A program made the position numbers and the translations under genes. From NCBI GenBank assembly GCA_964593005.1, contig CAZQGT010000002.1, positions 13,324 to 77,323 of the forward strand: a stretch of DNA of 64,000 nucleotides, read 5' to 3'. Source of the DNA: an uncultured Planctomycetales bacterium (GTDB taxonomy: Bacteria; Omnitrophota; Gorgyraeia; Gygaellales; Profunditerraquicolaceae). Shown in pieces: positions 1 through 64,000 of the stretch. The notes under the pieces are model-generated. The model worked only from the letters and a program-made list of their open reading frames with translations. It searched no databases and was not told where the DNA came from. The number at the start of each line of letters is the position of its first letter. Within the stretch, counting starts at the first letter, position 1.

Positions 1-1175
1 ACTTCTTTTTTGAAGGAACCCCTATTGACATGGCAGTTTCTGGCGACGGGCAATACCCTCTTGTTGACATCGTAAGGCGCATCAATTTCGGAAAAGATAT
101 GGATGGGGTTGAAGGGGTTATACTGCGTTTGGGAGATGGGAAATTGTTGAGGCATGGGGCTTCAAGGTTTACGGATTGGAATATTTTGCCTAATCCTGAT
201 TATTCCGAGCTGAATATGGATTATTATTCAAAGCCGCATACAGGAATAATTCGTAATTTGATCGTATCCGGAGTCCATATCTTTACGGCTATAGGGTGTC
301 CATTTTCATGTACTTTTTGCGCTAACAGCAATAAAGAGGTTAACTATAGGCCGATTGCAAATGTTCTCGAGGAAATTGAAAAATTAAGGGATGATTACAA
401 GATAGACGCATTCTATATCCTTGACGATACCTTTCTTCTTAAAAAGTCCAGGGTAATTGAATTTGTGGAGGGGTTAAAGAAGAGGAAAATTGATCTAATC
501 TGGGCAATGGAGACAAGGGTAAATATAATTGATGAGGAAATGGCTAAGTTAGTCAGTGAAGCAGGATGTATGCAGGTTGATTTTGGCATAGAATCAGGTT
601 CTGGCGAAGCTTTAGTTAGAATGAAAAAGGAAATAACCAGAGAACAGGCTTTTAAGGCGCTTGATATTTGTACTAAATATAATTTAAGGACTCTGGTTCA
701 TTTTATGTTTAATACTCCGGGAGAAAGCGAGGATGATGTAAAAAAAACTTTAGAAATGATCCGAAAAATAAGGCCAACCAGGCTTTCCATATGCCTGACG
801 GTGCCTTTTCCCGGAACGGTTATTTATAATGAATACGTTTTGCCGCCTTTAACTAAGGAAGAGTATAGGATCTATAATACACCTTATTTGTATTTTAAGG
901 TCGTTGATCGCCGTTTTTATATGGCAAGACATAAGCTGGATATAGTCAGCCTTAGAATCAAGGCAACCGCAAATGCCAATAAGTTTCGCAGCATAATGGA
1001 TTATACCTTTAATCCGATTTATTGGAGAGCTGTATTTAAGAGCAAGAAAAAAATGCAGTATTTGAAGGTATTATCAAGCGATTTTATTGCTCTTTTGATC
1101 TCAAGGGCAGGGAAAGTTTTAAAGGCCTATTTATTTTTTCGGCGTCAACCCAGGCGATCGACAGATGTATTATGA
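1..1175 (+). CDS. B12-binding-domain radical SAM protein (class B), 5'-truncated at the window edge
   Basis: The reading frame is open from nt 3 with no upstream stop, so the track's ATG at 30 is probably internal. A CxxxCxxC radical SAM cysteine triad is present (GCPFSCTFCAN) about 90 aa in. Downstream has the glycine-rich TIM-barrel character typical of B12-rSAM enzymes. The N-terminal cobalamin-binding domain presumably lies upstream of the window. Confidence 0.6.
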   Translation, partial: FFFEGTPIDMAVSGDGQYPLVDIVRRINFGKDMDGVEGVILRLGDGKLLRHGASRFTDWNILPNPDYSELNMDYYSKPHTGIIRNLIVSGVHIFTAIGCPFSCTFCANSNKEVNYRPIANVLEEIEKLRDDYKIDAFYILDDTFLLKKSRVIEFVEGLKKRKIDLIWAMETRVNIIDEEMAKLVSEAGCMQVDFGIESGSGEALVRMKKEITREQAFKALDICTKYNLRTLVHFMFNTPGESEDDVKKTLEMIRKIRPTRLSICLTVPFPGTVIYNEYVLPPLTKEEYRIYNTPYLYFKVVDRRFYMARHKLDIVSLRIKATANANKFRSIMDYTFNPIYWRAVFKSKKKMQYLKVLSSDFIALLISRAGKVLKAYLFFRRQPRRSTDVL

Positions 1176-1218
1176 GTGGGTGCTATAAGATACGAATGTC
1201 AAATATAGGTGAACTTTC

Positions 1219-2463
1219 ATGAAAACAATCCTGATTTTGGATATGTCCTATACCCTGAAAATGTTCAGGGAAAGGCAAATGTGGCAGGCTTTAGAGAGCA
1301 GGAAGTTGGGAGGGTATTTTGGCAAAGTAATTTCAGCGCATCCGCTGGCCGGATTGTTTGAGTCCGGTAATAATAGGTTCGGAAAACCCGTGGTTACTCA
1401 ACTGGATGATTCGCATCTGTTCGTGGAAGGTAAATTCGGGGTCAGCCGTATGTTGCGTTTTGTAGCTCCATTGAATTTCCTTCTTGCGCAAATTAGCTTA
1501 GTTCGATTGTTAATAAAAATGAACCGCCAAGCCAAGGTGGATATGCTGCGCATAGGAGATCCGTATTATTTGGGTCTGATGGGATTGTTTTTAGCAAAAA
1601 AAATGAGAGTTCCTTTGGCGCTTCGCGTTTCTTTTCGCTATGATGAGATTTTTAGGGTAACGGGTAAATCCGTGTTTCCGCGCTTGTTCAGGTTTCGATG
1701 GATTGAAAAAGTTATAGAGAGGCTTGTATTCTCGCGCTGCGATTTAATCGTCGGAGTGAACGAAGATAATATGAATTATGCTTTAGAGAACGGAGGCCGT
1801 CCTGAGGTTGCAACGGTTTTTCGGTATGGTAATTTGATACATCAAAATCACTGGCAGGAACCAAGCAAACGGGAGGGCGCCGAGACAAGGCTTGCGGAAA
1901 TTGGGTTAAGAGATGAGAAATTTGTGGCAACGGTAGCTAGGCTAGAGCCGATGAAATGCGTAGAAGATACCATTCGTGTTGTAGCTGAGCTTCTCAGGCG
2001 TGGGCACCGCGTTAAAGGGCTTATTATCGGGGATGGAACTCTGAAGCAGGACCTGGAGAGTTTGGCAGTTACATTGGGGGCAAAAGATGCGGTAGTATTT
2101 GCCGGCAATCGCACTCAAGAGTGGATAGCCGCTGTTTTACCAAGGGCTATAATTATTATTTCGCCGCACATGGGAAGAGCGTTAACCGAATCCGCGCTCG
2201 CAGGAGTGCCGATTGTCGCTTATGACTATGATTGGCAAAGAGAGGTTGTTGTTAACGATGAAACCGGATACTTAGTGCCTAATAAAGATTGGTTATTATT
2301 ATCGGATAAAGCGGAGAATATATTGAAAGACCCCGTTAATGGAAAAAGAATGGGAGTCAATGTCCGTGAAAAAATATTAAATATGATGGATCCTAAGAAA
2401 TTAGAGCTTCATGAACAAAACGAGTATTCTAAAATGTTAAAGCGATTTTCTATGAAAGCATAA
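1219..2463 (+). CDS. Glycosyltransferase, GT4 (group 1) family
   Basis: C-terminal GT-B signature: GLIIGDGTLKQDLE ... GRALTESALAGVPIVAYDYDWQREVVVNDETGYLV (EX7E-like region). Confidence 0.65.
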   Translation: MKTILILDMSYTLKMFRERQMWQALESRKLGGYFGKVISAHPLAGLFESGNNRFGKPVVTQLDDSHLFVEGKFGVSRMLRFVAPLNFLLAQISLVRLLIKMNRQAKVDMLRIGDPYYLGLMGLFLAKKMRVPLALRVSFRYDEIFRVTGKSVFPRLFRFRWIEKVIERLVFSRCDLIVGVNEDNMNYALENGGRPEVATVFRYGNLIHQNHWQEPSKREGAETRLAEIGLRDEKFVATVARLEPMKCVEDTIRVVAELLRRGHRVKGLIIGDGTLKQDLESLAVTLGAKDAVVFAGNRTQEWIAAVLPRAIIIISPHMGRALTESALAGVPIVAYDYDWQREVVVNDETGYLVPNKDWLLLSDKAENILKDPVNGKRMGVNVREKILNMMDPKKLELHEQNEYSKMLKRFSMKA

Positions 2464-2469
2464 TAAGGC

Positions 2470-3384
2470 ATGGGCAATATTTTACTAAAGAAAATATTTA
2501 AAAAAACTATCCCTTTTCTGCCAGGTTATCATTGGTTATGTTTGGTATTGCGAAAAATTAAACCGAAGGAATGGAAATGGGTTGATAGGATTCCCGTGAA
2601 ACCAGGAATGATCGTTGTGGTTCATTCAAAAGTAGGCGATTTTCAGATGGGTTGCCCGGAACGTTGCAGTATCGCAAAAAAATTTTTCTGGACTCATGGA
2701 ATCAGCGAACCAGCAGAAGACCGGAAAGCGCTTGATTTATTCGCATATTTAGCCAAATGCTCAGAGGTTGTCCTGGATATTGGGGCAAATTCAGGCCTCT
2801 TTTCCCTGATGGCAGCTAAATCGAATCCTGATGCGCAAGTTATTGCCTTCGATATTTTTCCCGAAGCTTATCATATATCCGTTGATAATCTAATATTAAA
2901 TAATCTGCTGGGAAAAGTAGAAATTCAACTGACCGGGGTAGGGCCTCAAGGGAAGATATTTTATGCGCCATTTTATAATATTTCGAGCGAAATGCCCACC
3001 AGCCTGTCATTGGACTATAAAACGAAAAGTTGCCGTCAGATTCAGGTACCGGTAAAAACACTTGATGAAATATGCATCCCGCGTTTTGTTGGAAAAAAGT
3101 TATGCATAAAGATTGACGTTGAGGGTACAGAGGCTGATATTTTTAAATACGGGCTCGATACCTTGACCACAATAAAGCCGGACATTATTTGTGAGGTTAT
3201 TTCGAACGCAAGGCAGGTCCAACTTTACGATAAAATACTTAAGGACTGTTTATACCGAAAATACCTCATTACAGATGAGGGGCTTAAAAGATTTGATATA
3301 GTCAAACCTGATAAGCGTTATAAAGATTGGTTTTTTACCGCGAAAAATAATCCGGAAATTGAAAATATAGAATTATTAACATGA
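2470..3384 (+). CDS. FkbM-family SAM-dependent methyltransferase
   Basis: Motif I-like VVLDIGANSGLFSLMAAK and an AFDIFPEA segment typical of FkbM-domain methyltransferases. Confidence 0.55.
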   Translation: MGNILLKKIFKKTIPFLPGYHWLCLVLRKIKPKEWKWVDRIPVKPGMIVVVHSKVGDFQMGCPERCSIAKKFFWTHGISEPAEDRKALDLFAYLAKCSEVVLDIGANSGLFSLMAAKSNPDAQVIAFDIFPEAYHISVDNLILNNLLGKVEIQLTGVGPQGKIFYAPFYNISSEMPTSLSLDYKTKSCRQIQVPVKTLDEICIPRFVGKKLCIKIDVEGTEADIFKYGLDTLTTIKPDIICEVISNARQVQLYDKILKDCLYRKYLITDEGLKRFDIVKPDKRYKDWFFTAKNNPEIENIELLT

Positions 3385-3391
3385 GCAAACT

Positions 3392-4390
3392 TTGAAAGCT
3401 GTTATGAAAAAAGTATTCCACTTTGTTCCTTCGCTAGATATAGGTGGCGTTGAGATCGCGATTAAGAAGTCTTTGGCTGATCTCAGGCAGAAACTGGATA
3501 TTAGCATCTTTTACGTAAGACGCCCCGGAAGCCTTGATGTTGGCCAAGCTCCGTGGTGGTGCGCCCTCAAGAATATTTTCTTTGACAAGCCTGATATTGT
3601 TATTACTTCACTCTGGTGGGCTCATTCATTTGGTTTTCTGTTTAAGCTGGCCGGCGTAAGGTGGATATGTTTTATTCACAACTCACGGTTTGCCAATACT
3701 ATCGATCGTTTTGTTTGTACCGTATCCATAAGGTTTGCAGATAAAGTTGCGGCAGATTCTGATCAAGCAATAGCCTTTGTCCGCTCGATAAAGAAAACAG
3801 CAAATGTACACCTGATTCCTTACATATTTCCATTATCTCAGTGCGTAATGAAAGTTGAGCGGATCAAGAATACATTTATTTATGTTGGCCGTAATGCAAA
3901 AGAAAAACGGATGGATCTCGTTGTAAATTTTTTTAAACACCTTTTGGATAAATTTCCCGCTGTTACATGCCGGTTCGTTATCGCCGGCGATGTTCCGCTA
4001 GCCGCTTTAAATTTAATGAAGGCGTTTGGAAGGCGCGTTGCTATCGAGTCAAACCTATCAAATAGCGAGGTATTCAATCGGTTATTTGCGTCTGAGTACT
4101 TCGTTGTGTTATCTGACCTTGAGGGATTCTGTATGACGGCATACGAAGCTGTTCAGGCAGGTTGTTTTATCATCTATAGAGATGTGGGGGAGATAAAGAA
4201 TTATGTTATTCCTGGCCAGTCGTTTAAGTTGATGAATTTTGATAATTTATATAATCAATTTGATGAAGTTCTAGTAAAAAGAAATAAAATTGATCTAATG
4301 CAGGTTGATAGCATTGGTCCGAAATTACTAAATAATCCCGGCGCTACATATACCTCTCATTTTATAGCCCTGGTAGAAGGGGATGGATAA
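3392..4390 (+). CDS. Glycosyltransferase, GT4 family
   Basis: N-terminal FVPSLDIGGVEIAIKK (GT4 GGxE motif). C-terminal EGFCMTAYEAVQAGCFII (EX7E motif). Confidence 0.55.
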   Translation: MKAVMKKVFHFVPSLDIGGVEIAIKKSLADLRQKLDISIFYVRRPGSLDVGQAPWWCALKNIFFDKPDIVITSLWWAHSFGFLFKLAGVRWICFIHNSRFANTIDRFVCTVSIRFADKVAADSDQAIAFVRSIKKTANVHLIPYIFPLSQCVMKVERIKNTFIYVGRNAKEKRMDLVVNFFKHLLDKFPAVTCRFVIAGDVPLAALNLMKAFGRRVAIESNLSNSEVFNRLFASEYFVVLSDLEGFCMTAYEAVQAGCFIIYRDVGEIKNYVIPGQSFKLMNFDNLYNQFDEVLVKRNKIDLMQVDSIGPKLLNNPGATYTSHFIALVEGDG

Positions 4391-4392
4391 TA

Positions 4393-5247
4393 ATGGATGG
4401 GAAACAAAACGATCTGAATGCAAATGTGATCAAGGATTTTGGTTCTGAATGGAGCAGGTTTGATCAGAGTATCCTTTCGGCAGCCGATCAAGCGGAAATG
4501 TTTAAGGGTTATTTTAATATATTCCCTTGGCATAAACTTACTTCAAATTCTATCGGCGCCGATATTGGTTGCGGCAGCGGGCGATGGGCTTCTTTAGTCG
4601 CACCGCGCGTTGGGCATCTCTATCTTATAGACCCAAGTAAGGAAGCGTTAGCTGTAGCTCAGAATAACCTCTCGAATTTAAAAAATATTTCTTTTTATCA
4701 AGTTCCGGCAGATGGCCTGCCTTTTAAAGCTGAGAGTCTTGATTTTGCTTATTCTCTTGGCGTCTTGCACCATGTTTCTAATACGCCAGAAGCTATTGTT
4801 TCTATTGCTCGCGTCTTAAAACCCGGTGCGCCATTTTTAATTTATTTGTATTATGCATTAGACCAGCAGCCTCTGTGGTTTCGCGTTATTTGGCGCCTTA
4901 GCAGTATCTTTCGCAAGCTTATTTCCAGAATGCCCAATCGGCTAAAAAATTTTGTTTGTGATGGTATAGCCTCGTTGATTTATTTCCCGCTAGCCAGGGC
5001 AGCATTGTTACTTGATTGGTTTGGGATACTTCCTTGTTCATGGCCTTTAGCTTATTATCGTAGGCGTAGCTATTATGTTATGCGTACAGATGCCCTGGAT
5101 CGTTTTGGCACCCGTTTGGAGAAACGCTTTAGTCGTGCAGAGATTACCGCTATGTTGGTATCCGCCGGATTCACGGATATCCGCTTTTCTGATACGCAGC
5201 CGTTTTGGTGTGCGGTAGGCATAAAGCGGGCTTGTGGGGAAACTTAA
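4393..5247 (+). CDS. Class I SAM-dependent methyltransferase
   Basis: Motif I ADIGCGSGRWASLVAP. Post-I acidic residue in LYLIDPSKEAL. Motif II-like LDFAYSLGVLHHV. Confidence 0.6.
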   Translation: MDGKQNDLNANVIKDFGSEWSRFDQSILSAADQAEMFKGYFNIFPWHKLTSNSIGADIGCGSGRWASLVAPRVGHLYLIDPSKEALAVAQNNLSNLKNISFYQVPADGLPFKAESLDFAYSLGVLHHVSNTPEAIVSIARVLKPGAPFLIYLYYALDQQPLWFRVIWRLSSIFRKLISRMPNRLKNFVCDGIASLIYFPLARAALLLDWFGILPCSWPLAYYRRRSYYVMRTDALDRFGTRLEKRFSRAEITAMLVSAGFTDIRFSDTQPFWCAVGIKRACGET

Positions 5248-5249
5248 TT

Positions 5250-7211
5250 ATGTGCGGGATAACAGGATTTTGGCAATCAGGTAATTTTTCCATCGATACT
5301 GCTAAGGCTGTTGCAGAAAAAATGGCTTCGCGTATTATTCATCGCGGGCCGGATGATTTTGGCACCTGGGTAGACGGAAGTTTCGGTATTACACTAGCGC
5401 ATCGGCGTTTAAGTATTCTTGAGCTTTCTGCGGCCGGTCATCAGCCCATGGTTTCTTTATCCGGCCGATATGTGATTGTTTTTAACGGTGAAATTTATAA
5501 TCACCTAGAATTGCGGCAGGAACTGAACGTAACCGCCTGGCGCGGGCATTCGGATACAGAAACATTACTAGCAGGATTTGAAGCGTGGGGAATTGAGGTG
5601 ACACTTAAAAAAACTGTAGGGATGTTTGCGATTGCGCTTTGGGACCGTAAGGAAAAAATTCTTATGCTTGCGCGGGACCGGATCGGTGAAAAACCGCTTT
5701 ACTATGGATTTCAGAAAAATACATTTATTTTTGGTTCAGAATTAAAAGCGTTTAGGGCACATCCGGATTTTGTCGGCGAAATTGACCGGGATGTTCTTTG
5801 TCTTTACCTGCGGTATTGCTATATTCCTGCGCCATATTCAATTTATAAAGGAATATATAAACTTCCGCCGGGCAACTTTATACAATTTCCCATTGCGGCC
5901 GGAATCGATGAATTACGTTTGGTAAAACCTAAGGCTTACTGGAGTTTAGCTGAGGTTGCGTCGAAAGGACGCGTCCATCCCTTTGTCGGCAGCCTTACGG
6001 ACGCAGTTACTGTTCTTGATAAACAATTGAGGCGGGCAATTGCCTTGCAGATGGTAGCAGATGTGCCGCTGGGTGCTTTTTTGTCTGGTGGGGTTGATTC
6101 TTCAGTAATTGTCGCTCTTATGCAGGCCCAGTCAACCCGGCCGGTAAGGACATTTTCTATTGGGTTTAATGAAGGAGGCTATAATGAAGCCGGATATGCA
6201 AAGGCTGTGGCTAATCACCTTGGCACGGAGCATACCGATTGCTATATTTCATCGGCAGAGGCGATGCGGGTTATTCCACGGCTGGCCGGTATGTATGATG
6301 AGCCATATTCGGATTCATCTCAAATACCTACTTTTTTGGTATCTCAAATGGCGAGTAAGCATGTTAAGGTTTCTCTATCAGGTGATGCCGGAGATGAGTT
6401 GTTTTGTGGTTATAACCGTTACGCGTTGGCTGATATCTGGAGAAAGATTGAGAGAGTCCCATTTGGGCTCAGAAGGATGGCAGGCCGTCTCGTAAGAACG
6501 GTTGGTTTATTAGCCCGAAATAATATTTTTCAACACACAGGAAAAATTTCCGCGTTATCATCCAATATGAGCGAAAAATTGGAGAAACTTTCTTGGCTTA
6601 TGGATAGTGTTGATGATAGTGATTCTCTTTACTATAATTTGGTTTCTAAAGTTATGACTCCGGATCGTGCAGTTTCATCTGCCAGAGAGCCCGGAAGCTG
6701 GCTTACGGAATCAGGATTGAAATTACAATTTTCAGATCCTAAAATTAATATGATGTATATGGATTGTATGACCTATCTACCGGACGATATTTTAGTTAAA
6801 ATTGATCGCGCGGCCATGGCAAATAGCCTTGAAACACGGGTACCTTTTCTTGATCATAGGATTATTGATTTGGCGTGGTCTTTACCTCTTTCTATAAAAA
6901 TGTGCAATGGCCAGAGTAAATGGATATTGAGGCAGGTACTCTACAGATATGTGCCAAAAAGGCTTATTGAGCGTCCAAAGATGGGTTTTGGTATTCCTGT
7001 CGGAGAGTGGATACGCGGCCAACTTAGAGATTGGGCAGAGGCGCTGTTAAGCGAATCTCGCATACAACAAGAGGGGTTTTTTGATGCCCAGTTTATCCGA
7101 TTACGCTGGCAGGAGCATCTTTCCGGAAAACGTAATTGGTTCCATTTTCTCTGGAGCGTGTTGATGTTTCAGGAGTGGCTAGAAGAACAAAAGCAAGGGG
7201 TATTAGGTTAG
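5250..7211 (+). CDS. Asparagine synthase (glutamine-hydrolysing)-like amidotransferase, AsnB family
   Basis: With the start moved to the ATG at 5250 the protein begins MCGITGFW, giving the Ntn Cys2 nucleophile of the class II glutamine amidotransferase domain. The synthetase domain carries the PP-loop SGGVDSS. Length matches AsnB/WbpS-type enzymes. Confidence 0.75.
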   Translation: MCGITGFWQSGNFSIDTAKAVAEKMASRIIHRGPDDFGTWVDGSFGITLAHRRLSILELSAAGHQPMVSLSGRYVIVFNGEIYNHLELRQELNVTAWRGHSDTETLLAGFEAWGIEVTLKKTVGMFAIALWDRKEKILMLARDRIGEKPLYYGFQKNTFIFGSELKAFRAHPDFVGEIDRDVLCLYLRYCYIPAPYSIYKGIYKLPPGNFIQFPIAAGIDELRLVKPKAYWSLAEVASKGRVHPFVGSLTDAVTVLDKQLRRAIALQMVADVPLGAFLSGGVDSSVIVALMQAQSTRPVRTFSIGFNEGGYNEAGYAKAVANHLGTEHTDCYISSAEAMRVIPRLAGMYDEPYSDSSQIPTFLVSQMASKHVKVSLSGDAGDELFCGYNRYALADIWRKIERVPFGLRRMAGRLVRTVGLLARNNIFQHTGKISALSSNMSEKLEKLSWLMDSVDDSDSLYYNLVSKVMTPDRAVSSAREPGSWLTESGLKLQFSDPKINMMYMDCMTYLPDDILVKIDRAAMANSLETRVPFLDHRIIDLAWSLPLSIKMCNGQSKWILRQVLYRYVPKRLIERPKMGFGIPVGEWIRGQLRDWAEALLSESRIQQEGFFDAQFIRLRWQEHLSGKRNWFHFLWSVLMFQEWLEEQKQGVLG

Positions 7212-7239
7212 GGCATACTTTTTAACCCTAGGAGGTTTT

Positions 7240-8172
7240 GTGCTTAAATTTGTTTGCGTATTACCAAATGGCGCTTTAAAGAAGGTGCTAAAACGATTGC
7301 GTTTATATCATCCGTCGCTGCATCGTTTGATGGAGCTCTCTAGAGGTGATAAAGAGTCACTCCTTAGCCGATCCAAAGAATTTAGTGGGCTCTTACAAGA
7401 TCTTTTGATTAATGGTGTTTGGAAATATACTAATCCGGGGCGGTTGGCTGGTTTAGATGAGTGGGTTGCATCAATCCTGCCGCGTTTTAGTTCTCAGCCA
7501 TTCAGGATGCTGGATGTGGGGGGGTCTGATGGCAGTACCACTTTTGATACAATAAATTATTTTAAAAAAAAATGTGGCTTAGGAGTGAAGGCGTATATAC
7601 TTGATATGCAGTTACGCTTGCATTGTTTTCGCCGGGGATACTTGTGGTATTACCTTACTTATTGCCATAGCCCGCTATTAATCCAAATTGGTCCGTTGGG
7701 CATTTTATTTGAAGAGATTAAGTCCAAGGAGGGAGTGGTTTTTAACCTGATTGTCCGGGTAATAAGAAAGTGTATGCAACGTTTTTCTTTGGAAAAATAC
7801 ATGAATAATTACGGGGATCTTCTTTTAGAGAACCCGTTGGCTAGAAACAACTCAGATATAATTTGGCTGGAGCAGGATCTTTTCCAGTTTGATCCAGCAT
7901 TGAAAGGATCTTTTGATTTTATCCGTTGCAGCAATGTATTAAATGATTGTTACTTTAGCCAAGCCCGGATTTATGATGCGTTGCGTTTATTGGCCATTTA
8001 TCTAAAGCCAGGAGGCCTGCTTTTGGTGTCTCGGACAATAGAAGATTCTACCGGTTTTTTGAATCACGCAAGTTTGTGGGTTAAGAATGGCGAAGGTCTG
8101 CAGCATTTATCTGATTTAAATGGCGGCTCAGAAGTTAAAAAGTTTATGCAAGTATCGGCGGATCCGCTATAA
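7240..8172 (+). CDS. Hypothetical protein, possibly a methyltransferase-fold protein
   Basis: RMLDVGGSDGSTTFDT resembles Rossmann motif I and LKPGGLLLVS resembles the motif after it. Otherwise there are no recognisable motifs. Confidence 0.3.
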   Translation: MLKFVCVLPNGALKKVLKRLRLYHPSLHRLMELSRGDKESLLSRSKEFSGLLQDLLINGVWKYTNPGRLAGLDEWVASILPRFSSQPFRMLDVGGSDGSTTFDTINYFKKKCGLGVKAYILDMQLRLHCFRRGYLWYYLTYCHSPLLIQIGPLGILFEEIKSKEGVVFNLIVRVIRKCMQRFSLEKYMNNYGDLLLENPLARNNSDIIWLEQDLFQFDPALKGSFDFIRCSNVLNDCYFSQARIYDALRLLAIYLKPGGLLLVSRTIEDSTGFLNHASLWVKNGEGLQHLSDLNGGSEVKKFMQVSADPL

Positions 8173-9762
8173 TTGGGATATCAAAATATGTTGAATTACA
8201 AAACAAAAGCTTTATGGCAAATTTGGGGCATTGCTTTTTTATATACCTGCGTTGTCAGTGTATTTATACAATTTTTATTGCTTCCTTATCTATTACCTCA
8301 TCTGCATGCGGGCGGGGGGTTGTTTCTAGGGTGCCCGGATTGTATAGGTTTCAATCAGATTGCAGTTAATATGGCTGAGAAGATTAAGACAGCAGGTTGG
8401 GGGGCGTGGGAATTTCGTCCGCAAAGCCATACAATAGCAGGCATGGCATCCGCTATATACGCATTAACCTGGAGCAAGCTGTGGGTTTTAATTCCATTAA
8501 ATGCTGTTTTGCATGCGAGTGCGTTTTTGGTTTTATTTCAGCTTATAAATTTATTTATCGATGATAAAAACAGGTCTTTTTTATGCGCATTGCCATTTTT
8601 AATATTTCCTTCAAATTTACAATGGACTTCACAACTGCATAAGGATGGTTTTAGTATATTGGGGATACTATTGTTTTTACAGGGCATTATTTCGTTATCC
8701 AGATTAGAAAACTGGAGAGAGAGAAATTGGCATATAATTATTATCCGTTCATTCGCTTGTTGTATTGCAGGGATTGCTTTGATTTGGTTTGTTCGGCCTT
8801 TTATGCTAACGATGATTCGTTTTTTTACGGCTCTACTTTTTTCTTTCTTGATTGCATTTTTTTCAATTCGGACGCTCAGAAGTATATTATCATGGCAAAA
8901 AACACTATTTACATTTGTATCCTTTTTAATAATCTTTTTCATATTATCACAGGTAAACGTAAAATTCGGATCAGGCGATCTTCTAGAAAGCCCGAAATTC
9001 TCTGGGCCTGTTTTTCCGTTGAAGGAGCATGTGGCCCAGAAGATTAGTGTGCCTGAAACACAAAAATCTGCAGTATATACCACAACTTTAATTACCGCAT
9101 CGCCTTTGAAGGAGCATGTGGCCCAGAAGATTAGTGTGCCTGAAACACAAAAATCTGCAGTATATACCACAACTTTAATTACCGCATCGCCTTTGAAGGA
9201 GCATGTGGCCCAGAAGATTAGTGTGCTTGAAACACAAATAGAAAGTCATTGGAAGAGGTCATCTTGGCTTCCTTTATTTATTGAGAACAAGGTTTATTCC
9301 TTAGCTCAAGCTAGGAAGGGCTTTCGTTTTTCTGGCTATGAAGCTAAAAGTAACATTGACCATAATTTTGGTTTTAACAGTGTAGAAAGCATGCTTATTT
9401 ACCTTCCGCGAGCAGCCCAAATAGTTTTATTCGCGCCTTTTCCTAATCAATGGTTTACTGAAAACAATTCTTCCGGAAGTTCTTTTATGCACAGGATATC
9501 TGCTTTTGAGATGACAGTGACATATTTTACTTTAATTTTTCTACCTTTTGCAATTTGGTTCTGGCGCAGGCGCATTGAAATCTGGGTAATATTTTTATTT
9601 TGTATTTATATGATGCTTATTTACGGATTGGTTATCTGTAATATAGGCACGTTATATCGAATGAGGTATGTGTATATTATGACCTTGCTGGGTTTGGGAA
9701 TAGCGGGTTTTTTTGTTTTTCTGGATAAACTAATTATCAGAAGGAAGCAGGCTACTGGCTGA
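8173..9762 (+). CDS. Polytopic membrane protein (GT-C-like, unclassified) carrying an internal 29-aa tandem repeat
   Basis: There are multiple hydrophobic helices at both ends. The central region holds 2.6 copies of PLKEHVAQKISVPETQKSAVYTTTLITAS. Confidence 0.45.
   Translation: MGYQNMLNYKTKALWQIWGIAFLYTCVVSVFIQFLLLPYLLPHLHAGGGLFLGCPDCIGFNQIAVNMAEKIKTAGWGAWEFRPQSHTIAGMASAIYALTWSKLWVLIPLNAVLHASAFLVLFQLINLFIDDKNRSFLCALPFLIFPSNLQWTSQLHKDGFSILGILLFLQGIISLSRLENWRERNWHIIIIRSFACCIAGIALIWFVRPFMLTMIRFFTALLFSFLIAFFSIRTLRSILSWQKTLFTFVSFLIIFFILSQVNVKFGSGDLLESPKFSGPVFPLKEHVAQKISVPETQKSAVYTTTLITASPLKEHVAQKISVPETQKSAVYTTTLITASPLKEHVAQKISVLETQIESHWKRSSWLPLFIENKVYSLAQARKGFRFSGYEAKSNIDHNFGFNSVESMLIYLPRAAQIVLFAPFPNQWFTENNSSGSSFMHRISAFEMTVTYFTLIFLPFAIWFWRRRIEIWVIFLFCIYMMLIYGLVICNIGTLYRMRYVYIMTLLGLGIAGFFVFLDKLIIRRKQATG
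9015..9240 (+). repeat. In-frame 87-bp tandem direct repeat inside a CDS
   Basis: Copy 1 is 9015-9101, copy 2 is 9102-9188, and a diverging partial copy 3 runs 9189 to about 9240. Copies 1 and 2 differ at a single nucleotide (ccgttg vs cctttg). Confidence 0.9.
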
Positions 9763-10469
9763 TGAAAAAAAATTTCTTTAGATTATTATCAATTGTAATT
9801 ATATTTATATTAATTCTATGTGTTTTAAATATAGGCGTAACTACTAAGCAGGGGATCAATTATAGGGTTAGCGAAATAAAATTACCCATATACCTTAAAA
9901 TTTTGGATTTTGTAGACAGGCATTATAACTATAAGAATTTAGTAAAAAATATTCTTGGCGATACAAAGGATGAACCTGCTAAGGTAATAAAAATATTCAA
10001 CTGGGTAACTGCTAATCTTAATAAAAACCCAAAAGAGCTGCCTATTATTGATGATCATCCGCTTAATATTTTGATAAGAGGCTATGGGGTAGCTGATCAG
10101 TTTGAAGATATTTTTACAATCCTATGTACTTATGCAGGAATGGATTCATTTTTTAAAAGTTTTAATAACCATTCTGGCGGTGCTTATTATATTTCATTTG
10201 TTAAAATTCAAGGAAAATGGTGCCCGTTATCGGCTTTTGAAGGAGTATATTTAACCAAAAACGGCGCTATCGTTTCAGTAAACGATATTCTACTTGATAA
10301 AAGTATTTTATTTCCATTTGCATTGAAGTTAGCAAATTTTGAATCGGATACCTTTGTAAAAGAGATAGGTAATATTGATTTTGAGGCAGATTGGCCTTTG
10401 AGAACAAAAGGTCAAAGTCCTATAGGCAGGATTTTATATAGCATTAAAAACATGTTGAGTTTCGACTAG
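9762..10469 (+). CDS. Hypothetical membrane-anchored protein, possible transglutaminase-like fold with the catalytic Cys replaced
   Basis: N-terminal TM helix, and the gene is very AT-rich. GYGVADQFEDIFTILCTYAGMDS resembles the transglutaminase-like core (GxCxDFAxLFVALCRAAGIP) but has Ala where the nucleophile Cys would be. Confidence 0.25.
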   Translation: MKKNFFRLLSIVIIFILILCVLNIGVTTKQGINYRVSEIKLPIYLKILDFVDRHYNYKNLVKNILGDTKDEPAKVIKIFNWVTANLNKNPKELPIIDDHPLNILIRGYGVADQFEDIFTILCTYAGMDSFFKSFNNHSGGAYYISFVKIQGKWCPLSAFEGVYLTKNGAIVSVNDILLDKSILFPFALKLANFESDTFVKEIGNIDFEADWPLRTKGQSPIGRILYSIKNMLSFD

Positions 10470-10525
10470 AGCTATTATTTAATATATTGTTTAGGAGCTT
10501 AGCACTTAATTTTTTCTAGTAGGGA

Positions 10526-10553
10526 GCCTGCGCGTTTTCAGGCAGCTTTTATT
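10526..10553 (+). terminator. Weak candidate intrinsic terminator
   Basis: GCCTG-cgcgtttt-CAGGC stem-loop followed by agcttttatt. The stem is only 5 bp. Confidence 0.15.
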
Positions 10554-10565
10554 AGTATGTAACCA

Positions 10566-11687
10566 TTGTTTAGAAGAAGGTCACATCGTATGAAGAAACT
10601 TAAAGTAATTTTTGCCTGCATTCTGTTATTGTTGTCAGCCGAGCTCCTGGCGCGGGTTTTGGCCCCGGAATACAGGTCTCTGGACCACCGCGTGGGAATC
10701 ACCGGAGGCGTTCCGTTTTTATTAAATTCTTTTGGACTGCGGGATGACGAATTCAATATTGATAAGGGGGATGAGTATCGAATATTATGTATTGGTGACT
10801 CTGTTACTTTTGGAACACAAAATCGTTTGCAAGACATATATCCTAAAGTCCTCGAAAGAATTTTGAATGAAGGTAGTAAAATTCACTATAGGGTTATCAA
10901 CGCAGGGGGATTGGGGGGTTATCCGCAGCTAGAGCTTGAGTATATTAAAGCAAAAGGAATTGAGTTTAAGCCTGACCAGGTGATTTTAGGCTTGTGTCTT
11001 AATGACATAGGAAATAGTTATGCATCTATAGATAGTGAACAATCACTTGTAAAAATCCCTAATTTCTGGAAAAATGTAAATGATTTCCGGGCATACCGTG
11101 ATCCTTTTTTATGGAATAACAAGCTGTCATTTGCCGCAAATATTGTGGCAAATATTAAAATGCCGTTGAGTAAGTTTCGCTGGTATCTCAGAGGGAGAAG
11201 CTATCTGTTTGGGTTTATTGATGTTAATATGACCGGGTTTTTATATCGGTCTGGATTAAAAAAATATTCTTTTGATATGTACCGGGAAAAGGAATGCATC
11301 CTGAGTTTTGGTATTGATAAAACCTCAGCCTTGGGATGGAAGAAGCTTGAGTCATCTCTTGTCGGAATGAGCCAATTTCTAAAAGAAAGAAATATCGGTT
11401 TTATTGTAGTGGTATTTCCCTATGAATTTCAGCTTAGTGATAATGCACGAGATAATTTTTTCCAAATCGATAAGAACAGGTTTACTATAAATCCGCAGCA
11501 AAGGGTTGTTGCCTTTGGGAAAGAGAATAATATTGCAGTTATCGATATTTTACCTGAGTTTCAGAAAAGCGGAAAAAAACTTTACTATCCGCTGGACTAC
11601 TGTCATCCGAATGCATACGGCCATGAGATCGCTGCGCGCAGTATTTATAATTTTTTAAAGCGGAAAAAGATCCTGGCGTTGCAATGA
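10566..11687 (+). CDS. SGNH/GDSL-family hydrolase (esterase / O-acyl-modifying enzyme), membrane-anchored
   Basis: N-terminal TM or signal sequence. Block I is CIGDSVTFG, block II NAGGLGG, block III GLCLNDIGN and block V DYCHPNAYGH. Confidence 0.6.
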   Translation: MFRRRSHRMKKLKVIFACILLLLSAELLARVLAPEYRSLDHRVGITGGVPFLLNSFGLRDDEFNIDKGDEYRILCIGDSVTFGTQNRLQDIYPKVLERILNEGSKIHYRVINAGGLGGYPQLELEYIKAKGIEFKPDQVILGLCLNDIGNSYASIDSEQSLVKIPNFWKNVNDFRAYRDPFLWNNKLSFAANIVANIKMPLSKFRWYLRGRSYLFGFIDVNMTGFLYRSGLKKYSFDMYREKECILSFGIDKTSALGWKKLESSLVGMSQFLKERNIGFIVVVFPYEFQLSDNARDNFFQIDKNRFTINPQQRVVAFGKENNIAVIDILPEFQKSGKKLYYPLDYCHPNAYGHEIAARSIYNFLKRKKILALQ

Positions 11688-11981
11688 GGCAAGGAAATAA
11701 GATGATCACGCAGGTCATTTAATGACATTAGCCAGCTTGTGCATTTATTCCGAGCTGTGGGCATTGCTTTAAAGCAAAAGTGCTTGTGGGGCGTCGGAAG
11801 GCAGAATATAATAAAGTTGCGCCATTTTGTCCGTTGAATTATTAGTTACTTGCTCAAGAAGTTATTAGGCAGGATTGGCCAGAAAACGAGGTAGTTTTCT
11901 AGCCTCAGCCTATGTGGTTCATGTTGTATCTGGCGTAAAAAAATAATGGTTTTATAAAATGGGCACATTCCTAACAACTCT

Positions 11982-13688
11982 ATGAAGATTCTTTTGTGTA
12001 ATATAGCTGTACGTAAAAAACCCGACCCTTTTCCTCCTGTTGCTTGCACGTGTTTAATGAACGCTCTAAAAAGAAGCGGATATCAATCTGTTTTTTATGA
12101 TATCGACGCAAGGAGGCCTTCGCCTGAAGAGCTTTTTGTTTATTTTAAGAGAGAGCAATTTGATCTTGTAGGGATTAGCGCTGTTGTATCGACAGGATAT
12201 AAGTATACTAAAAATTTAGCTGGCATAATCAAGAATGCCTGTCCAACTACTAAAATAATATTGGGAGGGAATTTGGCTGTTGCCTATAAGGTAGTTTTAC
12301 GTAAATGTCAGATAGATTTATGCGTCATTGGGGAAGGTGAGAGGGTTTTGTTAAACCTGGTTAAATATTTAGATAAATACGGAAGCTTTGAGCCTGCTAG
12401 AGAAGAGTTGTTTAAGATCAAGGGGGTAGTTTTTTTGGATTCCCGGGGAACTTGTAAATTTACTGGCAACGATGAGCTTATCTCTAGTGACGAGATAGAG
12501 GAGCCCGATTATAAAATATTAGACGAATTCTCCATTATTTCTCAGTATATACAAGATCCTTTGACGAGAGCTGATTTCGTTATCGATCCGCGTACCCACG
12601 AGGCAAAACGTCGAGGGAAAAAGATGGCAACTATTTTTACTTCTAAGGGGTGTGTGAATGCTTGCACTTTTTGTCATCGATGGGTAAAGGGTTATAGGGT
12701 AATTCCAATAGATAAAGTAATTTCTACAATGAAATACCTGATCGATAAATATAGCGTAGGATTCTTTTGTATCAGCGATGAATGTTTCGGTGAAGATAAA
12801 GAATGGCTTGAGCAGTTTATCGGCCAGCTAAAGCCGCTGGATATCCTTTTCCAGGTATCTGGGGCGCGGGTATCGATTATTAGAAAAGACCCTACGATTT
12901 TAAAAAGACTAAAAGAGGTTGGGTTGACAGCGCTATATTTTGGGATAGAGAGCGGAAGCGATAAGATGCTTAAGGTAATGGAGAAAAATGTGTCGAAAGT
13001 TGAAAATATAGAAGCAATGAAAATATGCTCTGAAGCAGGCATCTTTACGATCATCCAGCTTGTTATCGGACTACCGGGAGAAAACGATTTTACAATCAGC
13101 GAGACAATAGATTTTATTAAAAAAGCGACTGGAGAATTGCCTTCTCTTCCGTTGGTGGTTGTGAATTATCTTCAGGCTTTGCCGGGTACGCCATGCTATG
13201 AATTCTTGCGCTATAATGGTCTTCTCGGCAAGACTATTGAAGACGAAGAAGGGTATCTTTTAAGGGTATCCGATATAGACGCCGGCGAGTTCAGGCAGTA
13301 TCTTAATGTTTCTGAAGAATCGCTGCCTAAGGTTAAACTATGGAGGACCAAGATTTATTTCCTGCCGATGATCCATTGGCTTAAATCTCATGGATGGAGA
13401 TTTCCTAGCAGGCAAAACTATAAGCTTCGGGATAATCCGGGTAGCCGGGTTTCCATAAAAGCGCTTTTTAAAGAATATCTTAAAACTAATATTTGGTTAT
13501 ATCGAATAATCGATATTTGCGGTGAATGGTTCTGGGGAGTAATATTGACGTTGGATATATTTTCTATATATGGCATTAGGAAGGCCCTATTAATTTTACT
13601 GGGGATTAAAAAGGATGAGGGGAGGGTGCAATTTAAGATTAAAGGTAAAACCCTCAGAGAAATTGTAAAAATGAATGAATACTCGTAA
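11982..13688 (+). CDS. B12-binding-domain radical SAM protein (class B)
   Basis: N-terminal region of about 200 aa (MKILLCN...) consistent with a cobalamin-binding Rossmann domain. The radical SAM triad follows (ATIFTSKGCVNACTFCHRW). Confidence 0.7.
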   Translation: MKILLCNIAVRKKPDPFPPVACTCLMNALKRSGYQSVFYDIDARRPSPEELFVYFKREQFDLVGISAVVSTGYKYTKNLAGIIKNACPTTKIILGGNLAVAYKVVLRKCQIDLCVIGEGERVLLNLVKYLDKYGSFEPAREELFKIKGVVFLDSRGTCKFTGNDELISSDEIEEPDYKILDEFSIISQYIQDPLTRADFVIDPRTHEAKRRGKKMATIFTSKGCVNACTFCHRWVKGYRVIPIDKVISTMKYLIDKYSVGFFCISDECFGEDKEWLEQFIGQLKPLDILFQVSGARVSIIRKDPTILKRLKEVGLTALYFGIESGSDKMLKVMEKNVSKVENIEAMKICSEAGIFTIIQLVIGLPGENDFTISETIDFIKKATGELPSLPLVVVNYLQALPGTPCYEFLRYNGLLGKTIEDEEGYLLRVSDIDAGEFRQYLNVSEESLPKVKLWRTKIYFLPMIHWLKSHGWRFPSRQNYKLRDNPGSRVSIKALFKEYLKTNIWLYRIIDICGEWFWGVILTLDIFSIYGIRKALLILLGIKKDEGRVQFKIKGKTLREIVKMNEYS

Positions 13689-13704
13689 ATGGGGGGTATA
13701 ATAA

Positions 13705-14583
13705 ATGATTCATAAGAAAGTTAAGATTGGGACTAGGCAGGTTGGGGATAATTATCCATGTTGCATCATAGCTGAGATTGGCATAAATCACAACGGCTCT
13801 ATAGACATTGCAAAGAGATTAATTAATGTTGCCGTTGAATCAGGGTGTGATGCCGTTAAGTTCCAAAAGAGGACTGTGAGTAAGGTTTATACAAAAGAAG
13901 AACTGGCCAAACCAAGAGAGAGCCCTTTTGGGACTACTAACGGTGATTTAAAAAGAGGGCTCGAATTTGGTGCTAAGCAATATAGAGAGATTGATCTTTA
14001 CTGTAAAGAAAAAGGAATCTTGTGGTTTGCATCATGTTGGGACGAAGAATCAGTCGATTTTATGAAACAATTCGACCCGCCATGTTATAAGATAGCGTCT
14101 GCTTGTATAACTGACGATAAACTTTTACGTTACCATAAGAAAGAAGGTAAACCTATAATTCTCTCAACGGGCATGAGTGATATTTCGATAATCGAACACG
14201 CAGTTGATATTTTAGGGGAAGATAATCTTATAATTATGCATTGTACCAGTACCTACCCTTCAAAGCCTGAGGAGTTGAATCTTATGGGTATAGAAACATT
14301 AAAAAATAAATTCGCTGTTCCCATAGGTTATTCGGGACATGAGGTTGGTCTTTACACTACATTTGCGGCTGCTGTTTTAGGTGCATGTAGTATTGAAAGG
14401 CACATCACTCTTGATAGGGCTATGTGGGGGAGTGATCAGGCGGCATCAGTGGAACCTATTGGAATAAAGAGGCTTGTAGTTGATATAAGAAATTGGGAAT
14501 TAGCCAAGGGTGATGGTAAGATTTGTATATACGAAAGCGAAATGCCAATTATGAAAAAATTGAGAAGAGTGGGGTCAGTATGA
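13705..14583 (+). CDS. N-acetylneuraminate synthase (NeuB) family, sialic/ulosonic acid synthase-like, short form without the C-terminal SAF domain
   Basis: CCIIAEIGINHNGSIDIAKRLI is the canonical NeuB/PseI/LegI N-terminus. The protein is 292 aa against about 340 aa for NeuB, so the antifreeze-like domain is missing. Confidence 0.7.
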   Translation: MIHKKVKIGTRQVGDNYPCCIIAEIGINHNGSIDIAKRLINVAVESGCDAVKFQKRTVSKVYTKEELAKPRESPFGTTNGDLKRGLEFGAKQYREIDLYCKEKGILWFASCWDEESVDFMKQFDPPCYKIASACITDDKLLRYHKKEGKPIILSTGMSDISIIEHAVDILGEDNLIIMHCTSTYPSKPEELNLMGIETLKNKFAVPIGYSGHEVGLYTTFAAAVLGACSIERHITLDRAMWGSDQAASVEPIGIKRLVVDIRNWELAKGDGKICIYESEMPIMKKLRRVGSV

Positions 14584-15380
14584 GTCTTTATGGCTTAGGT
14601 TGTATAAATGTAGAGCTTACTAGCAGATGTAATAAGGCATGTTGGATATGCGGAAGGCGTAAAGTGGATAGGGATTATCCGGGGTTTGCCACCGAATACG
14701 CAGATATGGATTTTGATCTGGTGGTTAAGATAGCCTCTCAACTCCCGCCGAATATCGTTGTTCAATTTCACCGGGACGGCGAGGCGTTACTCTATCCACG
14801 ATTCGGCGAGGCGGTTAGCCTCTTTAAGAAACAGATAAAGAATATCGTAACAAACGGCAAGCTGATCGTTGAGAAAGCCGGAGAGATTATAGGTAATCTT
14901 GATACTTTATCAATCTCTGTTTTTGAAGGCGATGATGAAGCCGATGAACAATTTAAATTAATAAAAGAATTCCTTAGAATTAAAGGGGACAGTAAGCCGT
15001 ATACGAGCATTAGACTCATAGGCAATGTCGACCAAGTACGGTATAAAGATTTGAATGCGCTTATTATAAAAAGGGTACTTCACTCCCAGATGGGCAGCTA
15101 TAATTACCATAAAAAAGATCCGACGATTCCCGAGATTGGGATCTGCTGGGATTTCCTTCATCATTTAAGTGTTAACCGGCAAGGAAAAGTTTCTATTTGC
15201 GTTCGCTTTGATCCTCGGTGGTTAGGTGTCATAGGAGATGCTAATAAGCAGTTGCTCGGAGATATATGGAATAGTCAAAGGCGTATGGAATGGTTGGAAT
15301 ATCATAAAGCTGGTAGAAGAGATAAGATTCCCCTATGTTCTTATTGCCATTTCTGGGGAGTACCTACATCCCCTGCCTAA
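14580..15380 (+). CDS. Radical SAM protein with C-terminal Cys pair (possible twitch/SPASM-like)
   Basis: Start moved to the ATG at 14580 (MSLYGLG...), which overlaps the NeuB stop as ATGA. CxxxCxxC is present (TSRCNKACWICGRRK). C-terminal LCSYCHFWG. Confidence 0.55.
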   Translation: MSLYGLGCINVELTSRCNKACWICGRRKVDRDYPGFATEYADMDFDLVVKIASQLPPNIVVQFHRDGEALLYPRFGEAVSLFKKQIKNIVTNGKLIVEKAGEIIGNLDTLSISVFEGDDEADEQFKLIKEFLRIKGDSKPYTSIRLIGNVDQVRYKDLNALIIKRVLHSQMGSYNYHKKDPTIPEIGICWDFLHHLSVNRQGKVSICVRFDPRWLGVIGDANKQLLGDIWNSQRRMEWLEYHKAGRRDKIPLCSYCHFWGVPTSPA

Positions 15381-15402
15381 AACATACAGGAAAGGAATTT
15401 GT

Positions 15403-16152
15403 ATGGCGAATAGCGTGGTAGCATTAATTCCGGCGCGAGGCGGTTCAAAAGGTGTGGTTGGTAAAAATATCAGATATCTGGCCGGCCACCCTTTGATTGC
15501 GTATTCGATAGGAGTTGCCCGGATGTCCGGAAGTATTGGCCGGATTATTGTTTCTACTGATTCTTTAGAAATTGCAGATATGGCTCGCGCATATGGGGCT
15601 GAAGTGCCTTTTATGAGGCCAAGTGAGATATCTCAGGATAGATCAACTGATTTTGAATTGTTTCAGCATGCTGTTCAATGGTTTGAGCGGGGTAGTTCGA
15701 TACCTGAATTGATGATACACCTGCGGCCGACCACTCCGTTTAGGGATGCCGAAGAGATCGATCGGGCTGTTAGCTTAATACGATCTCACCCAGAGGCGAC
15801 ATCTCTACGATCGATCCATGAACTTTCTGAGCCTCCGCATAAGATGTTTCAATTGGATCCCCAAGGTTACCTGAAAGGTTTTTTTCCTGACGATCCAAGG
15901 CCAGAATATTATAATTTGCCCAGGCAGATATTCCCTAAGGCGTATCATCCGAATGGCTATGTTGATATCATCAAGTTGGCATATCTCCAGCGGTATGCTG
16001 CCCTGCATGGGCCACGTATACTCGGTTTTATTACTCCGGTATCGAATGAAATCGACCGTATTGAAGATTTTGAGTATTTAGAGTATTGCGTTAGCCGGAT
16101 CAATAGCCCGGTTCTTGAATATTTAAATAAGAATTTTCCCGGAAAGGATTAA
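15403..16152 (+). CDS. Acylneuraminate (CMP-ulosonic acid) cytidylyltransferase family, NeuA/KdsB-like
   Basis: Start moved to the ATG at 15403, with AGGAAAGGAA upstream. MANSVVALIPARGGSKGVVGKNIRYLAGHPLIAYSI is the classic CMP-NeuAc synthetase N-terminus. Confidence 0.7.
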   Translation: MANSVVALIPARGGSKGVVGKNIRYLAGHPLIAYSIGVARMSGSIGRIIVSTDSLEIADMARAYGAEVPFMRPSEISQDRSTDFELFQHAVQWFERGSSIPELMIHLRPTTPFRDAEEIDRAVSLIRSHPEATSLRSIHELSEPPHKMFQLDPQGYLKGFFPDDPRPEYYNLPRQIFPKAYHPNGYVDIIKLAYLQRYAALHGPRILGFITPVSNEIDRIEDFEYLEYCVSRINSPVLEYLNKNFPGKD

Positions 16153-16155
16153 TAT

Positions 16156-17553
16156 ATGGCTGGCAGCGATTTTAAGAAAACGCCGCAGGTAGTTAGGCCA
16201 ATCAAGACAAAATATAGAAAGATCAAAACGATGATTCCGGCACCCGGATATTCGCTGATTTTTAAGAATTTGGAAAAATATGAATCGCGCTCTATGCACG
16301 GGCAGTTACCTATTGTTTGGGATAAGGCGATAGGTTTTTCCGTTTTTGACAAGTATGGCAATCAATGGATTGATTTTACCTCGACGATATTTGTTGCAAA
16401 TGCGGGCCATGCAAATCCTGGCGTTATTCGGAGTATTCGTAATCAGCTCAATCATAAATTGTTACATACGTATGTGTTTGCCAGTGAAATACGAGCAAAA
16501 TTTCTAAAAAAACTTATAGAGATTACGCCGAAACAGTTTCAAAAAGCTTTTTTGCTTTCTTCTGGAACCGAGGCTACTGAATGTGCGTTTAAACTGATGC
16601 GGATGCATGGGCAGACTATTAGGCCGTCAAAGATCGCAATTATTTCTTTCCGAGGCGCCATGCACGGCAGGACTATGGCTGCGGAGATGTTAAAAGGCAA
16701 CCCTAAGACTTCATCATGGATTGGTTATGTTGATCCGAATATTTATCATTTGCCTGTTCCCTATCCTTGGCCCAGGCGTTCAACGGTCAAGAAGGAATAT
16801 GATTGGGGTAGGCATTTTGAACAGGATATGAATGGGCTGAAAAAAAATGGCCTTGATTTTAAGAATATTGCAGGTTTTATTATTGAATCGTATTTAGGGT
16901 GGGGTGCGATATTTTATCCCAAGCCGTATATACAAATGCTGGCTGATTTTGCCAAGCGTTACGATAGCCTGGTAGTTTTTGACGATATTCAAGGCGGATT
17001 TGGTAGAACCGGAAAGTTGTTTGCGTATCAGCATTATGGAGTTGAACCCGATTTATTATGCTTAGGTAAGGCAATGAGCGGTTCATTGCCGCTCTCAGCG
17101 GTGATCGGCAGGCGCTCGATTATGGATTTACCTGATGTCGGTTCAATGAGTAGCACCCATTCGGCAAATCCGCTTTCTTGTGCTGCAGGCCTTGCTACAC
17201 TTGAGGCAATCGAAGCGAATGATTTGGTGAAAAAGTCTTTTAGTAAAGGGAAGATCCTGCATTCGTATCTCAACGGTTTGAAATCTAGGTATCCGGAAAG
17301 GATTGAGCATGTATTTGGCAAAGGATTGCTCGCTGGGGTCATATTCAAGGATCCCGCAAGCGGTAAACCTGATAGTGTGTTTCCAATGAAAGTGTGTGAA
17401 AGGGCAATGCAAAGAGGATTACTTTTAGTGTATACTGGTAGAGAGTCTATTAAAATCGGCCCCCCACTGGTGATTTCAGATGATGCGCTTTTAGAAGGAT
17501 TAGGTGTGTTCGAAGAGTCTATTAAAGAAATAATCGCAGAGGAGACGGTATGA
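16156..17553 (+). CDS. Class III (aspartate aminotransferase family) PLP-dependent aminotransferase
   Basis: LLSSGTEATECAFKLMR and FDDIQGGFGRTGKLFA are characteristic class III motifs. The lysine in CLGKAMSG is the likely PLP lysine. Confidence 0.7.
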   Translation: MAGSDFKKTPQVVRPIKTKYRKIKTMIPAPGYSLIFKNLEKYESRSMHGQLPIVWDKAIGFSVFDKYGNQWIDFTSTIFVANAGHANPGVIRSIRNQLNHKLLHTYVFASEIRAKFLKKLIEITPKQFQKAFLLSSGTEATECAFKLMRMHGQTIRPSKIAIISFRGAMHGRTMAAEMLKGNPKTSSWIGYVDPNIYHLPVPYPWPRRSTVKKEYDWGRHFEQDMNGLKKNGLDFKNIAGFIIESYLGWGAIFYPKPYIQMLADFAKRYDSLVVFDDIQGGFGRTGKLFAYQHYGVEPDLLCLGKAMSGSLPLSAVIGRRSIMDLPDVGSMSSTHSANPLSCAAGLATLEAIEANDLVKKSFSKGKILHSYLNGLKSRYPERIEHVFGKGLLAGVIFKDPASGKPDSVFPMKVCERAMQRGLLLVYTGRESIKIGPPLVISDDALLEGLGVFEESIKEIIAEETV

Positions 17554-17987
17554 TAGTGGCACGACATATCGGGATAGTTGTTTATGATTTGGAAAAAATG
17601 GTGCATTTTTACAAGGATTTGCTTGGGTTAAAAGTTGTAAAACGCATGGATGAGTCTGGTAGTTATATTGATACTCTCCTTGCATCTCCGGGGACACATA
17701 TTAAAACGGTTAAGTTATCGTCTGGCGGTGCTGTGTTTGTTGAGTTATTATATTTTCATTCGCATCCCGGACAGATTCGTCTTCAAAAAGGTTTATTTGA
17801 TAACGGTATATCCCATATCGCGTTTACGGTTAAGGATATCGATTCGGAATGTAAAAAATTGACTAAGGCAGGAGTTTTGTTTGTTTCTCTCCCGCAAAAT
17901 TCGCCTGATGGCCAAGCGAAAGTTGCTTTTTGCAGGGATTATGAGGGCAATCTTCTGGAATTAGTCGAGGAATTACACCCCGCGTAA
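17550..17987 (+). CDS. VOC (glyoxalase/bleomycin-resistance/dioxygenase) family protein
   Basis: HIGIVVYDLEKMVHFYKDLLGLKV N-terminus and ISHIAFTVKDID second half match the paired beta-alpha-beta-beta-beta VOC modules. Confidence 0.55.
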   Translation: MIVARHIGIVVYDLEKMVHFYKDLLGLKVVKRMDESGSYIDTLLASPGTHIKTVKLSSGGAVFVELLYFHSHPGQIRLQKGLFDNGISHIAFTVKDIDSECKKLTKAGVLFVSLPQNSPDGQAKVAFCRDYEGNLLELVEELHPA

Positions 17988-18006
17988 GTGGAGTGATAGA
18001 GGAGAT

Positions 18007-19326
18007 ATGAAAATAGGCAATCGGAATAAAAAAGTATTATTAAGCATAGGCATAAGCATTATTTCCATTTTTCTTATCGAAATTTTTTCGATCGGCATTC
18101 TTTTTGTAAATGAAATATTGCATAAAAGGCCGATTGACGATTTCTTTCTGGCTAAATTCGCGATAACCCGGCCGATAAGTTATTTATGCCATCCTTCAAA
18201 GAACATGTCCTATTTTAAGAAAGCTAAACAAAAGAATATCGGTGATTTATCGGCAGTCAGTGAAGATAAATGGAGATATCTTTTTCCGCCTGATACGATT
18301 TTAGGGTGGAGGCTGGCAAAAAATGTTAAATGTACCCATTATAGTAAATATATATATATTACGAATGATCAGGGTTTTATGTCTACAGGGGAATCCGATT
18401 TTTATTATGATCCCGTGAAAGCGAAAGATGTTTATCGAATAATTGTTGTTGGAGGCTCGACAGTCTTTGGCCAGGGCGCCTATACGCCTGCTGAGAATTT
18501 ACCCGCGACAATATATAATTATCTGCAGAAAATTCATCTAAGGAATGATAAAAAAGTAACATATGAAGTCATTAACGCCGGAATCTCAGGCTATCTTTCT
18601 AACCAAGAATTTTTGTATATATTAACTGAACTATTAAGTTTTCATCCGGATCTTATTATCGTATATGATGGCTGGAACGACGCAAATTATAACAATTTGT
18701 TATTGGGTAAAACACAAGAAGGTATAAATTCGTTAAAATTGTTAACTCATTACGAATTAGAAAAACGACTGAGTAAAAGTTATACTATTTCGGGCAGCTT
18801 TTCTACTTTCTGTGGTGTTCTTAAGAGCTACGGGAACATTTATTTAAATCAATCTGGAGCTGTAACATTGTTGCGGATGGCTATACGCAAATACAAAAAT
18901 GTGGGTTATGTGCAGAAGCTTTCTAAATATGATTATCAACAAATGAACGTTGAGACCTATAAGGAAAATCTCACTAGAATGATTATGTTGTCTAAGTTTT
19001 ATCACTTCCGGATAGGCATATTTTTACAACCGATTATGGGCGTTGGTAATAAGGTATTGACTCAGGAGGAAAGAGGGATCCTTCAGGATATAGCTGATTT
19101 GCGGTGTCGAGTTCTATTTTATGAAGCGGCTAGAGATGCCTTCCAAGATTTAAAGCAGGAATATGGCAATGATCGGGAAGTGACCATAAAAGATCTATCC
19201 GGATCTTTTGATAATATCGACTATACTGTTTACGCCGATTCCGGTCATTTATTGCTCATCGGTAACCAGATTATAGCTAAGAATATTATCGGGGCGCTTA
19301 AATTATCTGATGCCGTCAATAAATAG
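18007..19326 (+). CDS. SGNH/GDSL-family hydrolase, membrane-anchored
   Basis: N-terminal TM helix. Block I is IIVVGGSTVFG, block II NAGISGY, block III YDGWNDANY and block V ADSGHLL. Confidence 0.55.
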   Translation: MKIGNRNKKVLLSIGISIISIFLIEIFSIGILFVNEILHKRPIDDFFLAKFAITRPISYLCHPSKNMSYFKKAKQKNIGDLSAVSEDKWRYLFPPDTILGWRLAKNVKCTHYSKYIYITNDQGFMSTGESDFYYDPVKAKDVYRIIVVGGSTVFGQGAYTPAENLPATIYNYLQKIHLRNDKKVTYEVINAGISGYLSNQEFLYILTELLSFHPDLIIVYDGWNDANYNNLLLGKTQEGINSLKLLTHYELEKRLSKSYTISGSFSTFCGVLKSYGNIYLNQSGAVTLLRMAIRKYKNVGYVQKLSKYDYQQMNVETYKENLTRMIMLSKFYHFRIGIFLQPIMGVGNKVLTQEERGILQDIADLRCRVLFYEAARDAFQDLKQEYGNDREVTIKDLSGSFDNIDYTVYADSGHLLLIGNQIIAKNIIGALKLSDAVNK

Positions 19327-19408
19327 GCGCGAAAAAGATGCGATTACTGGAAGGGCATATAAATTTGATCTCTAATTGTTGCGGAAAGAAGATTAAGCGC
19401 TGGGTCCG

Positions 19409-19426
19409 ATGAAAATTTATTTTCAT
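19409..19426. promoter_or_regulatory. Perfect 18-bp palindrome (ATGAAAATttATTTTCAT), candidate operator
   Basis: Read directly from the sequence. It lies 26 bp upstream of the ATG at 19452, inside a 125-bp intergenic gap. GGAGG ribosome-binding site at 19436-19440. Confidence 0.3.
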
Positions 19427-19451
19427 AAATTATTTTTGGAGGAATTATATC

Positions 19452-20489
19452 ATGTCTCTTAAAAAACAATTATCTATCGGCGTCATTGGGATTGGTCACT
19501 GGGGCCCAAATATAGTGCGCAATTTTGCAAATCATCAAAGGGTGCAGCTTCGTTATGTCTGCGATATTGATGAAAGAAAACTCAAACGAGTTTCGAATTT
19601 AATTACTAAGGAATGCCGTTGTGTTACTGATGCCTCAGAGATATTCAACGATGCAAATGTGGATGCAGTTGCGATTGTTTCTCCGGCGTCAACTCATTAC
19701 GCCTTGGTAAAGAAGGCTATGCTTGCGAAGAAACATGTTTATTGTGAAAAACCATTAACTTTAAATGTTAAGGAAACCGAAGAACTGTGCAAATTAGCCG
19801 AAACCTCAAAGCGGAAACTCATGGTAGCTTTTACTTTCCTTTTTAATAATGGAGTGAGGCAGCTCAAGAAGTTGAAAGATTCCGGCGTTTTAGGTAAGTT
19901 ATATTATCTTACATCGATACGTACACATATGGGGCTTGTTCGAGATGATGTGGATGTTGTCTGGGATTTGGCCCCTCATGACGTATCTATTATAAACTAT
20001 TTGCTTGGCTCTATGCCCAAAAAGGTCTTGGCTACAGGAGCAAAACCTTTGGGAGGAAAGCATTATGATGTTGCTTTTATAAGCCTTTACTATCCTAATG
20101 GGGTAATGGGGCAGATCTGTGTAAGTTGGGTTGATTCAAATAAGGAGAGAGTGGTGCGTATTATTGGAAGTAAGGCGCGGGCAGAATTTAATGATTTAGA
20201 TAACTTAGAACCGGTGCGTATTTTTAAGAAAGGTATTTCTGTGGTAGATCGCAGCGAAGCCGATTTTGGTAAATTTCGGTTTCTTTTACGCGACGGTGAT
20301 ATTATTAGCCCTAAAACAAATATGTCGGAACCGCTTAGCGAGATGGTTAATTCTTTCGTAGGGGCTGTTTTGGATGAAAAAGAGATTATTTCTGATGGTA
20401 AGTACGCTTTAGATGTTACAAAGACTATTGTAGCTATTCAAAAATCGTTATCATCTGGGGCTATACAGGAGGTAGTAAATGGGAGCTAA
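19452..20489 (+). CDS. Gfo/Idh/MocA-family NAD-binding oxidoreductase (WbpB-like sugar dehydrogenase candidate)
   Basis: N-terminal Rossmann [22 protein letters not shown] motif in YCEKPLT. Confidence 0.7.
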
Positions 20490-21006
20490 GATGAATGTGC
20501 GTGTAGGCAAGTACTGCACAATTTCTAAAGATGTAGAATTTGGCAAGAATGTTATTGTTCATGGGCATACTAATTTATATGGCTGTCAGATAGGGGATAA
20601 TTGTAGTATTGGGAAGTTCGTGGAAATTCAACGCGATGCAAGGATAGGGAATCGTGTGCGTGTACAATCTCATACTTTTATCTGCTCAGGCGTTATTATT
20701 GAGGATGATGTTTTTATCGGTCACAATGTAAGTTTTGTAAATGATCGTTATCCAACAGTTTCAAAAGCCGTTAGCGGAACGTGGAAACTTGAAGAGAGCA
20801 AGATAAAGCATGGCGTAAGCATTGGCAGCGGATGCGTTATACTTTGTGGCATAGAAATCGGGGAGGGGGCGGTAGTTGGTGCCGGTAGCGTTGTGACTAA
20901 AGATGTACCGCCTCATGTTATCGTGGCAGGGGTGCCTGCCAGGATTATGCGCTCATTAACTCCTGATGAATATTGGCGCGGAGGTTATCCGCAAGGTAAT
21001 GAGTGA
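20479..21006 (+). CDS. Hexapeptide-repeat (left-handed beta-helix) acyl/acetyltransferase, WbpD/PglD-like
   Basis: Imperfect [LIV]GxxxxI hexapeptide repeats run throughout ([51 protein letters not shown]). Confidence 0.65.
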
Positions 21007-21057
21007 GACGAGCCCTCGCAGCATTAACTGTTTATCTTATAGATCTAGTAAAATTTT

Positions 21058-21777
21058 ATGAGCAAAAAGAGCATTTCAATTATAATACCGGCTTGTAACG
21101 AAGAGCAAGGTATTGAAAGCGCTGTACTGCATAATATCGAAACATTTAAAGCGCTGGACTTTGACTTTGAGGTAATTATTGTTAATGATAAAAGCGAAGA
21201 CAGAACCGGTGAAATCGCGGAATCATTAGCCAGCCGATATCCCAATATTAAGGTTTTTCATCATGATAGTAATCAAGGTAGCGGCGCTGCTTTTAAGACA
21301 GGTGTTGCTTGGGCTAGGAAAGATTATGTAGTATTTGTTCCTATTGATAATCCGCTGGACATAGAAGATTTACAGGCTTACCTTTTTCGGCTCGATGTCT
21401 GCGATATTGTGGTTGGTGTTCGTATACAGAGAGTAGGATATAGCAGTTTTGCTCTTTTTGCCTCTTTCGTCTATAACCGGATATTTATACCATTGTTTTT
21501 TAATATTGGCCTTGAAGACGCTAATTGGATAAGTTTTTACCGCCGTGATCTTTTTACCAGCGGTATTATCAGCTTTAACAGTAAAAGTATTTTTTGGCTA
21601 GTTGAAATACTGATTCGGGCCAGAAGGAGGCGCTTAATTATTGTTGAGGTACCCAGCAAGATGAAGAAACGCATGCATGGTAGAGCTACCTGCACCCGCC
21701 CTCAAGTTATGATTCAAACATTTATCGAAATGATTAAGTTTTTCCGGATGATACGAAAGGAAGATAGAAGGCGATGA
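21058..21777 (+). CDS. GT2 glycosyltransferase, DPM1/GtrB-like polyprenyl-phosphate sugar synthase type
   Basis: ISIIIPACNEEQGIE and VIIVNDKSEDRT in the GT-A N-terminus. The C-terminal ...VEVPSKMKKRMHG matches the DPM1-like E.P...R..G.SK region. Confidence 0.6.
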   Translation: MSKKSISIIIPACNEEQGIESAVLHNIETFKALDFDFEVIIVNDKSEDRTGEIAESLASRYPNIKVFHHDSNQGSGAAFKTGVAWARKDYVVFVPIDNPLDIEDLQAYLFRLDVCDIVVGVRIQRVGYSSFALFASFVYNRIFIPLFFNIGLEDANWISFYRRDLFTSGIISFNSKSIFWLVEILIRARRRRLIIVEVPSKMKKRMHGRATCTRPQVMIQTFIEMIKFFRMIRKEDRRR

Positions 21778-23450
21778 GATGTGTATTTGTGGCTATCGGG
21801 TGGGAAAATATTGCTCTTCAAGCGTTATCGGCCATGTTAAAAAAACACGGCCATGAGGTGCACTTAGTCTATGATCAGGCCCTTTTTGATGATAAGAACT
21901 ATCTTTGTATTAAATGGCTGGCTAGGTTGTTTGATCAAAGGAGTTTGATCATTCAACGAATTATGGAACTAGAGCCCGATTTAGTAGGTTTTCATGTGCA
22001 AACCATACAATATCAGCAAATGCATAACTTGGCCGCTGATTTAAAAAAGTATTATAATGTTCCGGTAATTTTTGGAGGTATACATCCTTACTCTGCGCCG
22101 GATCAGGTTTTGCTGTCTGATGATCCGTCGGTGGATATGATCTGCCTTGGGGAAGGGGAATATCCGCTTTTGGAATTATGTAACAGTATAGATAAGGGCA
22201 AAATAGATTACGCCATTAAGAACCTTTGGTTTCGGCTTGAAGATAGCTCGATTATTAAGAATGAACTGCGCCCGCTTATAGATGATATTGACAGCTTGCC
22301 TACTATAGATAAGGAATTATTCGCCTCTCATGTTCCCATAAAATATTCTTATCTTTCTTGTCCGGCCCGGGGTTGCCTGTTTGATTGTAATTATTGTTCG
22401 CTTTCATTTTTGGGTAAAGAAGCCAAGCGGCTTAAGGGGCCAAAGGTAAGGCAGCTGTCGGTTGATACATTGATAAATGAACTTAAGCAACATATATTGA
22501 AATATGGATCGGCTTGGATAGATTTTCGTCAACCGTTAATGTCAACAAACGAGAAATGGACCGTCGAATTTTTTACCCGGTACAAAAAGGAGATTAGGCT
22601 GCCGTTTAGATGCTTTAGTCACCCTCTGCTTATTACTGAACCGTCTGTTCGGGTAATGAAAGAGGCTGGATGTTTTGCCATTCAGATAGGTATTGAGTGC
22701 TGGGATGAAGAAATTCGTCATAAGGTTATAAACCGTTGCGAATTGAATGAAGATATCCGGAAAGCCACGGAGATACTTGAACGCGTTGGACAATATTACG
22801 CTTATGACTACATACTCGGCTTACCGCGGCTTCCCAAGACCTTAGCCGATGGCTCTACTGCTGCGTTATCGCAAGAAGAAACCCTGGAATCTATTGAGAA
22901 GGAGCTTATGGGTTTTGCGCAATTTCTTGCGCCGCTTAAGTACTGTTATCGTATTGCCCCGTTTATGATTCAATATATGCCTAAAACCGAGCTAATTCAG
23001 CATGGTATAAACGCCGGCGATTTGAGTTGTCGGGAGATCCAGCGGCTCCAGGAAGGGCTTCATGATAATTATATGTCCGGTGGTTCTATGGTTATGAATC
23101 CAAAACGTTTGCGTCTTTTAAATGGTTATCGGGCGATGTTTAGATTAATGAGTTTTTTATCACCCCGGGCAAAACAGTTATTGATAAAGTTTAAAGTATA
23201 TAAAATATTCTGGATGGCGCCGTTTCGCTTGTTTATGACTGTTCTGGATATTATGATTGCGGTTCGCGACAAGGATGCAACCACATATGTTAAAAACTAC
23301 TACTGGTGGTTTAGGAAGCGGTTTGATAGTAAGTATCATCTATATATGTTCAAAAGGCCTAAAAAGCATCAAGTGCTTTCAGATGCCCCTTTTCAACTTC
23401 CCCGGGATGGCATTCTTGGGAGAAAAACCGCGCATGGATATGAGAGGTAA
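21774..23450 (+). CDS. B12-binding-domain radical SAM protein (class B)
   Basis: N-terminal MRCVFVAIGWENIALQALSAMLKKHGHEVHLV, cobalamin-domain-like. Radical SAM triad GCLFDCNYCSLSF. Confidence 0.65.
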   Translation: MRCVFVAIGWENIALQALSAMLKKHGHEVHLVYDQALFDDKNYLCIKWLARLFDQRSLIIQRIMELEPDLVGFHVQTIQYQQMHNLAADLKKYYNVPVIFGGIHPYSAPDQVLLSDDPSVDMICLGEGEYPLLELCNSIDKGKIDYAIKNLWFRLEDSSIIKNELRPLIDDIDSLPTIDKELFASHVPIKYSYLSCPARGCLFDCNYCSLSFLGKEAKRLKGPKVRQLSVDTLINELKQHILKYGSAWIDFRQPLMSTNEKWTVEFFTRYKKEIRLPFRCFSHPLLITEPSVRVMKEAGCFAIQIGIECWDEEIRHKVINRCELNEDIRKATEILERVGQYYAYDYILGLPRLPKTLADGSTAALSQEETLESIEKELMGFAQFLAPLKYCYRIAPFMIQYMPKTELIQHGINAGDLSCREIQRLQEGLHDNYMSGGSMVMNPKRLRLLNGYRAMFRLMSFLSPRAKQLLIKFKVYKIFWMAPFRLFMTVLDIMIAVRDKDATTYVKNYYWWFRKRFDSKYHLYMFKRPKKHQVLSDAPFQLPRDGILGRKTAHGYER

Positions 23451-23461
23451 GGGTATAGAAT

Positions 23462-24346
23462 TTGGATTGTTTAAAAAGAGAAGTGAAAGTGAATTTTTCC
23501 AGCCTCGATTCATCAAAATTAAAGTTTATTGAGTGTGTCTGTGATCTCTGCGGGAATAAAGAGAGTCAAGTTATTTATTCTGTCTATTTTCTTGGCCTAA
23601 AGTTCTGTTTTGTCCGCTGTTGCGTTTGTGGATTGGTCTATCAAAGCCCCGTTTTGGATAAAGAGAGCCTGAAAAATATATATGAAACGCTGGAATACTG
23701 GGAACATAAAGGCTCCGCCAATTCCACTATGCTTAATTATTATTCTTACTTTGAAGAGGAAGATATGCGCCGGCGTACTGCGGATATCCGAATCAATTGG
23801 ATGGCGCCATACTTGCCGAAAGGTGCCCGCGTATTGGATTTGGGTTGTTCGGATGGCCTTTTTGTTGATGTCCTTGCGAAATCCGGATATCGAGCCTCTG
23901 GCATAGACGTAAGCAGTGCGATGGTTTCTTATGGACGCAAAATTTATTCGGTTAATATTTTCCGGGCAGATTTTGAAGAGGATTGGCCGTTTACTGAACC
24001 CTTTGATGCTATTAGCTGCTATGCGACCCTGTCAAATATTGTTAATCCCTCGCGGGTTTTTGCCAATGTACATAAACATTTGCGGCCTGGCGGTTACTTT
24101 TTCTTCAATTTTGGTTCTTATGACCGGTTAATATCGAGATTTCTGAGAAGCCGTCTCTATCTTTACCGCCCTACCGTTTGTACTATCTATTCAAAAAAGA
24201 CCGTAACTGATTATTGCCATAATCATAACCTTAAAATCTTGAAGATATTTAATGATCTGCAGGTTGTTCCCCTTGCGCGTCTTTTAGGTTTTTTCGTATT
24301 CCGGGTTGTCTTAGTTTATTTAAGCGTCTTGGGCTTGAGAAAATGA
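23462..24346 (+). CDS. Class I SAM-dependent methyltransferase with N-terminal Cys-rich zinc-ribbon
   Basis: CVCDLCGN...CCVCG N-terminus. Motif I RVLDLGCSDGLFVDVLAKSGYRASGIDVS. LRPGGYFFF. Confidence 0.6.
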   Translation: MDCLKREVKVNFSSLDSSKLKFIECVCDLCGNKESQVIYSVYFLGLKFCFVRCCVCGLVYQSPVLDKESLKNIYETLEYWEHKGSANSTMLNYYSYFEEEDMRRRTADIRINWMAPYLPKGARVLDLGCSDGLFVDVLAKSGYRASGIDVSSAMVSYGRKIYSVNIFRADFEEDWPFTEPFDAISCYATLSNIVNPSRVFANVHKHLRPGGYFFFNFGSYDRLISRFLRSRLYLYRPTVCTIYSKKTVTDYCHNHNLKILKIFNDLQVVPLARLLGFFVFRVVLVYLSVLGLRK

Positions 24347-24527
24347 AGTTACGAATGACGCTATTAACGGGATATGCGGCGTATGCTATCCGCGGGGATT
24401 GAATCGCGCCGATATCGACAGGTAAAGTTATTTTGGTTTGATAATATGGGCGGGTATAGCCGGAACAGTCATTCGGTTGCTCTTTTGATTAAAAAAGAGA
24501 AAGATTCTTATTAGGCAGGTAGATTCC

Positions 24528-24555
24528 TTGAAAATTTTGAACTTAGTCTAAAAAT
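24528..24555 (+). promoter_or_regulatory. Candidate sigma70-like promoter in the 235-bp gap
   Basis: TTGAAA at 24528-33. An A/T-rich -10-like TAAAAAT at 24549-55. GGAGA ribosome-binding site before the ATG at 24582. The spacing is non-canonical, so this is weak. Confidence 0.15.
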
Positions 24556-24581
24556 AGCTTAACGGAGAAAATTAAGAAGAA

Positions 24582-26039
24582 ATGAAAATTATACTTATAA
24601 ATCCTCCACGCTTTAAGGATACTGAATGCATAGCGCCTTCATATATGTTTGATTATGGGTTTAATTATCCTCCTCTTGGTCTTTTATATTTGGCCTCTAA
24701 CCTAAAAGGAAATCATGAATGTAAGATTATCGATGCCCTTGCGTTAAAATATTCTCCATATGATTGTTTGAATGAAATAAAAGAATATAAGCCTTTGATC
24801 GTTGGTATGACTGTATTTACGGATTCACTTTATTCATGCCAATTCCTCTCTAGATTAATCAAAGATTATGATCGCAACATTAAGATTATTTGGGGCGGCC
24901 CTCATGTCAACATATACCCCCGAGAAAGTATTGAGCTGCCTGCTATAGATTACGTTTTAACAGGTTTTTCTGAAAACAGCTTTTCCTATCTTGTTAATGC
25001 TCTGGATAACGAACATTCTGATATGCCTAGGGTGTTTGAAAATATTCCAGGGTTGTGGTGGGCTAATAATAAGAACATATTTATCTCTAAATCTAATATT
25101 GATAAAGATTGGAATATAAATGCGTTAAAAAGGCCTAATCGCAAATTACTTGATTTAGATAAGTACTTTACTGCTGCAAATAATAAGAAAATTACAACAA
25201 TCGTTTCATCAAGGGGGTGTCCTTTCGTTTGTACTTTTTGCGACGTTTTCGAGAAACGTTTTCTCGAAAGAGATGCTTCTGATATTATTGATGAACTCAA
25301 AGATATTATTGATCTTGGTATTAGCGAGGTTAATTTCTTTGATGATTGCTTTAATTTGAAAAGAGAAAGGGTGATGCAATTATGTCAGCTGATTATCGAT
25401 AATAAACTGAAATTTGAATGGAGTTTTAGAGGCAGAATAGAGCCTTGCGATGAAGAACTAACCAGATTGCTATATAATTCTGGTTGCCGGCGGGTTCAAC
25501 TCGGCGTTGAAGGAAGCGACCAGGAAACCATAAATAGAATCAATAAGAAAATAAATATTGAAAAGTTGCCTAAGATATTAAAAACTTACAGACAAAGCGG
25601 TATTAAGACAATGGGGTATTTTATTATCGGTTTTCCTTTTCAGAGATATGAAGATTGCGTTGTTTCATGTAAAAAAATTATTAATATGGGGTTTGATTAT
25701 ATCAATATGTTCATCTTGATTCCTTACCCTAATACTTCTATTTACAAAGAGCTGCTTACTCAAGGTATTATCAAAAGAGATCAGTGGCATGAATATGCTG
25801 TTAATCCGCGGCCTTATTTTAAGTTAGAACGATGGCATCCATATATAGAGAGGGAGGTGCTTGAGGTTTTAATGGATAAATATTATGGAAAGTTTTATTT
25901 ATCGCCAAGGCGTATATTTTCAGAGTTTAAAGGTATTCGATCATTGAATAGCTTAATACATAAATCGAAGATGGCCATGGGTATTATCAAAGGCTGCCTT
26001 CATAACAAAACCAGAAATTCAACTTCTGTTGGTTCCTAA
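24582..26039 (+). CDS. B12-binding-domain radical SAM protein (class B)
   Basis: MKIILINPPRF... is the typical class B N-terminus. Radical SAM triad SSRGCPFVCTFCDV. About 33-35% GC. Confidence 0.7.
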   Translation: MKIILINPPRFKDTECIAPSYMFDYGFNYPPLGLLYLASNLKGNHECKIIDALALKYSPYDCLNEIKEYKPLIVGMTVFTDSLYSCQFLSRLIKDYDRNIKIIWGGPHVNIYPRESIELPAIDYVLTGFSENSFSYLVNALDNEHSDMPRVFENIPGLWWANNKNIFISKSNIDKDWNINALKRPNRKLLDLDKYFTAANNKKITTIVSSRGCPFVCTFCDVFEKRFLERDASDIIDELKDIIDLGISEVNFFDDCFNLKRERVMQLCQLIIDNKLKFEWSFRGRIEPCDEELTRLLYNSGCRRVQLGVEGSDQETINRINKKINIEKLPKILKTYRQSGIKTMGYFIIGFPFQRYEDCVVSCKKIINMGFDYINMFILIPYPNTSIYKELLTQGIIKRDQWHEYAVNPRPYFKLERWHPYIEREVLEVLMDKYYGKFYLSPRRIFSEFKGIRSLNSLIHKSKMAMGIIKGCLHNKTRNSTSVGS

Positions 26040-26041
26040 AC

Positions 26042-27610
26042 ATGGTAAACCAGATTATATTTGTTTCTCCGCCAAATCTGCAACTGGGGCATTTCCACTC
26101 TTTTCTTCCTAGAGCTGTGCCATTTGGGGTAGGACTGTTGGCAGCCCGGATGCGCGCGCTAGGAGAACAGGTTCAGCTTTGGGATTTAGAGTTGCATAAT
26201 TATAGCGACGATGAGATTATGCGAGTTGTGCCTGATGGTGGCGCCGGAGTCATTTTTGGTATTAGCTGTATGACTCCAAATGCGGCCCAAGGTTATGCTT
26301 TCGCGCGGCGTATTCGGCAGATAGCGCCAGCTGTTCGGATAGTATTCGGCGGGATTCACCCCAGTGCGGTACCGGAAGAACCATTGTTGGAAGGTTGTGC
26401 TGATGTGGTAGTGCGCGGGGAAGGAGAAGAGGTTATTCCCGAACTTTTAATGCGATGGCGGAATTATAAGGAGGTGGCAGGACAACCGGGCGTTTCCTGT
26501 CGCGACGCGAGTGGGCAGATTATCCATGGACCATCAGCCCCCCCAATCCGGGATCTTGACGCATATCCGCCGTTTCCCTATGACCTTATCGATTTATCCA
26601 AATATCATCTTGGCCTGATTCAGACGTCCAGGGGGTGTCCTTACAATTGTATCTTCTGTAGTCAGCGGGTGATTACAGGCCGGCATTACCGTTACCATAA
26701 GACAGAGCGCGTCATCAGCGAGCTTGAGTTTCTCGTCAATCACTGCCATCAGACCTCGATTATGTTTGTCGACGATTTTTTTACAGCTGATCACCAACGT
26801 GTTACTGAATTGTGCGGTGAGATTCGACGAAGACGCCTGCATGAAAAGGTATGTTTTGGCGCCCAGACTCGCGCTGACAAATTAGATCGTAAAATTCTCC
26901 GAGAAATGCGCTCTTCCGGCTTTGAGAATCTTTCATTTGGTTTTGAAACAGCATCTGAAGCTATCATGACTCTTATTGATAAGAAAGAAACTATTGCCGA
27001 GATTGTTAGAGGTGTTCAGCTTGCACGCCAAGAGGATTTTAACGTTGAAGGGGTATTCATTTTTGGTTTTCCAGGGGAAACCATCGAGGATAGATTACGC
27101 TGTTTCCGCCTAGCGAGAGAGGTTGGGCTCGGACGAGTTCGGTTCAACAACGTTATCCCCTACCCGGGGTGCAGGCTTTTTAATATGGCAAAAAAAGAGG
27201 GGAGGCTTACTGTTCGTAAAAACTGGAGTAACTTTAATTCGGCAGGTGCTGTCAGCTCTCGCCTTGGGAGCAACTATGTTCTTCCTTATGTTCCTGAAGG
27301 TACGAAGGATGGGGCTCTTCAGGGCGATGTTTTATTGGCAAACATACTCTTTTATTTTGATCTGCGGAAGCTCGCTAAGATGGTGACTCCTAAACGAGAA
27401 CCTAGCGGTATAGGTTTTGAATTAACTTTTCGACAATTACTTAAGCCAGTTAAAATAGCTTGTTTTGTCTTCGCTATTGCTACGATGCTTTTGCGCACGT
27501 TGTGGTTTTTGTTGACTCAGAAAGAATGTCGGCGTTTTCTATGGTTGATATTAATTAGGCGTTTACCTGAGCTTGAGCTACCGGTCCGTGAGGCTTTAAA
27601 GGAGATTTAA
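26042..27610 (+). CDS. B12-binding-domain radical SAM protein (class B), with higher GC than its neighbours
   Basis: VNQIIFVSPPNLQ N-terminus. Radical SAM triad TSRGCPYNCIFCSQ. Visibly more GC-rich (about 50%) than the flanking genes. Confidence 0.7.
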   Translation: MVNQIIFVSPPNLQLGHFHSFLPRAVPFGVGLLAARMRALGEQVQLWDLELHNYSDDEIMRVVPDGGAGVIFGISCMTPNAAQGYAFARRIRQIAPAVRIVFGGIHPSAVPEEPLLEGCADVVVRGEGEEVIPELLMRWRNYKEVAGQPGVSCRDASGQIIHGPSAPPIRDLDAYPPFPYDLIDLSKYHLGLIQTSRGCPYNCIFCSQRVITGRHYRYHKTERVISELEFLVNHCHQTSIMFVDDFFTADHQRVTELCGEIRRRRLHEKVCFGAQTRADKLDRKILREMRSSGFENLSFGFETASEAIMTLIDKKETIAEIVRGVQLARQEDFNVEGVFIFGFPGETIEDRLRCFRLAREVGLGRVRFNNVIPYPGCRLFNMAKKEGRLTVRKNWSNFNSAGAVSSRLGSNYVLPYVPEGTKDGALQGDVLLANILFYFDLRKLAKMVTPKREPSGIGFELTFRQLLKPVKIACFVFAIATMLLRTLWFLLTQKECRRFLWLILIRRLPELELPVREALKEI

Positions 27611-29872
27611 ATGGGGAAAAATAATAAGCTAACCCTATTTTTCCAAATATTAATACTATGTGTGCTATTGATTTACTCGTTTATATTTTTCTCTAAAGTC
27701 ATAAAGCGTGATTACATATTTACCGGTGATACAATGTGTACCTTTGCCATGTATTCATATCAATATTCGGGATTCGCTAGGGGAGAATACCCCTTATGGA
27801 ACCCCCTGGTTCGATCGGGGGAACCAGAAGAAATACAGCAGGCTTTATTTACGGCCCATCCAATCTCCAATATAGTTGCGGCAATTTCCGTCCTAATCAA
27901 AGGGAAAGATGTCGTTCTTTCCTACGCCGTATTTATTTTTCTTCTTATTTTATTATATGTCATCGGAAACTATTTGTTGGTTTCTTTATGGACTGCTAAT
28001 CCTTACGCAGGGGTTTTTGCCTTAATTTTATCGTTAGGCACTTCGAGCGTATTTTGGGCTCCATACCATCATTCATTTGTGCTTATATTGCATTCTATTC
28101 CCTGGATCCTGTATTCGGCAACCAAGTATTTTCGTAAGTTTAAGTTTAAATATTTATTAATGTTAACTTTGGCGTCCGCTTCGTTACTTTATTCCTATGA
28201 GTTTATGATTGGCGCATCCTACTTGATTATGCTTTCTATTGCTGCAATCTTTTTTTACCACAAACGGCTAGCAGGTAATTTGCTCCGCTTATTAAAAATA
28301 CCTGTTTGGCATGTATTCTTTTTTGCTAGCATCTTGATAATTATGGCATTCCCCGATTTACTGATTTATCTTAGACTAAAGGGAAACCTCTTGCCTATTT
28401 CAAGAATAACTGATATTAGCGTAACTGATAAATATACGTTGCAATATAGCAATGCTTTATTCAGGGGTCCTTCTGCTGCTTATTCGGGATTTCGTTCGTT
28501 CGGTTATTTTCTTACTTTATTTTTAGGGATTTTCAAACTCTCTTTTGAAGAACTTCGGCTTTACGTCGGGCCATTGGTTTTGCTGTTTGCTCCTATTGGA
28601 TTTTTTCCCTTTACTAATCTTAAGAATAACATCAAGCGAATTGTTTTTGACAGAAGAGCCTGGTGCATCATGTTGTCCGTGTTTTTTGTCTATATGTTTA
28701 GCCGCGGCATCTTTCCTGCAAACCTTTTATATAAACTTCCAGGTTTTTCCCTACTTAGAAACACCAGTTTTCTTTTACAAATTTGTCTTTTCGCAATAGT
28801 TATCATTGCCAGCTTTGGATTCGATAATTTATTAAAAAACGGTTCTCGAAAAATATTTAACGCGACAGCTATTGGGTTACTTCTTTTTTCATTAATAATT
28901 TTATTCTTAGGCGGCGTTTTCTCGGCGCATAATGTTGTTGCTTTATCGCTGTCAATTTTTACTGCAGTCATAGCCATTTTTTTAATCAATTTTACTCCGC
29001 ACAGATTTATCCCGGTTACCTTTTTAACCTTTACTTCTATAGTAGTCTTATTATCAAGCCTGTTATTTTATCAACTTCCAATGTCTGGATGGAAAAATGA
29101 CAATCCTGCCATATCAATTACCCGCAATCGAATAGATCATTCATTGCATTTTCTTTTTAATAGGCCTGCGGATATAGAAATGACCGCGCCGTTGGATCCT
29201 AGTACGAACTTTGGAAAGGATGAATTTTCATCTTATCTCACCCTTAAAGATAATTCATATAAAACATCCGGGGGTAAATTTGGCCACTCATCGTTTCCGT
29301 TGTTAAAGAGTTATTATCTGTTCATGTCTTTACCTGGACATGAGGAAATCATGAAAAGCAAGTTTTTCTTCTTTAATAACTGTTATACGTCTCTTGATCC
29401 TGCGGATATGATTGCTTTTAGGCGCGACCCTAAACTTTTTGAGGCGATGCTTGTAAGAAGGATTGGTCTGGTTAATCGAATTGATAATTCCAGTATTTCT
29501 CTTGGCCCTTTTAAACCGGAATCCGTAAAAGATCTTCCCGCTAAAGCTGATGCAAACGCATTTTCCGTGAAGGTAGTTGAATATAAAGCGAACAGCGTGT
29601 TTATAATTGTTTCAGTTAATAAGCCGGGATTACTCGCTTATATAGATTTATGGGATGATGGATGGAAGGTAAAGCTTGATGGGAGAATTGTTACCTTAAA
29701 AAAGGTGCTCCATACATTTAAGGGAGTAGAGTTATCTCCGGGTGTTCACGAAATTAGATTCTACTACAGGAGTAAAACTCTTAACTCTATATTACTAATG
29801 AATTTTATTTTCATTTCCTGTATTTTAATATTAATTTTATATCCGCTCCTAAGGCGGTTATTGAGGCGCTAA
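27611..29872 (+). CDS. Large polytopic membrane protein, YfhO-like/GT-C-fold glycosyltransferase candidate
   Basis: At least 12 hydrophobic helices over the first roughly 480 aa, a soluble domain of roughly 230 aa, then a C-terminal TM helix. The N-terminal GDTMCTF...GEYPLWNPLVRSGEP resembles the YfhO family. Confidence 0.4.
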   Translation: MGKNNKLTLFFQILILCVLLIYSFIFFSKVIKRDYIFTGDTMCTFAMYSYQYSGFARGEYPLWNPLVRSGEPEEIQQALFTAHPISNIVAAISVLIKGKDVVLSYAVFIFLLILLYVIGNYLLVSLWTANPYAGVFALILSLGTSSVFWAPYHHSFVLILHSIPWILYSATKYFRKFKFKYLLMLTLASASLLYSYEFMIGASYLIMLSIAAIFFYHKRLAGNLLRLLKIPVWHVFFFASILIIMAFPDLLIYLRLKGNLLPISRITDISVTDKYTLQYSNALFRGPSAAYSGFRSFGYFLTLFLGIFKLSFEELRLYVGPLVLLFAPIGFFPFTNLKNNIKRIVFDRRAWCIMLSVFFVYMFSRGIFPANLLYKLPGFSLLRNTSFLLQICLFAIVIIASFGFDNLLKNGSRKIFNATAIGLLLFSLIILFLGGVFSAHNVVALSLSIFTAVIAIFLINFTPHRFIPVTFLTFTSIVVLLSSLLFYQLPMSGWKNDNPAISITRNRIDHSLHFLFNRPADIEMTAPLDPSTNFGKDEFSSYLTLKDNSYKTSGGKFGHSSFPLLKSYYLFMSLPGHEEIMKSKFFFFNNCYTSLDPADMIAFRRDPKLFEAMLVRRIGLVNRIDNSSISLGPFKPESVKDLPAKADANAFSVKVVEYKANSVFIIVSVNKPGLLAYIDLWDDGWKVKLDGRIVTLKKVLHTFKGVELSPGVHEIRFYYRSKTLNSILLMNFIFISCILILILYPLLRRLLRR

Positions 29873-29902
29873 GAGAATACGCGGAAGGCTTAGAAAGAGA
29901 CT

Positions 29903-31429
29903 ATGTCAAAGGCAAGGACAATAGGAAAAAACATAAGTTTCGTAGTTTTGGGCCGTATCGTGACCATGGTTATATCTTTTATGCTCTTTCCTTTTATAGT
30001 TTCACACGTAGGTAAAGAAATATACGGTGTTTATTTGATTGTCATTAGCGTTACCGGTTATTTCGGTCTGTTGGATTTCGGCATGATGTCTGCTCTCACG
30101 AAATATGTCTCTGAATATCATGGAAAAAAAGATTTTAATGGAATAAATAAAATAATCAATGCTTCGTTCTCATTTTATGTCGCCATAGGTATCATAATTT
30201 CATTTCTATTGTTTTTAAGTTCAATATATTTTAACCATTTTTTTAAAGTCAATCCGGTAAATATCCCGACCATAAAGAACCTTTTTGTGGTAGCTGCGTT
30301 ATCTTCGTTACTTATCTGGCCGCTTAGTACATTTCGCGGAACAATTCAGGGGCTTAATATGTGGGGAAGCGATACGGCGGTTAATATAGGTAATCAGGTA
30401 TTGCTTGCCCTGGCGACCTTTTTCATGCTTTCCGGGGGATTTGGCATTGTGCAACTTTTTATAGCCATGCAAGTATTGATTGTGGCTAGTAACGTAATAT
30501 TTCTTTATATGGCACGCAGGCGCACAGGGATTCATATTTTGTTTCCATATACTGAAATTAACACATACAAGTTCATATTTAATTTTAGTTTTTTTATGTT
30601 CCTGAGTTCATTAACGGCCATATTCTTATTTCAAATGCATAATATTATTATAGGCTATTTTATTTCTATGTCCGCGGTATCGGTATACGCTGTGGCCTAT
30701 AATCTACAAAATTATTTCCGTGTTATTAATTCAACAATTGGCGGCCCTTCCTGGATAGTTGCTTCAGAGATGGAGGGGGCTTATGATTATGAGCGTCAAA
30801 AGCAACTTTTATTTAAAGGCACAAAGTTTATGTCCGCGGCATTCTTGCCTATTATAATAATTGTTTTTATTTTTGCCGAGCCTTTTATAAATTATTGGAT
30901 GGGCCCGTCTTTTGGGGAAAGTATACTCCCGGCGAGAATAATAATATTATTTTGGTTTTTTAATGGTACCTCTGAACTGGCTACCGGGATGTTATCGGCC
31001 AAAGGAATAGTGCGTCCAGTTTTCATTATTTTGTTTATGGCTGCGATTTTTAATTTATTGATCAGTATCTGTTTGATAAAGGTCCTAGGTATCCTTGCCG
31101 TGGCTCTGGGGTTGGCTCTTTCCATGATCTTCGTCGCCTTCCCTTTATATCTTCGATTGGCATTAATAACACTGAAGGTTACTTTTAATGAATATTTTTT
31201 AAAGAGCATACGGGTTAACTTGAGGCTGTATCTGTTTACCGTTATCTTGTCCATAGGAACGTTAATTTGGCGTTACCCGAAGAATTTTTTCTTTACTTTT
31301 TTTGAAATGGGTTTGCTATATGTGATTTCGTTAGGAGTTTACTATTTCGGGCTTCTTGATTCTTCTGAGCGGGAAGATGTCAAAAGGCTCATAGGGCTTA
31401 ATAGGGGTGTCTTTAATGGGTTGCGTTAA
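29903..31429 (+). CDS. wzx: Wzx-like polysaccharide flippase (MOP/MATE superfamily)
   Basis: 508 aa with about 12-14 TM helices. N-terminal KNISFVVLGRIVTMVISFMLFPFIVSHVGKEIYGVYLIVISV is typical of O-antigen/teichoic acid flippases. Confidence 0.65.
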   Translation: MSKARTIGKNISFVVLGRIVTMVISFMLFPFIVSHVGKEIYGVYLIVISVTGYFGLLDFGMMSALTKYVSEYHGKKDFNGINKIINASFSFYVAIGIIISFLLFLSSIYFNHFFKVNPVNIPTIKNLFVVAALSSLLIWPLSTFRGTIQGLNMWGSDTAVNIGNQVLLALATFFMLSGGFGIVQLFIAMQVLIVASNVIFLYMARRRTGIHILFPYTEINTYKFIFNFSFFMFLSSLTAIFLFQMHNIIIGYFISMSAVSVYAVAYNLQNYFRVINSTIGGPSWIVASEMEGAYDYERQKQLLFKGTKFMSAAFLPIIIIVFIFAEPFINYWMGPSFGESILPARIIILFWFFNGTSELATGMLSAKGIVRPVFIILFMAAIFNLLISICLIKVLGILAVALGLALSMIFVAFPLYLRLALITLKVTFNEYFLKSIRVNLRLYLFTVILSIGTLIWRYPKNFFFTFFEMGLLYVISLGVYYFGLLDSSEREDVKRLIGLNRGVFNGLR

Positions 31430-33179
31430 GAAACATTTAGCTACTACGGGTATTTCCGAGATGTGGGATCTTGATAGCCCCGAGATATTATTTTTGGGAC
31501 CATGGTGTTTTTCAGAAGATAGGAACAGACGATTAATTGAAGGTAGGCCCTATTCTATTATTCCCTCTCCTTGGAAGCCAGCGATTAAGATAAAGGAGGC
31601 TGCGGATTTATGTAATGGGATTTATGTGGAGATATTTTATGAGTTGACCGACCGGCTAAATTTACTCCATAGCGCCTCTTATTCCCAGAAGTATTGGAGG
31701 ATACTTATCGGTCCGTGGTTGAGATATTTTATAGAAATACTCTATGAGAGATATAAGAGGATAGAGAATGCGTTTACGCTTTTCCCGGATATTCATACGT
31801 ATGTGTTGCCGCCAACTTTATGCTCATTAGCAACTCTGGATACCTATGATTTTGTTTCTATCCGGGGTAAAGCTACGGAAGATTATTATAACTTAAAATT
31901 GTTTAGCTTGATAACCCGGTATTTATATCCTGAAAAAGCTATCGAAAAATATAACTCTCTACCTTCGGTTGAAAAAGTAATTGGTCTAAAATCAAAGATA
32001 TCTAAAAGATTATTTTATAAAGCTAATAAAGTAATTTCATTATTTTTTTACCCGAATGTGATTTTAAGCGATATGTATCATCTCGATCTTACTCAGATAT
32101 TGGATTTGGAATTTAATTCCTCTTTAAATAGAGTAATTTTTGATAATTTTACTGATAGAAGCGGTGCATTGAAGCGTGTTAATTATTCGCAAGATTTTAG
32201 GCATAAATTAAGATTTGAAGGCAAGTATGATAAATTTAATGCCTTGCTTAGGCAATTAATTCCTAGCGCTATACCGATGTGCTATGTAGAAAACTTTAAT
32301 AAATACAGAAAGAAAGTTAAGGCAGTGGGGGTTAAGGTGGTAGGCTCAGCGGTAGGATTTTATTTTAACGAAAACTTTAAATTCTTTGCTGCGGAAGAGA
32401 CGTCTAGAGGGGTTAAACTTATTGATTTTCAGCATGGCGGAGGATACGGAATAAGCCTTTCTTGTCCTGCAGAAACCACATCATTAGAAAAAGATGTATT
32501 TTATACCTGGGGTTGGCGGAGCCTAAATAACAAGAATACAATGCCTTTGGCTAGCCCGTATCTTTCAAGATTAAGAGATAATTATAAATTTACCGAAAAC
32601 AATATATTATTTGTAGGGAATAATATCCACAGATATTTAAACAGCTTTATGACTATATTTACTCCGGATGATATACCTCAATATTTTTTAGATAAAAAAA
32701 GATTTGTTGATGTTTTGGGCCAATCACAGCGAAGTGAGTTGTTATATAGGCCATATCAGGAAGTTGGATGGAATGAAGTGGTTGTAATAAAAAATTTAAT
32801 GCCTGGGATAAGTATCTTATCTAAGGGCCGGTTGATAGATTGGATGAAAAAATTTAAAATTGTGGTTATAGATCATCTGAGTACGTCAAATATGGAAGCC
32901 TTGGTGATAAACGTGCCAACTATTTGGTTTTGGGATCCTGATATTTGGCTTATAAGGCCGGAAGCTGAGAAATATTTTGACCTGTTAAGGGATGTAGGTA
33001 TCTTGTATAATACTCCGGAAGAAGCAGCGCGGAAAGTTAATGAAATTAATGATAACCCACTAAACTGGTGGCGCGATCCTAAGATACAAAAAGCCCGGGA
33101 TCTGTTTTGTAATGAATTTGCCCTTAGCAGTAATAATTGGCGCGAAGAATGGAATAAAATTCTAAATGAATATAAATAA
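31416..33179 (+). CDS. Hypothetical protein, no recognisable motif
   Basis: No recognisable motif. Sits between the flippase and a methyltransferase. I prefer the ATG at 31416 (AGGGG upstream) over the track's GTG at 31407. Confidence 0.25.
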   Translation: MGCVKKHLATTGISEMWDLDSPEILFLGPWCFSEDRNRRLIEGRPYSIIPSPWKPAIKIKEAADLCNGIYVEIFYELTDRLNLLHSASYSQKYWRILIGPWLRYFIEILYERYKRIENAFTLFPDIHTYVLPPTLCSLATLDTYDFVSIRGKATEDYYNLKLFSLITRYLYPEKAIEKYNSLPSVEKVIGLKSKISKRLFYKANKVISLFFYPNVILSDMYHLDLTQILDLEFNSSLNRVIFDNFTDRSGALKRVNYSQDFRHKLRFEGKYDKFNALLRQLIPSAIPMCYVENFNKYRKKVKAVGVKVVGSAVGFYFNENFKFFAAEETSRGVKLIDFQHGGGYGISLSCPAETTSLEKDVFYTWGWRSLNNKNTMPLASPYLSRLRDNYKFTENNILFVGNNIHRYLNSFMTIFTPDDIPQYFLDKKRFVDVLGQSQRSELLYRPYQEVGWNEVVVIKNLMPGISILSKGRLIDWMKKFKIVVIDHLSTSNMEALVINVPTIWFWDPDIWLIRPEAEKYFDLLRDVGILYNTPEEAARKVNEINDNPLNWWRDPKIQKARDLFCNEFALSSNNWREEWNKILNEYK

Positions 33180-34194
33180 TTTTATTACGGAGATTGTCGA
33201 AAAAAGGGATAGGGTTTGGTTTGGTCCGGCCGGAGGGTACTGGTCTAATCTGGATAAGGAAGAAAGTAAGAAGTTCCTGAAAGATTTACCTGTGTTAGGT
33301 GCGCGAAAAACCGTAGAATATTATTTTCCGCAATACTTTAATGTGATTTTTTCCCCAAAAAGAGCAGGCGGACTGCCATTGTTGGACCCTCAGCCGGGAG
33401 AAGTTATTGTCGATGTTGGCTGTATGTGGGGGGCTTTGACAGTTTATCTTGCGAAGGCGGGGTGTGCGGTTATCGCGATTGATCAGACGCTTGAATCGCT
33501 TCGGTTATTGCAACAGCGATTAGTTGATGAATCTTTGACCAATGTTGAAGTTGTTTGTTCCGATCTTAAAAAGATCAGCTATCGAGAAGCATCAGTCGAC
33601 ACATTTGTGGTTAATGGGGTGCTGGAGTGGATTCCGGAAACCGGTACAATAGAGCTAAAGAAATGTTATGGCAAGAAGATAGCTAAGACGGATGACTGCC
33701 GCAGCCGGCCAGATGATTTGCAGAAGGATTTTTTACGCAATCTTTATCTGGGTTTGAAGAAGGGCGGCAAGTTGTATCTTGCGATTGAGAACAGGTTTGA
33801 TTTTAAAATGTTCTTTGGTTGCCCGGATCCGCACGTTAATTTGCCCTTTGTTTCGTTATTACCTCGCCGCATCGCGGACGTAATTTCTCGTATGAGGCTC
33901 GGTAGGCCATACATCAATTGGCTTTATTCTTTCGGCGGGATTAAGGCTTTGCTGAGTGAATCCGGTTTTTCCCGCATTGATCTTTATATGTGTTTTCCCG
34001 ACTATCGTTATCCCGAACGTATCATTCCGTATTCCGGTTCATTAAGAGGTTTTGAGCCGACTATTAAACTTGTAAATGAAAAAGGGCAAAGGCCCTTTAA
34101 GAGATTATTGGCGCGCTTGGGAGAATTTATTATTTTTAATAAATTGCGCCTTAAAATACTGGCGCCTTCAATTATTGCTATAGCTCAAAAATGA
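33166..34194 (+). CDS. Class I SAM-dependent methyltransferase
   Basis: Motif I VIVDVGCMWGALTVYLAKAGCAVIAID. LKKGGKLYLAIEN. Confidence 0.55.
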   Translation: MNINNFITEIVEKRDRVWFGPAGGYWSNLDKEESKKFLKDLPVLGARKTVEYYFPQYFNVIFSPKRAGGLPLLDPQPGEVIVDVGCMWGALTVYLAKAGCAVIAIDQTLESLRLLQQRLVDESLTNVEVVCSDLKKISYREASVDTFVVNGVLEWIPETGTIELKKCYGKKIAKTDDCRSRPDDLQKDFLRNLYLGLKKGGKLYLAIENRFDFKMFFGCPDPHVNLPFVSLLPRRIADVISRMRLGRPYINWLYSFGGIKALLSESGFSRIDLYMCFPDYRYPERIIPYSGSLRGFEPTIKLVNEKGQRPFKRLLARLGEFIIFNKLRLKILAPSIIAIAQK

Positions 34195-34949
34195 TAGAAT
34201 TAATAAGGAATTGTTCCCATGATAGTGAAATTGCAACGTATTTAATTGTTGATTGTGGGAGTAAGCAAATAATAAAGGTTGCCTCAAGTATTATTGGAAT
34301 TGATGGCCTCCAACGCGAACTTCAGGGGTGGCAGTGGTATCAAAAGGCGCGATATCCTGAGCAAAAGGATCATATCTGCAAGATTATCCAAAAGAATCCC
34401 AGTTATCTTAAAATTGGAATAAAGTTTATTAATGGAGTTAAGGCAGATTACAGGACAGGATTAATATTAAATAGGAATTTATTAAGAAAAGTTATGTCGC
34501 ATTATTGCGATATATGGCCATATTATTCTAACGGTTGTTCGGTTCTGCACGGAGATTTATCATTAGATAATATTATTTGCAATAAAGAAGGTATTCATAT
34601 CATTGATTGGGAGTATTTTAATCCTAATGGCGCTCTTTGGGGTTTTGATGCTGTGTACTTATTGTTTGAGGTTTTATATTTCGGCATGAAGAGGCGAAAG
34701 CTGCCATCTTTGCTGGAGTTTGATATTATTGCTGAAAATATAGCCATTCTTAACAAACAAAAGCTGTTAGCGGTTGATTTTATAAGAAGTCCGTTAAAAA
34801 CTGTTAAAGATTTTATTATTACAAATTATAAGTGCTGGGGAGATTATTTATTGATAGCGCCAAAGAAGCTTCCTATATTATCTTTTACCGATAATCAAAT
34901 TTTTTTAATTGATCAGGCTATTTCTAGCAGGATGAGAGGAATGTTATGA
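34191..34949 (+). CDS. Phosphotransferase of the APH/choline-kinase (protein-kinase-like) fold
   Basis: LHGDLSLDNIIC is a Brenner-type HxDxxxxN catalytic loop. IIDWEYFNPNG is the choline/ethanolamine-kinase-like motif. Confidence 0.5.
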   Translation: MIELIRNCSHDSEIATYLIVDCGSKQIIKVASSIIGIDGLQRELQGWQWYQKARYPEQKDHICKIIQKNPSYLKIGIKFINGVKADYRTGLILNRNLLRKVMSHYCDIWPYYSNGCSVLHGDLSLDNIICNKEGIHIIDWEYFNPNGALWGFDAVYLLFEVLYFGMKRRKLPSLLEFDIIAENIAILNKQKLLAVDFIRSPLKTVKDFIITNYKCWGDYLLIAPKKLPILSFTDNQIFLIDQAISSRMRGML

Positions 34950-35707
34950 GAAAGTTGTTTCAAAAGGAATGGCATGGAATTCCCTTTAAGGATTTTGTTG
35001 TGACTTCCTCCAGTTGTTTGCCTGATCTCCAGTTTTACAAATCATTTTATAGTTGTTTTTTGTCCAAATACCATGATTGGGGAGATTTAGATCCGGAATG
35101 GGTAAAATTGAAATTGGAAACAGCCGGATTATTAGAATCACAATTTAAGGCTGAGAAAAATACTAAAATATTGTCGTTAAGTTGCGGTTTAGGAGTCATT
35201 GAAAAGGAGCTTGTTCGGAAGGGGTACAGCAATTTAAGTATTACTGAAACTTTGATTGAACCTTTAGCATGGATAAGAAAATATGTGCCGCAGGAAAATA
35301 TATTTATTGGATTTTTTCCTGATTGCCTGCCTAAAAATTACACTTATGATATAATTTATTTGGCAGGTGCGGAGTATTTTTTAGATCAGGATGAATTGAT
35401 TTTGTTATTGAAAGAGGCAAAGAGCCGGTTGTCTGACGGTGGCAGATGTATTCTGGTAAGCTGGTCTTTTGAGCCAGCTACCTTTTTAAATAAAATGATG
35501 AGCATTGCCAAGTATTTTTTAAAATATTTCTTTCAGGTTTTACATATTAAGGATCGTGGCCAGTTTTGGGGATATTCAAGAAATCAAAGTGATTTTCACA
35601 ATGCTTTTGTTGAGGCGGGATTTAATATTAAAGAAGATGGAGTGCTTAAGAAGGATACACAATGGGATACCTATTGGATAAGTGCTAAAATAAAAAAAGG
35701 AATTTAG
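34946..35707 (+). CDS. Putative SAM-dependent methyltransferase (divergent)
   Basis: Motif I-like KILSLSCGLGVIEKELVRKGYSNLSI and LSDGGRCILVS. Weak. Confidence 0.35.
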   Translation: MRKLFQKEWHGIPFKDFVVTSSSCLPDLQFYKSFYSCFLSKYHDWGDLDPEWVKLKLETAGLLESQFKAEKNTKILSLSCGLGVIEKELVRKGYSNLSITETLIEPLAWIRKYVPQENIFIGFFPDCLPKNYTYDIIYLAGAEYFLDQDELILLLKEAKSRLSDGGRCILVSWSFEPATFLNKMMSIAKYFLKYFFQVLHIKDRGQFWGYSRNQSDFHNAFVEAGFNIKEDGVLKKDTQWDTYWISAKIKKGI

Positions 35708-35708
35708 A

Positions 35709-36830
35709 ATGAGAAAGATTAAACTTTCAAAATCGATTGTTGGGTTAGAAGAGAAAAAAGCGTTAAGTAAAGTAATTAACGGCAGCTATCTGGGGATGGG
35801 GAGCTTTGTCAGGGATTTCGAAAAATCACTCGAAGAATATATCGGCGGCGGCAAAGTTATATGTGTTAATTCAGGAACTGCCGCCTTACACCTGGCATTG
35901 ATGGGGATAGGGCTTATGCCTGGCGACGAGGTATTGGTGCAGTCGCTTACTTTTGTTGCCTGTTTTCAGGCAATAAGCGCTATAGGTGCTAAGCCGATAG
36001 CTTGCGAAGTTGTCCCGGGAACCTGTTTAATAGACTTAAAGGACGCCAAAAAGAGGTTAACTAAAAAAACAAAAGCAATTATGCCGGTGCATTATGCCAG
36101 TAGAGTTGAAAATATAGAAGAAGTTTATGCTTTTGCAAAAAAATATGGGCTTAGGGTTATAGAAGATGCATCTCATGCTTTTGGCTCGAAATATCATGGA
36201 AAAAAAATCGGTTCGTTTTCTGATATAGCATGTTTTAGTTTTGATGGTATAAAAAATATCACTTCCGGCGAAGGCGGGGCGGTTGTAACCAAAGACAAAA
36301 AGGTGGCCCAATTGGCAATGGATGCAAGGCTTTTGGGAGTTCGCAAAGATACTGAGAAGAGGTATCAAGGAAAGAGGAGCTGGAAATTTGATGTGTTTGT
36401 TCAGGGGTATAGATATCATATGAGCAATTTGTTTGCCTCTATTGGGCTTATCCAGCTTGGGAGGTTTGAAAAGGGATTTAAACCCTATCGCCAGAAGTTG
36501 GCTAAAAAGTATCATTATGAATTAAGTTCGCTTTCCGATGTTGTGTTATTCCCGGATGATTATGATGAAATCGTGCCGCATATATTTCCGATAAAAGTTG
36601 TGAATGGCAAGAGGGATGATTTGAGGCGCCATTTGATAATTAATAATATTGAATGCGGGGTGCATTATTATCCCAATCATCTTCTTGATTATTATGGAAA
36701 AGGAAAAGTAAAACTGCCGGTAACAGAAAAAATTTACAATGAATTGCTAAGCCTGCCTTTGCATCCTGATGTCACAGAGAGAGAGCAGAAGTATATAGTT
36801 AAGAAGATTAAGGATTTTTTTAGTAAATAA
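35709..36830 (+). CDS. DegT/DnrJ/EryC1/StrS-family PLP-dependent sugar aminotransferase
   Basis: VICVNSGTAALHLALMGIG. The conserved Lys is in FSFDGIKNITSGEGGAVV. Length is typical at 373 aa. Confidence 0.75.
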   Translation: MRKIKLSKSIVGLEEKKALSKVINGSYLGMGSFVRDFEKSLEEYIGGGKVICVNSGTAALHLALMGIGLMPGDEVLVQSLTFVACFQAISAIGAKPIACEVVPGTCLIDLKDAKKRLTKKTKAIMPVHYASRVENIEEVYAFAKKYGLRVIEDASHAFGSKYHGKKIGSFSDIACFSFDGIKNITSGEGGAVVTKDKKVAQLAMDARLLGVRKDTEKRYQGKRSWKFDVFVQGYRYHMSNLFASIGLIQLGRFEKGFKPYRQKLAKKYHYELSSLSDVVLFPDDYDEIVPHIFPIKVVNGKRDDLRRHLIINNIECGVHYYPNHLLDYYGKGKVKLPVTEKIYNELLSLPLHPDVTEREQKYIVKKIKDFFSK

Positions 36831-36865
36831 CTTGTTTATGCCGGGCTAAATCGGTATAATAAAAA

Positions 36866-38002
36866 TTGGAGAATAATATGGAAAAGCATAAAATAAGATC
36901 AGTCTTTAAGAATATTTATAAAGGGAAAAAGGTCTTAGTTACCGGCGATACCGGCTTTAAAGGATCCTGGCTTTCTATATGGCTGGCTTTATTGGGGGCT
37001 GAAGTCGTAGGGTATTCGCTTTATTTACCTTCTAAGCCGTGTTTATTTTCAGTCTGTAAAGTTAATAAGCATATTAAGCATATTAATGGAGATATCCGGG
37101 ATTACGCTGCATTAAAAAAAATATTTTTAAAATATAAATTTGATTTTGTATTTCATTTGGCTGCCCAGCCTATTGTAAACAAGGCTTATCACGATCCAAG
37201 ATCTACTTTTGAAGCCAATGTTTTGGGCTCGGTTAATATTTTAGAGTGTATTCGTAAGTTTTCTAGCAACACAGTAGCTATAATGATTACTAGCGATAAA
37301 TGTTATAATAATATGGGTTGGGATTGGGGATACAGGGAAACAGACCACCTTGGAGGAAATGACCCTTATAGTGCTTCAAAAGCTTGCGCTGAATTAGTTT
37401 GTCGTGCTTATTTTAAATCATTTTTTTATAAGCCGGATAGCTGTCTTAGGATCGCGACAGCAAGGGCGGGAAATGTCATCGGGGGCGGAGATTGGGCTGT
37501 TGATAGGATAGTTCCGGATTGTGTTAAGGCATGGAGTAAGAATGAAACGGTGAATGTCAGGAACCCAAAGGCAACTCGGCCTTGGCAGCATGTTCTTGAA
37601 CCTTTAAGCGGATATTTATGGTTGGGCGCGATAATTTCTAAGTCCCGAAAATTGAATGGCGAATCTTTTAATTTTGGTCCTGATTATAAGGTAAGGGAAT
37701 CAGTTGGAGGGTTGATTAAGTTATTCTCAAAATATTTTCAGGGAAATAATCAATGGAAATATCATGACAGAGAGAATGTGTTAAAAGAAAGCATGTTTTT
37801 AAAAGTATCAAGCGATAAAGCTTTAAAATACCTGGATTGGCATGCTGTGTTATCTTTTTCCGACACGATAAAAATGGCCGCGGAGTGGTATGAAAGATAT
37901 TATAAAGATAGAGATAGAGATATGCTAGATTTTACAATAAAACAGATAGGGTGTTATATTTCTGAAGCTAAAAAACTTAAACTTCCCTGGGCGAAAGGTT
38001 AA
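36866..38002 (+). CDS. rfbG: CDP-glucose 4,6-dehydratase (RfbG family, SDR)
   Basis: YKGKKVLVTGDTGFKGSWLSIWL matches the RfbG-specific N-terminal signature FWxGKxVxxTGxTGFKGSWLxLWL. Confidence 0.7.
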   Translation: MENNMEKHKIRSVFKNIYKGKKVLVTGDTGFKGSWLSIWLALLGAEVVGYSLYLPSKPCLFSVCKVNKHIKHINGDIRDYAALKKIFLKYKFDFVFHLAAQPIVNKAYHDPRSTFEANVLGSVNILECIRKFSSNTVAIMITSDKCYNNMGWDWGYRETDHLGGNDPYSASKACAELVCRAYFKSFFYKPDSCLRIATARAGNVIGGGDWAVDRIVPDCVKAWSKNETVNVRNPKATRPWQHVLEPLSGYLWLGAIISKSRKLNGESFNFGPDYKVRESVGGLIKLFSKYFQGNNQWKYHDRENVLKESMFLKVSSDKALKYLDWHAVLSFSDTIKMAAEWYERYYKDRDRDMLDFTIKQIGCYISEAKKLKLPWAKG

Positions 38003-38005
38003 TTT

Positions 38006-38443
38006 ATGATCGAAGGAGTTTTTATAGAAAAATTACTAAAATTAGAAGATAGCCGTGGTAAGGTCATGCGAATGCTACGATGCGATTCTCCCATTTTTAC
38101 TACTTTTGGGGAAGTGTATTTTTCCGGCATAAATAACGGTATTGTAAAAGCCTGGAGAAAGCATTTGAAGATGACGCAGTTTTTTGCGGTTCCGGTGGGC
38201 TTGATCAACTTGGTTATATATGATGATAGAGAAAAATCTTCGACTAAAGGTAATGTTTGGGAAATGGAATTAGGAGAAGAAAATTATTGTTTAGTAAAAA
38301 TCCCCCCTTTGCTATGGTATGGGTTTAAAGGAATATCCAGTACTCCGGCCCTTATCGCAAACTGCCCCGATATTCCTCATGATCCGGATGAAATTAGAAG
38401 GTTGGATTCAACGGATCCGTCAATTCCTTATATTTGGAAATAG
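38006..38443 (+). CDS. RmlC-like cupin sugar epimerase/ketoisomerase (FdtA/WxcM-N-like, 145 aa)
   Basis: FGEVYFSGINNGIVKAWRKHLKMTQFFAVPVG is RmlC-like. Its size fits the short 3,4-ketoisomerase/3,5-epimerase class. Confidence 0.5.
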   Translation: MIEGVFIEKLLKLEDSRGKVMRMLRCDSPIFTTFGEVYFSGINNGIVKAWRKHLKMTQFFAVPVGLINLVIYDDREKSSTKGNVWEMELGEENYCLVKIPPLLWYGFKGISSTPALIANCPDIPHDPDEIRRLDSTDPSIPYIWK

Positions 38444-38447
38444 CCTG

Positions 38448-39404
38448 ATGAATAACGCTAACATTAATAATCCTTTGGTGAGTATTATTATGAATTGCAG
38501 GAATGGCGAAAAGTATTTGCGGGAGGCCATTGATAGCATCTTTGCCCAGAGCTATACCAACTGGGAGATAATTTTCTGGGACAACGCATCTGATGACGGA
38601 ACTCCTGTTATTGCTAAAAGCTATGGCGCGAAATTGCGTTATTTTAAAAGTGCCCAGCCTTTGACGCTTGGGAAAGCCCGGAATATGGCTATTTCCTGTG
38701 CAAGCGGAAAGTACCTTGCTTTCTTGGATTGTGACGACAAGTGGTTTCCGGAAAAGTTAAAAAAACAAGTAGATATTTTAGAGAGTAAAAATGATATTGA
38801 TTTTGTTTACGCTAACTATTTTAGATTAATTATGCCTAAAGATAACCGCCTGATATTGGCCTTAAGGGGCCGGCAGCCCGAAGGGGATGTTTTCGGGCGT
38901 TTTTTCTATAATTACCCGGTTAATTTGCAAACAGTAATGTTAAGGATGGATGCGGTTAATAAGCTGGTTTTAAAATTTGATGATCAGTTTGAAGTATCAG
39001 AAGAATTTGATCTTTTTATGAGGCTTCTTTTTAAATCCAAGGCATTGTATATTGATGAGCCGTTGGCTATTTATCGTATTCACGAGGATATGAGTAGCAA
39101 TAAACTTTTGTATAGATATCCACTTGAGGCAAAAGATATATTGGGTAAGCTTAAAAATATGGATAGCTCGGTTTTACAAAAATATGCTATGCAAATTAAG
39201 TATTTTGAGGCTAAGCTAGGATATTGGCATGCAAGAATTGAAATGGAGCGAAATAATCCCGCCGCCGCAAGATTAAGGCTGATACCTTATAAATTTAAGG
39301 ATATAAAATTCTTTATCCTGTATCTTTTTACATATTTTCCTTGCGAATTTTGGAAATGGGTGCATCATATAAAAACAGAAAATAGCCTTCGTTGGCTGCG
39401 ATAG
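38448..39404 (+). CDS. GT2 glycosyltransferase
   Basis: Start moved to the ATG at 38448, just after the upstream stop. VSIIMNCRNGEKYLREAIDSIFAQSY; IIFWDNASDDGT (D-x-D). Confidence 0.65.
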   Translation: MNNANINNPLVSIIMNCRNGEKYLREAIDSIFAQSYTNWEIIFWDNASDDGTPVIAKSYGAKLRYFKSAQPLTLGKARNMAISCASGKYLAFLDCDDKWFPEKLKKQVDILESKNDIDFVYANYFRLIMPKDNRLILALRGRQPEGDVFGRFFYNYPVNLQTVMLRMDAVNKLVLKFDDQFEVSEEFDLFMRLLFKSKALYIDEPLAIYRIHEDMSSNKLLYRYPLEAKDILGKLKNMDSSVLQKYAMQIKYFEAKLGYWHARIEMERNNPAAARLRLIPYKFKDIKFFILYLFTYFPCEFWKWVHHIKTENSLRWLR

Positions 39405-39414
39405 TTTTATCCTT

Positions 39415-40545
39415 ATGTCTAAAAAACGAGTCATTCTAGTAGGGAATATATCCTGGTATATGTATAATTTCCGTAAAAATCTTATGCGTCGGCTGCAGGA
39501 GGATGGTTTTGAGGTTTATGTATGCTGCGGAGAGGATGAATATACTGCTAAGATAGCTTCCGAAGGGAACAATTTCCTGCCTATGGCATTTGAAAGAAAA
39601 GGGGCAAATCTTTTAAAGGACTTAACGCAGTTTTTCTTGCTTTACCGGATTTATAAAAAACTCCGTCCGGATATTGTTTTTCATTTTACCATTAAACCTA
39701 ATATTTATGGCTCCTGGGCAGCTTATCTGGCGGGCGTCCCGTTTATTAATACGGTATCGGGTTTAGGTTATGTTTTTTTACAAGATAACTTGTTTTGCCG
39801 GATAGTCCGCCTGATGTATAAAGTAAGCTGTAGTTTAGCACATAAAGTCTTTTTTCAGAATGCAGACGATTTAACCCTTTTTCGTAAAGGCAACTTGTTT
39901 AAAGATCCTAGGCTTGAGTTGGTTTGTGGCTCGGGGGTGGATACTGATTATTTTAAACCTATTTCAACTGATATCCCTAAGGTTGAAAAAACCGGGTTTA
40001 GGTTTTTATTTTCAGGCAGGCTGCTTTTTGATAAAGGTGTAGGTGAATATATAGAAGCGGCTGAAGAGGTTAAGAAGGTATATCCGGAAACTGTTTTTCA
40101 GGTTTTAGGCCCGGTTGATAGTGGTAATCCGGCCGGAATTAGCGCTGAACTTATTGAACAATGGGTCAAGAAGGGGGTTATTACCTATAGCGGGTTTACT
40201 GATGATGTCAGGCCGTATTTAGCCGCTGCCGATTGTATAGTTTTGCCGTCTTATCGAGAGGGGACGCCAAAATCGCTTCTTGAGGCTATGGCTATGGCTA
40301 AACCAATCATTGCAACTGAGGCGGTTGGCTGTAGAGAAGTTATTGAAAATGAAATTAATGGCTTGGCGATTAAGATAAAAAATGTACAATCACTTCGAGA
40401 CGCTATGCTGAAGATGATCTCTTTTTCAGATGAAAGGCGTAAGATGTTGGGTAGCAGCGGTAGAAAAAAGGTCTTAGAAAAATTTACTGATACAGAAATT
40501 ATGAAAAAATATTCCGATACTGTTAAACAGTTCATAAAGGATTAG
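39415..40545 (+). CDS. Glycosyltransferase, GT4 family
   Basis: REGTPKSLLEAMAMAKPIIATEAVGCREVIENEINGL is the canonical GT4 C-terminal motif. Confidence 0.7.
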   Translation: MSKKRVILVGNISWYMYNFRKNLMRRLQEDGFEVYVCCGEDEYTAKIASEGNNFLPMAFERKGANLLKDLTQFFLLYRIYKKLRPDIVFHFTIKPNIYGSWAAYLAGVPFINTVSGLGYVFLQDNLFCRIVRLMYKVSCSLAHKVFFQNADDLTLFRKGNLFKDPRLELVCGSGVDTDYFKPISTDIPKVEKTGFRFLFSGRLLFDKGVGEYIEAAEEVKKVYPETVFQVLGPVDSGNPAGISAELIEQWVKKGVITYSGFTDDVRPYLAAADCIVLPSYREGTPKSLLEAMAMAKPIIATEAVGCREVIENEINGLAIKIKNVQSLRDAMLKMISFSDERRKMLGSSGRKKVLEKFTDTEIMKKYSDTVKQFIKD

Positions 40546-40546
40546 T

Positions 40547-41554
40547 ATGGCGGACTATTTGAAAACAGTTGCTAAGCGTAAGATTTTGGTTACAGGCGCA
40601 ACCGGATTTATCGGGCGCAAACTCTGCCTTTCTTTAAAAGAAAAAGGTTATATTATCCGAGCAGCTGTGCGCGGTAAAGTGCGGGATGTTTCGGGCTCTG
40701 AAGAGTATGTTGAAGTGGGGGATATAGATGAATTAACGGATTGGCAACAGGCCTTAACCGGTGTAGATACAGTTATTCATTTAGCAGCGCGAGCCCATAT
40801 CCTAAATGATCTAGCGGCTAGCCCAAGCGATATTTTTCGTAAAATTAATGCGCTTGGAACTGAGCGCCTGGCAAAAATGGCTGCTGAGGCAGGGGTAAGA
40901 AGATTTATTTTTATCAGTTCTGTTAAGGTTAACGGAGAGGGTTCTGTTTTAGCCTATACAGAAAAAGATATCCCTGCGCCTCAAGATGCTTATGGCTCTA
41001 GTAAGCAGGAAGCTGAAGGGTTATTGGCTTCTCTAGCTGCTCAAACTAAACTCGAAGTAATAATTTTAAGGCTTCCTTTAGTTTATGGTCCGGGAGTGAA
41101 GGCTAATTTTAAAAATTTGATTAAAATTATTGGTTCCGGTATACCGTTACCATTTAAACGTATTAATAATCGGCGCAGCTTTATTTATTTGGGCAATTTA
41201 GTAGATGCTATTATTATTTGTATTACTCATCCGTTGGCTGCGGGGCAGACTTTTATGCTTAGCGATGGGCGAGATGTATCTACTTCAGATTTAATAAAGA
41301 TGATTGCTTCTGCGATGCATAAGAGGGTGGTTTTGTTTTTTTTACATCCTGATATTTTAAGGGTTCTGGGCAAAATTTTAGTGAGGGCAGAAGAGATGGA
41401 AAAGTTAACAGGTTCTCTTTTTGTTGATAGCGGCAAAATTAGGAAGCTTCTCGATTGGAAGCCGCCTTTTACCATGGAAGAAGGGATTAGGGAGACGTTT
41501 AAGGGAGTTGAGATTGCTTCTCCCGCCGCTGATTCAATGGCGGGCTCGCAATGA
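40547..41554 (+). CDS. NAD-dependent sugar epimerase/reductase (extended SDR)
   Basis: KILVTGATGFIGRKLCLSL glycine motif. YGSSK catalytic YxxxK. Positioned before the initiating transferase, as the 4-reductases and 4-epimerases are in many O-antigen loci. Confidence 0.6.
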   Translation: MADYLKTVAKRKILVTGATGFIGRKLCLSLKEKGYIIRAAVRGKVRDVSGSEEYVEVGDIDELTDWQQALTGVDTVIHLAARAHILNDLAASPSDIFRKINALGTERLAKMAAEAGVRRFIFISSVKVNGEGSVLAYTEKDIPAPQDAYGSSKQEAEGLLASLAAQTKLEVIILRLPLVYGPGVKANFKNLIKIIGSGIPLPFKRINNRRSFIYLGNLVDAIIICITHPLAAGQTFMLSDGRDVSTSDLIKMIASAMHKRVVLFFLHPDILRVLGKILVRAEEMEKLTGSLFVDSGKIRKLLDWKPPFTMEEGIRETFKGVEIASPAADSMAGSQ

Positions 41555-41560
41555 GGAAAG

Positions 41561-42124
41561 ATGGTAAAACGGATTTTTGATTTTATTTTAGCCTTTATTC
41601 TAATAATCATGCTCGGCATTCCGATGCTGATTATCGTTGCATTAATTAAGCTATTCTCCAGGGGCCCGGTTATTTTTTGGACAGACCGCGTTGGCGTAAA
41701 TAACCATATTTTTAAGATGGCCAAATTTAGGACTATGAAATTGAATACGCCTCAGATAGCAACTCACTTAATGAGAAATCCCAAAGACTATTTGATTCCT
41801 TGCGGAGAATTCTTACGTAAATATAGCTTTGATGAATTGCCGCAGTTATTTAATATTTTAAAAGGCCAAATGAGTTTTGTCGGGCCTCGTCCGGCATTAT
41901 TTAATCAAGATGACCTGGTAGAGTTACGGACCAAAAGAAATATCCATACCCTAATTCCGGGAATTACCGGTTGGGCGCAGGTAAACGGAAGGGATGATCT
42001 GCCGATTCCGGTAAAAGTCTCTTTCGATGAGTATTATTTCAATCACCGTTCTTTTGTTTTTGACCTCTATATCATCTTTTTGACCGGTATAAAGGTTATG
42101 AAAAAAGAAGGCGTCCAGCATTAA
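41561..42124 (+). CDS. Polyprenyl-phosphate sugar-phosphate transferase, small PglC/WbaP-C-terminal type (initiating transferase)
   Basis: One N-terminal TM helix. DELPQLFNILKGQMSFVGPRP is the bacterial sugar transferase signature. 187 aa. Confidence 0.75.
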   Translation: MVKRIFDFILAFILIIMLGIPMLIIVALIKLFSRGPVIFWTDRVGVNNHIFKMAKFRTMKLNTPQIATHLMRNPKDYLIPCGEFLRKYSFDELPQLFNILKGQMSFVGPRPALFNQDDLVELRTKRNIHTLIPGITGWAQVNGRDDLPIPVKVSFDEYYFNHRSFVFDLYIIFLTGIKVMKKEGVQH

Positions 42125-42153
42125 AATTAACTCAAAAAAATAGCACTAACCCA

Positions 42154-42181
42154 TTGATAAAACTACATTTTGGTATATAAT
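42154..42181 (+). promoter_or_regulatory. Near-consensus sigma70-type promoter (TTGATA-N16-TATAAT)
   Basis: TTGATA at 42154-59 and TATAAT at 42176-81. The ATG at 42190 is only about 9 nt downstream of the -10 element. Confidence 0.35.
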
Positions 42182-42189
42182 AATAAACC

Positions 42190-44013
42190 ATGAATATAAA
42201 ATCTTTAGTTTATAAATTTCGTCATTTAATCATTTTTGCTATTCATTTAGTTTTGGCAGGTAGTGCCTATATACTTGCTTTTTATCTGGGGTTTGATTTT
42301 AAGATCGATAACTTGCATTGGCAAGTTATTATTAAGACCCTTCCCGTTATTATCTGCATAAAGATGGTTATTTTCGGATTTTTCGGCCTTTATTCCGGTT
42401 TATGGCGGTATGTCAGCGTTAATGATATCTGGAGAATTATTAAAGCACATGTTTTAGCTATGTTTTGCTTTATTTTTGCGGTTGCTTTTTTCTTTTCCTT
42501 TAATGGTTTCCCGCTTTCAATCTTTTTTTTAGATTTCATCTTAAGTATTTGTTTAGTGGCCGGAATTCGTTTTGCCACCCGCCTGTTTAGGGAGGCATTT
42601 CGCCCGGCTTTAGGAAGTAAGCGTAAGAGGGTAATAATTATCGGGGCAGGAGAAGCCGGCGTAATGGTTTTAAGGGAGGCACGGGTTAATCCTAAAGCCA
42701 ATATAGAAGTAGTAGGTTTTATTGATGATGATAGCCATAAAAAAAATCTGCGTATTCAAGGGGTGGATATTTTAGGCACTTGTGATGATTTAATTTCGAT
42801 TATTGAAAAACACGGAATTGATGAGATCATTATCGCTATTCCCTCGGCGAAGGGTGAGGTGATTAGGAGTATTATTTCGCGCTGTTCAACGCTTTCTGTA
42901 AAGATCCGTATAGTCCCGGGACTGCAGAAGATTTTGAATGGTGAATTAGAGGTTAAGCCCAGGGATATTAAGGCTGAAGACCTCCTGGGCCGCGAGACGG
43001 TAAATATAAATGAGATAGAAATCAAAGATTACTTATTTAATAAGACAGTTTTAATTACCGGGGCCGGCGGCTCAATCGGTTCGGCACTTTGCAGGCAGAT
43101 AGTCAGATTTATCCCTAAAGAGGTTTTGTTGTTTGATCATAATGAGAATGATGTTTATTTTTTAGGAATTGAATTCCTGACAAAATATCCGCAGATTAAG
43201 TTTAAAACTATAATCGGAGATATAAAAGATATAGGCCTATTAAAGAGCGTATTTTCGCTATACCGGCCTGAAGTTATATTTCATGCGGCTGCTCATAAAC
43301 ACGTTCCGCTTATGGAAGAGAATCCTGTTGCGGCGGTAAAGAACAATATTTTCGGAAGCCGAAATCTTATTTATGCCGCTAATCACTATAGAGCTGAAAG
43401 ATTTATTCTTATTTCTACGGATAAGGCGGTAAACCCGACAAGTATAATGGGTATTACCAAAAGGATTGCGGAGATGATTTTGCAAGCAAAGGCTAAGATG
43501 AGTAAGACCCGGTTTATGGCGGTCAGGTTTGGCAATGTTCTGGGTTCTGACGGAAGCGTGGTTCCGCTATTTAAAAAACAGATTGAGGGAGGCGGGCCCG
43601 TAACGATAACTCATCCGGAAGTTAAAAGGTATTTTATGAGTGTTAATGAGGCAAGCCAGCTTGTCCTGCAGGCAGGCGCTATTGGCAAGGCAGGGGAGAT
43701 ATTTATTTTAGATATGGGAGAACAGATTAAAATACTGGATTTGGCCAAAGAGCTCATCGCTCTTTATGGGCTTAAGTCTGATGAAGATATAAAAATTGAA
43801 TTTATCGGCCTGCGTCCGGGTGAGAAACTTTTTGAGGAAACATTGCTAAATAGCGAAAAAGATAAAGCAACTAAAGCAGAGAAGATTTATATCAGCCAAG
43901 CCGGGCTTTTCGATAGTGTTTTTTTGAGAAGACAGATAAAAGAGCTCGCAAAGTGTGTTAATTTGATGGATGAGAAAAAAATTATCAATAAGATAAATGA
44001 GATTGTCGGATAA
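42190..44013 (+). CDS. Membrane-anchored UDP-sugar 4,6-dehydratase (PglF/WbpM/CapD family)
   Basis: About four N-terminal TM helices. Two Rossmann motifs (IIIGAGEAG; VLITGAGGSIGSALCRQI). 607 aa. Confidence 0.75.
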   Translation: MNIKSLVYKFRHLIIFAIHLVLAGSAYILAFYLGFDFKIDNLHWQVIIKTLPVIICIKMVIFGFFGLYSGLWRYVSVNDIWRIIKAHVLAMFCFIFAVAFFFSFNGFPLSIFFLDFILSICLVAGIRFATRLFREAFRPALGSKRKRVIIIGAGEAGVMVLREARVNPKANIEVVGFIDDDSHKKNLRIQGVDILGTCDDLISIIEKHGIDEIIIAIPSAKGEVIRSIISRCSTLSVKIRIVPGLQKILNGELEVKPRDIKAEDLLGRETVNINEIEIKDYLFNKTVLITGAGGSIGSALCRQIVRFIPKEVLLFDHNENDVYFLGIEFLTKYPQIKFKTIIGDIKDIGLLKSVFSLYRPEVIFHAAAHKHVPLMEENPVAAVKNNIFGSRNLIYAANHYRAERFILISTDKAVNPTSIMGITKRIAEMILQAKAKMSKTRFMAVRFGNVLGSDGSVVPLFKKQIEGGGPVTITHPEVKRYFMSVNEASQLVLQAGAIGKAGEIFILDMGEQIKILDLAKELIALYGLKSDEDIKIEFIGLRPGEKLFEETLLNSEKDKATKAEKIYISQAGLFDSVFLRRQIKELAKCVNLMDEKKIINKINEIVG

Positions 44014-44018
44014 TAATC

Positions 44019-45308
44019 ATGTTGAATAAGGATAAGATTTTTTTATATTCTGACCGGGCAATAGTTACCTGTTTATGCCTGTTAATCTTTTGCTTGCCGT
44101 TTGCAAAAGCAGGAGTAGAGGCTTTTGCTTTTATTGCCATTTTTTTGTGGATATGTAAAAGGGCTGTTGGGTATAGATCGAAAGCATTATGGGGGTTATT
44201 TCCTGATACAGGGTTAAACAGGGCTTTATTGATATATACTATTGCTAATGCCGTATCGGTAATTTTTAGCGCGAGACAGGATTTATTTTTACGGGGCTTT
44301 TTTGGCAAAGAGTTAAAATTTTTGCTTATATATTTTATGCTAGTTGAAGTAGTCAGTAATAAAAAACGATTGTCTTGTGTTTTAATTGCTGTAATTGCTT
44401 CAGCAGCTTTGATTATTGCTGATGCGGGCGTGCAATATTATACCCAATTTGATTTTTTAAGAGGATATGGAATTCTTTATCATAGTTTTAGCGCCTCATT
44501 TGATACTGCAAGCGGTTTTTCTGCCTGGCTAATCGTAATGATTCCTATATTTTTAGGGCTAATAGCTCTAAATTTATTCCGGAGTTGGAAAATAAAAATT
44601 TTATTATGGCTGGCAGTTATTATCCAATGCATCTATTTGCTAAAGACCTTTACGCGGGGCGCTTGGATCGGGTGTTTGATTGCGGTGCTATTTATGGCGT
44701 TCTATTTTATAAAAAAATACACTTTTAGAGTTAAAATTTTATGCTTAACTACTAGCGCTTGCTTATTAATGGTAGTTTTATATTTTCCGAATTTTTTAGA
44801 ACCACAGCTCAAATATGACATTCTAACTAAACTTAAATTCGATCAAGGTATAAATAGCCGTATAAAATCCATATCGCAGATAACCCATGGGCCGAACTTA
44901 GAAAGAATCAGGCTTTGGAAAGAGTCTTTTAGGATGATCAAAGATTATCCTTTGACGGGCTGCGGGTTGAATAACTATTCAGTAGTCGGCAGAAATTACA
45001 AAAGTTTTGACTACGGCGGAACCTATCCCCATAATTCTTACCTTCAGAAAACCGCTGAGATTGGCATATTTGGGCTGCTTGCTTTTCTTTTTGTTTTATT
45101 CAGTTTTTTTAAAATCGGGATATTGCATTTAAGTAAGCATAAGAATTATTTAGTTCTGGGCCTCTTAGCGGGTATTTTAGCATTTTTAGTGCAGGCTTTT
45201 TTTGATACTCACTTTTATACCCTGCAGTTGGTGGTTTTATTTTGGTATATGGTGGGTTTGACGGTTGCCGTAATTAATCTAGAGTTAAAAGATGGCCGAA
45301 TATATTAA
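44019..45308 (+). CDS. O-antigen ligase/polymerase-family membrane protein (Wzy_C domain)
   Basis: Polytopic. YPHNSYLQKTAEIGIFGLLAFLF matches the O-antigen ligase conserved loop plus helix. Confidence 0.55.
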   Translation: MLNKDKIFLYSDRAIVTCLCLLIFCLPFAKAGVEAFAFIAIFLWICKRAVGYRSKALWGLFPDTGLNRALLIYTIANAVSVIFSARQDLFLRGFFGKELKFLLIYFMLVEVVSNKKRLSCVLIAVIASAALIIADAGVQYYTQFDFLRGYGILYHSFSASFDTASGFSAWLIVMIPIFLGLIALNLFRSWKIKILLWLAVIIQCIYLLKTFTRGAWIGCLIAVLFMAFYFIKKYTFRVKILCLTTSACLLMVVLYFPNFLEPQLKYDILTKLKFDQGINSRIKSISQITHGPNLERIRLWKESFRMIKDYPLTGCGLNNYSVVGRNYKSFDYGGTYPHNSYLQKTAEIGIFGLLAFLFVLFSFFKIGILHLSKHKNYLVLGLLAGILAFLVQAFFDTHFYTLQLVVLFWYMVGLTVAVINLELKDGRIY

Positions 45309-45320
45309 ATAGGAGAATCT

Positions 45321-46529
45321 ATGGAAAAATTAAAGAAAAAATTTACTCATGATATTGTTATTGTGGGGGGTCTGGGGCATGTGGGCCTGCCTTTAGGCAT
45401 AATGTTTGCTTCGCAAGGAATGAAAGTAATACTTTATGATGTTAATCAAAAAGCGGCTCAAACAGTTCTAAGCGGAAAAATGCCTTTTATTGAATATGAT
45501 GCCCAGCCATTATTGAAGAAGGCTTTAGCTAAGCGAAATTTAACTGTTCAAATGCATCCTAGTTGCCTTACTCGGTCCAGGGTAGTGATAGTGGCGGTTG
45601 GTACGCCTGTTGATGAGTATCTCAATCCAAAGGTTAAGCATTTTTTAAGTGTTTTTGGCGGGTTAAAGGGATTTTTAAATAAAGATCAACTAATTGTTGT
45701 CAGGAGTACGGTATATCCGCATACCTGTGAACAGTTAAGCCATCTGCTTGGAGGAAAGGGGTGGAAAATTGCTTATTGTCCGGAAAGAATTGTTCAGGGC
45801 TATGCTATCAGGGAATTGCGGGAATTGCCTCAGATAGTAGCGGGTATGACTAAAAACGCGGAGGATGAGGCGGCTCTGCTTTTTGATAAAATCGCTTCTA
45901 AAATAATCAGGGCATCAATTAGTGAGGCTGAGCTGGCTAAATTATTCTCGAATGCCTGGCGATACATACAATTTGCCGTGACTAATCAGTTTTATATGAT
46001 GGCTAATAATTTTGATGTAGATTATAATGCGCTTCGTCAAACAATGATGGAGGGTTATGGGCGCCTGGCTACTTTGCCTACTGCTGGCTTTGCCGCCGGT
46101 CCTTGCCTCTTAAAAGATACGATGCAACTTGCGGCTTTTAGTAGTAATAATTTTATTTTAGGCCATTCCGCTATGATGATTAATGAAGGCTTACCCAATT
46201 TTTTGGTAAATAAACTAAGGGAAAAACGCGATCTAAGTAAGACCAAAGTTGGGATTTTAGGAATGTCTTTTAAGGCTGATAACGATGATACCAGGGACTC
46301 GCTTTCGTATAAACTAGGCAAAATTTTAAGATTTCACAGGGCGCAGGTTTATTACACTGACGAATTCGTAAAAAATCCTGATTTTGTTCCCAAGGAAAAA
46401 TTATTAAAATGCTGCGATGTAATTATAGTCGGTGTTCCTCACAGCGCGTATAAAGGATTAGTGATTCCTAAAAAAATTGAAGTTATTGATTTATGGGGAG
46501 CGATAAAAAAAAGCGGTGAAAATAAGTAA
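45321..46529 (+). CDS. NDP-sugar dehydrogenase (UDP-glucose / UDP-ManNAc dehydrogenase family)
   Basis: IVIVGGLGHVGLPLG N-terminal Rossmann. Catalytic Cys context GFAAGPCLLKD. About 400 aa. Confidence 0.7.
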   Translation: MEKLKKKFTHDIVIVGGLGHVGLPLGIMFASQGMKVILYDVNQKAAQTVLSGKMPFIEYDAQPLLKKALAKRNLTVQMHPSCLTRSRVVIVAVGTPVDEYLNPKVKHFLSVFGGLKGFLNKDQLIVVRSTVYPHTCEQLSHLLGGKGWKIAYCPERIVQGYAIRELRELPQIVAGMTKNAEDEAALLFDKIASKIIRASISEAELAKLFSNAWRYIQFAVTNQFYMMANNFDVDYNALRQTMMEGYGRLATLPTAGFAAGPCLLKDTMQLAAFSSNNFILGHSAMMINEGLPNFLVNKLREKRDLSKTKVGILGMSFKADNDDTRDSLSYKLGKILRFHRAQVYYTDEFVKNPDFVPKEKLLKCCDVIIVGVPHSAYKGLVIPKKIEVIDLWGAIKKSGENK

Positions 46530-47280
46530 ATATAAAAAAATACTTCTAACAGGCGCTTCGGGCCAGTTAGGCCAGGAAATCTTAAAAGCCGGAGCTTCTT
46601 TTCATTTTCTGACTCCGGAAATGGATGTTTTTGACCTAACAAAACCGCTGCTGCTGGAGAATTATTTTAAACAGCATGAATTTGATGCCGTTATTCATTG
46701 CGCGGCACTTGCGCGTATGAGTGAGTGCCAAAAGGATCCTTCGGGCGCTATCAACGCTAATATAGTTGGGACGAGCAACTTAGTAAATGCGCTGCTGGAT
46801 AAGGAAAATGAATTGAAGTCTAAAATCAGGTTGATACATATTTCTACCGATGGCGTATATCCCGGGATAAAAGGCAACTATAAAGAGGAAGATGGGGCTG
46901 TTCCCTATAATAATTATGGCTGGACGAAATTGGGCGCTGAGTGTGCGGTGCATCTGCTTTCAGACTTCTGTATAATACGCACTAGTTTCTTTAATCCGAA
47001 GAATATTCGATTTGATTCTTCTGCTACGGATTTATATTCATCCAAAGTCAGCATTAATTATTTGGCTAAAGCAATATTAGCGATGCTTGATGACGGGTTT
47101 ATCGGAGTGATAAATATCGGAGGCAAGAGAGAGTCTGATTACCGAAGATATAAAAAATTTAAATCTTTGCTAAAGCCCTGTAAAGGCGCAGATATTGCAA
47201 AAGAAATAAATTTTAGAATCGCAAAAGATGCTTCTCTAAATTCAAGGAAGTGGGGAAAGCTTAAGAAAAGTATATTCTAA
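46516..47280 (+). CDS. RmlD-like NDP-4-keto-sugar reductase (SDR)
   Basis: KILLTGASGQLGQEI matches the RmlD N-terminal signature. Confidence 0.45.
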   Translation: MKISKYKKILLTGASGQLGQEILKAGASFHFLTPEMDVFDLTKPLLLENYFKQHEFDAVIHCAALARMSECQKDPSGAINANIVGTSNLVNALLDKENELKSKIRLIHISTDGVYPGIKGNYKEEDGAVPYNNYGWTKLGAECAVHLLSDFCIIRTSFFNPKNIRFDSSATDLYSSKVSINYLAKAILAMLDDGFIGVINIGGKRESDYRRYKKFKSLLKPCKGADIAKEINFRIAKDASLNSRKWGKLKKSIF

Positions 47281-47289
47281 GGATAAATA

Positions 47290-48024
47290 ATGAAAGAGCT
47301 GGATATTGTTATACCTGTTTACAACGAAGGCGAAAATATTTCCGCTGTTTTGAATTCCTTAGAAAAGAATATTACTGTGCCTTTCCGGGTATTAATTTGT
47401 TATGATTGCGATACTGATAACACTTTACCGGTAGTTAGGAGTATTGCCGGGGATTTATCTTTTGAGATAAAGCTTATAAAAAATCAAGGAAGCGGAGCGC
47501 ATAATGCGGTTATTACAGGGTTTAATGCCAGTGATGCACTTGCGGTTTTAGTCTTTCCCGCTGATGATACAAAGAATGCTAAAATAATTGATAGTATGTA
47601 TGATAAATTCAAGGAAGGTTACGATATTGTTGCAGCCAGTCGTTTCATGAAAGGCGGATGTATGAAGGGCTGCCCGTGGTTAAAATCATTTTTAGTGCGC
47701 TGTGCTTCATTTACGCTTTATTGGTTAGCAAGTATTCCGGTAAAAGATGCTAGTAATGGCTTTAGGCTGTTTTCTAAAAGGCTCATTAATGCAGTTATGA
47801 TTGAGTCCAGCCACGGTTTTACTTATTCTTTGGAGCTGTTAGTAAAATGCCGCCGCCTGCGTTGGAAAATTACTGAAATTCCGTCTGTTTGGTATGAGCG
47901 CGACAAGGGGCAGAGCCATTTTCATTTATTTAGATGGTTACCGGGTTATTTATATTGGTATTTTTATGGATATGAGACTAAATATCTCAAAAAAACGCCT
48001 GAGGATGTTAAACTTAAATCTTAA
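47290..48024 (+). CDS. GT2 glycosyltransferase, DPM1/GtrB-like polyprenyl-phosphate sugar synthase type
   Basis: LDIVIPVYNEGENI. C-terminal ITEIPSVWYERDKGQSHF is the DPM1-like E.P...R..G.S. region. Confidence 0.6.
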   Translation: MKELDIVIPVYNEGENISAVLNSLEKNITVPFRVLICYDCDTDNTLPVVRSIAGDLSFEIKLIKNQGSGAHNAVITGFNASDALAVLVFPADDTKNAKIIDSMYDKFKEGYDIVAASRFMKGGCMKGCPWLKSFLVRCASFTLYWLASIPVKDASNGFRLFSKRLINAVMIESSHGFTYSLELLVKCRRLRWKITEIPSVWYERDKGQSHFHLFRWLPGYLYWYFYGYETKYLKKTPEDVKLKS

Positions 48025-48026
48025 TT

Positions 48027-49067
48027 ATGAATAATAGTTTTCGGCGAGTCGCTTTAGTAAAAAGCGACAAGCGCTATGATAATATACAAAAGGCTTTAAA
48101 TCTTATAAAGCCGGATTTAGAAAAAATCCGGGGCAAAAAAAATATTTTAATAAAGCCTAATTTAACCGCAACAAATAACCTATACGCTAATACCGATCCG
48201 GTGGCGGTAGAGGCGGTAATAGACTTTTTATTAGATAATTTTAGCCAATTGCGCGCCAGCCAATTTACTATTTTAGAGGGTAGTGGCAGTGCCTATTATG
48301 AGAAAGTGGCTACTTATGAAGTATTTAAAAGGTTTGGGTATTTTGATTTAATCAAGAAGTATAATAATGTCAGGATAGAATGCCTTGAAGATTTTTCGGA
48401 ATTTTCAGAGTTTGGAATTATGTCTATTGCCGGACATGAGAAAGCGAAGATTGTGAAACATTTCTTTGATTTTGATTTTAGGATATCTATCGGGATACCC
48501 AAAACCCATAATTACGCCATGGCTACTTTTGGGATAAAAAATATGGCGGGCCTAATTAAAAATGAAGATAAATCGCTGCTCCACGGCCTCAGGACGCCAA
48601 GCGCGCCTGAAGCTAAAACAGTATTTACTTATATTCCAACTTCGGCAATTTCCTGGTTGAGGAGAAGGGCTCCAAATTTGGTAAATTTAATTTTTAAGAA
48701 ATCGATTGCCTACATGAAATCAACAAAAGTAATTCACAGGAATATTGTCAATCTTGCTAAGCTCACCTGGCCGGATCTTGTGGTATTAGATGCTTTTTAC
48801 TGTATGGATGGAAACGGACCGGTGGATGGCTTTCCTGTCAAGCTAGAGGCTGCGATAGCTTCAACTGATTCTTTAAAAGCAGATGGCCTTGGCGCCAGAT
48901 TAATGGGTATTGAGCCTGAAAATATAGGGTACCTTTATTATTTGCAAAAACTGGGGTTGGGGGATTATTCTCTTTTAGGTTTGGTTGGAGAAGACATAGA
49001 GAAGGTTAAGCAAAATTTTAAATTACATCCGACTTACGATGTCCAGAAGAGTTGGAAGATAGATTAA
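48027..49067 (+). CDS. DUF362-family protein
   Basis: RVALVKSDKRYDNIQKALNLIKPDLEKIRGKKNILIKPNLTA followed by ILEGSG matches the DUF362 N-terminal consensus as I remember it. Confidence 0.5.
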   Translation: MNNSFRRVALVKSDKRYDNIQKALNLIKPDLEKIRGKKNILIKPNLTATNNLYANTDPVAVEAVIDFLLDNFSQLRASQFTILEGSGSAYYEKVATYEVFKRFGYFDLIKKYNNVRIECLEDFSEFSEFGIMSIAGHEKAKIVKHFFDFDFRISIGIPKTHNYAMATFGIKNMAGLIKNEDKSLLHGLRTPSAPEAKTVFTYIPTSAISWLRRRAPNLVNLIFKKSIAYMKSTKVIHRNIVNLAKLTWPDLVVLDAFYCMDGNGPVDGFPVKLEAAIASTDSLKADGLGARLMGIEPENIGYLYYLQKLGLGDYSLLGLVGEDIEKVKQNFKLHPTYDVQKSWKID

Positions 49068-50030
49068 ATGATAGAAAATAAATTATCTCTAATTATCCCG
49101 ATGTATAACGCCTCTGATTGTATCCGGGAGAGCTTAACAAGTATACAGGAGCAAACCGCAAGAAATATAGAAGTTATTTTGGTGGATGATTGTTCGACGG
49201 ATGACACAGTAAAAAAAGCTAAAGGATTCCCGTTTAAGATAATTGAACTTTCGAAACGGTTATCACCTGCCGGAGTGAGAAATTGCGGGGTAAATAGTGC
49301 CTCCGGCGATACGCTTATATTTGTTGATGCGGATGTCGTTCTTAGGCCAGATTCAATTGAAGAAATTGTGCATTCGCTTGGAGCGCCGGATACTGAGGCG
49401 GTTTCCGGAATTTATACGCAAGATACTCCTCAGGCTAGTTTTTTTAGCCAGCTTCAAAACTTAATTTTGACCTTCAGGTACGAATTAGCTCCTAAATCTA
49501 CCGATTTGGTCTGTTCTTTTTTCTGTGCAATAAAGAGGGGTGCTTTTGAAGCAATCGGCGGGTTTAATGAAAAAATGTTTTATTATGAAGATATCGATCT
49601 TGGCAAAAGGCTTGCCTCAAAGGGTTATCATTGTAAAATAGACCCTAAGCTTAAGGTAGCTCATTTAAAATTATATAATCATGCAGGTTTGCTTATTGAT
49701 TATTTTAAGAAAACATCGGCAGTAGCCCTTTATATTAAAAAAGAGGGTTTGGCCAAAAAAATCAAGAATAATGCTTGGCCGTTGTCTACCAAAATAGCGG
49801 CCATAACGGGGCTATGTTTTTTGTTTTCTGTATGTTTAATTAAATTTACGTTTATCCCGGCCTTATTGTTTTTTTGCGTATATCATATTTCAGCAATTCC
49901 TCTTCTATCCTATTTAATCAGGAAACGGGATTTAAGTTTTGGCGTAAAATCTTATTTTGTACTTTTTGAGATTTATCTGGCAGTTTTTGCCGGTTTTATT
50001 TACGGGATTCTAGAAAAGGGGCATGAATGA
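49068..50030 (+). CDS. GT2 glycosyltransferase with C-terminal transmembrane helices
   Basis: LSLIIPMYNASDCIRESLTSI. EVILVDDCSTDDT (DxD). Two hydrophobic helices in the last roughly 80 aa. Confidence 0.65.
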   Translation: MIENKLSLIIPMYNASDCIRESLTSIQEQTARNIEVILVDDCSTDDTVKKAKGFPFKIIELSKRLSPAGVRNCGVNSASGDTLIFVDADVVLRPDSIEEIVHSLGAPDTEAVSGIYTQDTPQASFFSQLQNLILTFRYELAPKSTDLVCSFFCAIKRGAFEAIGGFNEKMFYYEDIDLGKRLASKGYHCKIDPKLKVAHLKLYNHAGLLIDYFKKTSAVALYIKKEGLAKKIKNNAWPLSTKIAAITGLCFLFSVCLIKFTFIPALLFFCVYHISAIPLLSYLIRKRDLSFGVKSYFVLFEIYLAVFAGFIYGILEKGHE

Positions 50031-51094
50031 TTAGTTCTCTAAGGTTCTTACCCCGGGTATTTTTCCATAAAGGAGACCCTTTACAGTTTATTTTTTTTAT
50101 TACCTCTAGATGCAACCTTAGATGCAGCCATTGTTTTTATCTAAAAAACCTGGATAATTCTAAGAACGAACTATCATTAGTAGAAATAGAGAAAATTTCA
50201 CAAAACATGGGTAATTTACTTTGGCTTTCTTTAACAGGCGGAGAGCCGTTTTTAAGAAAAGATGTTGCGCAAATCGCAGGAATATTTTATCGTAATAATA
50301 AATTTAACATTTTAAATCTATGCACTAACGGCACTTTGGGTGAGCAAATTATTCAGTCAACAGCTGAAATCTGTAAAGTTTGTAAAAATGCGCACGTAAT
50401 AATATATGTTTCACTGGATGGCCTGGAGGAAACGCATGATCAGATTAGGGGGGCTAATGGAGTTTTCAAAGCGGCCTTAGAAACAATTGCTGCACTTAAG
50501 AAGCTTAAAAGGGATTATAGGAATCTTAGTGTTTCAACTATTACGACCATTAATGCCCAAAATCAAGGGGAAATAAAAGAGCTGGCTTTATTTTTAAAGC
50601 GCGAGGTTAAACCGGATAACATTGCAATTAATCTTATAAGGGGAAAGCCCTGTTCAACTCTTTTAGGCGAGGTAGATTTAAAGTATTATTTTGATTTTAT
50701 AGAAATCCAGAAGCAAGGTTGGGAAACAGGGGATTTCGGGTACTTTAATTTATTCGGGAAAATTTTTATGCAGAAAAAAGAATTATTACAGAAACAAATA
50801 ATTGCCAGTGTATTTAAAGAAAACAAATATGTGATTCCCTGCCTTTCCGGAAATATAAGTTGTGTTATGACAGAAACAGGAGACCTGTATCCTTGCGAAA
50901 TTCTTGAAAAAAGAATTGGAAATATAAGAGATGCCAGTTATAATTTTAAAAAACTATGGCATTCCAGGGAGGCGGAGGAAATTAGGAAATTCATAAAAAA
51001 TAGTAAATGCTATTGTACTTATGAGTGTGCTTTAACTACGAATATTCTTTTTAACCCGATACAATTAGCGAGGATGTTTATTTCGAAGCTATAG
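50027..51094 (+). CDS. Radical SAM protein with SPASM domain
   Basis: FIFFITSRCNLRCSHCFY (CxxxCxxC). LSLTGGEPFL. C-terminal Cys-rich region (CLSGNISCVM...PCEIL...CYCTYEC) typical of SPASM auxiliary Fe-S clusters. Confidence 0.65.
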   Translation: MISSLRFLPRVFFHKGDPLQFIFFITSRCNLRCSHCFYLKNLDNSKNELSLVEIEKISQNMGNLLWLSLTGGEPFLRKDVAQIAGIFYRNNKFNILNLCTNGTLGEQIIQSTAEICKVCKNAHVIIYVSLDGLEETHDQIRGANGVFKAALETIAALKKLKRDYRNLSVSTITTINAQNQGEIKELALFLKREVKPDNIAINLIRGKPCSTLLGEVDLKYYFDFIEIQKQGWETGDFGYFNLFGKIFMQKKELLQKQIIASVFKENKYVIPCLSGNISCVMTETGDLYPCEILEKRIGNIRDASYNFKKLWHSREAEEIRKFIKNSKCYCTYECALTTNILFNPIQLARMFISKL

Positions 51095-51103
51095 GGGGTT
51101 TAT

Positions 51104-52090
51104 ATGAAATATCTAGTAACCGGCGGAACAGGGTTTATAGGCAGCGCTCTTGTTCGCCAACTTTTAAAAGAAGGAAATCAGGTGAGGGTATTGGATAATG
51201 GCCTAAGGGGAGATCTCGGCCGCCTAAAAGATTTTTCCTCTCAGGTAGAGATAGTAGAAGGAGATATCCGGGATTTAAAGGTTGTCCAAAAGGCATGCGA
51301 GAAAATAGATTCGGTTTGCCATCTTGCTTATTTAAACGGCACAGAATTTTTTTATACTAAGCCTGAATTAGTGCTTGAGATCGGCGTAAAGGGCATAGTT
51401 AATGTTATTGACGCTTGTATTAAAGAAGGTGTGCGGGAACTAATTGTTGCCTCCAGTTCTGAGGTTTATCAGACCCCTCCAAAAATCCCGACTGATGAGA
51501 CTGTGCCTTTAAGCGTTCCGGATCCACTTAATCCCCGTTATTCTTATGGCGCCGGAAAGATTATTAGTGAACTTATGGCGATAAATTACGGCAGGAAATA
51601 TTTTGACCGGGTAGTTATATTTCGTCCACACAATGTCTATGGACCGGATATGGGTTGGGAACACGTAATCCCGCAGTTAAGCTTAAGAATGAAAGAACTG
51701 TGCCAAAAAAATAAGGATAAGGTTATCCAATTTCCTATACAGGGAAGCGGCCAAGAAACACGCTCATTTATCTTTATCGATGATTTTATCAGCGGGTTAA
51801 TGCTTATGATAAAAAAGGGAAAGCATTTAGGAATATATAATATCGGTACAACGGATGAGATAACTATTAAGGAAGTTGCTATTGAAATAGGCATCTATTT
51901 TAAAAAAGAAATTGTTGTCTTGGCCGGTAAGCTGGCAGAAGGCGGAACTTTGCACCGTTGTCCGGATATCCAGAAGTTAAAAGGGCTTGGTTTTGAGCCG
52001 CGATTTTCTTTTAGCCAGGGTTTGAAAGCAACGGTTTCTTGGTATGATAAGAACGCTGATAAAAAAACAAAAATAAATAAGGAGAACTAA
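51104..52090 (+). CDS. NAD-dependent epimerase/dehydratase (extended SDR)
   Basis: MKYLVTGGTGFIGSALVRQLL. YSYGAGK (YxxxK). Confidence 0.65.
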   Translation: MKYLVTGGTGFIGSALVRQLLKEGNQVRVLDNGLRGDLGRLKDFSSQVEIVEGDIRDLKVVQKACEKIDSVCHLAYLNGTEFFYTKPELVLEIGVKGIVNVIDACIKEGVRELIVASSSEVYQTPPKIPTDETVPLSVPDPLNPRYSYGAGKIISELMAINYGRKYFDRVVIFRPHNVYGPDMGWEHVIPQLSLRMKELCQKNKDKVIQFPIQGSGQETRSFIFIDDFISGLMLMIKKGKHLGIYNIGTTDEITIKEVAIEIGIYFKKEIVVLAGKLAEGGTLHRCPDIQKLKGLGFEPRFSFSQGLKATVSWYDKNADKKTKINKEN

Positions 52091-52092
52091 AA

Positions 52093-53355
52093 TTGAATAA
52101 GCCAACTCAACTTGCATATAAAACAGGAACAAGCGTTATAGTCAAGCATTGTCAGATATGCGGCAATGACCAGCTAGAGCCAATTCTATTTCTAGGATAT
52201 TTGCCTCCGGTAAATAAAATGCATGTTATCGGTGAAAAACCTACGGAGGAGAGCAGTTATCCGGCGCAGTTACTATATTGTCCGCGGTGTCATTTAACCC
52301 AGCTTGGCCTTATTGTTGATCCGCGTATTTTATTTCCTCCGGAATATCCTTATACCAGCAGCACTACTAAGATATTAAGGGAAAATTTTGCCGAGTTGTA
52401 TAAAGAATGCAGCAGTTTAGTTGATTTAAAACCAAGTGATCTAATTGTAGATATCGGTTCAAACGATGGCAACCTATTGAGTAATTTTAAAGATAATCAC
52501 AAGGTTTGCGGTGTAACTCCTGAAGAGATCGGTAAAATCGCTATCCAGCGCGGCATTCCTACGATTATAGATTATTTTAATCATAACGTAGTAAAGAAGA
52601 TTTTATCAGAAAACGGTCAGGCAAAAATTATTACCGCAACCAATGTTTTTGCGCATATTGAAGACATTAATGAAATTGTTAAATGTATCTTGAGCCTGTT
52701 ATCTGGGGACGGGGTGTTTATTTCAGAGTCGCATTATCTCCTGCCTCTAATTGAAACATTGCAATATGATACAATATACCATGAGCATTTGCGTTATTAT
52801 TCTTTGCATAGCTTAGAGTATCTTTTTAAAATGCACGGTTTAGAAATATTTCACGCTAAACGTATTCCTACCCACGGCGGTTCGATTAGGGTATATGCGG
52901 CAAGAGCTGGAAAGTATCCCGTAAGGGATACAGTGTCTAAAATTTTAGAAGAAGAAAAGCCGGTTGTCTTAAGTAAGGAGAACCTGCTTAAGTTTAAAGA
53001 AAAAGTAGTGATATCGAAATTAGAATTAAATTCATTGTTAAAAGATATTAAGAAAAGAGGCCAGAAGATTTATGGCATAAGCGCCCCTTCTCGCGCAAGC
53101 ACCCTAATAAATTATGCGGGAATCGATGATGGGGTCCTGGATTATGTCGTGGAAATTAAAGGCAGCCACAAAATTGGAAAATATATGCCCGGGACGCTGA
53201 TTCCTGTGGTCGATGAATCAATGCTTTTTCAGGAGCAGCCGGAATATGCTTTATTGCTTTCTTGGCATATCGCAGATGAATTAATGCCTAAATTAAAACA
53301 AAAAGGTTTTAAAGGCAAATATATTATTCCATTGCCTTCGCCAAGAATAGCCTGA
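52093..53355 (+). CDS. Nucleotide-sugar C-methyltransferase, TcaB9/TylC3/NovU-like
   Basis: TTG start preceded by AAGGAGAA. Zinc-binding N-domain CQICGNDQLEPILFLGYLPPVNKM...CPRCHLTQ, four Cys. Central SAM fold (LIVDIGSNDGNLL). C-terminal domain of about 120 aa. The three-domain architecture and size (420 aa) match the family. Confidence 0.55.
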   Translation: MNKPTQLAYKTGTSVIVKHCQICGNDQLEPILFLGYLPPVNKMHVIGEKPTEESSYPAQLLYCPRCHLTQLGLIVDPRILFPPEYPYTSSTTKILRENFAELYKECSSLVDLKPSDLIVDIGSNDGNLLSNFKDNHKVCGVTPEEIGKIAIQRGIPTIIDYFNHNVVKKILSENGQAKIITATNVFAHIEDINEIVKCILSLLSGDGVFISESHYLLPLIETLQYDTIYHEHLRYYSLHSLEYLFKMHGLEIFHAKRIPTHGGSIRVYAARAGKYPVRDTVSKILEEEKPVVLSKENLLKFKEKVVISKLELNSLLKDIKKRGQKIYGISAPSRASTLINYAGIDDGVLDYVVEIKGSHKIGKYMPGTLIPVVDESMLFQEQPEYALLLSWHIADELMPKLKQKGFKGKYIIPLPSPRIA

Positions 53356-53384
53356 TTGCAGAGGAAAATAAGGGAAGATAGCGA

Positions 53385-55463
53385 ATGATAAGTTTAATAG
53401 CAGAGGTTCTGATTGTAAGCATCAGCTCCTGGGTGCTTACAAAAAAATGTTTTAATATAAGTTTATTTTCTGATGCAATCTTAGTTTGCTTTACTTTATT
53501 TTTCGGCCAGGTTGTTTTAGTAGAGACACTTTTAGGTATCGCTGGGCAGCTTTATTTCTTGAATGTTTTTGTCGCGCATTTATTGATTCTTTTGGTAATT
53601 TTGTTAATTTATCGGCATAAGAAAATGCCTGAATTTGCAAAACCTGATATAGATCCGTTTATTAATAGCAATTTGTTAATTTTAGCAGTTTCAATTTTCC
53701 TATCTTTCTTTTTGATAAAGGCGTATTCAAACCTGATTAATCCTGTTCAGGATATCGATAGTTTATTATATCATCTCGCTTTTCCTGCTGCCTGGATTAA
53801 AAGCGGTTCCTTGAATACTCCATTTTTTATATTTGGGTCGAAACCTATTTTAATTCCGAGCTTATTAGCAAACAGCGCTCCTTCTTATTATCCTATTAAT
53901 GGAGAATTATTTTTCACCTGGTTTATGTTGCCATTAAGAAATGTTTTTTTAGCAGACTTAGGAGAAGCCCCATTTTATTTTATAGGTATAACAGCCGTGT
54001 ATTCAATATTAACTAAATACAATGTGAATAGTAGAATAGCCCTATTGAGCGGATTCCTTTGGGTGCTCATCCCGAATATTTTTAAGCAGTTAAAATACGC
54101 TTCCCAACTTGATGTTATTTGCGCGGTATTGTTTCTTTTAGTAGTTTTTATGCTTTTATTATTAAAATCTAGGTTTACTCTTAAAAATGCTATTCTTTTT
54201 GGTGTTTCAATAGGGCTTTTTGTGGGAGTTAAATTTAATAATCTTATTTGGTTAGCAGCTTTATTGCCTTTTGCTCTTTATGTATTATATACGCGGGCAA
54301 AATTAAATAAGTACGCATTAAGCAGGGTTTTAATGCCTTCGGGCTTAATAATTTTAATGATTATTCTGTTCGGCGGTTATATGTATATAAAAAATTATTT
54401 TTTTACAGGTAATCCTATGTTTCCGGTAGAATTAAAAATATCCGATAAAACGATTTTTAAAGGCATACTTGATAGCAGCGCATTTAAGACGCAGATGTAT
54501 TCGAATGATAGCCGTGATTTATTCAGGCTTTTTAAAGAAGGCCTTGGTTTGCAATTCTTTTTTCTGATTTTTCCCGGCACATTTGCCTTTCTGGGTTTTT
54601 ATAAATACCTAAAAACAAAAGTATTTCCTTTGAAAGAGCATATGCTGCTTTTTGCCACTCCATTAATAATGCTTATTTTGTTTAAAATTTTCATCGGTGT
54701 TTATGTCGCGCGGTATCTTTTTGTTTATTTGAGTTTAGGGTTAATAACCGCCGTTATTTTAGCGGCCAAGTTGTCAAAAAATGGAGACAAATATATTGGC
54801 GTTGTTTCGTTCATTTCAATTCTGGCCGCATCTTTTGAATTAGCAAAAGGAAGCGAGCTAGTTGTTTCGGTTTTACTTTCTTTGGCAATTTTTATATTGT
54901 GTGTGTTTTATAAAAAACAAGCAGCTGCTTTTTATAAAAGTAAAAATTTTGGCAGGGTTATGTTTGCGGCGTTGTTGCTTGGGTCTTTGTTATTGGTCTA
55001 TCTCAATAATAAATATAATAATGAAGAATACGGCCGTTATCCTCTCAGTTTCAGCAAGAAGGAGGCTTGGCAGGCTGATTTAGGCAGAGCCTGGAAAGCT
55101 CTTAACGGGCTTACAGGGGAGGGTGCAAGGGTTGCTTATACAGGGCGTCAGGAGTGCCTTCCTCTATATGGCTCTGGATTTAAAAATTATATAAAGTATG
55201 TTTCTGTTAATGCAAAAGACATCACTCCTTATAATCATCCGGATGGTTTATATAGAAAAATAAAAAATTATTCGGCTTGGGAAAGAAACCTGAAAAAAGA
55301 GCAAATAGAATATTTGTTTATTGCGCTTCCTTTTCCTGCTAACAGGGAATCGGAGCCGAATAATTTTCCAATTGAAGATGAGTGGGCTGTCCTGCACGGA
55401 GAAATTTTTAAGCCGGTATTTAGTAATTCATTGGCACATATATATAAAGTAGCAATTAAATAA
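53385..55463 (+). CDS. Large polytopic membrane protein with C-terminal soluble domain (GT-C-like candidate)
   Basis: About 14 hydrophobic helices over about 520 aa, then a soluble domain of about 170 aa. No catalytic motif recognised. Confidence 0.35.
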   Translation: MISLIAEVLIVSISSWVLTKKCFNISLFSDAILVCFTLFFGQVVLVETLLGIAGQLYFLNVFVAHLLILLVILLIYRHKKMPEFAKPDIDPFINSNLLILAVSIFLSFFLIKAYSNLINPVQDIDSLLYHLAFPAAWIKSGSLNTPFFIFGSKPILIPSLLANSAPSYYPINGELFFTWFMLPLRNVFLADLGEAPFYFIGITAVYSILTKYNVNSRIALLSGFLWVLIPNIFKQLKYASQLDVICAVLFLLVVFMLLLLKSRFTLKNAILFGVSIGLFVGVKFNNLIWLAALLPFALYVLYTRAKLNKYALSRVLMPSGLIILMIILFGGYMYIKNYFFTGNPMFPVELKISDKTIFKGILDSSAFKTQMYSNDSRDLFRLFKEGLGLQFFFLIFPGTFAFLGFYKYLKTKVFPLKEHMLLFATPLIMLILFKIFIGVYVARYLFVYLSLGLITAVILAAKLSKNGDKYIGVVSFISILAASFELAKGSELVVSVLLSLAIFILCVFYKKQAAAFYKSKNFGRVMFAALLLGSLLLVYLNNKYNNEEYGRYPLSFSKKEAWQADLGRAWKALNGLTGEGARVAYTGRQECLPLYGSGFKNYIKYVSVNAKDITPYNHPDGLYRKIKNYSAWERNLKKEQIEYLFIALPFPANRESEPNNFPIEDEWAVLHGEIFKPVFSNSLAHIYKVAIK

Positions 55464-55464
55464 T

Positions 55465-56202
55465 ATGAAAGAAATTGACAATACCGGAGAAAGGATACTT
55501 TTAGAGAAAGAAACTCCTTTAATGATCGCGCGCCATTTCTGCGCCTATAAGTTTGCTAAGGATTATGTTATCGGCCGAAGCGTCTTAGATATCGGCTGTG
55601 GCGAGGGTTACGGGTCAGCTTTTTTGGCCGATTCAGCTAAAAAAACCCTAGGCCTTGATTATAATTCGGCTGTTATTGATTATGCTAGAAATAAGTATTC
55701 TAAAGAAAATTTAGAGTTTACCTGCCTTGATGCGGGTAACCTGGATTTATTAGGCAGGAAATTTGATATTATCTGTTCTTTTCAAAACATAGAACATATA
55801 ATAGATACACGTAAGCTTCTTTCCGACATAGATAATTTGCTGAAAGATAATGGGTTATTCATTTGCTCAACATGCAACAGGAATGATGCCTCTCCGAATA
55901 GTATTAAGCCCAGTAATAAATTTCATGTTAGAGAGTACCTTGCCGACGAATTTAAAGAGCTGTTAGAAAGCCAATTCAATATAGCTAAAATTTTTGGTTT
56001 AAGAAGGAGTATTGCTTTAAGGCTCAACAGAAGGTTAAAGAAAATAGGATTATTTAACCTCATGCCTCCTAAGCTGGATCCGGTAAAAAGATTTTTTAAT
56101 AAGGCGGATTGTAAATGTTTTTTCTGGTCAGAAAAAGAGCTGGATAGTTGCCTGGATTTTATTGTTGTTTGCAAAAAGAAGGAAGGGTGTATAGTTAAAT
56201 GA
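55465..56202 (+). CDS. Class I SAM-dependent methyltransferase
   Basis: Motif I VLDIGCGEGYGSAFLA. LGLDYNSAVIDYAR. FDIICSFQNIEHI. Confidence 0.65.
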   Translation: MKEIDNTGERILLEKETPLMIARHFCAYKFAKDYVIGRSVLDIGCGEGYGSAFLADSAKKTLGLDYNSAVIDYARNKYSKENLEFTCLDAGNLDLLGRKFDIICSFQNIEHIIDTRKLLSDIDNLLKDNGLFICSTCNRNDASPNSIKPSNKFHVREYLADEFKELLESQFNIAKIFGLRRSIALRLNRRLKKIGLFNLMPPKLDPVKRFFNKADCKCFFWSEKELDSCLDFIVVCKKKEGCIVK

Positions 56203-57596
56203 AGGTAGCGCTTGTCTATCCTCCGGCGGGAGAAAGAAACCTTAGGGGTTATCCTTTAGGTTTGGGATATTTATCCGCCTCTTTAAAGAGGCGGCATAGG
56301 GTAGATATTTATAATTATAATGGCTGTAAGTTTAAAGAAAGCCTGAGTTTATTTTTTAATTCTATTAAGCAAAGCAAGCCGGATTTAGTAGGCGTATCTT
56401 TTAATTCATTTAACCGCTGGGGAGCATATAAGATTATTGAGAGCGTTAAAAAAATCAGCAAAGATATTATTATTGTTTTAGGAGGGGTTCATCCTTCGAC
56501 TATGTACGGCCAGTTATTTCAATATTTTTCCGATTCTATCGATTTTATTATTCAATCAGCCGGAGAAGAATCTTTTTATAAATTATGTAATGCGTTAGAA
56601 TCAGGCCAGGGTTATAAAGATATAAGCGGTTTAGTCTATAGGGATGAAAAGGGAAATTTAGAAGCTAATGCAGTTACGAATAAATTGGTTAACCTTGATG
56701 ATTTGCCTATACCGGATTATTCTTATGCAACCGAAAGAATAAAAGATACCGGTTTTGCCTATCTTATTACCTCCCGGGGGTGTCCGGTTAATTGTTCTTT
56801 TTGCTCAACTTCTTCCTTCTGGGGACAGAATATCAGGATGAATTCTCCGGAAAGGGTGGGAGAAGAAGTTGATTATGTTAAGAGCCTGGGGGCAAAGAGG
56901 TTTTTCTTTTATGATGATACCTTTAACCTGGGGATTGAAAGAACGATAAAATTAGCCGAAATATTAAAAAAGAAGGATATAGAATACCAGATTTCCTGCC
57001 GGGTTAAGCCGGTTAGCGAAGAAATGATTGTTAAGCTTATTGAGTCCGGCTGTAAGCATATAACCTGGGGGGTTGAGAGTTTATCCGATAAGATATTAAA
57101 AGCAATTGAAAAGAAAATTAGCCGGGAAGACGTAAAGAATGCTTTTGATATTTGTGCGAAATATTCTGATAAAATGTCTACTGGAGCATTTTTTTGTGTC
57201 GGGGTGCCTGGAGAGACCGAAGAAACGATTCAAGAATCCGTAGTGTATTTAAATAAAAACATTAAATCCACTCATGGACCGGGGGCTTCTATGCTCTACA
57301 TTCTTCCCGGGACTAAAATTTACCGAGAGATGTTAAAGAATAAAGAATTCGATGAAAGGCTCTGGGTGAAAAACGGCTCTGTTTATTATTATACTAAAGA
57401 GCATAATACGGCAACTTTGAACAGGTGGCGTAAGGCAATCAATAAAAGCGGCATAAGATTGCCGTTTAATTATAAATACTTTTGGGATTATTCTACGATT
57501 GAAGAAAAAGAAAATATCGGAAAGATTAGAAAAGGATTTCGTAAAAATTTAAAGAAAATAAAAAGATTTATAGATATGTTTCGCAGCAGGTATTAA
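56199..57596 (+). CDS. B12-binding-domain radical SAM protein (class B)
   Basis: MKVALVYPPAGE N-terminus. Radical SAM triad TSRGCPVNCSFCST. Confidence 0.7.
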   Translation: MKVALVYPPAGERNLRGYPLGLGYLSASLKRRHRVDIYNYNGCKFKESLSLFFNSIKQSKPDLVGVSFNSFNRWGAYKIIESVKKISKDIIIVLGGVHPSTMYGQLFQYFSDSIDFIIQSAGEESFYKLCNALESGQGYKDISGLVYRDEKGNLEANAVTNKLVNLDDLPIPDYSYATERIKDTGFAYLITSRGCPVNCSFCSTSSFWGQNIRMNSPERVGEEVDYVKSLGAKRFFFYDDTFNLGIERTIKLAEILKKKDIEYQISCRVKPVSEEMIVKLIESGCKHITWGVESLSDKILKAIEKKISREDVKNAFDICAKYSDKMSTGAFFCVGVPGETEETIQESVVYLNKNIKSTHGPGASMLYILPGTKIYREMLKNKEFDERLWVKNGSVYYYTKEHNTATLNRWRKAINKSGIRLPFNYKYFWDYSTIEEKENIGKIRKGFRKNLKKIKRFIDMFRSRY

Positions 57597-57630
57597 TACC
57601 TGCTCTCTTTTACAAAAACGAAAGGTTTTA

Positions 57631-58674
57631 ATGAAGCAGGAAATTTTGAATATTTTATTTTGCCCCAAATGTAAGAGTGGTTCTTTAGGTTTAGATAATC
57701 TGGTTACTGATCAGATTGAGATAAGGAGCGGCAGGATTACCTGTGGCAGTTGCCGTGCCGAGTATAATATTAATGATGGTATAATTGATTTGTTTTATAA
57801 TCCGAATAAAAACGTTCTACGCGAGAGGAGGGCAATGGATGAAGATGATTATATTGCTGATGAAACCGGCAAGAAATATAGGATAACAAGTGAAATAATA
57901 GAGAGATTTAAAGACAAATTCCTTTCTTTGCCTGAAGGGGATGGCTCATCTTTTTTTAAACCCGGAGGAAGTTTTCAGACTACCGCCGAAGCCTCGGATA
58001 GATTTTATTCTGCACTGAAAGATTTGTGCTTAAGCGGCGAGGAAAGAATATTAGAAATCGGCGCTTGTTTTTCCTATGCCTCTTTTAAATTCGCGCAAAA
58101 GGGGTGTTTGGTAGTAGCTTTAGATATAAGTAATTATCTAAAAGTTTCGGATCTTTATGTAAAAGAAGCATATTTCGAAAGATTGTTTTCCGATATGCAC
58201 CACATGCCTTTTGTAGATAACAGTTTTGATATTGTATTTGGTTCGGCTGTCCTGCATCACAGTAAGAATCTTAAAGATGTATTTGCTGAAATTAGGCGCG
58301 TTCTAAAGCCCGGGGGCAGGCTTGTTTTAATTAATGAAGCAGCCAGGGGGGTGTTCGAGCGAATTCATCCTGTTTATAAGCAACTGGAAGAAAAGGGCTT
58401 TGGCGACACTGCTTATAATTTATTGGAGTGGAAAAAAGGGGCTAAAGAGGGTGGATTTAAAAAAGTTAAGATTATGTTTTCATCGCTGGCGGATGATTAT
58501 ATAATGAAATATAAGAATAGAGGGGGCAAATACACGTTTAAGGTTAGGTCGGCTTATTTTTTTAAAAAGCACCCTAGATTTGAAAGATTTGTGCTATGGT
58601 TTATAATATTGCCGAGATTATTGTCGAGGCCAAAAAGCTGGAAACTTGTTTGTTATAAAAATGCAAAAAGTTAA
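57631..58674 (+). CDS. Class I SAM-dependent methyltransferase with N-terminal Trm112-like zinc ribbon
   Basis: ILFCPKCKSG...CGSCRAEYNINDGIIDLF. FDIVFGSAVLHH. LKPGGRLVLINE. Confidence 0.6.
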   Translation: MKQEILNILFCPKCKSGSLGLDNLVTDQIEIRSGRITCGSCRAEYNINDGIIDLFYNPNKNVLRERRAMDEDDYIADETGKKYRITSEIIERFKDKFLSLPEGDGSSFFKPGGSFQTTAEASDRFYSALKDLCLSGEERILEIGACFSYASFKFAQKGCLVVALDISNYLKVSDLYVKEAYFERLFSDMHHMPFVDNSFDIVFGSAVLHHSKNLKDVFAEIRRVLKPGGRLVLINEAARGVFERIHPVYKQLEEKGFGDTAYNLLEWKKGAKEGGFKKVKIMFSSLADDYIMKYKNRGGKYTFKVRSAYFFKKHPRFERFVLWFIILPRLLSRPKSWKLVCYKNAKS

Positions 58675-59368
58675 AACAGTAATATTATGCGGCGGCAAAG
58701 GAACCAGGATGGGCAGCGATGAGTTACCTAAGGTTCTATTTCCTATAGGAGGCAAGCCGATACTTTGGCACATAATGAGCATTTACTCGTATTTTGGGTT
58801 CAATGATTTTATATTATGCCTTGGGTATAAAGGCGAGAAAATTAAAGAATATTTTTCGCATACAAATAGATGGAATTTAATTTTTTCCGATACGGGTGAA
58901 AATACTAATACCGGCGGTAGAATTAAGAAGGTTGAGAAATATATTAAAGAAGACTATTTCCTTGCTACCTATGGGGATGGCGTTGCGGATATCGATTTGG
59001 CCCAGCTTGTTAAATTTCACGAAAGGCATAAAAAGAGCGCCACGATTACTGTAGCCAGGCCTATTTCTCAGTTCGGTATCGTGGGAGTTGAGCCTCACAC
59101 TCAGTCTGTTACGCATTTTGAAGAAAAACCAATATTAGACCATTGGATAAATAGCGGTTTTTTTGTTTTTAATAAAAATATTTTTAACTACCTTTCGGAC
59201 AATGATATATTGGAAAGAGATAGTTTTAAGCGTATTTTAAAAGATAAAGAGTTGGATGCTTTTAAACACACGGGTTTTTGGAGATGTATGGATACTTATA
59301 AAGATAACCTTGAATTAAATGAACTTTGGAAGACAAATAAGGCTGCTTGGAAAATATGGAAAAAATAG
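58661..59368 (+). CDS. rfbF: Glucose-1-phosphate cytidylyltransferase (RfbF family)
   Basis: Start moved to the ATG at 58661. MQKVKTVILCGGKGTRMGSDELPKVLFPIGGKPILWHIM is the canonical RfbF/NTP-transferase N-terminus. Length is about 235 aa. Confidence 0.7.
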   Translation: MQKVKTVILCGGKGTRMGSDELPKVLFPIGGKPILWHIMSIYSYFGFNDFILCLGYKGEKIKEYFSHTNRWNLIFSDTGENTNTGGRIKKVEKYIKEDYFLATYGDGVADIDLAQLVKFHERHKKSATITVARPISQFGIVGVEPHTQSVTHFEEKPILDHWINSGFFVFNKNIFNYLSDNDILERDSFKRILKDKELDAFKHTGFWRCMDTYKDNLELNELWKTNKAAWKIWKK

Positions 59369-60339
59369 CGGATTTTTGGAGAAATAAAGTTATTTTTATA
59401 ACCGGGGCGAACGGTTTCCTGGGGTCACATTTAGTAAAAAGAGCCCTTTTTTTAAAGGCCAGGGTTATTGTTTTGATAAAAAAAGATATTGTTTATTCGT
59501 TATTTAAAATTGACGGGTTAGACAAAAAATCCAAGATTTACCGGGGAGATTTATCAGATAGCTTGTTAGTAAAATCAATATTTAAGAATAACAAGATCGA
59601 TGTTTGTTTTCATCTTGCTGCTCAGGCTTTTGTAGGCGTAGCCAATAATTCCCCCTTAAGCACATTTAAGGCAAACATTGAAGGCACCTGGAATGTGCTT
59701 GAGGCTGCCAGGGTTTTTGGAGTTAAAGCTATGGTTGTTGCTTCAAGTGATATGGCTTACGGAGAACAGAAAAAGCTTCCTTGCAAGGAGGGTGCGTCTT
59801 TAACTGCCCTACATCCTTATGATGCGTCTAAATCTTGCGCGGATATTCTTAGCAGGACCTATGCTCATACCTATAAGCTTCCGATAGCAGTTACCCGGTG
59901 TACTAATATCTATGGGCCGGGTGATTTTAATTTCTCAAGGATTATACCGGATGCTTGTCGCTCGGCAGCAAGAGGCAGAAATTTAATTATAAGGGGTAAT
60001 GGCGCTTCTTTGAGAGATTACACTTTTGTAGAAGATATTGTTGATGCGTATTTTATTCTGGCTGAAAATTTATTGAGAAAGAATATTAATTATGGCGAAG
60101 CCTTTAATTTTGGAACCGGTAAACCTATAAGCGTAATTGAGCTTGTGAAGACAATCTTAAAGATTTCCGGAAAACCCGGGTTGCTTCCTAGAATATTGAG
60201 CAAAGCTAAATCGAAATGGGAGATTGATAAATTATATCTTTCTAGCGCTAAGGCGAGAAAATTTTTAAAATGGTATCCTAAATATTCACTCAAAAAAGGT
60301 TTAGAAATAACTTATAAGTGGTACAAGGGGCACCTTTAA
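59347..60339 (+). CDS. NAD-dependent epimerase/dehydratase (extended SDR), CDP-sugar modifying candidate
   Basis: VIFITGANGFLGSHLV. YDASKSC (YxxxK). Adjacent to rfbF. Confidence 0.6.
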   Translation: MENMEKIADFWRNKVIFITGANGFLGSHLVKRALFLKARVIVLIKKDIVYSLFKIDGLDKKSKIYRGDLSDSLLVKSIFKNNKIDVCFHLAAQAFVGVANNSPLSTFKANIEGTWNVLEAARVFGVKAMVVASSDMAYGEQKKLPCKEGASLTALHPYDASKSCADILSRTYAHTYKLPIAVTRCTNIYGPGDFNFSRIIPDACRSAARGRNLIIRGNGASLRDYTFVEDIVDAYFILAENLLRKNINYGEAFNFGTGKPISVIELVKTILKISGKPGLLPRILSKAKSKWEIDKLYLSSAKARKFLKWYPKYSLKKGLEITYKWYKGHL

Positions 60340-60372
60340 TTTTAATCAGAGCAGGGAATAACGGGAGATGCT

Positions 60373-61050
60373 ATGCCGCTCATATCAGTTGTTGTTCCGG
60401 TTTATAATGAAGCCAAAACGATAAAGCAGATAATCGAAAAAATTCAATCTGTAAATATTGATAAAGAAATTATTATTATTGATAATAGCTCAACTGATGA
60501 TACGCATAAGATATTAAGGGGGTTAGCTTATGATAATCTAAAAATTATTTATCATAGTAGCAATCGCGGAAAAGGGGCGTCTTGCCGGACGGGCATAGAT
60601 AATTCTAACGGAGAGTATATTGTTATTCAAGACGCCGATTTAGAATACGACCCGAATGATTACTTGCGTTTATATGAAGCATTAAAAGACGATAAAGCTG
60701 ATATGGTTTTAGGGGCGCGTTTTTTTAAAGGATATCATGGGTTATTATTACATAGATTAGGAAATAGATTTTTAACTTCTACTTTGAATTTTCTTTTTGG
60801 TTCGAAATTAAATGATTATGCAACTTGCTATAAGATGGCCCGCCGGGAAGCATTTAATCGCCTTGGCTTGCAGGCAACGGGGTTTGATATTGAAGTTGAA
60901 ATCATTTGTAAGGCCTTACGTTCTGGTTTTAGGATTAAAGAAGTCCACGCGTCATATTATCCGCGATCTTATAGGGAAGGTAAAAAGATTAGGGTTAATG
61001 ATGCTTTCCGGTCAGTTTTTGCGATGTTTAAATATAAATTCGGGAGATAA
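60373..61050 (+). CDS. GT2 glycosyltransferase, DPM1/GtrB-like polyprenyl-phosphate sugar synthase type
   Basis: ISVVVPVYNEAKTIKQII. IIIIDNSSTDDT. DADLEYDP. C-terminal FRIKEVHASYYPRSYREGKKI. Confidence 0.65.
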   Translation: MPLISVVVPVYNEAKTIKQIIEKIQSVNIDKEIIIIDNSSTDDTHKILRGLAYDNLKIIYHSSNRGKGASCRTGIDNSNGEYIVIQDADLEYDPNDYLRLYEALKDDKADMVLGARFFKGYHGLLLHRLGNRFLTSTLNFLFGSKLNDYATCYKMARREAFNRLGLQATGFDIEVEIICKALRSGFRIKEVHASYYPRSYREGKKIRVNDAFRSVFAMFKYKFGR

Positions 61051-61054
61051 AGAA

Positions 61055-62275
61055 ATGAATATCATGGGATTTTTAGATTTTGCGATTTATTGGTCAATTG
61101 TGATTATGCCTTTTAGTGTAGCCATCTCTCCTGGGATGGCAAACGCTTTTATTGGTTTTTTTATTGTGTTTTTTATAATTAAAAAGGCCCTGACCCGCAA
61201 GCCTTTTTCTACCGATCGCCTAACTTTAATATTCTTTTTTTTGTTTTCATTATTTTCGGTAATTTCGATTATAAATTCGGTTAGTTATAGCGCTAGTTTT
61301 CAGGGTATTGTAAAACTTCTTAAGTATCTGCTCATATTTTTGGTATGCAGCGAAGAGACAAGGGATAAAAAACATATAACAAGAATTATTGTTTCTATTT
61401 GTTTTGGGATATCCCTTATGTCTATTGACGCGTTATGGCAGATGGTTTCCGGTTTTGATTTTGTGCATCATATCGCTATACAGTCTGCGATAGGTTTGCC
61501 TCGGCCGACTGCTTCATTTCCAAACTGTAATATTCTTGGGATTTATTTATCTGCTTTGACTCCATTTATCTTTGGGCTTGGCTGTTTTTATTCCAAGGGT
61601 AGAAGTAAGCTGTTTATGTTTATCGTAAGCGTATTGGGGTTAATAGGAGTTTGCCTTACTTTATCCAGGGGTGCCGGTTTAGGAGTATATCTGGCAATAT
61701 TGTTTTTAAGTATCGCTATGAAGAAGAAATCCCTTATCTTGTTTTTGGTTGGGATACTAGTGGTGTTTCCTTTTGTCGTGCCAAAAAATATAAAACAATG
61801 GGCGAAGGAGGTTAATTATAACCCTTTAGTCTTGATGTGTAATCAGGACCGGATTAGTATTTATAGCAATACTATAAATATGATTAAGCACCATCCTTTT
61901 ATAGGAGTTGGAGTCAATACCTTTTCTAAGAATTACGGAAAATATAAGACCGAGCAAGCCGAGAAGTATGCGCCTACTCCGGATGGCATATACGCGCATA
62001 ATTCTTACCTACAGATGGGAGGGGAAATAGGCCTCTTGGGGCTGCTTGCTTTTATTTTGTTTTTGTTTCAGGTATTTAGGCAGTCTTTCCGTTTAGAGCG
62101 TAAGTCAGATGATAAATATTTAAAAATAATCGCTATATCTTTAGTCGCTTCTATAGTTGCCTATTTAGTAAACAGCCTCACCGAGACCAGCCTGTATTAT
62201 CCAAGAGTGGTGATGATATTCTGGTATTTAATAGGAGTTTCTCTGTCATTAAACAGGTTGGCAAAAGAATCATAA
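61055..62275 (+). CDS. O-antigen ligase/polymerase-family membrane protein (Wzy_C domain), second paralog
   Basis: Start moved to the ATG at 61055 (GGGAGA ribosome-binding site); the track's long ORF overlaps the upstream GT2 by about 240 bp. YAHNSYLQMGGEIGLLGLLAFILFLF parallels the motif in the 44019 protein. Confidence 0.55.
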   Translation: MNIMGFLDFAIYWSIVIMPFSVAISPGMANAFIGFFIVFFIIKKALTRKPFSTDRLTLIFFFLFSLFSVISIINSVSYSASFQGIVKLLKYLLIFLVCSEETRDKKHITRIIVSICFGISLMSIDALWQMVSGFDFVHHIAIQSAIGLPRPTASFPNCNILGIYLSALTPFIFGLGCFYSKGRSKLFMFIVSVLGLIGVCLTLSRGAGLGVYLAILFLSIAMKKKSLILFLVGILVVFPFVVPKNIKQWAKEVNYNPLVLMCNQDRISIYSNTINMIKHHPFIGVGVNTFSKNYGKYKTEQAEKYAPTPDGIYAHNSYLQMGGEIGLLGLLAFILFLFQVFRQSFRLERKSDDKYLKIIAISLVASIVAYLVNSLTETSLYYPRVVMIFWYLIGVSLSLNRLAKES

Positions 62276-62289
62276 AGAAATTTATAAAT

Positions 62290-63066
62290 ATGAGGAAGTT
62301 TTTTTTAATAATACTTTCAGTAGCACTTTTTTTGGTTGGTTTTTATTTTTTTTGGCTTTCTCCAAAATATACCGTGCCTATCTTAATGTATCATAACATC
62401 GGCTATGAGGATGGCAGTTCATTTGTTAAGCCAGAGAACTTTAATAAACAAATGGAATATATCAAAGGCAACGGCTATACAGTGATAACTTTAGATGAGC
62501 TAGTTGCGGGAATTAAAAATAAAAGCCAGTTTAAAAAAAATACAGTTGTCATTACATTTGATGACGGATACAAAGATAATTTTGTCTACGCTTATCCCAC
62601 TTTAAAAAAGTTTGGATTTCCCGCTACGATATTTGTTCCATCGGATTTAATTGGAAAAGAAAAAGCATTATTTAGCTGGAATGAAGCAAGGATTATGAAT
62701 AGAAATGAGATTTCTATTAATTCTCATACCAAGACTCATCTTTATCTTGGGTATGCGCAGGATACAGCTGCTACGCGTAAGGAGATAGCCGGGTCAAAGA
62801 AAGCAATTGAACAGGAGATAGGTGCTCCGGCAGCTTATTTTTGTTATCCCGGTGGCGGTTTTAATGAAATCGTAAAAAAATTAGTTAAAGAGGCCGGTTA
62901 CAAAGGCGCTTGTACTACAAATCGAGGGTCTGACAGATTTAATAACGATATTTATGAGCTCGTAAGGGTGAAAGTAACTAATTCTGATATGACTAAACCT
63001 TTTTCTTTTTGGGTAAAACTTTCAGGATATTATAATTTATTGAGGAGAATAAAAAATTCAAATTAG
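62290..63066 (+). CDS. Polysaccharide deacetylase (NodB homology, CE4)
   Basis: N-terminal TM helix. VVITFDDGYKDNFVYAYPTLKKFGFPATIFV (TFDDG motif). INSHTKTH (His-His metal motif). Confidence 0.7.
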   Translation: MRKFFLIILSVALFLVGFYFFWLSPKYTVPILMYHNIGYEDGSSFVKPENFNKQMEYIKGNGYTVITLDELVAGIKNKSQFKKNTVVITFDDGYKDNFVYAYPTLKKFGFPATIFVPSDLIGKEKALFSWNEARIMNRNEISINSHTKTHLYLGYAQDTAATRKEIAGSKKAIEQEIGAPAAYFCYPGGGFNEIVKKLVKEAGYKGACTTNRGSDRFNNDIYELVRVKVTNSDMTKPFSFWVKLSGYYNLLRRIKNSN

Positions 63067-63144
63067 GGTGATTAAAAATTTACTAGCTATATGTGGCGAT
63101 GGCCTGGCGGATTTTTACTGAATATTCTTTTTAAAGGTTAAAAG

Positions 63145-64000
63145 TTGAATAAAAAAATTTATATTTTAGGGATATCTTGTTTTTACCATGACAGCGCTGC
63201 TTGTTTAATTGCCGGCGGCCAGATTGTTGCTGCTGTTCAGGAGGAGCGTTTTACCCGCAAGAAACACGATTTTAATTTTCCTAAAAATTCCATAGATTAT
63301 TGCCTGAGCGAGGCTGGTATTAAAGTAGAGGACTTAAGCTTTGTGGTTTTTTACGACAAGCCTTTTATCAAGTTTGAGCGTATTTTAGAAACTGCCCTTG
63401 CTTATGTTCCTGTAGGTATAACTCAATTTATGGAAGCAATTCCGCTATGGCTTAAACAGAAACTTTGGATCTCTGAGTTGATTAAGAAGGATTTGGGTTA
63501 TAAGGGGAAAATTTTATTTACTGAACACCATGAGTCTCATGCTGCAAGCGCGTTCTATCCTTCACCTTTTGAGGAGGCAGCATTTTTGACTATAGATGGA
63601 GTAGGGGAATGGGAGACGGCAAGCTTTGGAGTAGGCAGGGGCAATGAATTAGATATTCAGCATTATCTCCGTTTTCCACACTCGCTGGGATTACTTTATT
63701 CGACATTTACTTATTATTGTGGATTTAAGGTTAATTCAGGCGAATATAAACTTATGGGCCTGGCTCCTTACGGCAGGCCTATTTATAAAGATTTGATTTT
63801 GAATGAGTTGATTGACCTTAAGGATGACGGATCTTTTAAGGTAAATATGAAATATTTCGGTTATTGCAATAGCCTGCGTATGACAAACAGCCGGTTTGAC
63901 CGTTTATTCGGTGGGCCGGCCAGAAAACCAGAAACAAAAATAACTCAAACGTATATGGACGTAGCTGCTTCAATACAAGATATAACAGAGGAGATTATGC
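63145..64000 (+). CDS. Carbamoyltransferase (NodU/CmcH/NovN family), 3'-truncated at the window edge
   Basis: TTG start in frame just after a stop. KIYILGISCFYHDSAACLIAGGQIVAAVQEERFTRKKHDFNFP is the hallmark N-terminus of this family. ESHAASAFY His motif. The ORF is absent from the track because it runs off the window. Confidence 0.7.
   Translation, partial: MNKKIYILGISCFYHDSAACLIAGGQIVAAVQEERFTRKKHDFNFPKNSIDYCLSEAGIKVEDLSFVVFYDKPFIKFERILETALAYVPVGITQFMEAIPLWLKQKLWISELIKKDLGYKGKILFTEHHESHAASAFYPSPFEEAAFLTIDGVGEWETASFGVGRGNELDIQHYLRFPHSLGLLYSTFTYYCGFKVNSGEYKLMGLAPYGRPIYKDLILNELIDLKDDGSFKVNMKYFGYCNSLRMTNSRFDRLFGGPARKPETKITQTYMDVAASIQDITEEIM

What the first reader, a model, noticed from the sequence alone, without database searches (positions are those of the whole stretch)
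21058..61050. Three DPM1/GtrB-like GT2s matched by three large GT-C-like membrane proteins: possible extracytoplasmic Und-P-sugar-dependent glycan decoration
What the sequence shows: three small GT2 proteins (21058-21777, 47290-48024, 60373-61050) share the DPM1/GtrB/CsbB-type core, including the C-terminal E.P...R..G.SK-like region. Three large polytopic proteins (8173-9762, 27611-29872, 53385-55463) have many TM helices plus a soluble domain, and 27611 resembles YfhO.

Established knowledge: GtrB/CsbB/ArnC enzymes make undecaprenyl-phosphate monosaccharides that GT-C enzymes (GtrC-types, YfhO, ArnT) transfer to glycans on the outer face of the membrane. CsbB-YfhO is a known pair.

Inference: the 3:3 stoichiometry suggests three separate side-branch glycosylation steps performed after flipping. 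A further C-terminally membrane-anchored GT2 (49068) may also belong to this class.
Basis: partly seen in the sequence, partly recalled or inferred. Interest (0 to 1): 0.6.

Follow-up and report, generated by a model that had tools for sequence, protein, structure and literature searches.

The report
Lipid-linked sugar donors feeding membrane glycosyltransferases
In a giant cell-surface sugar gene cluster from an uncultured Omnitrophota bacterium, three small enzymes probably load single sugars onto a membrane lipid carrier and large membrane enzymes attach them outside the cell; this is a known strategy, carried out here by previously unclassified protein families.

Summary

The 3:3 pairing is only partly right. 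In 78 Omnitrophota loci, 49 of 68 genes of the 53385 family sit directly beside a small DPM1-like GT2. In one locus that partner is a GT2+GtrA+methyltransferase fusion. GT2s like 60373 sit beside a Wzy_C ligase-like gene in 42 of 45 cases, in an LPS-core context. The 21058 type travels with B12 radical-SAM enzymes and the YfhO-like GT-C, and one homologue is a B12-rSAM::YfhO fusion. The 8173 family never adjoins such a GT2 (0 of 25); it sits in the AsnB-GT4-epimerase-PGT block. GT2 49068 is not DPM1-like.

Verdict: these are new members of the known Und-P-sugar synthase/GT-C scheme, with two unclassified GT-C families. The interesting untested possibility is methylation of the lipid-linked sugar.

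The parts
19452..21006 (+). GFO/IDH/MocA oxidoreductase (19452-20489) and hexapeptide acyltransferase (20479-21006). They probably make the modified amino-sugar nucleotide used by GT2 21058.
   Evidence: Pfam. The same two genes, plus a DegT aminotransferase, precede the orthologous small GT2 in L002.
21058..21777 (+). Small TM-less DPM1-like GT2 (239 aa). Proposed polyprenyl-phosphate sugar synthase of module A.
   Evidence: PF00535; 0 TM. Aligns over its full length with PfDPMS (5-210 to 24-229) and ArnC. 71% identical to the L002 GT2 that lies upstream of B12-rSAM x2 and YfhO. Its stop overlaps the start of 21774.
21774..27610 (+). Tailoring block: B12-binding radical SAM enzymes 21774-23450, 24582-26039 and 26042-27610, plus class-I methyltransferase 23462-24346.
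   Evidence: Pfam. 26042-27610 abuts the YfhO-like gene. Homologue P0249 is a B12-binding+Radical_SAM+YfhO fusion. The C-terminal hydrophobic/amphipathic helix is followed by a basic linker in the fusion.
27611..29872 (+). YfhO-family GT-C (753 aa). Proposed extracytoplasmic transferase of module A.
   Evidence: PF09586 at 33.9 bits, above the 28.5 cut-off, C-terminal part only. hhalign against YfhO proteins: 100%, E 1.6e-41, 680 columns. Invariant D40 and the GEYPLWNP motif lie in the first outer loop. In L003 a GT2 of 313 aa, a length typical of GtrB, lies directly upstream of a homologue.
29903..31429 (+). MOP/MATE-type flippase (Polysacc_synt/MatE). Candidate flippase for the lipid-linked sugar or for the Und-PP repeat unit.
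   Evidence: Pfam, NCBIfam. It is the only flippase-like gene found in the window. A MATE flippase serves this role in the Citrobacter three-component system (PMC11127046).
47290..48024 (+). Small TM-less DPM1-like GT2 (244 aa). Proposed polyprenyl-phosphate sugar synthase partnered with GT-C 53385.
   Evidence: Best PDB match PfDPMS, 3.1e-16, full length. Best NCBIfam hits are PgfS, PpgS, AglJ and ArnC. 35 of 45 GT2s of this type adjoin a 53385-family gene.
53385..55463 (+). GT-C-fold glycosyltransferase (692 aa) of a family without a Pfam model that is conserved across Omnitrophota. About 13 TM helices plus a C-terminal alpha/beta domain.
55465..57596 (+). Class-I methyltransferase (55465-56202) and B12 radical SAM (56199-57596), which follow the GT-C.
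   Evidence: Pfam. The trio GT-C, MTase, B12-rSAM recurs in close homologues. A B12-rSAM lies within 2 genes of the GT-C in 19 of 62 cases, against a 4% gene background.
60373..61050 (+). Small TM-less DPM1-like GT2 (225 aa) with a full DAD motif. Second synthase of module B.
   Evidence: Best NCBIfam hit AglJ, 1.1e-36, full length. PfDPMS 1.9e-14, 4-204 to 25-230. 42 of 45 orthologue-like genes adjoin a Wzy_C gene.
61055..62275 (+). Wzy_C (O-antigen ligase-like) membrane protein, 406 aa. Start corrected from 60812.
   Evidence: PF04932, 3.1e-22. ATG at 61055 with a GGGAGA ribosome-binding site, 4 nt after the GT2 stop. Homologues are 405-415 aa and are followed by GT9 heptosyltransferase genes.
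62290..63066 (+). Polysaccharide deacetylase with an N-terminal TM or signal segment. An occasional companion of the Wzy_C gene.
   Evidence: PF01522. Best NCBIfam hits are PgaB and IcaB. Present after or near Wzy_C in L004, L009, L014, L020, L040 and L080.
8173..9762 (+). GT-C-fold membrane protein (529 aa as an ORF; a 94%-identical homologue is 495 aa) with no linked DPM1-like synthase.

Best explanation
The window is a one-strand LPS/surface-glycan supercluster of about 63 kb from a Candidatus Omnitrophota genome. It contains two modules of the 'lipid-linked monosaccharide donor plus GT-C' type, and a third GT-C that stands alone.

Module A (19452-31429):
1. An oxidoreductase and an acyltransferase make a modified amino-sugar nucleotide.
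2. The peripheral-membrane DPM1-like GT2 21058 transfers the sugar to undecaprenyl phosphate on the cytoplasmic face.
3. Three B12 radical-SAM enzymes and one SAM methyltransferase tailor it. The stage at which they act is inferred.
4. The lipid-linked sugar is flipped, possibly by the MOP protein 29903.
5. The YfhO-family GT-C 27611 transfers it to an acceptor on the outer face.

Module B (47290-62275):
1. Two DPM1-like GT2s (47290 and 60373) make Und-P-sugars.
2. The ArnT/PMT-like GT-C 53385 uses at least one of them.
3. The adjacent Wzy_C protein (61055-62275) is most likely the O-antigen ligase of the neighbouring LPS-core genes. The acceptor may therefore be LPS (lipid A, core or O-chain).

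The third GT-C, 8173, belongs to the repeat-unit assembly block. It probably uses a different lipid-linked donor, or one of these donors supplied in trans.

Shown: the folds, the family relationships, the conserved motifs and the gene linkage. Inferred: the donor lipid, the sugars, the acceptors, the flippase and the stage of methylation.
For: Synthases:
- A profile of the small GT2s hits PfDPMS best (E 1.3e-33, covering the whole catalytic domain, the acceptor loop and IFH2). ArnC also matches over its full length. GtrB sll0501 matches over profile positions 3-175 only.
- The best NCBIfam neighbours that align over the full length are AglJ, PpgS, PgfS, ArnC and Dol-P-hexose transferase.
- The equivalents of the metal-binding Asp (PfDPMS D91), R117, E182 and R202 are present in all three proteins (residue roles from PMC5526996).
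- Lack of TM helices is not an obstacle. PfDPMS lacking residues 230-352 still goes to the membrane and is active (PMC5526996).

GT-C enzymes:
- YfhO hhalign E 1.6e-41.
- All three families conserve an acidic residue just after TM1.

Linkage:
- 49 of 68 genes of the 53385 family adjoin a small full-length DPM1-like GT2 on the same strand, against a 10.7% gene background. The GT2 can lie upstream or downstream.
- In other loci the adjacent partner is a 311-322 aa GT2 with two C-terminal TM helices. In others it is a nucleotidyltransferase+GT2 fusion, and in L070 a GT2+GtrA_DPMS_TM+methyltransferase fusion 19 nt upstream of the GT-C.
- L002 keeps the order oxidoreductase, acyltransferase, aminotransferase, GT2 (71% identical to 21058), B12-rSAM, B12-rSAM, YfhO.
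- L001 has a B12-rSAM::YfhO fusion with a small GT2 3 kb upstream.
- In L003 a GT2 of 313 aa directly precedes the YfhO homologue.

LPS context: Wzy_C is followed by two GT9 heptosyltransferase genes and a HAD phosphatase in canonical loci.
Against: - No enzyme activity, lipid intermediate or glycan structure is known.
- All NCBIfam scores are far below the equivalog cut-offs.
- 21058 and 47290 have Pro where PfDPMS has D89, and K178 is not conserved.
- The IFH1 residues that bind the acceptor phosphate (R131, S135) have no clean equivalents. There is only an invariant Arg one position away.
- The window has no GtrA-family ORF.
- In the window itself the proposed partners are 5-6 kb apart, not adjacent.
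- The linkage counts come from MAGs of one phylum and are not independent events.
- The tight pairing of 60373 with Wzy_C has no precedent as a donor-user pair, so which transferase uses its product is open.
Confidence: 0.68

Rival explanations
1. There are three independent synthase/GT-C pairs (one small GT2 for each of 8173, 27611 and 53385), and each adds one side-branch sugar to the same glycan after flipping.
For: The counts are 3 and 3, and all six proteins belong to the right classes. The 8173 loci examined span only +-8 kb, and in the window the nearest small GT2 lies 11 kb from 8173. Supply of a donor in trans is therefore not excluded.
Against: No 8173-family locus (0 of 25) has a DPM1-like GT2 adjacent or within 8 kb, whereas 72% of 53385-family genes have one adjacent. 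GT2s of the 47290 and 60373 types usually sit together beside a single 53385-family GT-C. The 60373 type is bound to Wzy_C in 42 of 45 cases. The 8173 family instead co-occurs with AsnB, GT4, PGT and PglF, and one relative is fused to MurJ.
Confidence: 0.1
2. The small GT2s are ordinary cytoplasmic Leloir transferases that extend the Und-PP-linked repeat unit. The GT-C proteins are polymerase-, ligase- or oligosaccharyltransferase-like enzymes that use Und-PP-oligosaccharides. No Und-P-monosaccharide is involved.
Confidence: 0.12
3. An archaeal-style AglJ route. A small GT2 starts an oligosaccharide on polyprenyl monophosphate, further transferases extend it, and the GT-C or the Wzy_C protein transfers it en bloc to a protein or to lipid A-core.
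Against: The AglJ score of 126.7 bits is far below the 325-bit cut-off. The OST WWDxG motif is absent. ArnT and PMT are the best structural matches. The Wzy_C gene sits beside GT9 core genes, as an ordinary O-antigen ligase would.
Confidence: 0.07

Closest known systems
Three-component periplasmic glycosylation systems: GtrA/GtrB/Gtr* of Shigella and Salmonella, CsbB-GtcA-YfhO of Bacillus and Listeria, GacI/GacL of streptococci, and the Citrobacter PPPRS/MATE/GT136 system (PMC11127046, PMC7389260)
   Same: A GT2 synthase of the DPM1/GtrB clade is encoded beside a polytopic GT-C. One GT-C (27611) is a YfhO-family member. A MOP/MATE flippase gene follows it, as in Citrobacter. In sister locus L070 the synthase is fused to a GtrA domain.
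   Different: - The window's synthases have no TM helices and the window has no GtrA gene.
- Two synthases usually accompany one GT-C.
- Two of the GT-C families have no Pfam or NCBIfam model.
- B12 radical-SAM enzymes and methyltransferases are interleaved with, and once fused to, the components.
- The host is a diderm candidate phylum.
ArnC/ArnT, with the related Bordetella LgmA-C and Francisella Flm lipid A modification systems
   Same: ArnT is the best structural match of 53385, and ArnC aligns with the small GT2s over its full length. The module sits beside a WaaL-like ligase gene and heptosyltransferase genes. [quoted passage not shown] Their ArnC-like, ArnT-like and deacetylase roles are stated here from memory.
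   Different: There is no sequence-level membership: 0 Pfam hits for 53385, and ArnC scores of 28-48 bits against a 529-bit cut-off. The neighbouring deacetylase 62290 resembles periplasmic PgaB and IcaB, not ArnD. The acceptor is unknown.
Dolichyl-phosphate mannose synthase: type I human DPM1 and type III PfDPMS (PMC5526996), and mycobacterial PpgS
   Same: PfDPMS is the best PDB match. The proteins share the GT-A core, a DxD-type metal site, equivalents of R117 and R202, the acceptor loop and a C-terminal amphipathic helix. Like DPM1, PpgS and the active PfDPMS truncation, they consist of the catalytic domain alone.
   Different: Identity is about 25-30%. D89 is Pro in two of them. K178, R131 and S135 are not conserved, so the sugar is probably not mannose. 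The carrier should be undecaprenyl phosphate rather than dolichyl phosphate. No DPM2- or DPM3-like partner was identified.
Protein O-mannosyltransferases and the PMT_2 family (GT39/GT83 clan)
   Same: Pmt4 and Pmt2 are top structural matches for both 8173 and 53385. PMT_2 is the only Pfam family that recurs among their homologues. 8173 aligns over its full length with a PMT_2-annotated protein.
   Different: There is no MIR domain and no Pfam hit for the window proteins themselves. The genomic context is LPS/polysaccharide assembly rather than protein glycosylation.

Membership tests
DPM1/GtrB/ArnC-type polyprenyl-phosphate glycosyltransferases (GT2) | GT-A GT2 catalytic domain | tested here: met
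   PF00535 at E 2.5e-24, 4.9e-17 and 8.3e-37 for 21058, 47290 and 60373.
DPM1/GtrB/ArnC-type polyprenyl-phosphate glycosyltransferases (GT2) | Similarity that extends past the N-terminal nucleotide-binding half, through the acceptor loop (E-x-P...R...G-x-S-K) and the interface helix IFH2 | tested here: met
   The profile aligns to PfDPMS 24-246 (E 1.3e-33) and to ArnC 8-226. Each single protein aligns to about residue 230 of 5mlz. GT2s 49068 and 38319 do not.
DPM1/GtrB/ArnC-type polyprenyl-phosphate glycosyltransferases (GT2) | Metal-binding DxD (PfDPMS D89-A-D91) with Q93 | tested here: inconclusive
   The D91 equivalent is present in all three. 60373 has DAD followed by LEY. 21058 has PID and 47290 has PAD, so D89 is lost, and Q93 is not conserved (PMC5526996). 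D89 contacts the sugar, not the metal.
DPM1/GtrB/ArnC-type polyprenyl-phosphate glycosyltransferases (GT2) | Residues that bind the acceptor phosphate (PfDPMS R117, R131, S135) | tested here: inconclusive
   The R117 equivalent is present in all three (GVR, ASR, GAR). R131 and S135 are not matched. An invariant Arg lies one column from S135.
DPM1/GtrB/ArnC-type polyprenyl-phosphate glycosyltransferases (GT2) | C-terminal TM helices (GtrB, ArnC, type III DPMS) | tested here: not met
   0 TM helices. This feature is not universal: type I DPM1 lacks them, and PfDPMS lacking 230-352 is active (PMC5526996). Sister loci carry versions with 2 TM helices and GtrA-fused versions.
DPM1/GtrB/ArnC-type polyprenyl-phosphate glycosyltransferases (GT2) | Orthology to a named enzyme (NCBIfam equivalog cut-off) | tested here: not met
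   Best scores: AglJ 126.7 against 325, PgfS 58.5 against 500, ArnC up to 48 against 529.
DPM1/GtrB/ArnC-type polyprenyl-phosphate glycosyltransferases (GT2) | Formation of a polyprenyl-phosphate monosaccharide | not testable with these tools
   Needs a membrane assay with nucleotide sugars and Und-P.
GT-C glycosyltransferases (GT-C_A, ArnT/PMT-like) | Polytopic GT-C fold | tested here: met
GT-C glycosyltransferases (GT-C_A, ArnT/PMT-like) | Conserved acidic residue in the first extracytoplasmic loop after TM1 | tested here: met
   8173: D56 invariant. 53385: D or E at position 30 in 92% of homologues. 27611: D40 invariant. Positions are relative to the helices.
GT-C glycosyltransferases (GT-C_A, ArnT/PMT-like) | Sequence membership in PMT_2, ArnT or another curated GT-C family | tested here: not met
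   8173 and 53385 have no Pfam or NCBIfam hit. Only 5 of 38 and 3 of 40 homologues hit PMT_2 weakly.
Oligosaccharyltransferases (STT3/PglB/AglB) | WWDxG motif | tested here: not met
   None of the three GT-C proteins has WW[DE] or W[WFY]DxG.
YfhO family (PF09586) | Pfam model above the gathering score | tested here: met
   33.9 bits against 28.5, but only residues 650-726. 9 of 11 close homologues carry PF09586.
YfhO family (PF09586) | Full-length homology, including the PLWNP motif of the first outer loop | tested here: met
   hhalign 100%, E 1.6e-41, 680 columns. The P-L-W-N-P columns are invariant in both alignments.
YfhO family (PF09586) | Partner GtrB/CsbB-like GT2 encoded nearby | tested here: met
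   L003: a 313-aa GT2 directly upstream. L002: a 241-aa GT2 three genes upstream. L001: a 230-aa GT2 3 kb upstream. Window: 21058, 5.8 kb upstream.
Gtr-type three-component system | Dedicated GtrA-family (PF04138) flippase | tested here: not met
   The window has no such ORF. The MOP/MATE gene 29903 is the only candidate. PF04138 is fused to the synthase in L070.
Wzy_C / O-antigen ligase family (gene 61055-62275) | PF04932 domain in a polytopic protein | tested here: met
   3.1e-22, 79.4 bits against 31.7. Ligase and polymerase cannot be told apart here.

The most novel reading that the evidence does not exclude
Cobalamin-dependent radical-SAM enzymes and SAM methyltransferases may tailor the sugar while it is attached to undecaprenyl phosphate, after the DPM1-like synthase and before flipping, in physical association with the synthase or the GT-C.

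Observations that point this way:
- A B12-rSAM::YfhO fusion (P0249).
- A GT2+GtrA+methyltransferase fusion (L070).
- The stop of GT2 21058 overlaps the start of B12-rSAM 21774.
- The rSAM C-terminus carries an amphipathic helix.

If true, this would be a 'four-component' route that delivers C-methylated sugars to surface glycans of Omnitrophota. It would also be the first radical-SAM chemistry on a polyprenyl-linked monosaccharide.
Probability: 0.22. Interest if true: 0.75.

Novelty: new member of a known kind. Interest (0 to 1): 0.45.

Why it matters
Periplasmic glycosylation from lipid-linked monosaccharides creates much of the antigenic diversity of bacterial surfaces, but it is known almost only from cultured Proteobacteria, Firmicutes and Actinobacteria.

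This work does three things:
- It assigns a fold and a likely role to two 'hypothetical protein' families that are conserved across the uncultured phylum Omnitrophota. One of them (53385) lies in a four-gene core module: GT-C, two synthases and a ligase-like protein.
- It shows that TM-less DPM1-like synthases are the usual partner there.
- It flags a recurrent association with B12 radical-SAM enzymes, once as a fusion, which could mean a new stage at which sugars are C-methylated.

These families are candidates for new CAZy GT-C families and for glyco-engineering parts.

Tried and rejected
- **PDB sequence and profile searches** with 27611, the 53385 family and the 8173 family found nothing meaningful. 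Fold comparison was needed.
- **Foldseek afdb50** was unavailable.
- **Alignment A2** was too divergent for a locus scan. A narrower alignment, A6, was used instead.
- **ArnD-like reading of deacetylase 62290.** Rejected. Its best families are PgaB and IcaB and it has an N-terminal TM or signal segment, so it probably acts in the periplasm.
- **Search for a GtrA-like small membrane ORF in the window.** None found. The two extra 145-aa ORFs (17550-17987 and 38006-38443) have no long hydrophobic stretch when read directly. They occupy the positions of a glyoxalase-like gene in L002 and a sugar-isomerase-like gene in L007.
- **C-terminal hydrophobic segments of the B12-rSAMs as true TM helices.** Doubtful. 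In the fusion P0249 the equivalent segment carries charges and is followed by a basic linker before YfhO TM1. An interfacial helix fits the topology better.
- **Hydrophobic-moment scan of the small GT2s.** It did not discriminate interface helices from ordinary surface helices.
- **49068 as a fourth synthase.** Rejected.
- **OST identity of the GT-Cs.** Rejected, because the WWDxG motif is absent.
- **hhalign of the 53385 family against the 8173 family.** It gave only 90% probability over a partial region, so they are treated as separate families.

Full report
**What the window is.** All 54 large ORFs lie on the + strand with positive GC skew and 35-45% G+C. Pfam and NCBIfam annotation gives a very large surface-glycan cluster. 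It contains:
- a small phosphoglycosyltransferase (41561) and a PglF-like dehydratase (42190);
- GT4 and GT2 Leloir transferases;
- a MOP/MATE flippase (29903) and two Wzy_C proteins (44019 and 61055);
- NeuB and a CMP-transferase, an AsnB-type amidotransferase, and many NDP-sugar dehydratases and aminotransferases;
- about nine class-I methyltransferases;
- five B12-binding radical-SAM enzymes, plus three other radical-SAM proteins.

Every named close homologue comes from Candidatus Omnitrophota MAGs.

**Checking the observation: the small GT2s.** The three proteins sit exactly where stated and have no predicted TM helix. Each aligns over essentially its whole length with the catalytic domain of P. 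furiosus Dol-P-Man synthase and with ArnC. A seven-sequence profile gives PfDPMS E 1.3e-33 (residues 24-246), ArnC 1.5e-25 over its full length, and GtrB sll0501 2.9e-27 over profile positions 3-175. Generic GT2s match only the first ~100-140 positions.

The residue roles come from the PfDPMS structure paper (PMC5526996). Measured against them:
- the metal-binding Asp (D91), R117, E182 and the acceptor-loop Arg (R202) are present in all three proteins;
- 60373 has the full DAD motif, whereas 21058 and 47290 have Pro in place of D89;
- K178, R131 and S135 are not matched, which argues for sugars other than mannose and leaves acceptor binding only partly testable.

The same paper shows that a PfDPMS truncation without its TM domain is still membrane-targeted and active. 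A 225-244 aa TM-less enzyme is therefore a credible polyprenyl-phosphate transferase.

The three proteins align with each other end to end at 24-28% identity. They align with 49068 and 38319 only at the N-terminus. GT2 49068 has two C-terminal TM helices, but its best matches are chondroitin and heparosan synthases and MftF-like families. It is not in this clade.

PMT_2 is the only Pfam family that recurs weakly among their homologues. 8173 also aligns over its full length with a PMT_2-annotated protein.

27611 passes the YfhO gathering score only at its C-terminus. A profile of its nine closest relatives nevertheless matches a profile of YfhO proteins at 100% probability, E 1.6e-41, over 680 columns, including the invariant PLWNP motif.

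All three families conserve an acidic residue just after TM1: D56 in 8173, D or E at position 30 in 53385, and D40 in 27611. This is the GT-C catalytic hallmark as described in PMC11127046. None has the WWDxG motif of oligosaccharyltransferases.

One correction applies to 8173. Its 'soluble domain' is a disordered loop (residues 268-351) partly encoded by an 87-bp tandem repeat.

**Who goes with whom: the 53385 family.** I scanned 78 genome loci, all from Omnitrophota MAGs (some labelled otherwise), with a profile of the small GT2s and with all window proteins.
- Of 68 family members with both neighbours present, 49 have a small full-length DPM1-like GT2 as the immediate same-strand neighbour, and 54 have one within two genes. 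Such GT2s make up 10.7% of the genes in these loci.
- The GT2 lies upstream in the close relatives and downstream in the distant ones, so the adjacency has survived rearrangement.
- The commonest order is carbamoyltransferase, SxtJ-like, DUF3108, GT-C, GT2 (about 232 aa, 47290-like), GT2 (about 225 aa, 60373-like), Wzy_C (about 410 aa), GT9, GT9.
- 35 of 45 GT2s like 47290 adjoin the GT-C, and 42 of 45 GT2s like 60373 adjoin a Wzy_C gene.
- In some loci the neighbour of the GT-C is a 311-322 aa GT2 with two C-terminal TM helices. In others it is a nucleotidyltransferase+GT2 fusion. In L070 it is a GT2+GtrA_DPMS_TM+methyltransferase fusion 19 nt upstream.

The GtrA fusion is the strongest single argument that this GT-C family is served by a lipid-linked monosaccharide.

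**Who goes with whom: the YfhO-like family.** This subfamily is rare: 36 representatives at E <= 1e-30 among 1.84 billion proteins. Three other loci could be read.
- L002 keeps the order oxidoreductase, acyltransferase, aminotransferase, GT2 (71% identical to 21058), B12-rSAM, B12-rSAM, YfhO.
- L001 has a single 1257-aa B12-binding+Radical_SAM+YfhO protein, with a small GT2 3 kb upstream.
- L003 has a 313-aa GT2 immediately upstream.

In the window the B12-rSAM 26042-27610 ends one base before the YfhO-like gene starts. The stop of GT2 21058 overlaps the start of B12-rSAM 21774.

**Who goes with whom: the 8173 family.** Thirty-three metagenome loci plus L006 and L007 were examined. None of the 25 genes with both neighbours present has a small DPM1-like GT2 adjacent or anywhere within +-8 kb. 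The conserved context is methyltransferase, AsnB, GT-C, GT4, epimerase, PGT, PglF, which is the block that builds the Und-PP-linked repeat unit. A relative (P0230) is fused to a MurJ/MATE flippase domain. One caveat: in the window the nearest small GT2 lies 11 kb from 8173, so supply of a donor in trans is not excluded.

**Most likely mechanism.** There are two modules of the known 'synthase, flip, GT-C' scheme.
- Module A is 19452-31429. Its parts are sugar-nucleotide tailoring genes, GT2 21058, three B12-rSAMs with one methyltransferase, the YfhO-type GT-C 27611, and the MOP/MATE protein 29903 as a possible flippase. A MATE flippase has this role in the Citrobacter system (PMC11127046).
- Module B is 47290-62275. 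Its parts are two synthases (47290 and 60373), the ArnT/PMT-like GT-C 53385 with a methyltransferase and a B12-rSAM behind it, and a Wzy_C protein. In sister genomes the Wzy_C gene sits next to GT9 heptosyltransferase genes and is most simply the O-antigen ligase.

The acceptor for module B could therefore be lipid A or core, as in Arn/Lgm-type systems (PMC4993483 for the Lgm genes; their enzymology is from memory). It could equally be the O-chain. 8173 is a GT-C whose donor is unresolved.

Shown: folds, family relationships, motifs and gene linkage. Inferred: carrier lipid, sugars, acceptors, flippase, and which transferase uses the product of 60373.

**Rivals.**
2. The small GT2s could be Leloir enzymes on Und-PP-glycans, with the GT-Cs as polymerases or ligases. 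The missing TM helices, the missing D89 and the sub-threshold scores favour this. The full-length DPMS/ArnC similarity and the GtrA-fused and 2-TM partners in sister loci count against it.
3. An AglJ/AglB-like route using monophosphate-linked oligosaccharides is hinted at by the best hit of 60373 (AglJ, but 126.7 bits against a 325-bit cut-off). It lacks the OST motif.

**Novelty and interest.** The scheme itself is well known. What is new here:
- two unclassified GT-C families, one of them part of a phylum-wide four-gene module;
- TM-less DPM1-like synthases as the usual bacterial partner;
- two synthases per GT-C;
- repeated association with B12 radical-SAM enzymes.

A B12-rSAM lies within two genes of the 53385-family GT-C in 19 of 62 cases, against a 4% gene background. 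It is fused once to YfhO, and in L006 to a GT4. Because a radical-SAM domain must work in the cytoplasm, fusion to a GT-C suggests that it acts on the Und-P-sugar before flipping. The nearest NCBIfam relatives of these rSAMs are lipid-modifying enzymes (HpnJ, HpnR, 'ladderane' lipid rSAM, BchE), but all are far below threshold.

This reading is untested. I give it about 0.2 probability. I file the finding as a new member of a known kind, with moderate interest.

Noticed in passing
window 11982-13688, 21774-23450, 24582-26039, 26042-27610, 56199-57596 (B12-rSAM); 30-1175, 14523-15380, 50027-51094 (other rSAM): One glycan cluster holds five B12-binding radical-SAM genes, three other radical-SAM or SPASM genes, and about nine class-I methyltransferases. 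This is an unusual density. It suggests heavily C- and O-methylated sugars.
   Followed up: partly
P0249 (locus L001:8000-11773); L006:4040-6820: B12-binding+Radical_SAM domains are fused to a YfhO GT-C (1257 aa). In another Omnitrophota locus they are fused to a GT4 Leloir transferase (926 aa).
   Followed up: partly
L070:3135-4937, L057:6462-8264; L021:8421-10004, L023:8421-10004, L069:4425-5948: Some synthase variants lie beside, or in L057 two genes from, the 53385-family GT-C. L070 has a 600-aa GT2+GtrA_DPMS_TM+Methyltransf_11 fusion. L057 has a similar 600-aa protein, but PF04138 was not detected in it. L021, L023 and L069 have 507-527 aa nucleotidyltransferase+GT2 fusions.
   Followed up: partly
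window 9019-9238: An 87-bp tandem repeat (2.5 copies, 99% identical) lies inside the 8173 gene. It encodes a 29-aa repeat in a disordered loop. The 94%-identical homologue P0121 is 34 aa shorter, so copy number or start site may vary.
   Followed up: no
window 60812-61054: The mechanical ORF 60812-62275 overlaps GT2 60373-61050 by 239 nt. The real Wzy_C start is the ATG at 61055, preceded by GGGAGA. This gives 406 aa, like its homologues.
   Followed up: yes
window about 63150-64000: The window ends inside a carbamoyltransferase (NodU/CmcH-like) gene. In other Omnitrophota its roughly 605-aa orthologue is followed by an SxtJ-like 133-aa membrane protein, a DUF3108 protein and the 53385-family GT-C.
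   Followed up: partly
P0230 (872 aa): An 8173-like GT-C region (residues 9-334) is fused to a C-terminal MurJ/MatE flippase domain (402-835). This hints that the 8173 family acts right after a lipid-linked glycan is flipped.
   Followed up: partly
window 13705-16152: NeuB-like synthase (13705), rSAM/SPASM (14523) and CMP-transferase (15238) ORFs overlap by 61 and 143 nt as called, so some starts are probably wrong. Together with aminotransferase 16156, they point to a nonulosonic-acid branch.
   Followed up: no
window 31407-33179, 34191-34949, 7240-8172, 9762-10469: Four ORFs have no significant Pfam hit. 31407 (590 aa) lies upstream of a methyltransferase, as the 586-aa LIC12162-family gene does in L007. 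9762 has a weak transglutaminase-core hit and one TM helix.
   Followed up: no

What the first reader, a model, noticed from the sequence alone, without database searches (positions are those of the whole stretch)
35709..60339. CDP-hexose branch with a TcaB9-like C-methyltransferase: predicted C-branched deoxy(amino)sugar
What the sequence shows: rfbF-like cytidylyltransferase (58661), rfbG-like CDP-glucose 4,6-dehydratase (36866, with the RfbG-specific TGFKGSWL motif), a short cupin epimerase/ketoisomerase (38006), a three-domain zinc/SAM/C-terminal sugar C-methyltransferase (52093), a DegT aminotransferase (35709), and SDR reductases/epimerases (46516, 51104, 59347).

Established knowledge: TcaB9/TylC3-type enzymes C-methylate NDP-4-keto sugars at C3 to give branched sugars such as mycarose or tetronitrose precursors. 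In cell-surface glycans branched-chain sugars are rare (yersiniose is an example).

Inference: a CDP-linked C-methyl-branched 6-deoxy or amino sugar is made here. These genes are dispersed across 25 kb rather than contiguous.
Basis: partly seen in the sequence, partly recalled or inferred. Interest (0 to 1): 0.5.

Follow-up and report, generated by a model that had tools for sequence, protein, structure and literature searches.

The report
C-methyl sugar pathway, not CDP-linked
The sugar C-methyltransferase is real, but across 83 related genomes it travels with a sugar dehydrogenase, a decarboxylase-like enzyme and lipid-carrier transferases rather than with the CDP-glucose genes, so it most likely makes an undescribed methyl-branched five-carbon sugar for the cell surface.

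Summary
52093 is a full-length TcaB9/MtmC-type sugar C-methyltransferase with the catalytic residues intact. 36866 is a true CDP-glucose 4,6-dehydratase.

The link between the two is not supported. In 83 loci with orthologues of 52093 (56-88% identical, many bacterial and archaeal phyla):
- an orthologue of SDR 51104 is almost always present, in most loci directly upstream
- a nucleotide-sugar 6-dehydrogenase (45321) and a small polyprenyl-phosphate-type GT2 (47290) are usually present
- one of three enzymes usually follows: an RmlD-like reductase (46516), a C4-aminotransferase or a GFO oxidoreductase
- RfbF, RfbG and the cupin are almost never there.

51104 carries the Ser-Glu and Arg signature of UDP-glucuronate decarboxylases. 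The membrane protein 53385 models as a GT-C glycosyltransferase.

Best reading: an Arn-like route. The steps are UDP-sugar, uronate, UDP-4-keto-pentose, C-methylation, C4 reduction, polyprenyl-phosphate carrier, then GT-C transfer.

The CDP genes form separate conserved modules: DegT-RfbG-cupin-GT2, and RfbF-SDR. Distant paralogues of the methyltransferase (about 32% identity) do sit beside RfbF and RfbG in other genomes.

I found no description of such a pathway in the held literature. All chemistry here is inferred.

The parts
45321..46529 (+). Nucleotide-sugar 6-dehydrogenase, the predicted entry enzyme of the C-methyltransferase module (UDP-hexose or UDP-HexNAc to the uronate).
   Evidence: TIGR03026 at 243.8 bits, above the cut-off of 189.8. 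Nearest named families are UDP-ManNAc dehydrogenases, far below their cut-offs. The catalytic Cys262 (GPCLLKD), K207, N211 and D266 are at least 97% conserved over 56 sequences. Orthologues lie beside the methyltransferase in 35 of 48 full-flank loci.
46516..47280 (+). Short RmlD-like SDR, predicted C4-ketoreductase acting after C-methylation.
   Evidence: PF04321 at 95 bits. Best solved relatives are dTDP-4-dehydrorhamnose reductases (2GGS, 1VL0). Orthologues occur in the same position in L003, L004, L006, L007, L008, L015, L017, L020 and L024. Other loci have a DegT or a GFO oxidoreductase at this position instead.
47290..48024 (+). Small GT2, predicted polyprenyl-phosphate glycosyltransferase (ArnC / PpgS / DPM1-like).
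   Evidence: Best solved relatives are dolichol-P-mannose synthase 5MLZ, GtrB 5EKP and ArnC 9HWJ. Best NCBIfam families are PgfS, PpgS, AglJ, dolichyl-P hexose transferase and ArnC, all below cut-off. A GT2 of this type is present in 39 of 48 full-flank loci.
48027..51094 (+). Three-gene insert within the module: DUF362 protein (48027), GT2 (49068) and radical SAM/SPASM protein (50027). Roles unknown.
   Evidence: Pfam assignments are. The same three genes sit at the same place in L006 and L007 (60-88% identical) but are absent from most other loci.
51104..52090 (+). Extended SDR, predicted UDP-uronate 4-oxidase/decarboxylase releasing a UDP-4-keto-pentose (UXS / ArnA C-terminal-domain-like).
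   Evidence: Orthologues occur in 47 of 48 full-flank loci, in most loci directly upstream of the methyltransferase. S117, S119, E120, Y148, K152 and R285 are invariant over 34 orthologues and S118 is at least 90% conserved. In alignment with human UXS1, S118-S119-E120 match T118-S119-E120, Y148/K152 match Y147/K151 and R285 matches R277. Those are the UXS-group signature residues (PMC3438964). The orthologue profile scores human UXS1 at 163 bits and RmlB-type dehydratases at 143 or less.
52093..53355 (+). TcaB9/TylC3/MtmC-type SAM-dependent nucleotide-sugar C-methyltransferase (zinc domain, SAM domain, C-terminal domain).
   Evidence: Domain and structure matches are. The residues aligned with TcaB9 Y76, H181, Y222, E224 and H225 are Y85, H188, Y229, E231 and H232, invariant in 83 of 83 orthologues. 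The four zinc cysteines are present.
53385..55463 (+). 692-aa polytopic membrane protein with GT-C fold. Predicted to transfer the sugar from the polyprenyl-phosphate carrier to its final acceptor outside the cytoplasm.
   Evidence: No Pfam or NCBIfam hit. The AlphaFold model has pLDDT 88.9 and pTM 0.92. The top 33 Foldseek PDB hits are all GT-C enzymes (STT3/PglB/AglB, DPY19, Pmt, EmbA/EmbB, PimE, GPI mannosyltransferase I), with probability 0.97-1.0, best E 1e-5 and TM 0.24-0.43. All homologues that carry an organism name are Omnitrophota; one carries PF13231 PMT_2. The same gene follows the methyltransferase in L005.
35709..36830 (+). DegT-family PLP aminotransferase of the separate CDP-hexose module.
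   Evidence: PF01041 at 325.8 bits. The active-site Lys motif SFDGIKNITSGEGG is visible in the translation. DegT-RfbG-cupin-GT2 is conserved in L085-L092 and L121, with DegT 60-76% identical in most.
36866..38002 (+). CDP-glucose 4,6-dehydratase (RfbG).
   Evidence: TIGR02622 at 451.6 bits, above the cut-off of 278.45. The ITSDKCY catalytic motif is visible in the translation.
38006..38443 (+). RmlC-like short cupin, a predicted epimerase (or ketoisomerase) acting on CDP-4-keto-6-deoxyglucose.
   Evidence: Matches 3EJK at 148 bits and archaeal RmlC weakly. PF00908 is at threshold. It lies directly downstream of RfbG in 43 of 80 RfbG-anchored loci.
38448..39404 (+). GT2 glycosyltransferase that travels with the RfbG-cupin pair. 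The likely true start is the ATG at 38448, not the ORF start at 38319.
   Evidence: PF00535 at 104 bits. It is present in 41 of 80 RfbG-anchored loci. The internal Met sits 4 nt after the cupin stop.
58661..59368 (+). Short-form glucose-1-phosphate cytidylyltransferase (RfbF family), the likely CDP-glucose supplier.
   Evidence: TIGR02623 at 249.9 bits, below the cut-off of 300.25. Matches 1TZF at 210 bits with an internal deletion. The same short form (about 22 residues missing) occurs in 27 of 62 aligned sequences, window copy included, among them copies next to RfbG.
59356..60339 (+). Extended SDR paired with RfbF. It has an atypical SSDMAYG motif; function unresolved (reductase or epimerase rather than a canonical 4,6-dehydratase).
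   Evidence: TIGR02622 at 192 bits and TIGR01181 at 179 bits, both below cut-off. PDB neighbours are a mix of GalE, RmlB and RfbG at 120-133 bits. The RfbF + SDR pair is conserved in L003 (54% and 50% identity) and L007 (48% and 48%).

Best explanation
The C-methyltransferase 52093 belongs to a conserved module (45321, 46516, 47290, 51104, 52093, 53385) that works like the Arn (aminoarabinose) pathway with an added C-methylation step. It is not part of the CDP-hexose branch.

Proposed steps:
1. 45321 oxidises a common UDP-sugar at C6 to the uronic acid. The enzyme class is shown; the sugar identity is inferred.
2. 51104 oxidises C4 and decarboxylates, releasing a UDP-4-keto-pentose. This is inferred from the UXS/ArnA signature residues and from its constant pairing with the dehydrogenase.
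3. 52093 removes a proton next to the C4 ketone and methylates that carbon with SAM. C3 is most likely, by analogy with TcaB9, TylC3 and MtmC. The enzyme family and intact active site are shown; the substrate and the position are inferred.
4. 46516 reduces the C4 ketone. Related loci have a C4-aminotransferase with an acyltransferase, or a GFO oxidoreductase, at this step instead.
5. 47290 puts the sugar on a polyprenyl phosphate.
6. After flipping by an unidentified protein, the GT-C enzyme 53385 transfers the sugar to an envelope acceptor.

The product would be a methyl-branched pentose on the surface of an Omnitrophota-like bacterium.

The CDP genes form separate units. DegT 35709, RfbG 36866, cupin 38006 and GT2 38448 form one. 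RfbF 58661 and SDR 59356 form another. They probably make a CDP-linked 4-amino-4,6-dideoxy- or 6-deoxy-hexose.
For: Gene neighbourhoods:
- In 83 loci spanning Omnitrophota, Planctomycetia, Verrucomicrobia, CPR phyla, Chloroflexota, Acidobacteriota, Alphaproteobacteria, Woesearchaeota, Nanoarchaeota and Methanosarcinales, the best window match of neighbouring ORFs is 51104 in 78, 45321 in 65 and 47290 in 62. The order is typically DH-(reductase | DegT | GFO)-GT2-SDR-CMT.
- With full flanks the counts are 47, 35 and 39 of 48; RfbF is in 3 and RfbG in 0.
- L004 is a compact operon of only DH, short SDR, GT2, a methyltransferase, SDR and C-MT among housekeeping genes. L002 has DH, formyltransferase, DegT, GT2, SDR and C-MT, which is Arn-like.
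- Only 6 of 83 loci contain any nucleotidyltransferase-motif ORF, so a housekeeping UDP-sugar is the likely input.

Individual enzymes:
- 51104 has the UXS-group residues S119, E120 and R277(=R285), which are invariant (PMC3438964).
- 45321 keeps the catalytic Cys.
- The alternative downstream enzymes are C4-type: RmlD-like reductases, or DegTs whose best families are all C4-aminotransferases.
- 47290 resembles DPMS, GtrB, ArnC and PpgS.
- 53385 has a GT-C fold.

Precedent: ArnA, CalS9 and EvdS6 release UDP-4-keto-pentose for further tailoring, and eurekanate is a branched sugar derived from a pentose (PMC10338323).
Against: - No biochemistry exists for any member, so every substrate and product is inferred.
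- 51104 is only about 99 bits (single sequence) or 163 bits (profile) from human UXS1. A GDP-sugar 4-epimerase (8RDG, PMC12171764) scores slightly higher.
- 51104 is far below the NCBIfam cut-off for UDP-4-keto-pentose/UDP-xylose synthase (73.6 against 294).
- The Thr/Ser-Ser-Glu motif also occurs in GDP-mannose 4,6-dehydratases (my own knowledge), so it is not unique to decarboxylases.
- The dehydrogenase is nearest to UDP-ManNAc dehydrogenases, so the sugar may be a HexNAc rather than glucose.
- No flippase was identified.
- The GT-C gene is adjacent only in Omnitrophota relatives. Other loci have PMT_2-type or no recognisable GT-C gene.
- All characterised enzymes of this methyltransferase family use dTDP-hexoses.
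- In this window an RfbF, and 15 kb away an RfbG, are present, so use of a CDP-sugar cannot be excluded by genomics alone.
Confidence: 0.55

Rival explanations
1. First reader's model. RfbF 58661 makes CDP-glucose and RfbG 36866 makes CDP-4-keto-6-deoxyglucose. 52093 methylates it at C3. The cupin, a DegT or an SDR finish a CDP-linked 3-C-methyl-6-deoxy(amino)hexose, a vinelose-like sugar.
For: - All the required enzyme classes are in the window.
- 52093 is a bona fide TcaB9-type enzyme.
- Paralogous C-methyltransferases do sit between RfbF and RfbG in L083, and next to RfbF-SDR pairs in L007 and L018.
- RfbF + SDR pairs lie within 5 kb of the orthologue in L003 and L007, as in the window.
- CDP-vinelose (6-deoxy-3-C-methyl-2-O-methyl-L-talose) from Azotobacter vinelandii is a chemical precedent. 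This is my own knowledge; the library search found nothing.
Against: - The orthologue group of 52093 is next to RfbF in 3 of 48 full-flank loci and next to RfbG in none, but next to 51104-type SDRs in 47 of 48.
- The paralogues that are RfbG-associated are only 31-40% identical to 52093.
- Relatives of RfbG 36866 keep the cupin, RfbF and a GT2 but not a C-methyltransferase: 1 of 80 loci.
- In the window, 52093 starts 2 nt after 51104 ends and lies 15 kb from RfbG.
Confidence: 0.12
2. The module is as described, but 51104 is not a decarboxylase. It acts as a 4,6-dehydratase or 4-oxidase on a UDP-hexose or UDP-HexNAc. 52093 then methylates a 4-keto-6-deoxyhexose, giving a UDP-linked 3-C-methyl-6-deoxyhexose. 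The dehydrogenase 45321 would serve another sugar of the same glycan.
For: - 51104's strongest NCBIfam and PDB scores are to LegB-type and dTDP-glucose dehydratases and to a GDP-sugar 4-epimerase, not to UXS.
- A Ser-Glu pair is also used by GDP-mannose 4,6-dehydratase (my own knowledge).
- All characterised TcaB9-family substrates are 6-deoxyhexoses.
Against: - The dehydrogenase is co-conserved in the same operon, including minimal operons with a single GT2 and no second sugar pathway (L004).
- A uronate cannot be 4,6-dehydrated.
- The dehydratase acid Asp (T-D-E) is replaced by an invariant Ser.
- Profile comparison ranks human UXS1 above all RmlB-type dehydratases.
- S119, E120 and R277 equivalents are all present (PMC3438964).
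Confidence: 0.15
3. [quoted passage not shown] This would turn the pentose into a 4-keto-6-deoxyhexose by a route that needs no 4,6-dehydratase.
For: - C5 of a 4-keto-pentose is also alpha to the ketone, and is the carbon carrying the enolate after decarboxylation (PMC3438964).
- Homologous enzymes that methylate C5 of 4-keto sugars exist, such as NovU in noviose biosynthesis (my own knowledge).
Against: - The solved relatives that match best (MtmC, TcaB9, KijD1) are all C3-methyltransferases.
- The route would duplicate what ordinary dehydratases achieve more simply.
- No data here bear on which carbon is methylated.
Confidence: 0.08

Closest known systems
Arn pathway for 4-amino-4-deoxy-L-arabinose modification of lipid A (Ugd, ArnA, ArnB, ArnC, ArnD, ArnE/F, ArnT)
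   Same: The logic is the same: UDP-sugar 6-dehydrogenase, then an SDR with the UXS/ArnA signature giving a 4-keto-pentose, then C4 tailoring, then a small GT2 loading a polyprenyl phosphate, then a GT-C transferase. Some related loci even have formyltransferase and DegT in arn-like order (L002).
   Different: An added TcaB9-type C-methyltransferase is the most conserved member of the module. In the window, C4 is handled by an RmlD-like reductase rather than ArnB plus formyltransferase. No ArnD or ArnE/F equivalents were found. The GT2 and the GT-C score far below, or not at all, against the ArnC and ArnT (PMT_2) models. The decarboxylase is a stand-alone protein only distantly related to ArnA.
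TcaB9 / TylC3 / MtmC / KijD1 dTDP-hexose 3-C-methyltransferases of antibiotic deoxysugar pathways
   Same: Same three-domain architecture, zinc site and catalytic Tyr/His/Glu residues, with full-length alignment at E 1e-48 to 1e-60.
   Different: Those enzymes act on dTDP-4-keto-2,6-dideoxy or 3-amino-trideoxy hexoses made by RmlA/RmlB-type enzymes in actinomycete secondary metabolism. Here the partners are a 6-dehydrogenase and a UXS-like SDR in cell-envelope clusters of mostly uncultivated bacteria and archaea. The orthologue group is unusually conserved (56-88% identity across phyla).
UDP-4-keto-pentose-releasing decarboxylases feeding tailoring enzymes (ArnA, CalS9/AtmS9, EvdS6); eurekanate as a pentose-derived branched sugar (PMC10338323)
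   Same: A uronate decarboxylase releases the 4-keto-pentose for a downstream tailoring enzyme. In everninomicin the result is a branched-chain sugar.
   Different: Eurekanate branching is proposed to be a TPP-dependent two-carbon addition at C4, in a natural product. Here the branch is a SAM-derived methyl next to C4, in surface-glycan clusters.
PpgS/Rv3779-type and GtrB/GtrC-type polyprenyl-phosphate sugar decoration systems
   Same: A small soluble or monotopic GT2 makes a polyprenyl-phosphate monosaccharide that a GT-C enzyme uses outside the membrane.
   Different: Those systems transfer ordinary sugars (GalNAc, Glc) and have no dedicated nucleotide-sugar tailoring enzymes.
CDP-hexose pathways (RfbF/RfbG: 3,6-dideoxyhexoses, CDP-6-deoxy sugars; CDP-vinelose)
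   Same: 36866 passes the RfbG equivalog model. 58661 is RfbF family. A cupin, a DegT or SDR, and a GT2 accompany them in conserved order.
   Different: There is no RfbH/E1 dehydrase, so this is not a 3,6-dideoxyhexose route. The 52093-type C-methyltransferase is not part of this module; only distant paralogues are, in other genomes.

Membership tests
TcaB9/TylC3-type nucleotide-sugar C-methyltransferase | Three-domain architecture: N-terminal zinc domain (PF08421), class I SAM domain, C-terminal domain (PF08484) | tested here: met
   46.7, 57.9 and 139.9 bits, all above the gathering scores; end-to-end alignment to 4RV9, 3NDI and 5T64.
TcaB9/TylC3-type nucleotide-sugar C-methyltransferase | Four zinc-binding cysteines and the active-site residues probed in TcaB9 (Y76, H181, Y222, E224, H225; roles from my own knowledge of the Holden-laboratory papers) | tested here: met
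   alignment: C20, C23, C63, C66, Y85, H188, Y229, E231, H232; the five catalytic positions are invariant in 83 of 83 orthologues.
TcaB9/TylC3-type nucleotide-sugar C-methyltransferase | Substrate is a dTDP-linked 4-keto-6-deoxyhexose, methylated at C3 | not testable with these tools
   Genomic context argues for a different substrate, a UDP-4-keto-pentose. Nucleotide and position need enzymology.
CDP-glucose 4,6-dehydratase (RfbG, TIGR02622) | Score above the curated equivalog cut-off, and the Ser-Asp-Lys catalytic motif | tested here: met
   451.6 against 278.45 bits. ITSDKCY is visible in the translation.
Glucose-1-phosphate cytidylyltransferase (RfbF, TIGR02623) | Score above the curated equivalog cut-off over the full model | tested here: not met
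   249.9 against 300.25 bits, in two stretches; the segment matching residues 68-86 of 1TZF is missing; the same short form occurs in 27 of 62 aligned sequences (window copy included), among them copies adjacent to RfbG. It is therefore a natural subfamily, probably functional but unproven.
UDP-glucuronate decarboxylase group (UXS / ArnA C-terminal domain) | SDR triad Thr/Ser-Tyr-Lys plus the group-specific Ser119, Glu120 and Arg277 (human UXS1 numbering; PMC3438964) | tested here: met
   S118-S119-E120, Y148/K152 and R285 align with those residues; all except S118 (at least 90% conserved) are invariant in 34 orthologues. Caveat: the Arg is also present in RmlB-type enzymes (2HUN alignment).
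UDP-glucuronate decarboxylase group (UXS / ArnA C-terminal domain) | Score above the curated family cut-off (NF008872 UDP-4-keto-pentose/UDP-xylose synthase; NF005998 ArnA) | tested here: not met
   73.6 against 294 bits, and 52.5 against 777 bits. The profile against the PDB places human UXS1 third-best at 163 bits.
Arn (L-Ara4N) lipid A modification system | Ugd, ArnA decarboxylase, ArnB aminotransferase, ArnA formyltransferase, ArnC, ArnD, ArnE/F and ArnT all present | tested here: not met
   The window module has no aminotransferase, formyltransferase, deformylase or SMR flippase next to it. It has a reductase and a C-methyltransferase instead. A formyltransferase was found in only 2 of 83 related loci. 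It works like Arn but is not a member.
GT-C fold glycosyltransferases | Polytopic membrane domain with the GT-C architecture plus an extracytoplasmic C-terminal domain | tested here: met
   model pLDDT 88.9, pTM 0.92; the top 33 Foldseek hits are all GT-C, with probability 0.97-1.0 and TM 0.24-0.43. The catalytic acidic residue is not assigned (D125 is nearly invariant).
Polyprenyl-phosphate glycosyltransferases of GT2 (DPM1/GtrB/ArnC/PpgS) | Closest relatives by sequence are enzymes of this class | tested here: inconclusive
   the best hits are all of this class, but weak (45-63 bits) and far below every curated cut-off.

The most novel reading that the evidence does not exclude
A methyl-branched pentose, or in related loci its 4-amino-4-deoxy N-acylated form, is made from a UDP-uronate by decarboxylation followed by TcaB9-type C-methylation. 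It is delivered through a polyprenyl-phosphate carrier to the cell envelope. Because the methyltransferase-SDR pair is 56-88% conserved across many bacterial phyla and DPANN and methanogenic archaea, this would be a widespread, horizontally shared surface-sugar modification that has not been described chemically.
Probability: 0.45. Interest if true: 0.7.

Novelty: new variant of a known kind. Interest (0 to 1): 0.55.

Why it matters
Branched-chain sugars are rare in surface glycans, and the known C-methyltransferases of this family come from antibiotic pathways that use dTDP-hexoses.

Here the enzyme sits at the centre of a compact, very widely distributed gene module. At least 8000 homologues exist, and the close orthologues sampled span many phyla of mostly uncultivated bacteria and archaea. 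The module's logic copies the lipid A aminoarabinose pathway.

If the prediction holds:
- it defines a new nucleotide-sugar route (uronate, 4-keto-pentose, C-methyl pentose);
- it gives this enzyme family a new substrate class;
- it describes a surface decoration that may affect phage, predator or antimicrobial-peptide interactions in Omnitrophota, CPR bacteria and DPANN archaea.

It also shows that annotating such genes by the nearest nucleotide-sugar genes in a large cluster can assign them to the wrong pathway.

Tried and rejected
- I expected the gene between the dehydrogenase and DegT in the DegT-type loci to be an ArnA-like formyltransferase throughout. BLAST with the L002 formyltransferase found it in only 2 loci. 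The commoner partner is a hexapeptide acyltransferase (13 loci).
- I hoped the DegTs of those loci would score best as ArnB. They score best as LegC and PseC, and all top families are C4-aminotransferases, none above cut-off. This supports a 4-keto intermediate but not a pentose specifically.
- Pfam and NCBIfam gave nothing for 53385. Only the structure model resolved it.
- Literature searches for vinelose, for a C-methyltransferase together with UDP-4-keto sugars or UDP-glucuronate decarboxylase, and for Omnitrophota glycans found nothing relevant. The TcaB9 papers could not be fetched by DOI.
- Looking up the identical copy of 53385 to name the source genome returned only the ENA metagenome contig. 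The Omnitrophota assignment therefore rests on the names of the closest homologues.
- I considered that the deletion in RfbF 58661 marks a decayed gene. I rejected this because the short form is common and sits beside RfbG elsewhere.
- I considered 59356 as a second 4,6-dehydratase feeding the methyltransferase. It lacks the Lys/Glu base (SSDMAYG) and is rarely near orthologues of 52093.

Full report
**Setting**

The window is one uninterrupted, single-strand (+) block of tightly packed glycan-biosynthesis genes, with G+C of 35-45%. It contains:
- glycosyltransferases of the GT2 and GT4 families
- a Wzx-like flippase, two Wzy_C proteins and a PglC-like initiating transferase
- a PglF-like dehydratase
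- a NeuB/CMP-transferase branch
- many methyltransferases
- five B12-binding radical SAM proteins and three radical SAM/SPASM proteins.

Identical DNA occurs on the ENA metagenome contig ERZ27248937:k141_483549 and on a JGI contig. The closest named homologues of two of its proteins come from Candidatus Omnitrophota MAGs.

**Checking the observation**

- 52093-53355 has the three Pfam domains of sugar C-methyltransferases: PF08421, PF13489 and PF08484, the last at 139.9 bits.
- It aligns over its full length with the solved enzymes MtmC (4RV9, E 2.7e-60), TcaB9 (3NDI, 4e-50) and KijD1 (5T64).
- Read from that alignment, the four zinc cysteines are present.
- The residues that align with TcaB9 Y76, H181, Y222, E224 and H225 are Y85, H188, Y229, E231 and H232. 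The roles of those TcaB9 residues are from my own knowledge; PMC9539859 cites TcaB9 as the C-3'-methyltransferase of D-tetronitrose. All five are invariant in 83 orthologues.
- 36866 passes the curated CDP-glucose 4,6-dehydratase model (451.6 against 278 bits).
- 35709 is a DegT aminotransferase with its active-site lysine.
- 38006 is a short RmlC-like cupin resembling 3EJK.
- 58661 is in the RfbF family but below the curated cut-off (249.9 against 300.25 bits), because a hairpin of about 22 residues is missing. The same short form occurs in 27 of 62 aligned sequences, window copy included, among them copies next to RfbG, so it is a natural subfamily.

**Which genes does the methyltransferase work with?**

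52093 has at least 8000 homologues at E below 1e-20. The best 120 are 73-100% identical. The named ones come from Omnitrophota, Woesearchaeota, Thermoproteota, Chloroflexota and Latescibacterota.

Three long contigs showed the same neighbours:
- a UDP-glucose/GDP-mannose-dehydrogenase-family gene
- then either a short RmlD-like SDR, or a formyltransferase plus DegT
- a small GT2 in two of the three; in the third the nearest GT2 lies downstream
- an SDR of about 330 aa, followed by the methyltransferase.

I then fetched 80 loci from species-representative genomes (56-83% identity, more than 15 phyla). Every ORF was assigned to its best match among the window's proteins.

Counts among the 83 loci:

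| Window protein | Loci with a best match |
|---|---|
| 51104 (SDR) | 78 |
| 45321 (dehydrogenase) | 65 |
| 47290 (GT2) | 62 |
| DegT | 32 |
| 46516 (short SDR) | 12 |
| RfbF-like | 6 |
| RfbG | 1 |
| cupin | 1 |

An orthologue of 51104 ends within 400 bp upstream of the methyltransferase, on the same strand, in 50 loci.

Restricting to the 48 loci with at least 6 kb upstream and 4 kb downstream:

| Neighbour type | Loci of 48 |
|---|---|
| 51104-type SDR | 47 |
| 45321-type dehydrogenase | 35 |
| 47290-type GT2 | 39 |
| DegT | 17 |
| GFO/IDH/MocA oxidoreductase | 16 |
| short SDR | 8 |
| RfbF-like | 3 |
| RfbG | 0 |

Only 6 of 83 loci contain any ORF with a sugar-1-phosphate nucleotidyltransferase motif. 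The window has the same order: 45321, 46516, 47290, then a three-gene insert also seen in L006 and L007, then 51104, 52093 and 53385.

**The converse test**

80 metagenome loci anchored on relatives of RfbG 36866 show a different conserved module:
- The usual order is RfbG-cupin-RfbF-(SDR)-GT2.
- In the closest relatives it is DegT-(RfbF)-RfbG-cupin-GT2.
- Counts: RfbF 55, cupin 43, GT2 41, DegT 15.
- A C-methyltransferase appears once, as a 31% paralogue 5.7 kb away.

Nine paralogues of 52093 (31-40% identical) occur in the orthologue loci. Some lie beside RfbF and RfbG (L083) or beside an RfbF-SDR pair (L007, L018). C-methyltransferases associated with CDP-hexose genes therefore exist, but they form a different subfamily from 52093.

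**What the partners are**

*45321.* It passes the nucleotide-sugar dehydrogenase model (243.8 against 189.8 bits). It is nearest to UDP-ManNAc dehydrogenases without reaching their cut-offs. It keeps the catalytic cysteine and the Lys/Asn/Asp residues across 56 sequences.

*51104.* In 34 orthologues S117, S119, E120, Y122, Y148, K152 and R285 are invariant. Aligned with human UXS1:
- S118-S119-E120 fall on T118-S119-E120
- Y148/K152 fall on Y147/K151
- R285 falls on R277
- the NPRYSYGAGK stretch parallels GPRACYDEGK.

PMC3438964 names Ser119, Glu120 and Arg277 as the distinctive features of the UXS group. It states that Glu120 and Arg277 are replaced by Ser and Thr in the epimerases.

The profile of the orthologues scores a GDP-sugar 4-epimerase (8RDG; PMC12171764) at 176 bits, human UXS1 at 163 and RmlB-type dehydratases at 143 or less.

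The dehydratase acid Asp is an invariant Ser here. A uronate cannot undergo 4,6-dehydration. The constant pairing with a 6-dehydrogenase therefore argues for a decarboxylase.

Whether such an enzyme releases the keto-pentose or reduces it cannot be read from sequence (PMC10338323). The presence of a separate reductase or aminotransferase argues for release, as in ArnA, CalS9 and EvdS6.

*46516.* It is an RmlD-like reductase. The DegTs that replace it in other loci score best against LegC, PseC, DesI, WecE and ArnB, all C4-aminotransferases.

*47290.* It resembles dolichol-phosphate mannose synthase, GtrB, ArnC and PpgS, though weakly.

*53385.* It has no family hit. With an alignment of 36 homologues (all named ones from Omnitrophota) it gives a confident model, pLDDT 88.9 and pTM 0.92. 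The top 33 PDB matches are all GT-C glycosyltransferases.

**Mechanism proposed**

1. UDP-sugar is oxidised to the UDP-uronate by 45321.
2. 51104 converts it to a UDP-4-keto-pentose.
3. 52093 methylates it with SAM, at C3 by analogy.
4. 46516 reduces C4.
5. 47290 makes the polyprenyl-phosphate sugar.
6. An unknown protein flips it across the membrane.
7. 53385 transfers it to an envelope acceptor.

Shown here: the enzyme families, the intact active sites, the gene linkage and the GT-C fold. Inferred: every substrate, the nucleotide, the methylated carbon, the carrier lipid and the acceptor.

This is the logic of the Arn pathway with an extra C-methylation. It is not a member of that system: ArnB, the formyltransferase, ArnD and ArnE/F are absent from the window module, and a formyltransferase was found in only 2 of 83 loci.

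**The CDP-hexose genes**

They probably form their own branch.
- 58661 supplies CDP-glucose.
- 36866 makes CDP-4-keto-6-deoxyglucose.
- The RmlC-like cupin epimerises or isomerises it.
- DegT 35709 aminates it.
- GT2 38448 uses the product.

59356, the SDR conserved next to the short-form RfbF in L003 and L007, has an SSDMAYG motif without the Lys/Glu base. It may be a reductase or an epimerase. The DegT could alternatively serve the PglF-like dehydratase at 42190, but its conserved adjacency to RfbG favours the CDP assignment.

**Weaknesses**

- There is no biochemistry for any member of the module.
- 51104 is only distantly related to characterised decarboxylases and is below the curated family cut-offs.
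- The Ser-Glu pair also occurs in GDP-mannose dehydratases (my own knowledge).
- The dehydrogenase's sugar is unknown.
- The GT-C gene is adjacent only in Omnitrophota relatives.
- The window does contain RfbF and RfbG, so a CDP-sugar substrate cannot be excluded without assays.
- The loci are related by descent and by horizontal transfer, so the counts are not independent events. They do, however, span many phyla in both domains.

**Verdict**

A C-branched sugar is likely, and a CDP-hexose branch exists, but the evidence places them in different pathways.

The methyltransferase module is a new variant of known kinds (Arn-like carrier route plus a TcaB9-type enzyme). I found no description of it in the held literature.

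Noticed in passing
window 11982-13688, 21774-23450, 24582-26039, 26042-27610, 56199-57596; also 30-1175, 14523-15380, 50027-51094: One glycan cluster holds five B12-binding radical SAM proteins and three radical SAM/SPASM proteins. 56199 scores best against PhpK-type P-methyltransferases and other cobalamin-dependent methylases, below cut-off. This is an unusual density of radical chemistry for a surface-polysaccharide locus, and it suggests further methylations at unactivated carbon or phosphorus.
   Followed up: partly
window 13705-17987: A nonulosonic-acid branch. NeuB (263 bits) is followed by an overlapping radical SAM/SPASM ORF, a CMP-sugar cytidylyltransferase (PF02348), a class III aminotransferase and a glyoxalase-fold protein. 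It is unrelated to the finding but belongs to the same super-cluster.
   Followed up: no
window 33166-35707; L086, L090: Three genes sit upstream of DegT-RfbG-cupin: methyltransferase 33166, a 252-aa protein 34191 and a methyltransferase-like protein 34946. 34191 has an HGDLSLDN...DWE kinase-type catalytic loop and only sub-threshold hits to RIO, choline-kinase and APH families. The three travel with the CDP-hexose module in L086 and L090. The CDP-sugar may therefore be methylated or phosphorylated.
   Followed up: partly
window 31407-33179: A 590-aa protein has no Pfam hit even at E=1. Low-identity relatives (22-45%) recur within a few kb of RfbG in 7 of 80 loci. It may be an unrecognised transferase.
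   Followed up: no
window 58661-59368; alignment: RfbF-family cytidylyltransferases come in two forms. The short form lacks a hairpin of about 22 residues that is present in the solved Salmonella enzyme (27 of 62 aligned sequences, window copy included). The short form falls below NCBI's equivalog cut-off, so it is likely to be under-annotated.
   Followed up: yes
L007 13261-16330; L003 13715-15528; window 58661-60339: The short or long RfbF plus the SSDM-motif SDR is a conserved pair. In L007 it is followed directly by a second, paralogous C-methyltransferase (33% identical to 52093). In the window it is preceded instead by two class I methyltransferases and a B12 radical SAM enzyme.
   Followed up: partly
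L002-L084 (orthologues of 52093): The methyltransferase and its upstream SDR are 49-88% identical between Bacteria and Archaea (Woesearchaeota, Nanoarchaeota, Aenigmatarchaeota, Micrarchaeota, Methanosarcinales), which implies extensive horizontal transfer of the module. In 8 of 83 orthologues, two of the four zinc cysteines (C23 and C66 equivalents) are serines, so the zinc site may be dispensable.
   Followed up: partly
L011, L022, L023, L025, L026, L032, L038, L040, L052 and others: A NUDIX hydrolase of about 197 aa accompanies the dehydrogenase-SDR-methyltransferase module in 22 loci. A class I methyltransferase of about 259 aa accompanies it in 13. The window module has neither. Their roles are unknown; nucleotide-sugar hydrolysis and O-methylation are possibilities.
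   Followed up: partly
window 38319-38447 and 60812-61050: Two mechanical ORF starts overlap the upstream gene. 38319 overlaps the cupin by 125 nt, and the likely true start is ATG 38448. The Wzy_C ORF at 60812 overlaps GT2 60373-61050; the gene call on the ENA contig starts at window position 61001.
   Followed up: yes
window 27611-29872, 44019-45308, 60812-62275, 62290-63999: Further envelope-assembly genes are present: a YfhO-like 753-aa membrane protein, two Wzy_C (O-antigen ligase/polymerase-like) proteins, a polysaccharide deacetylase and a carbamoyltransferase that runs off the window end. More than one glycan, or several decorations, may be assembled from this locus.
   Followed up: no
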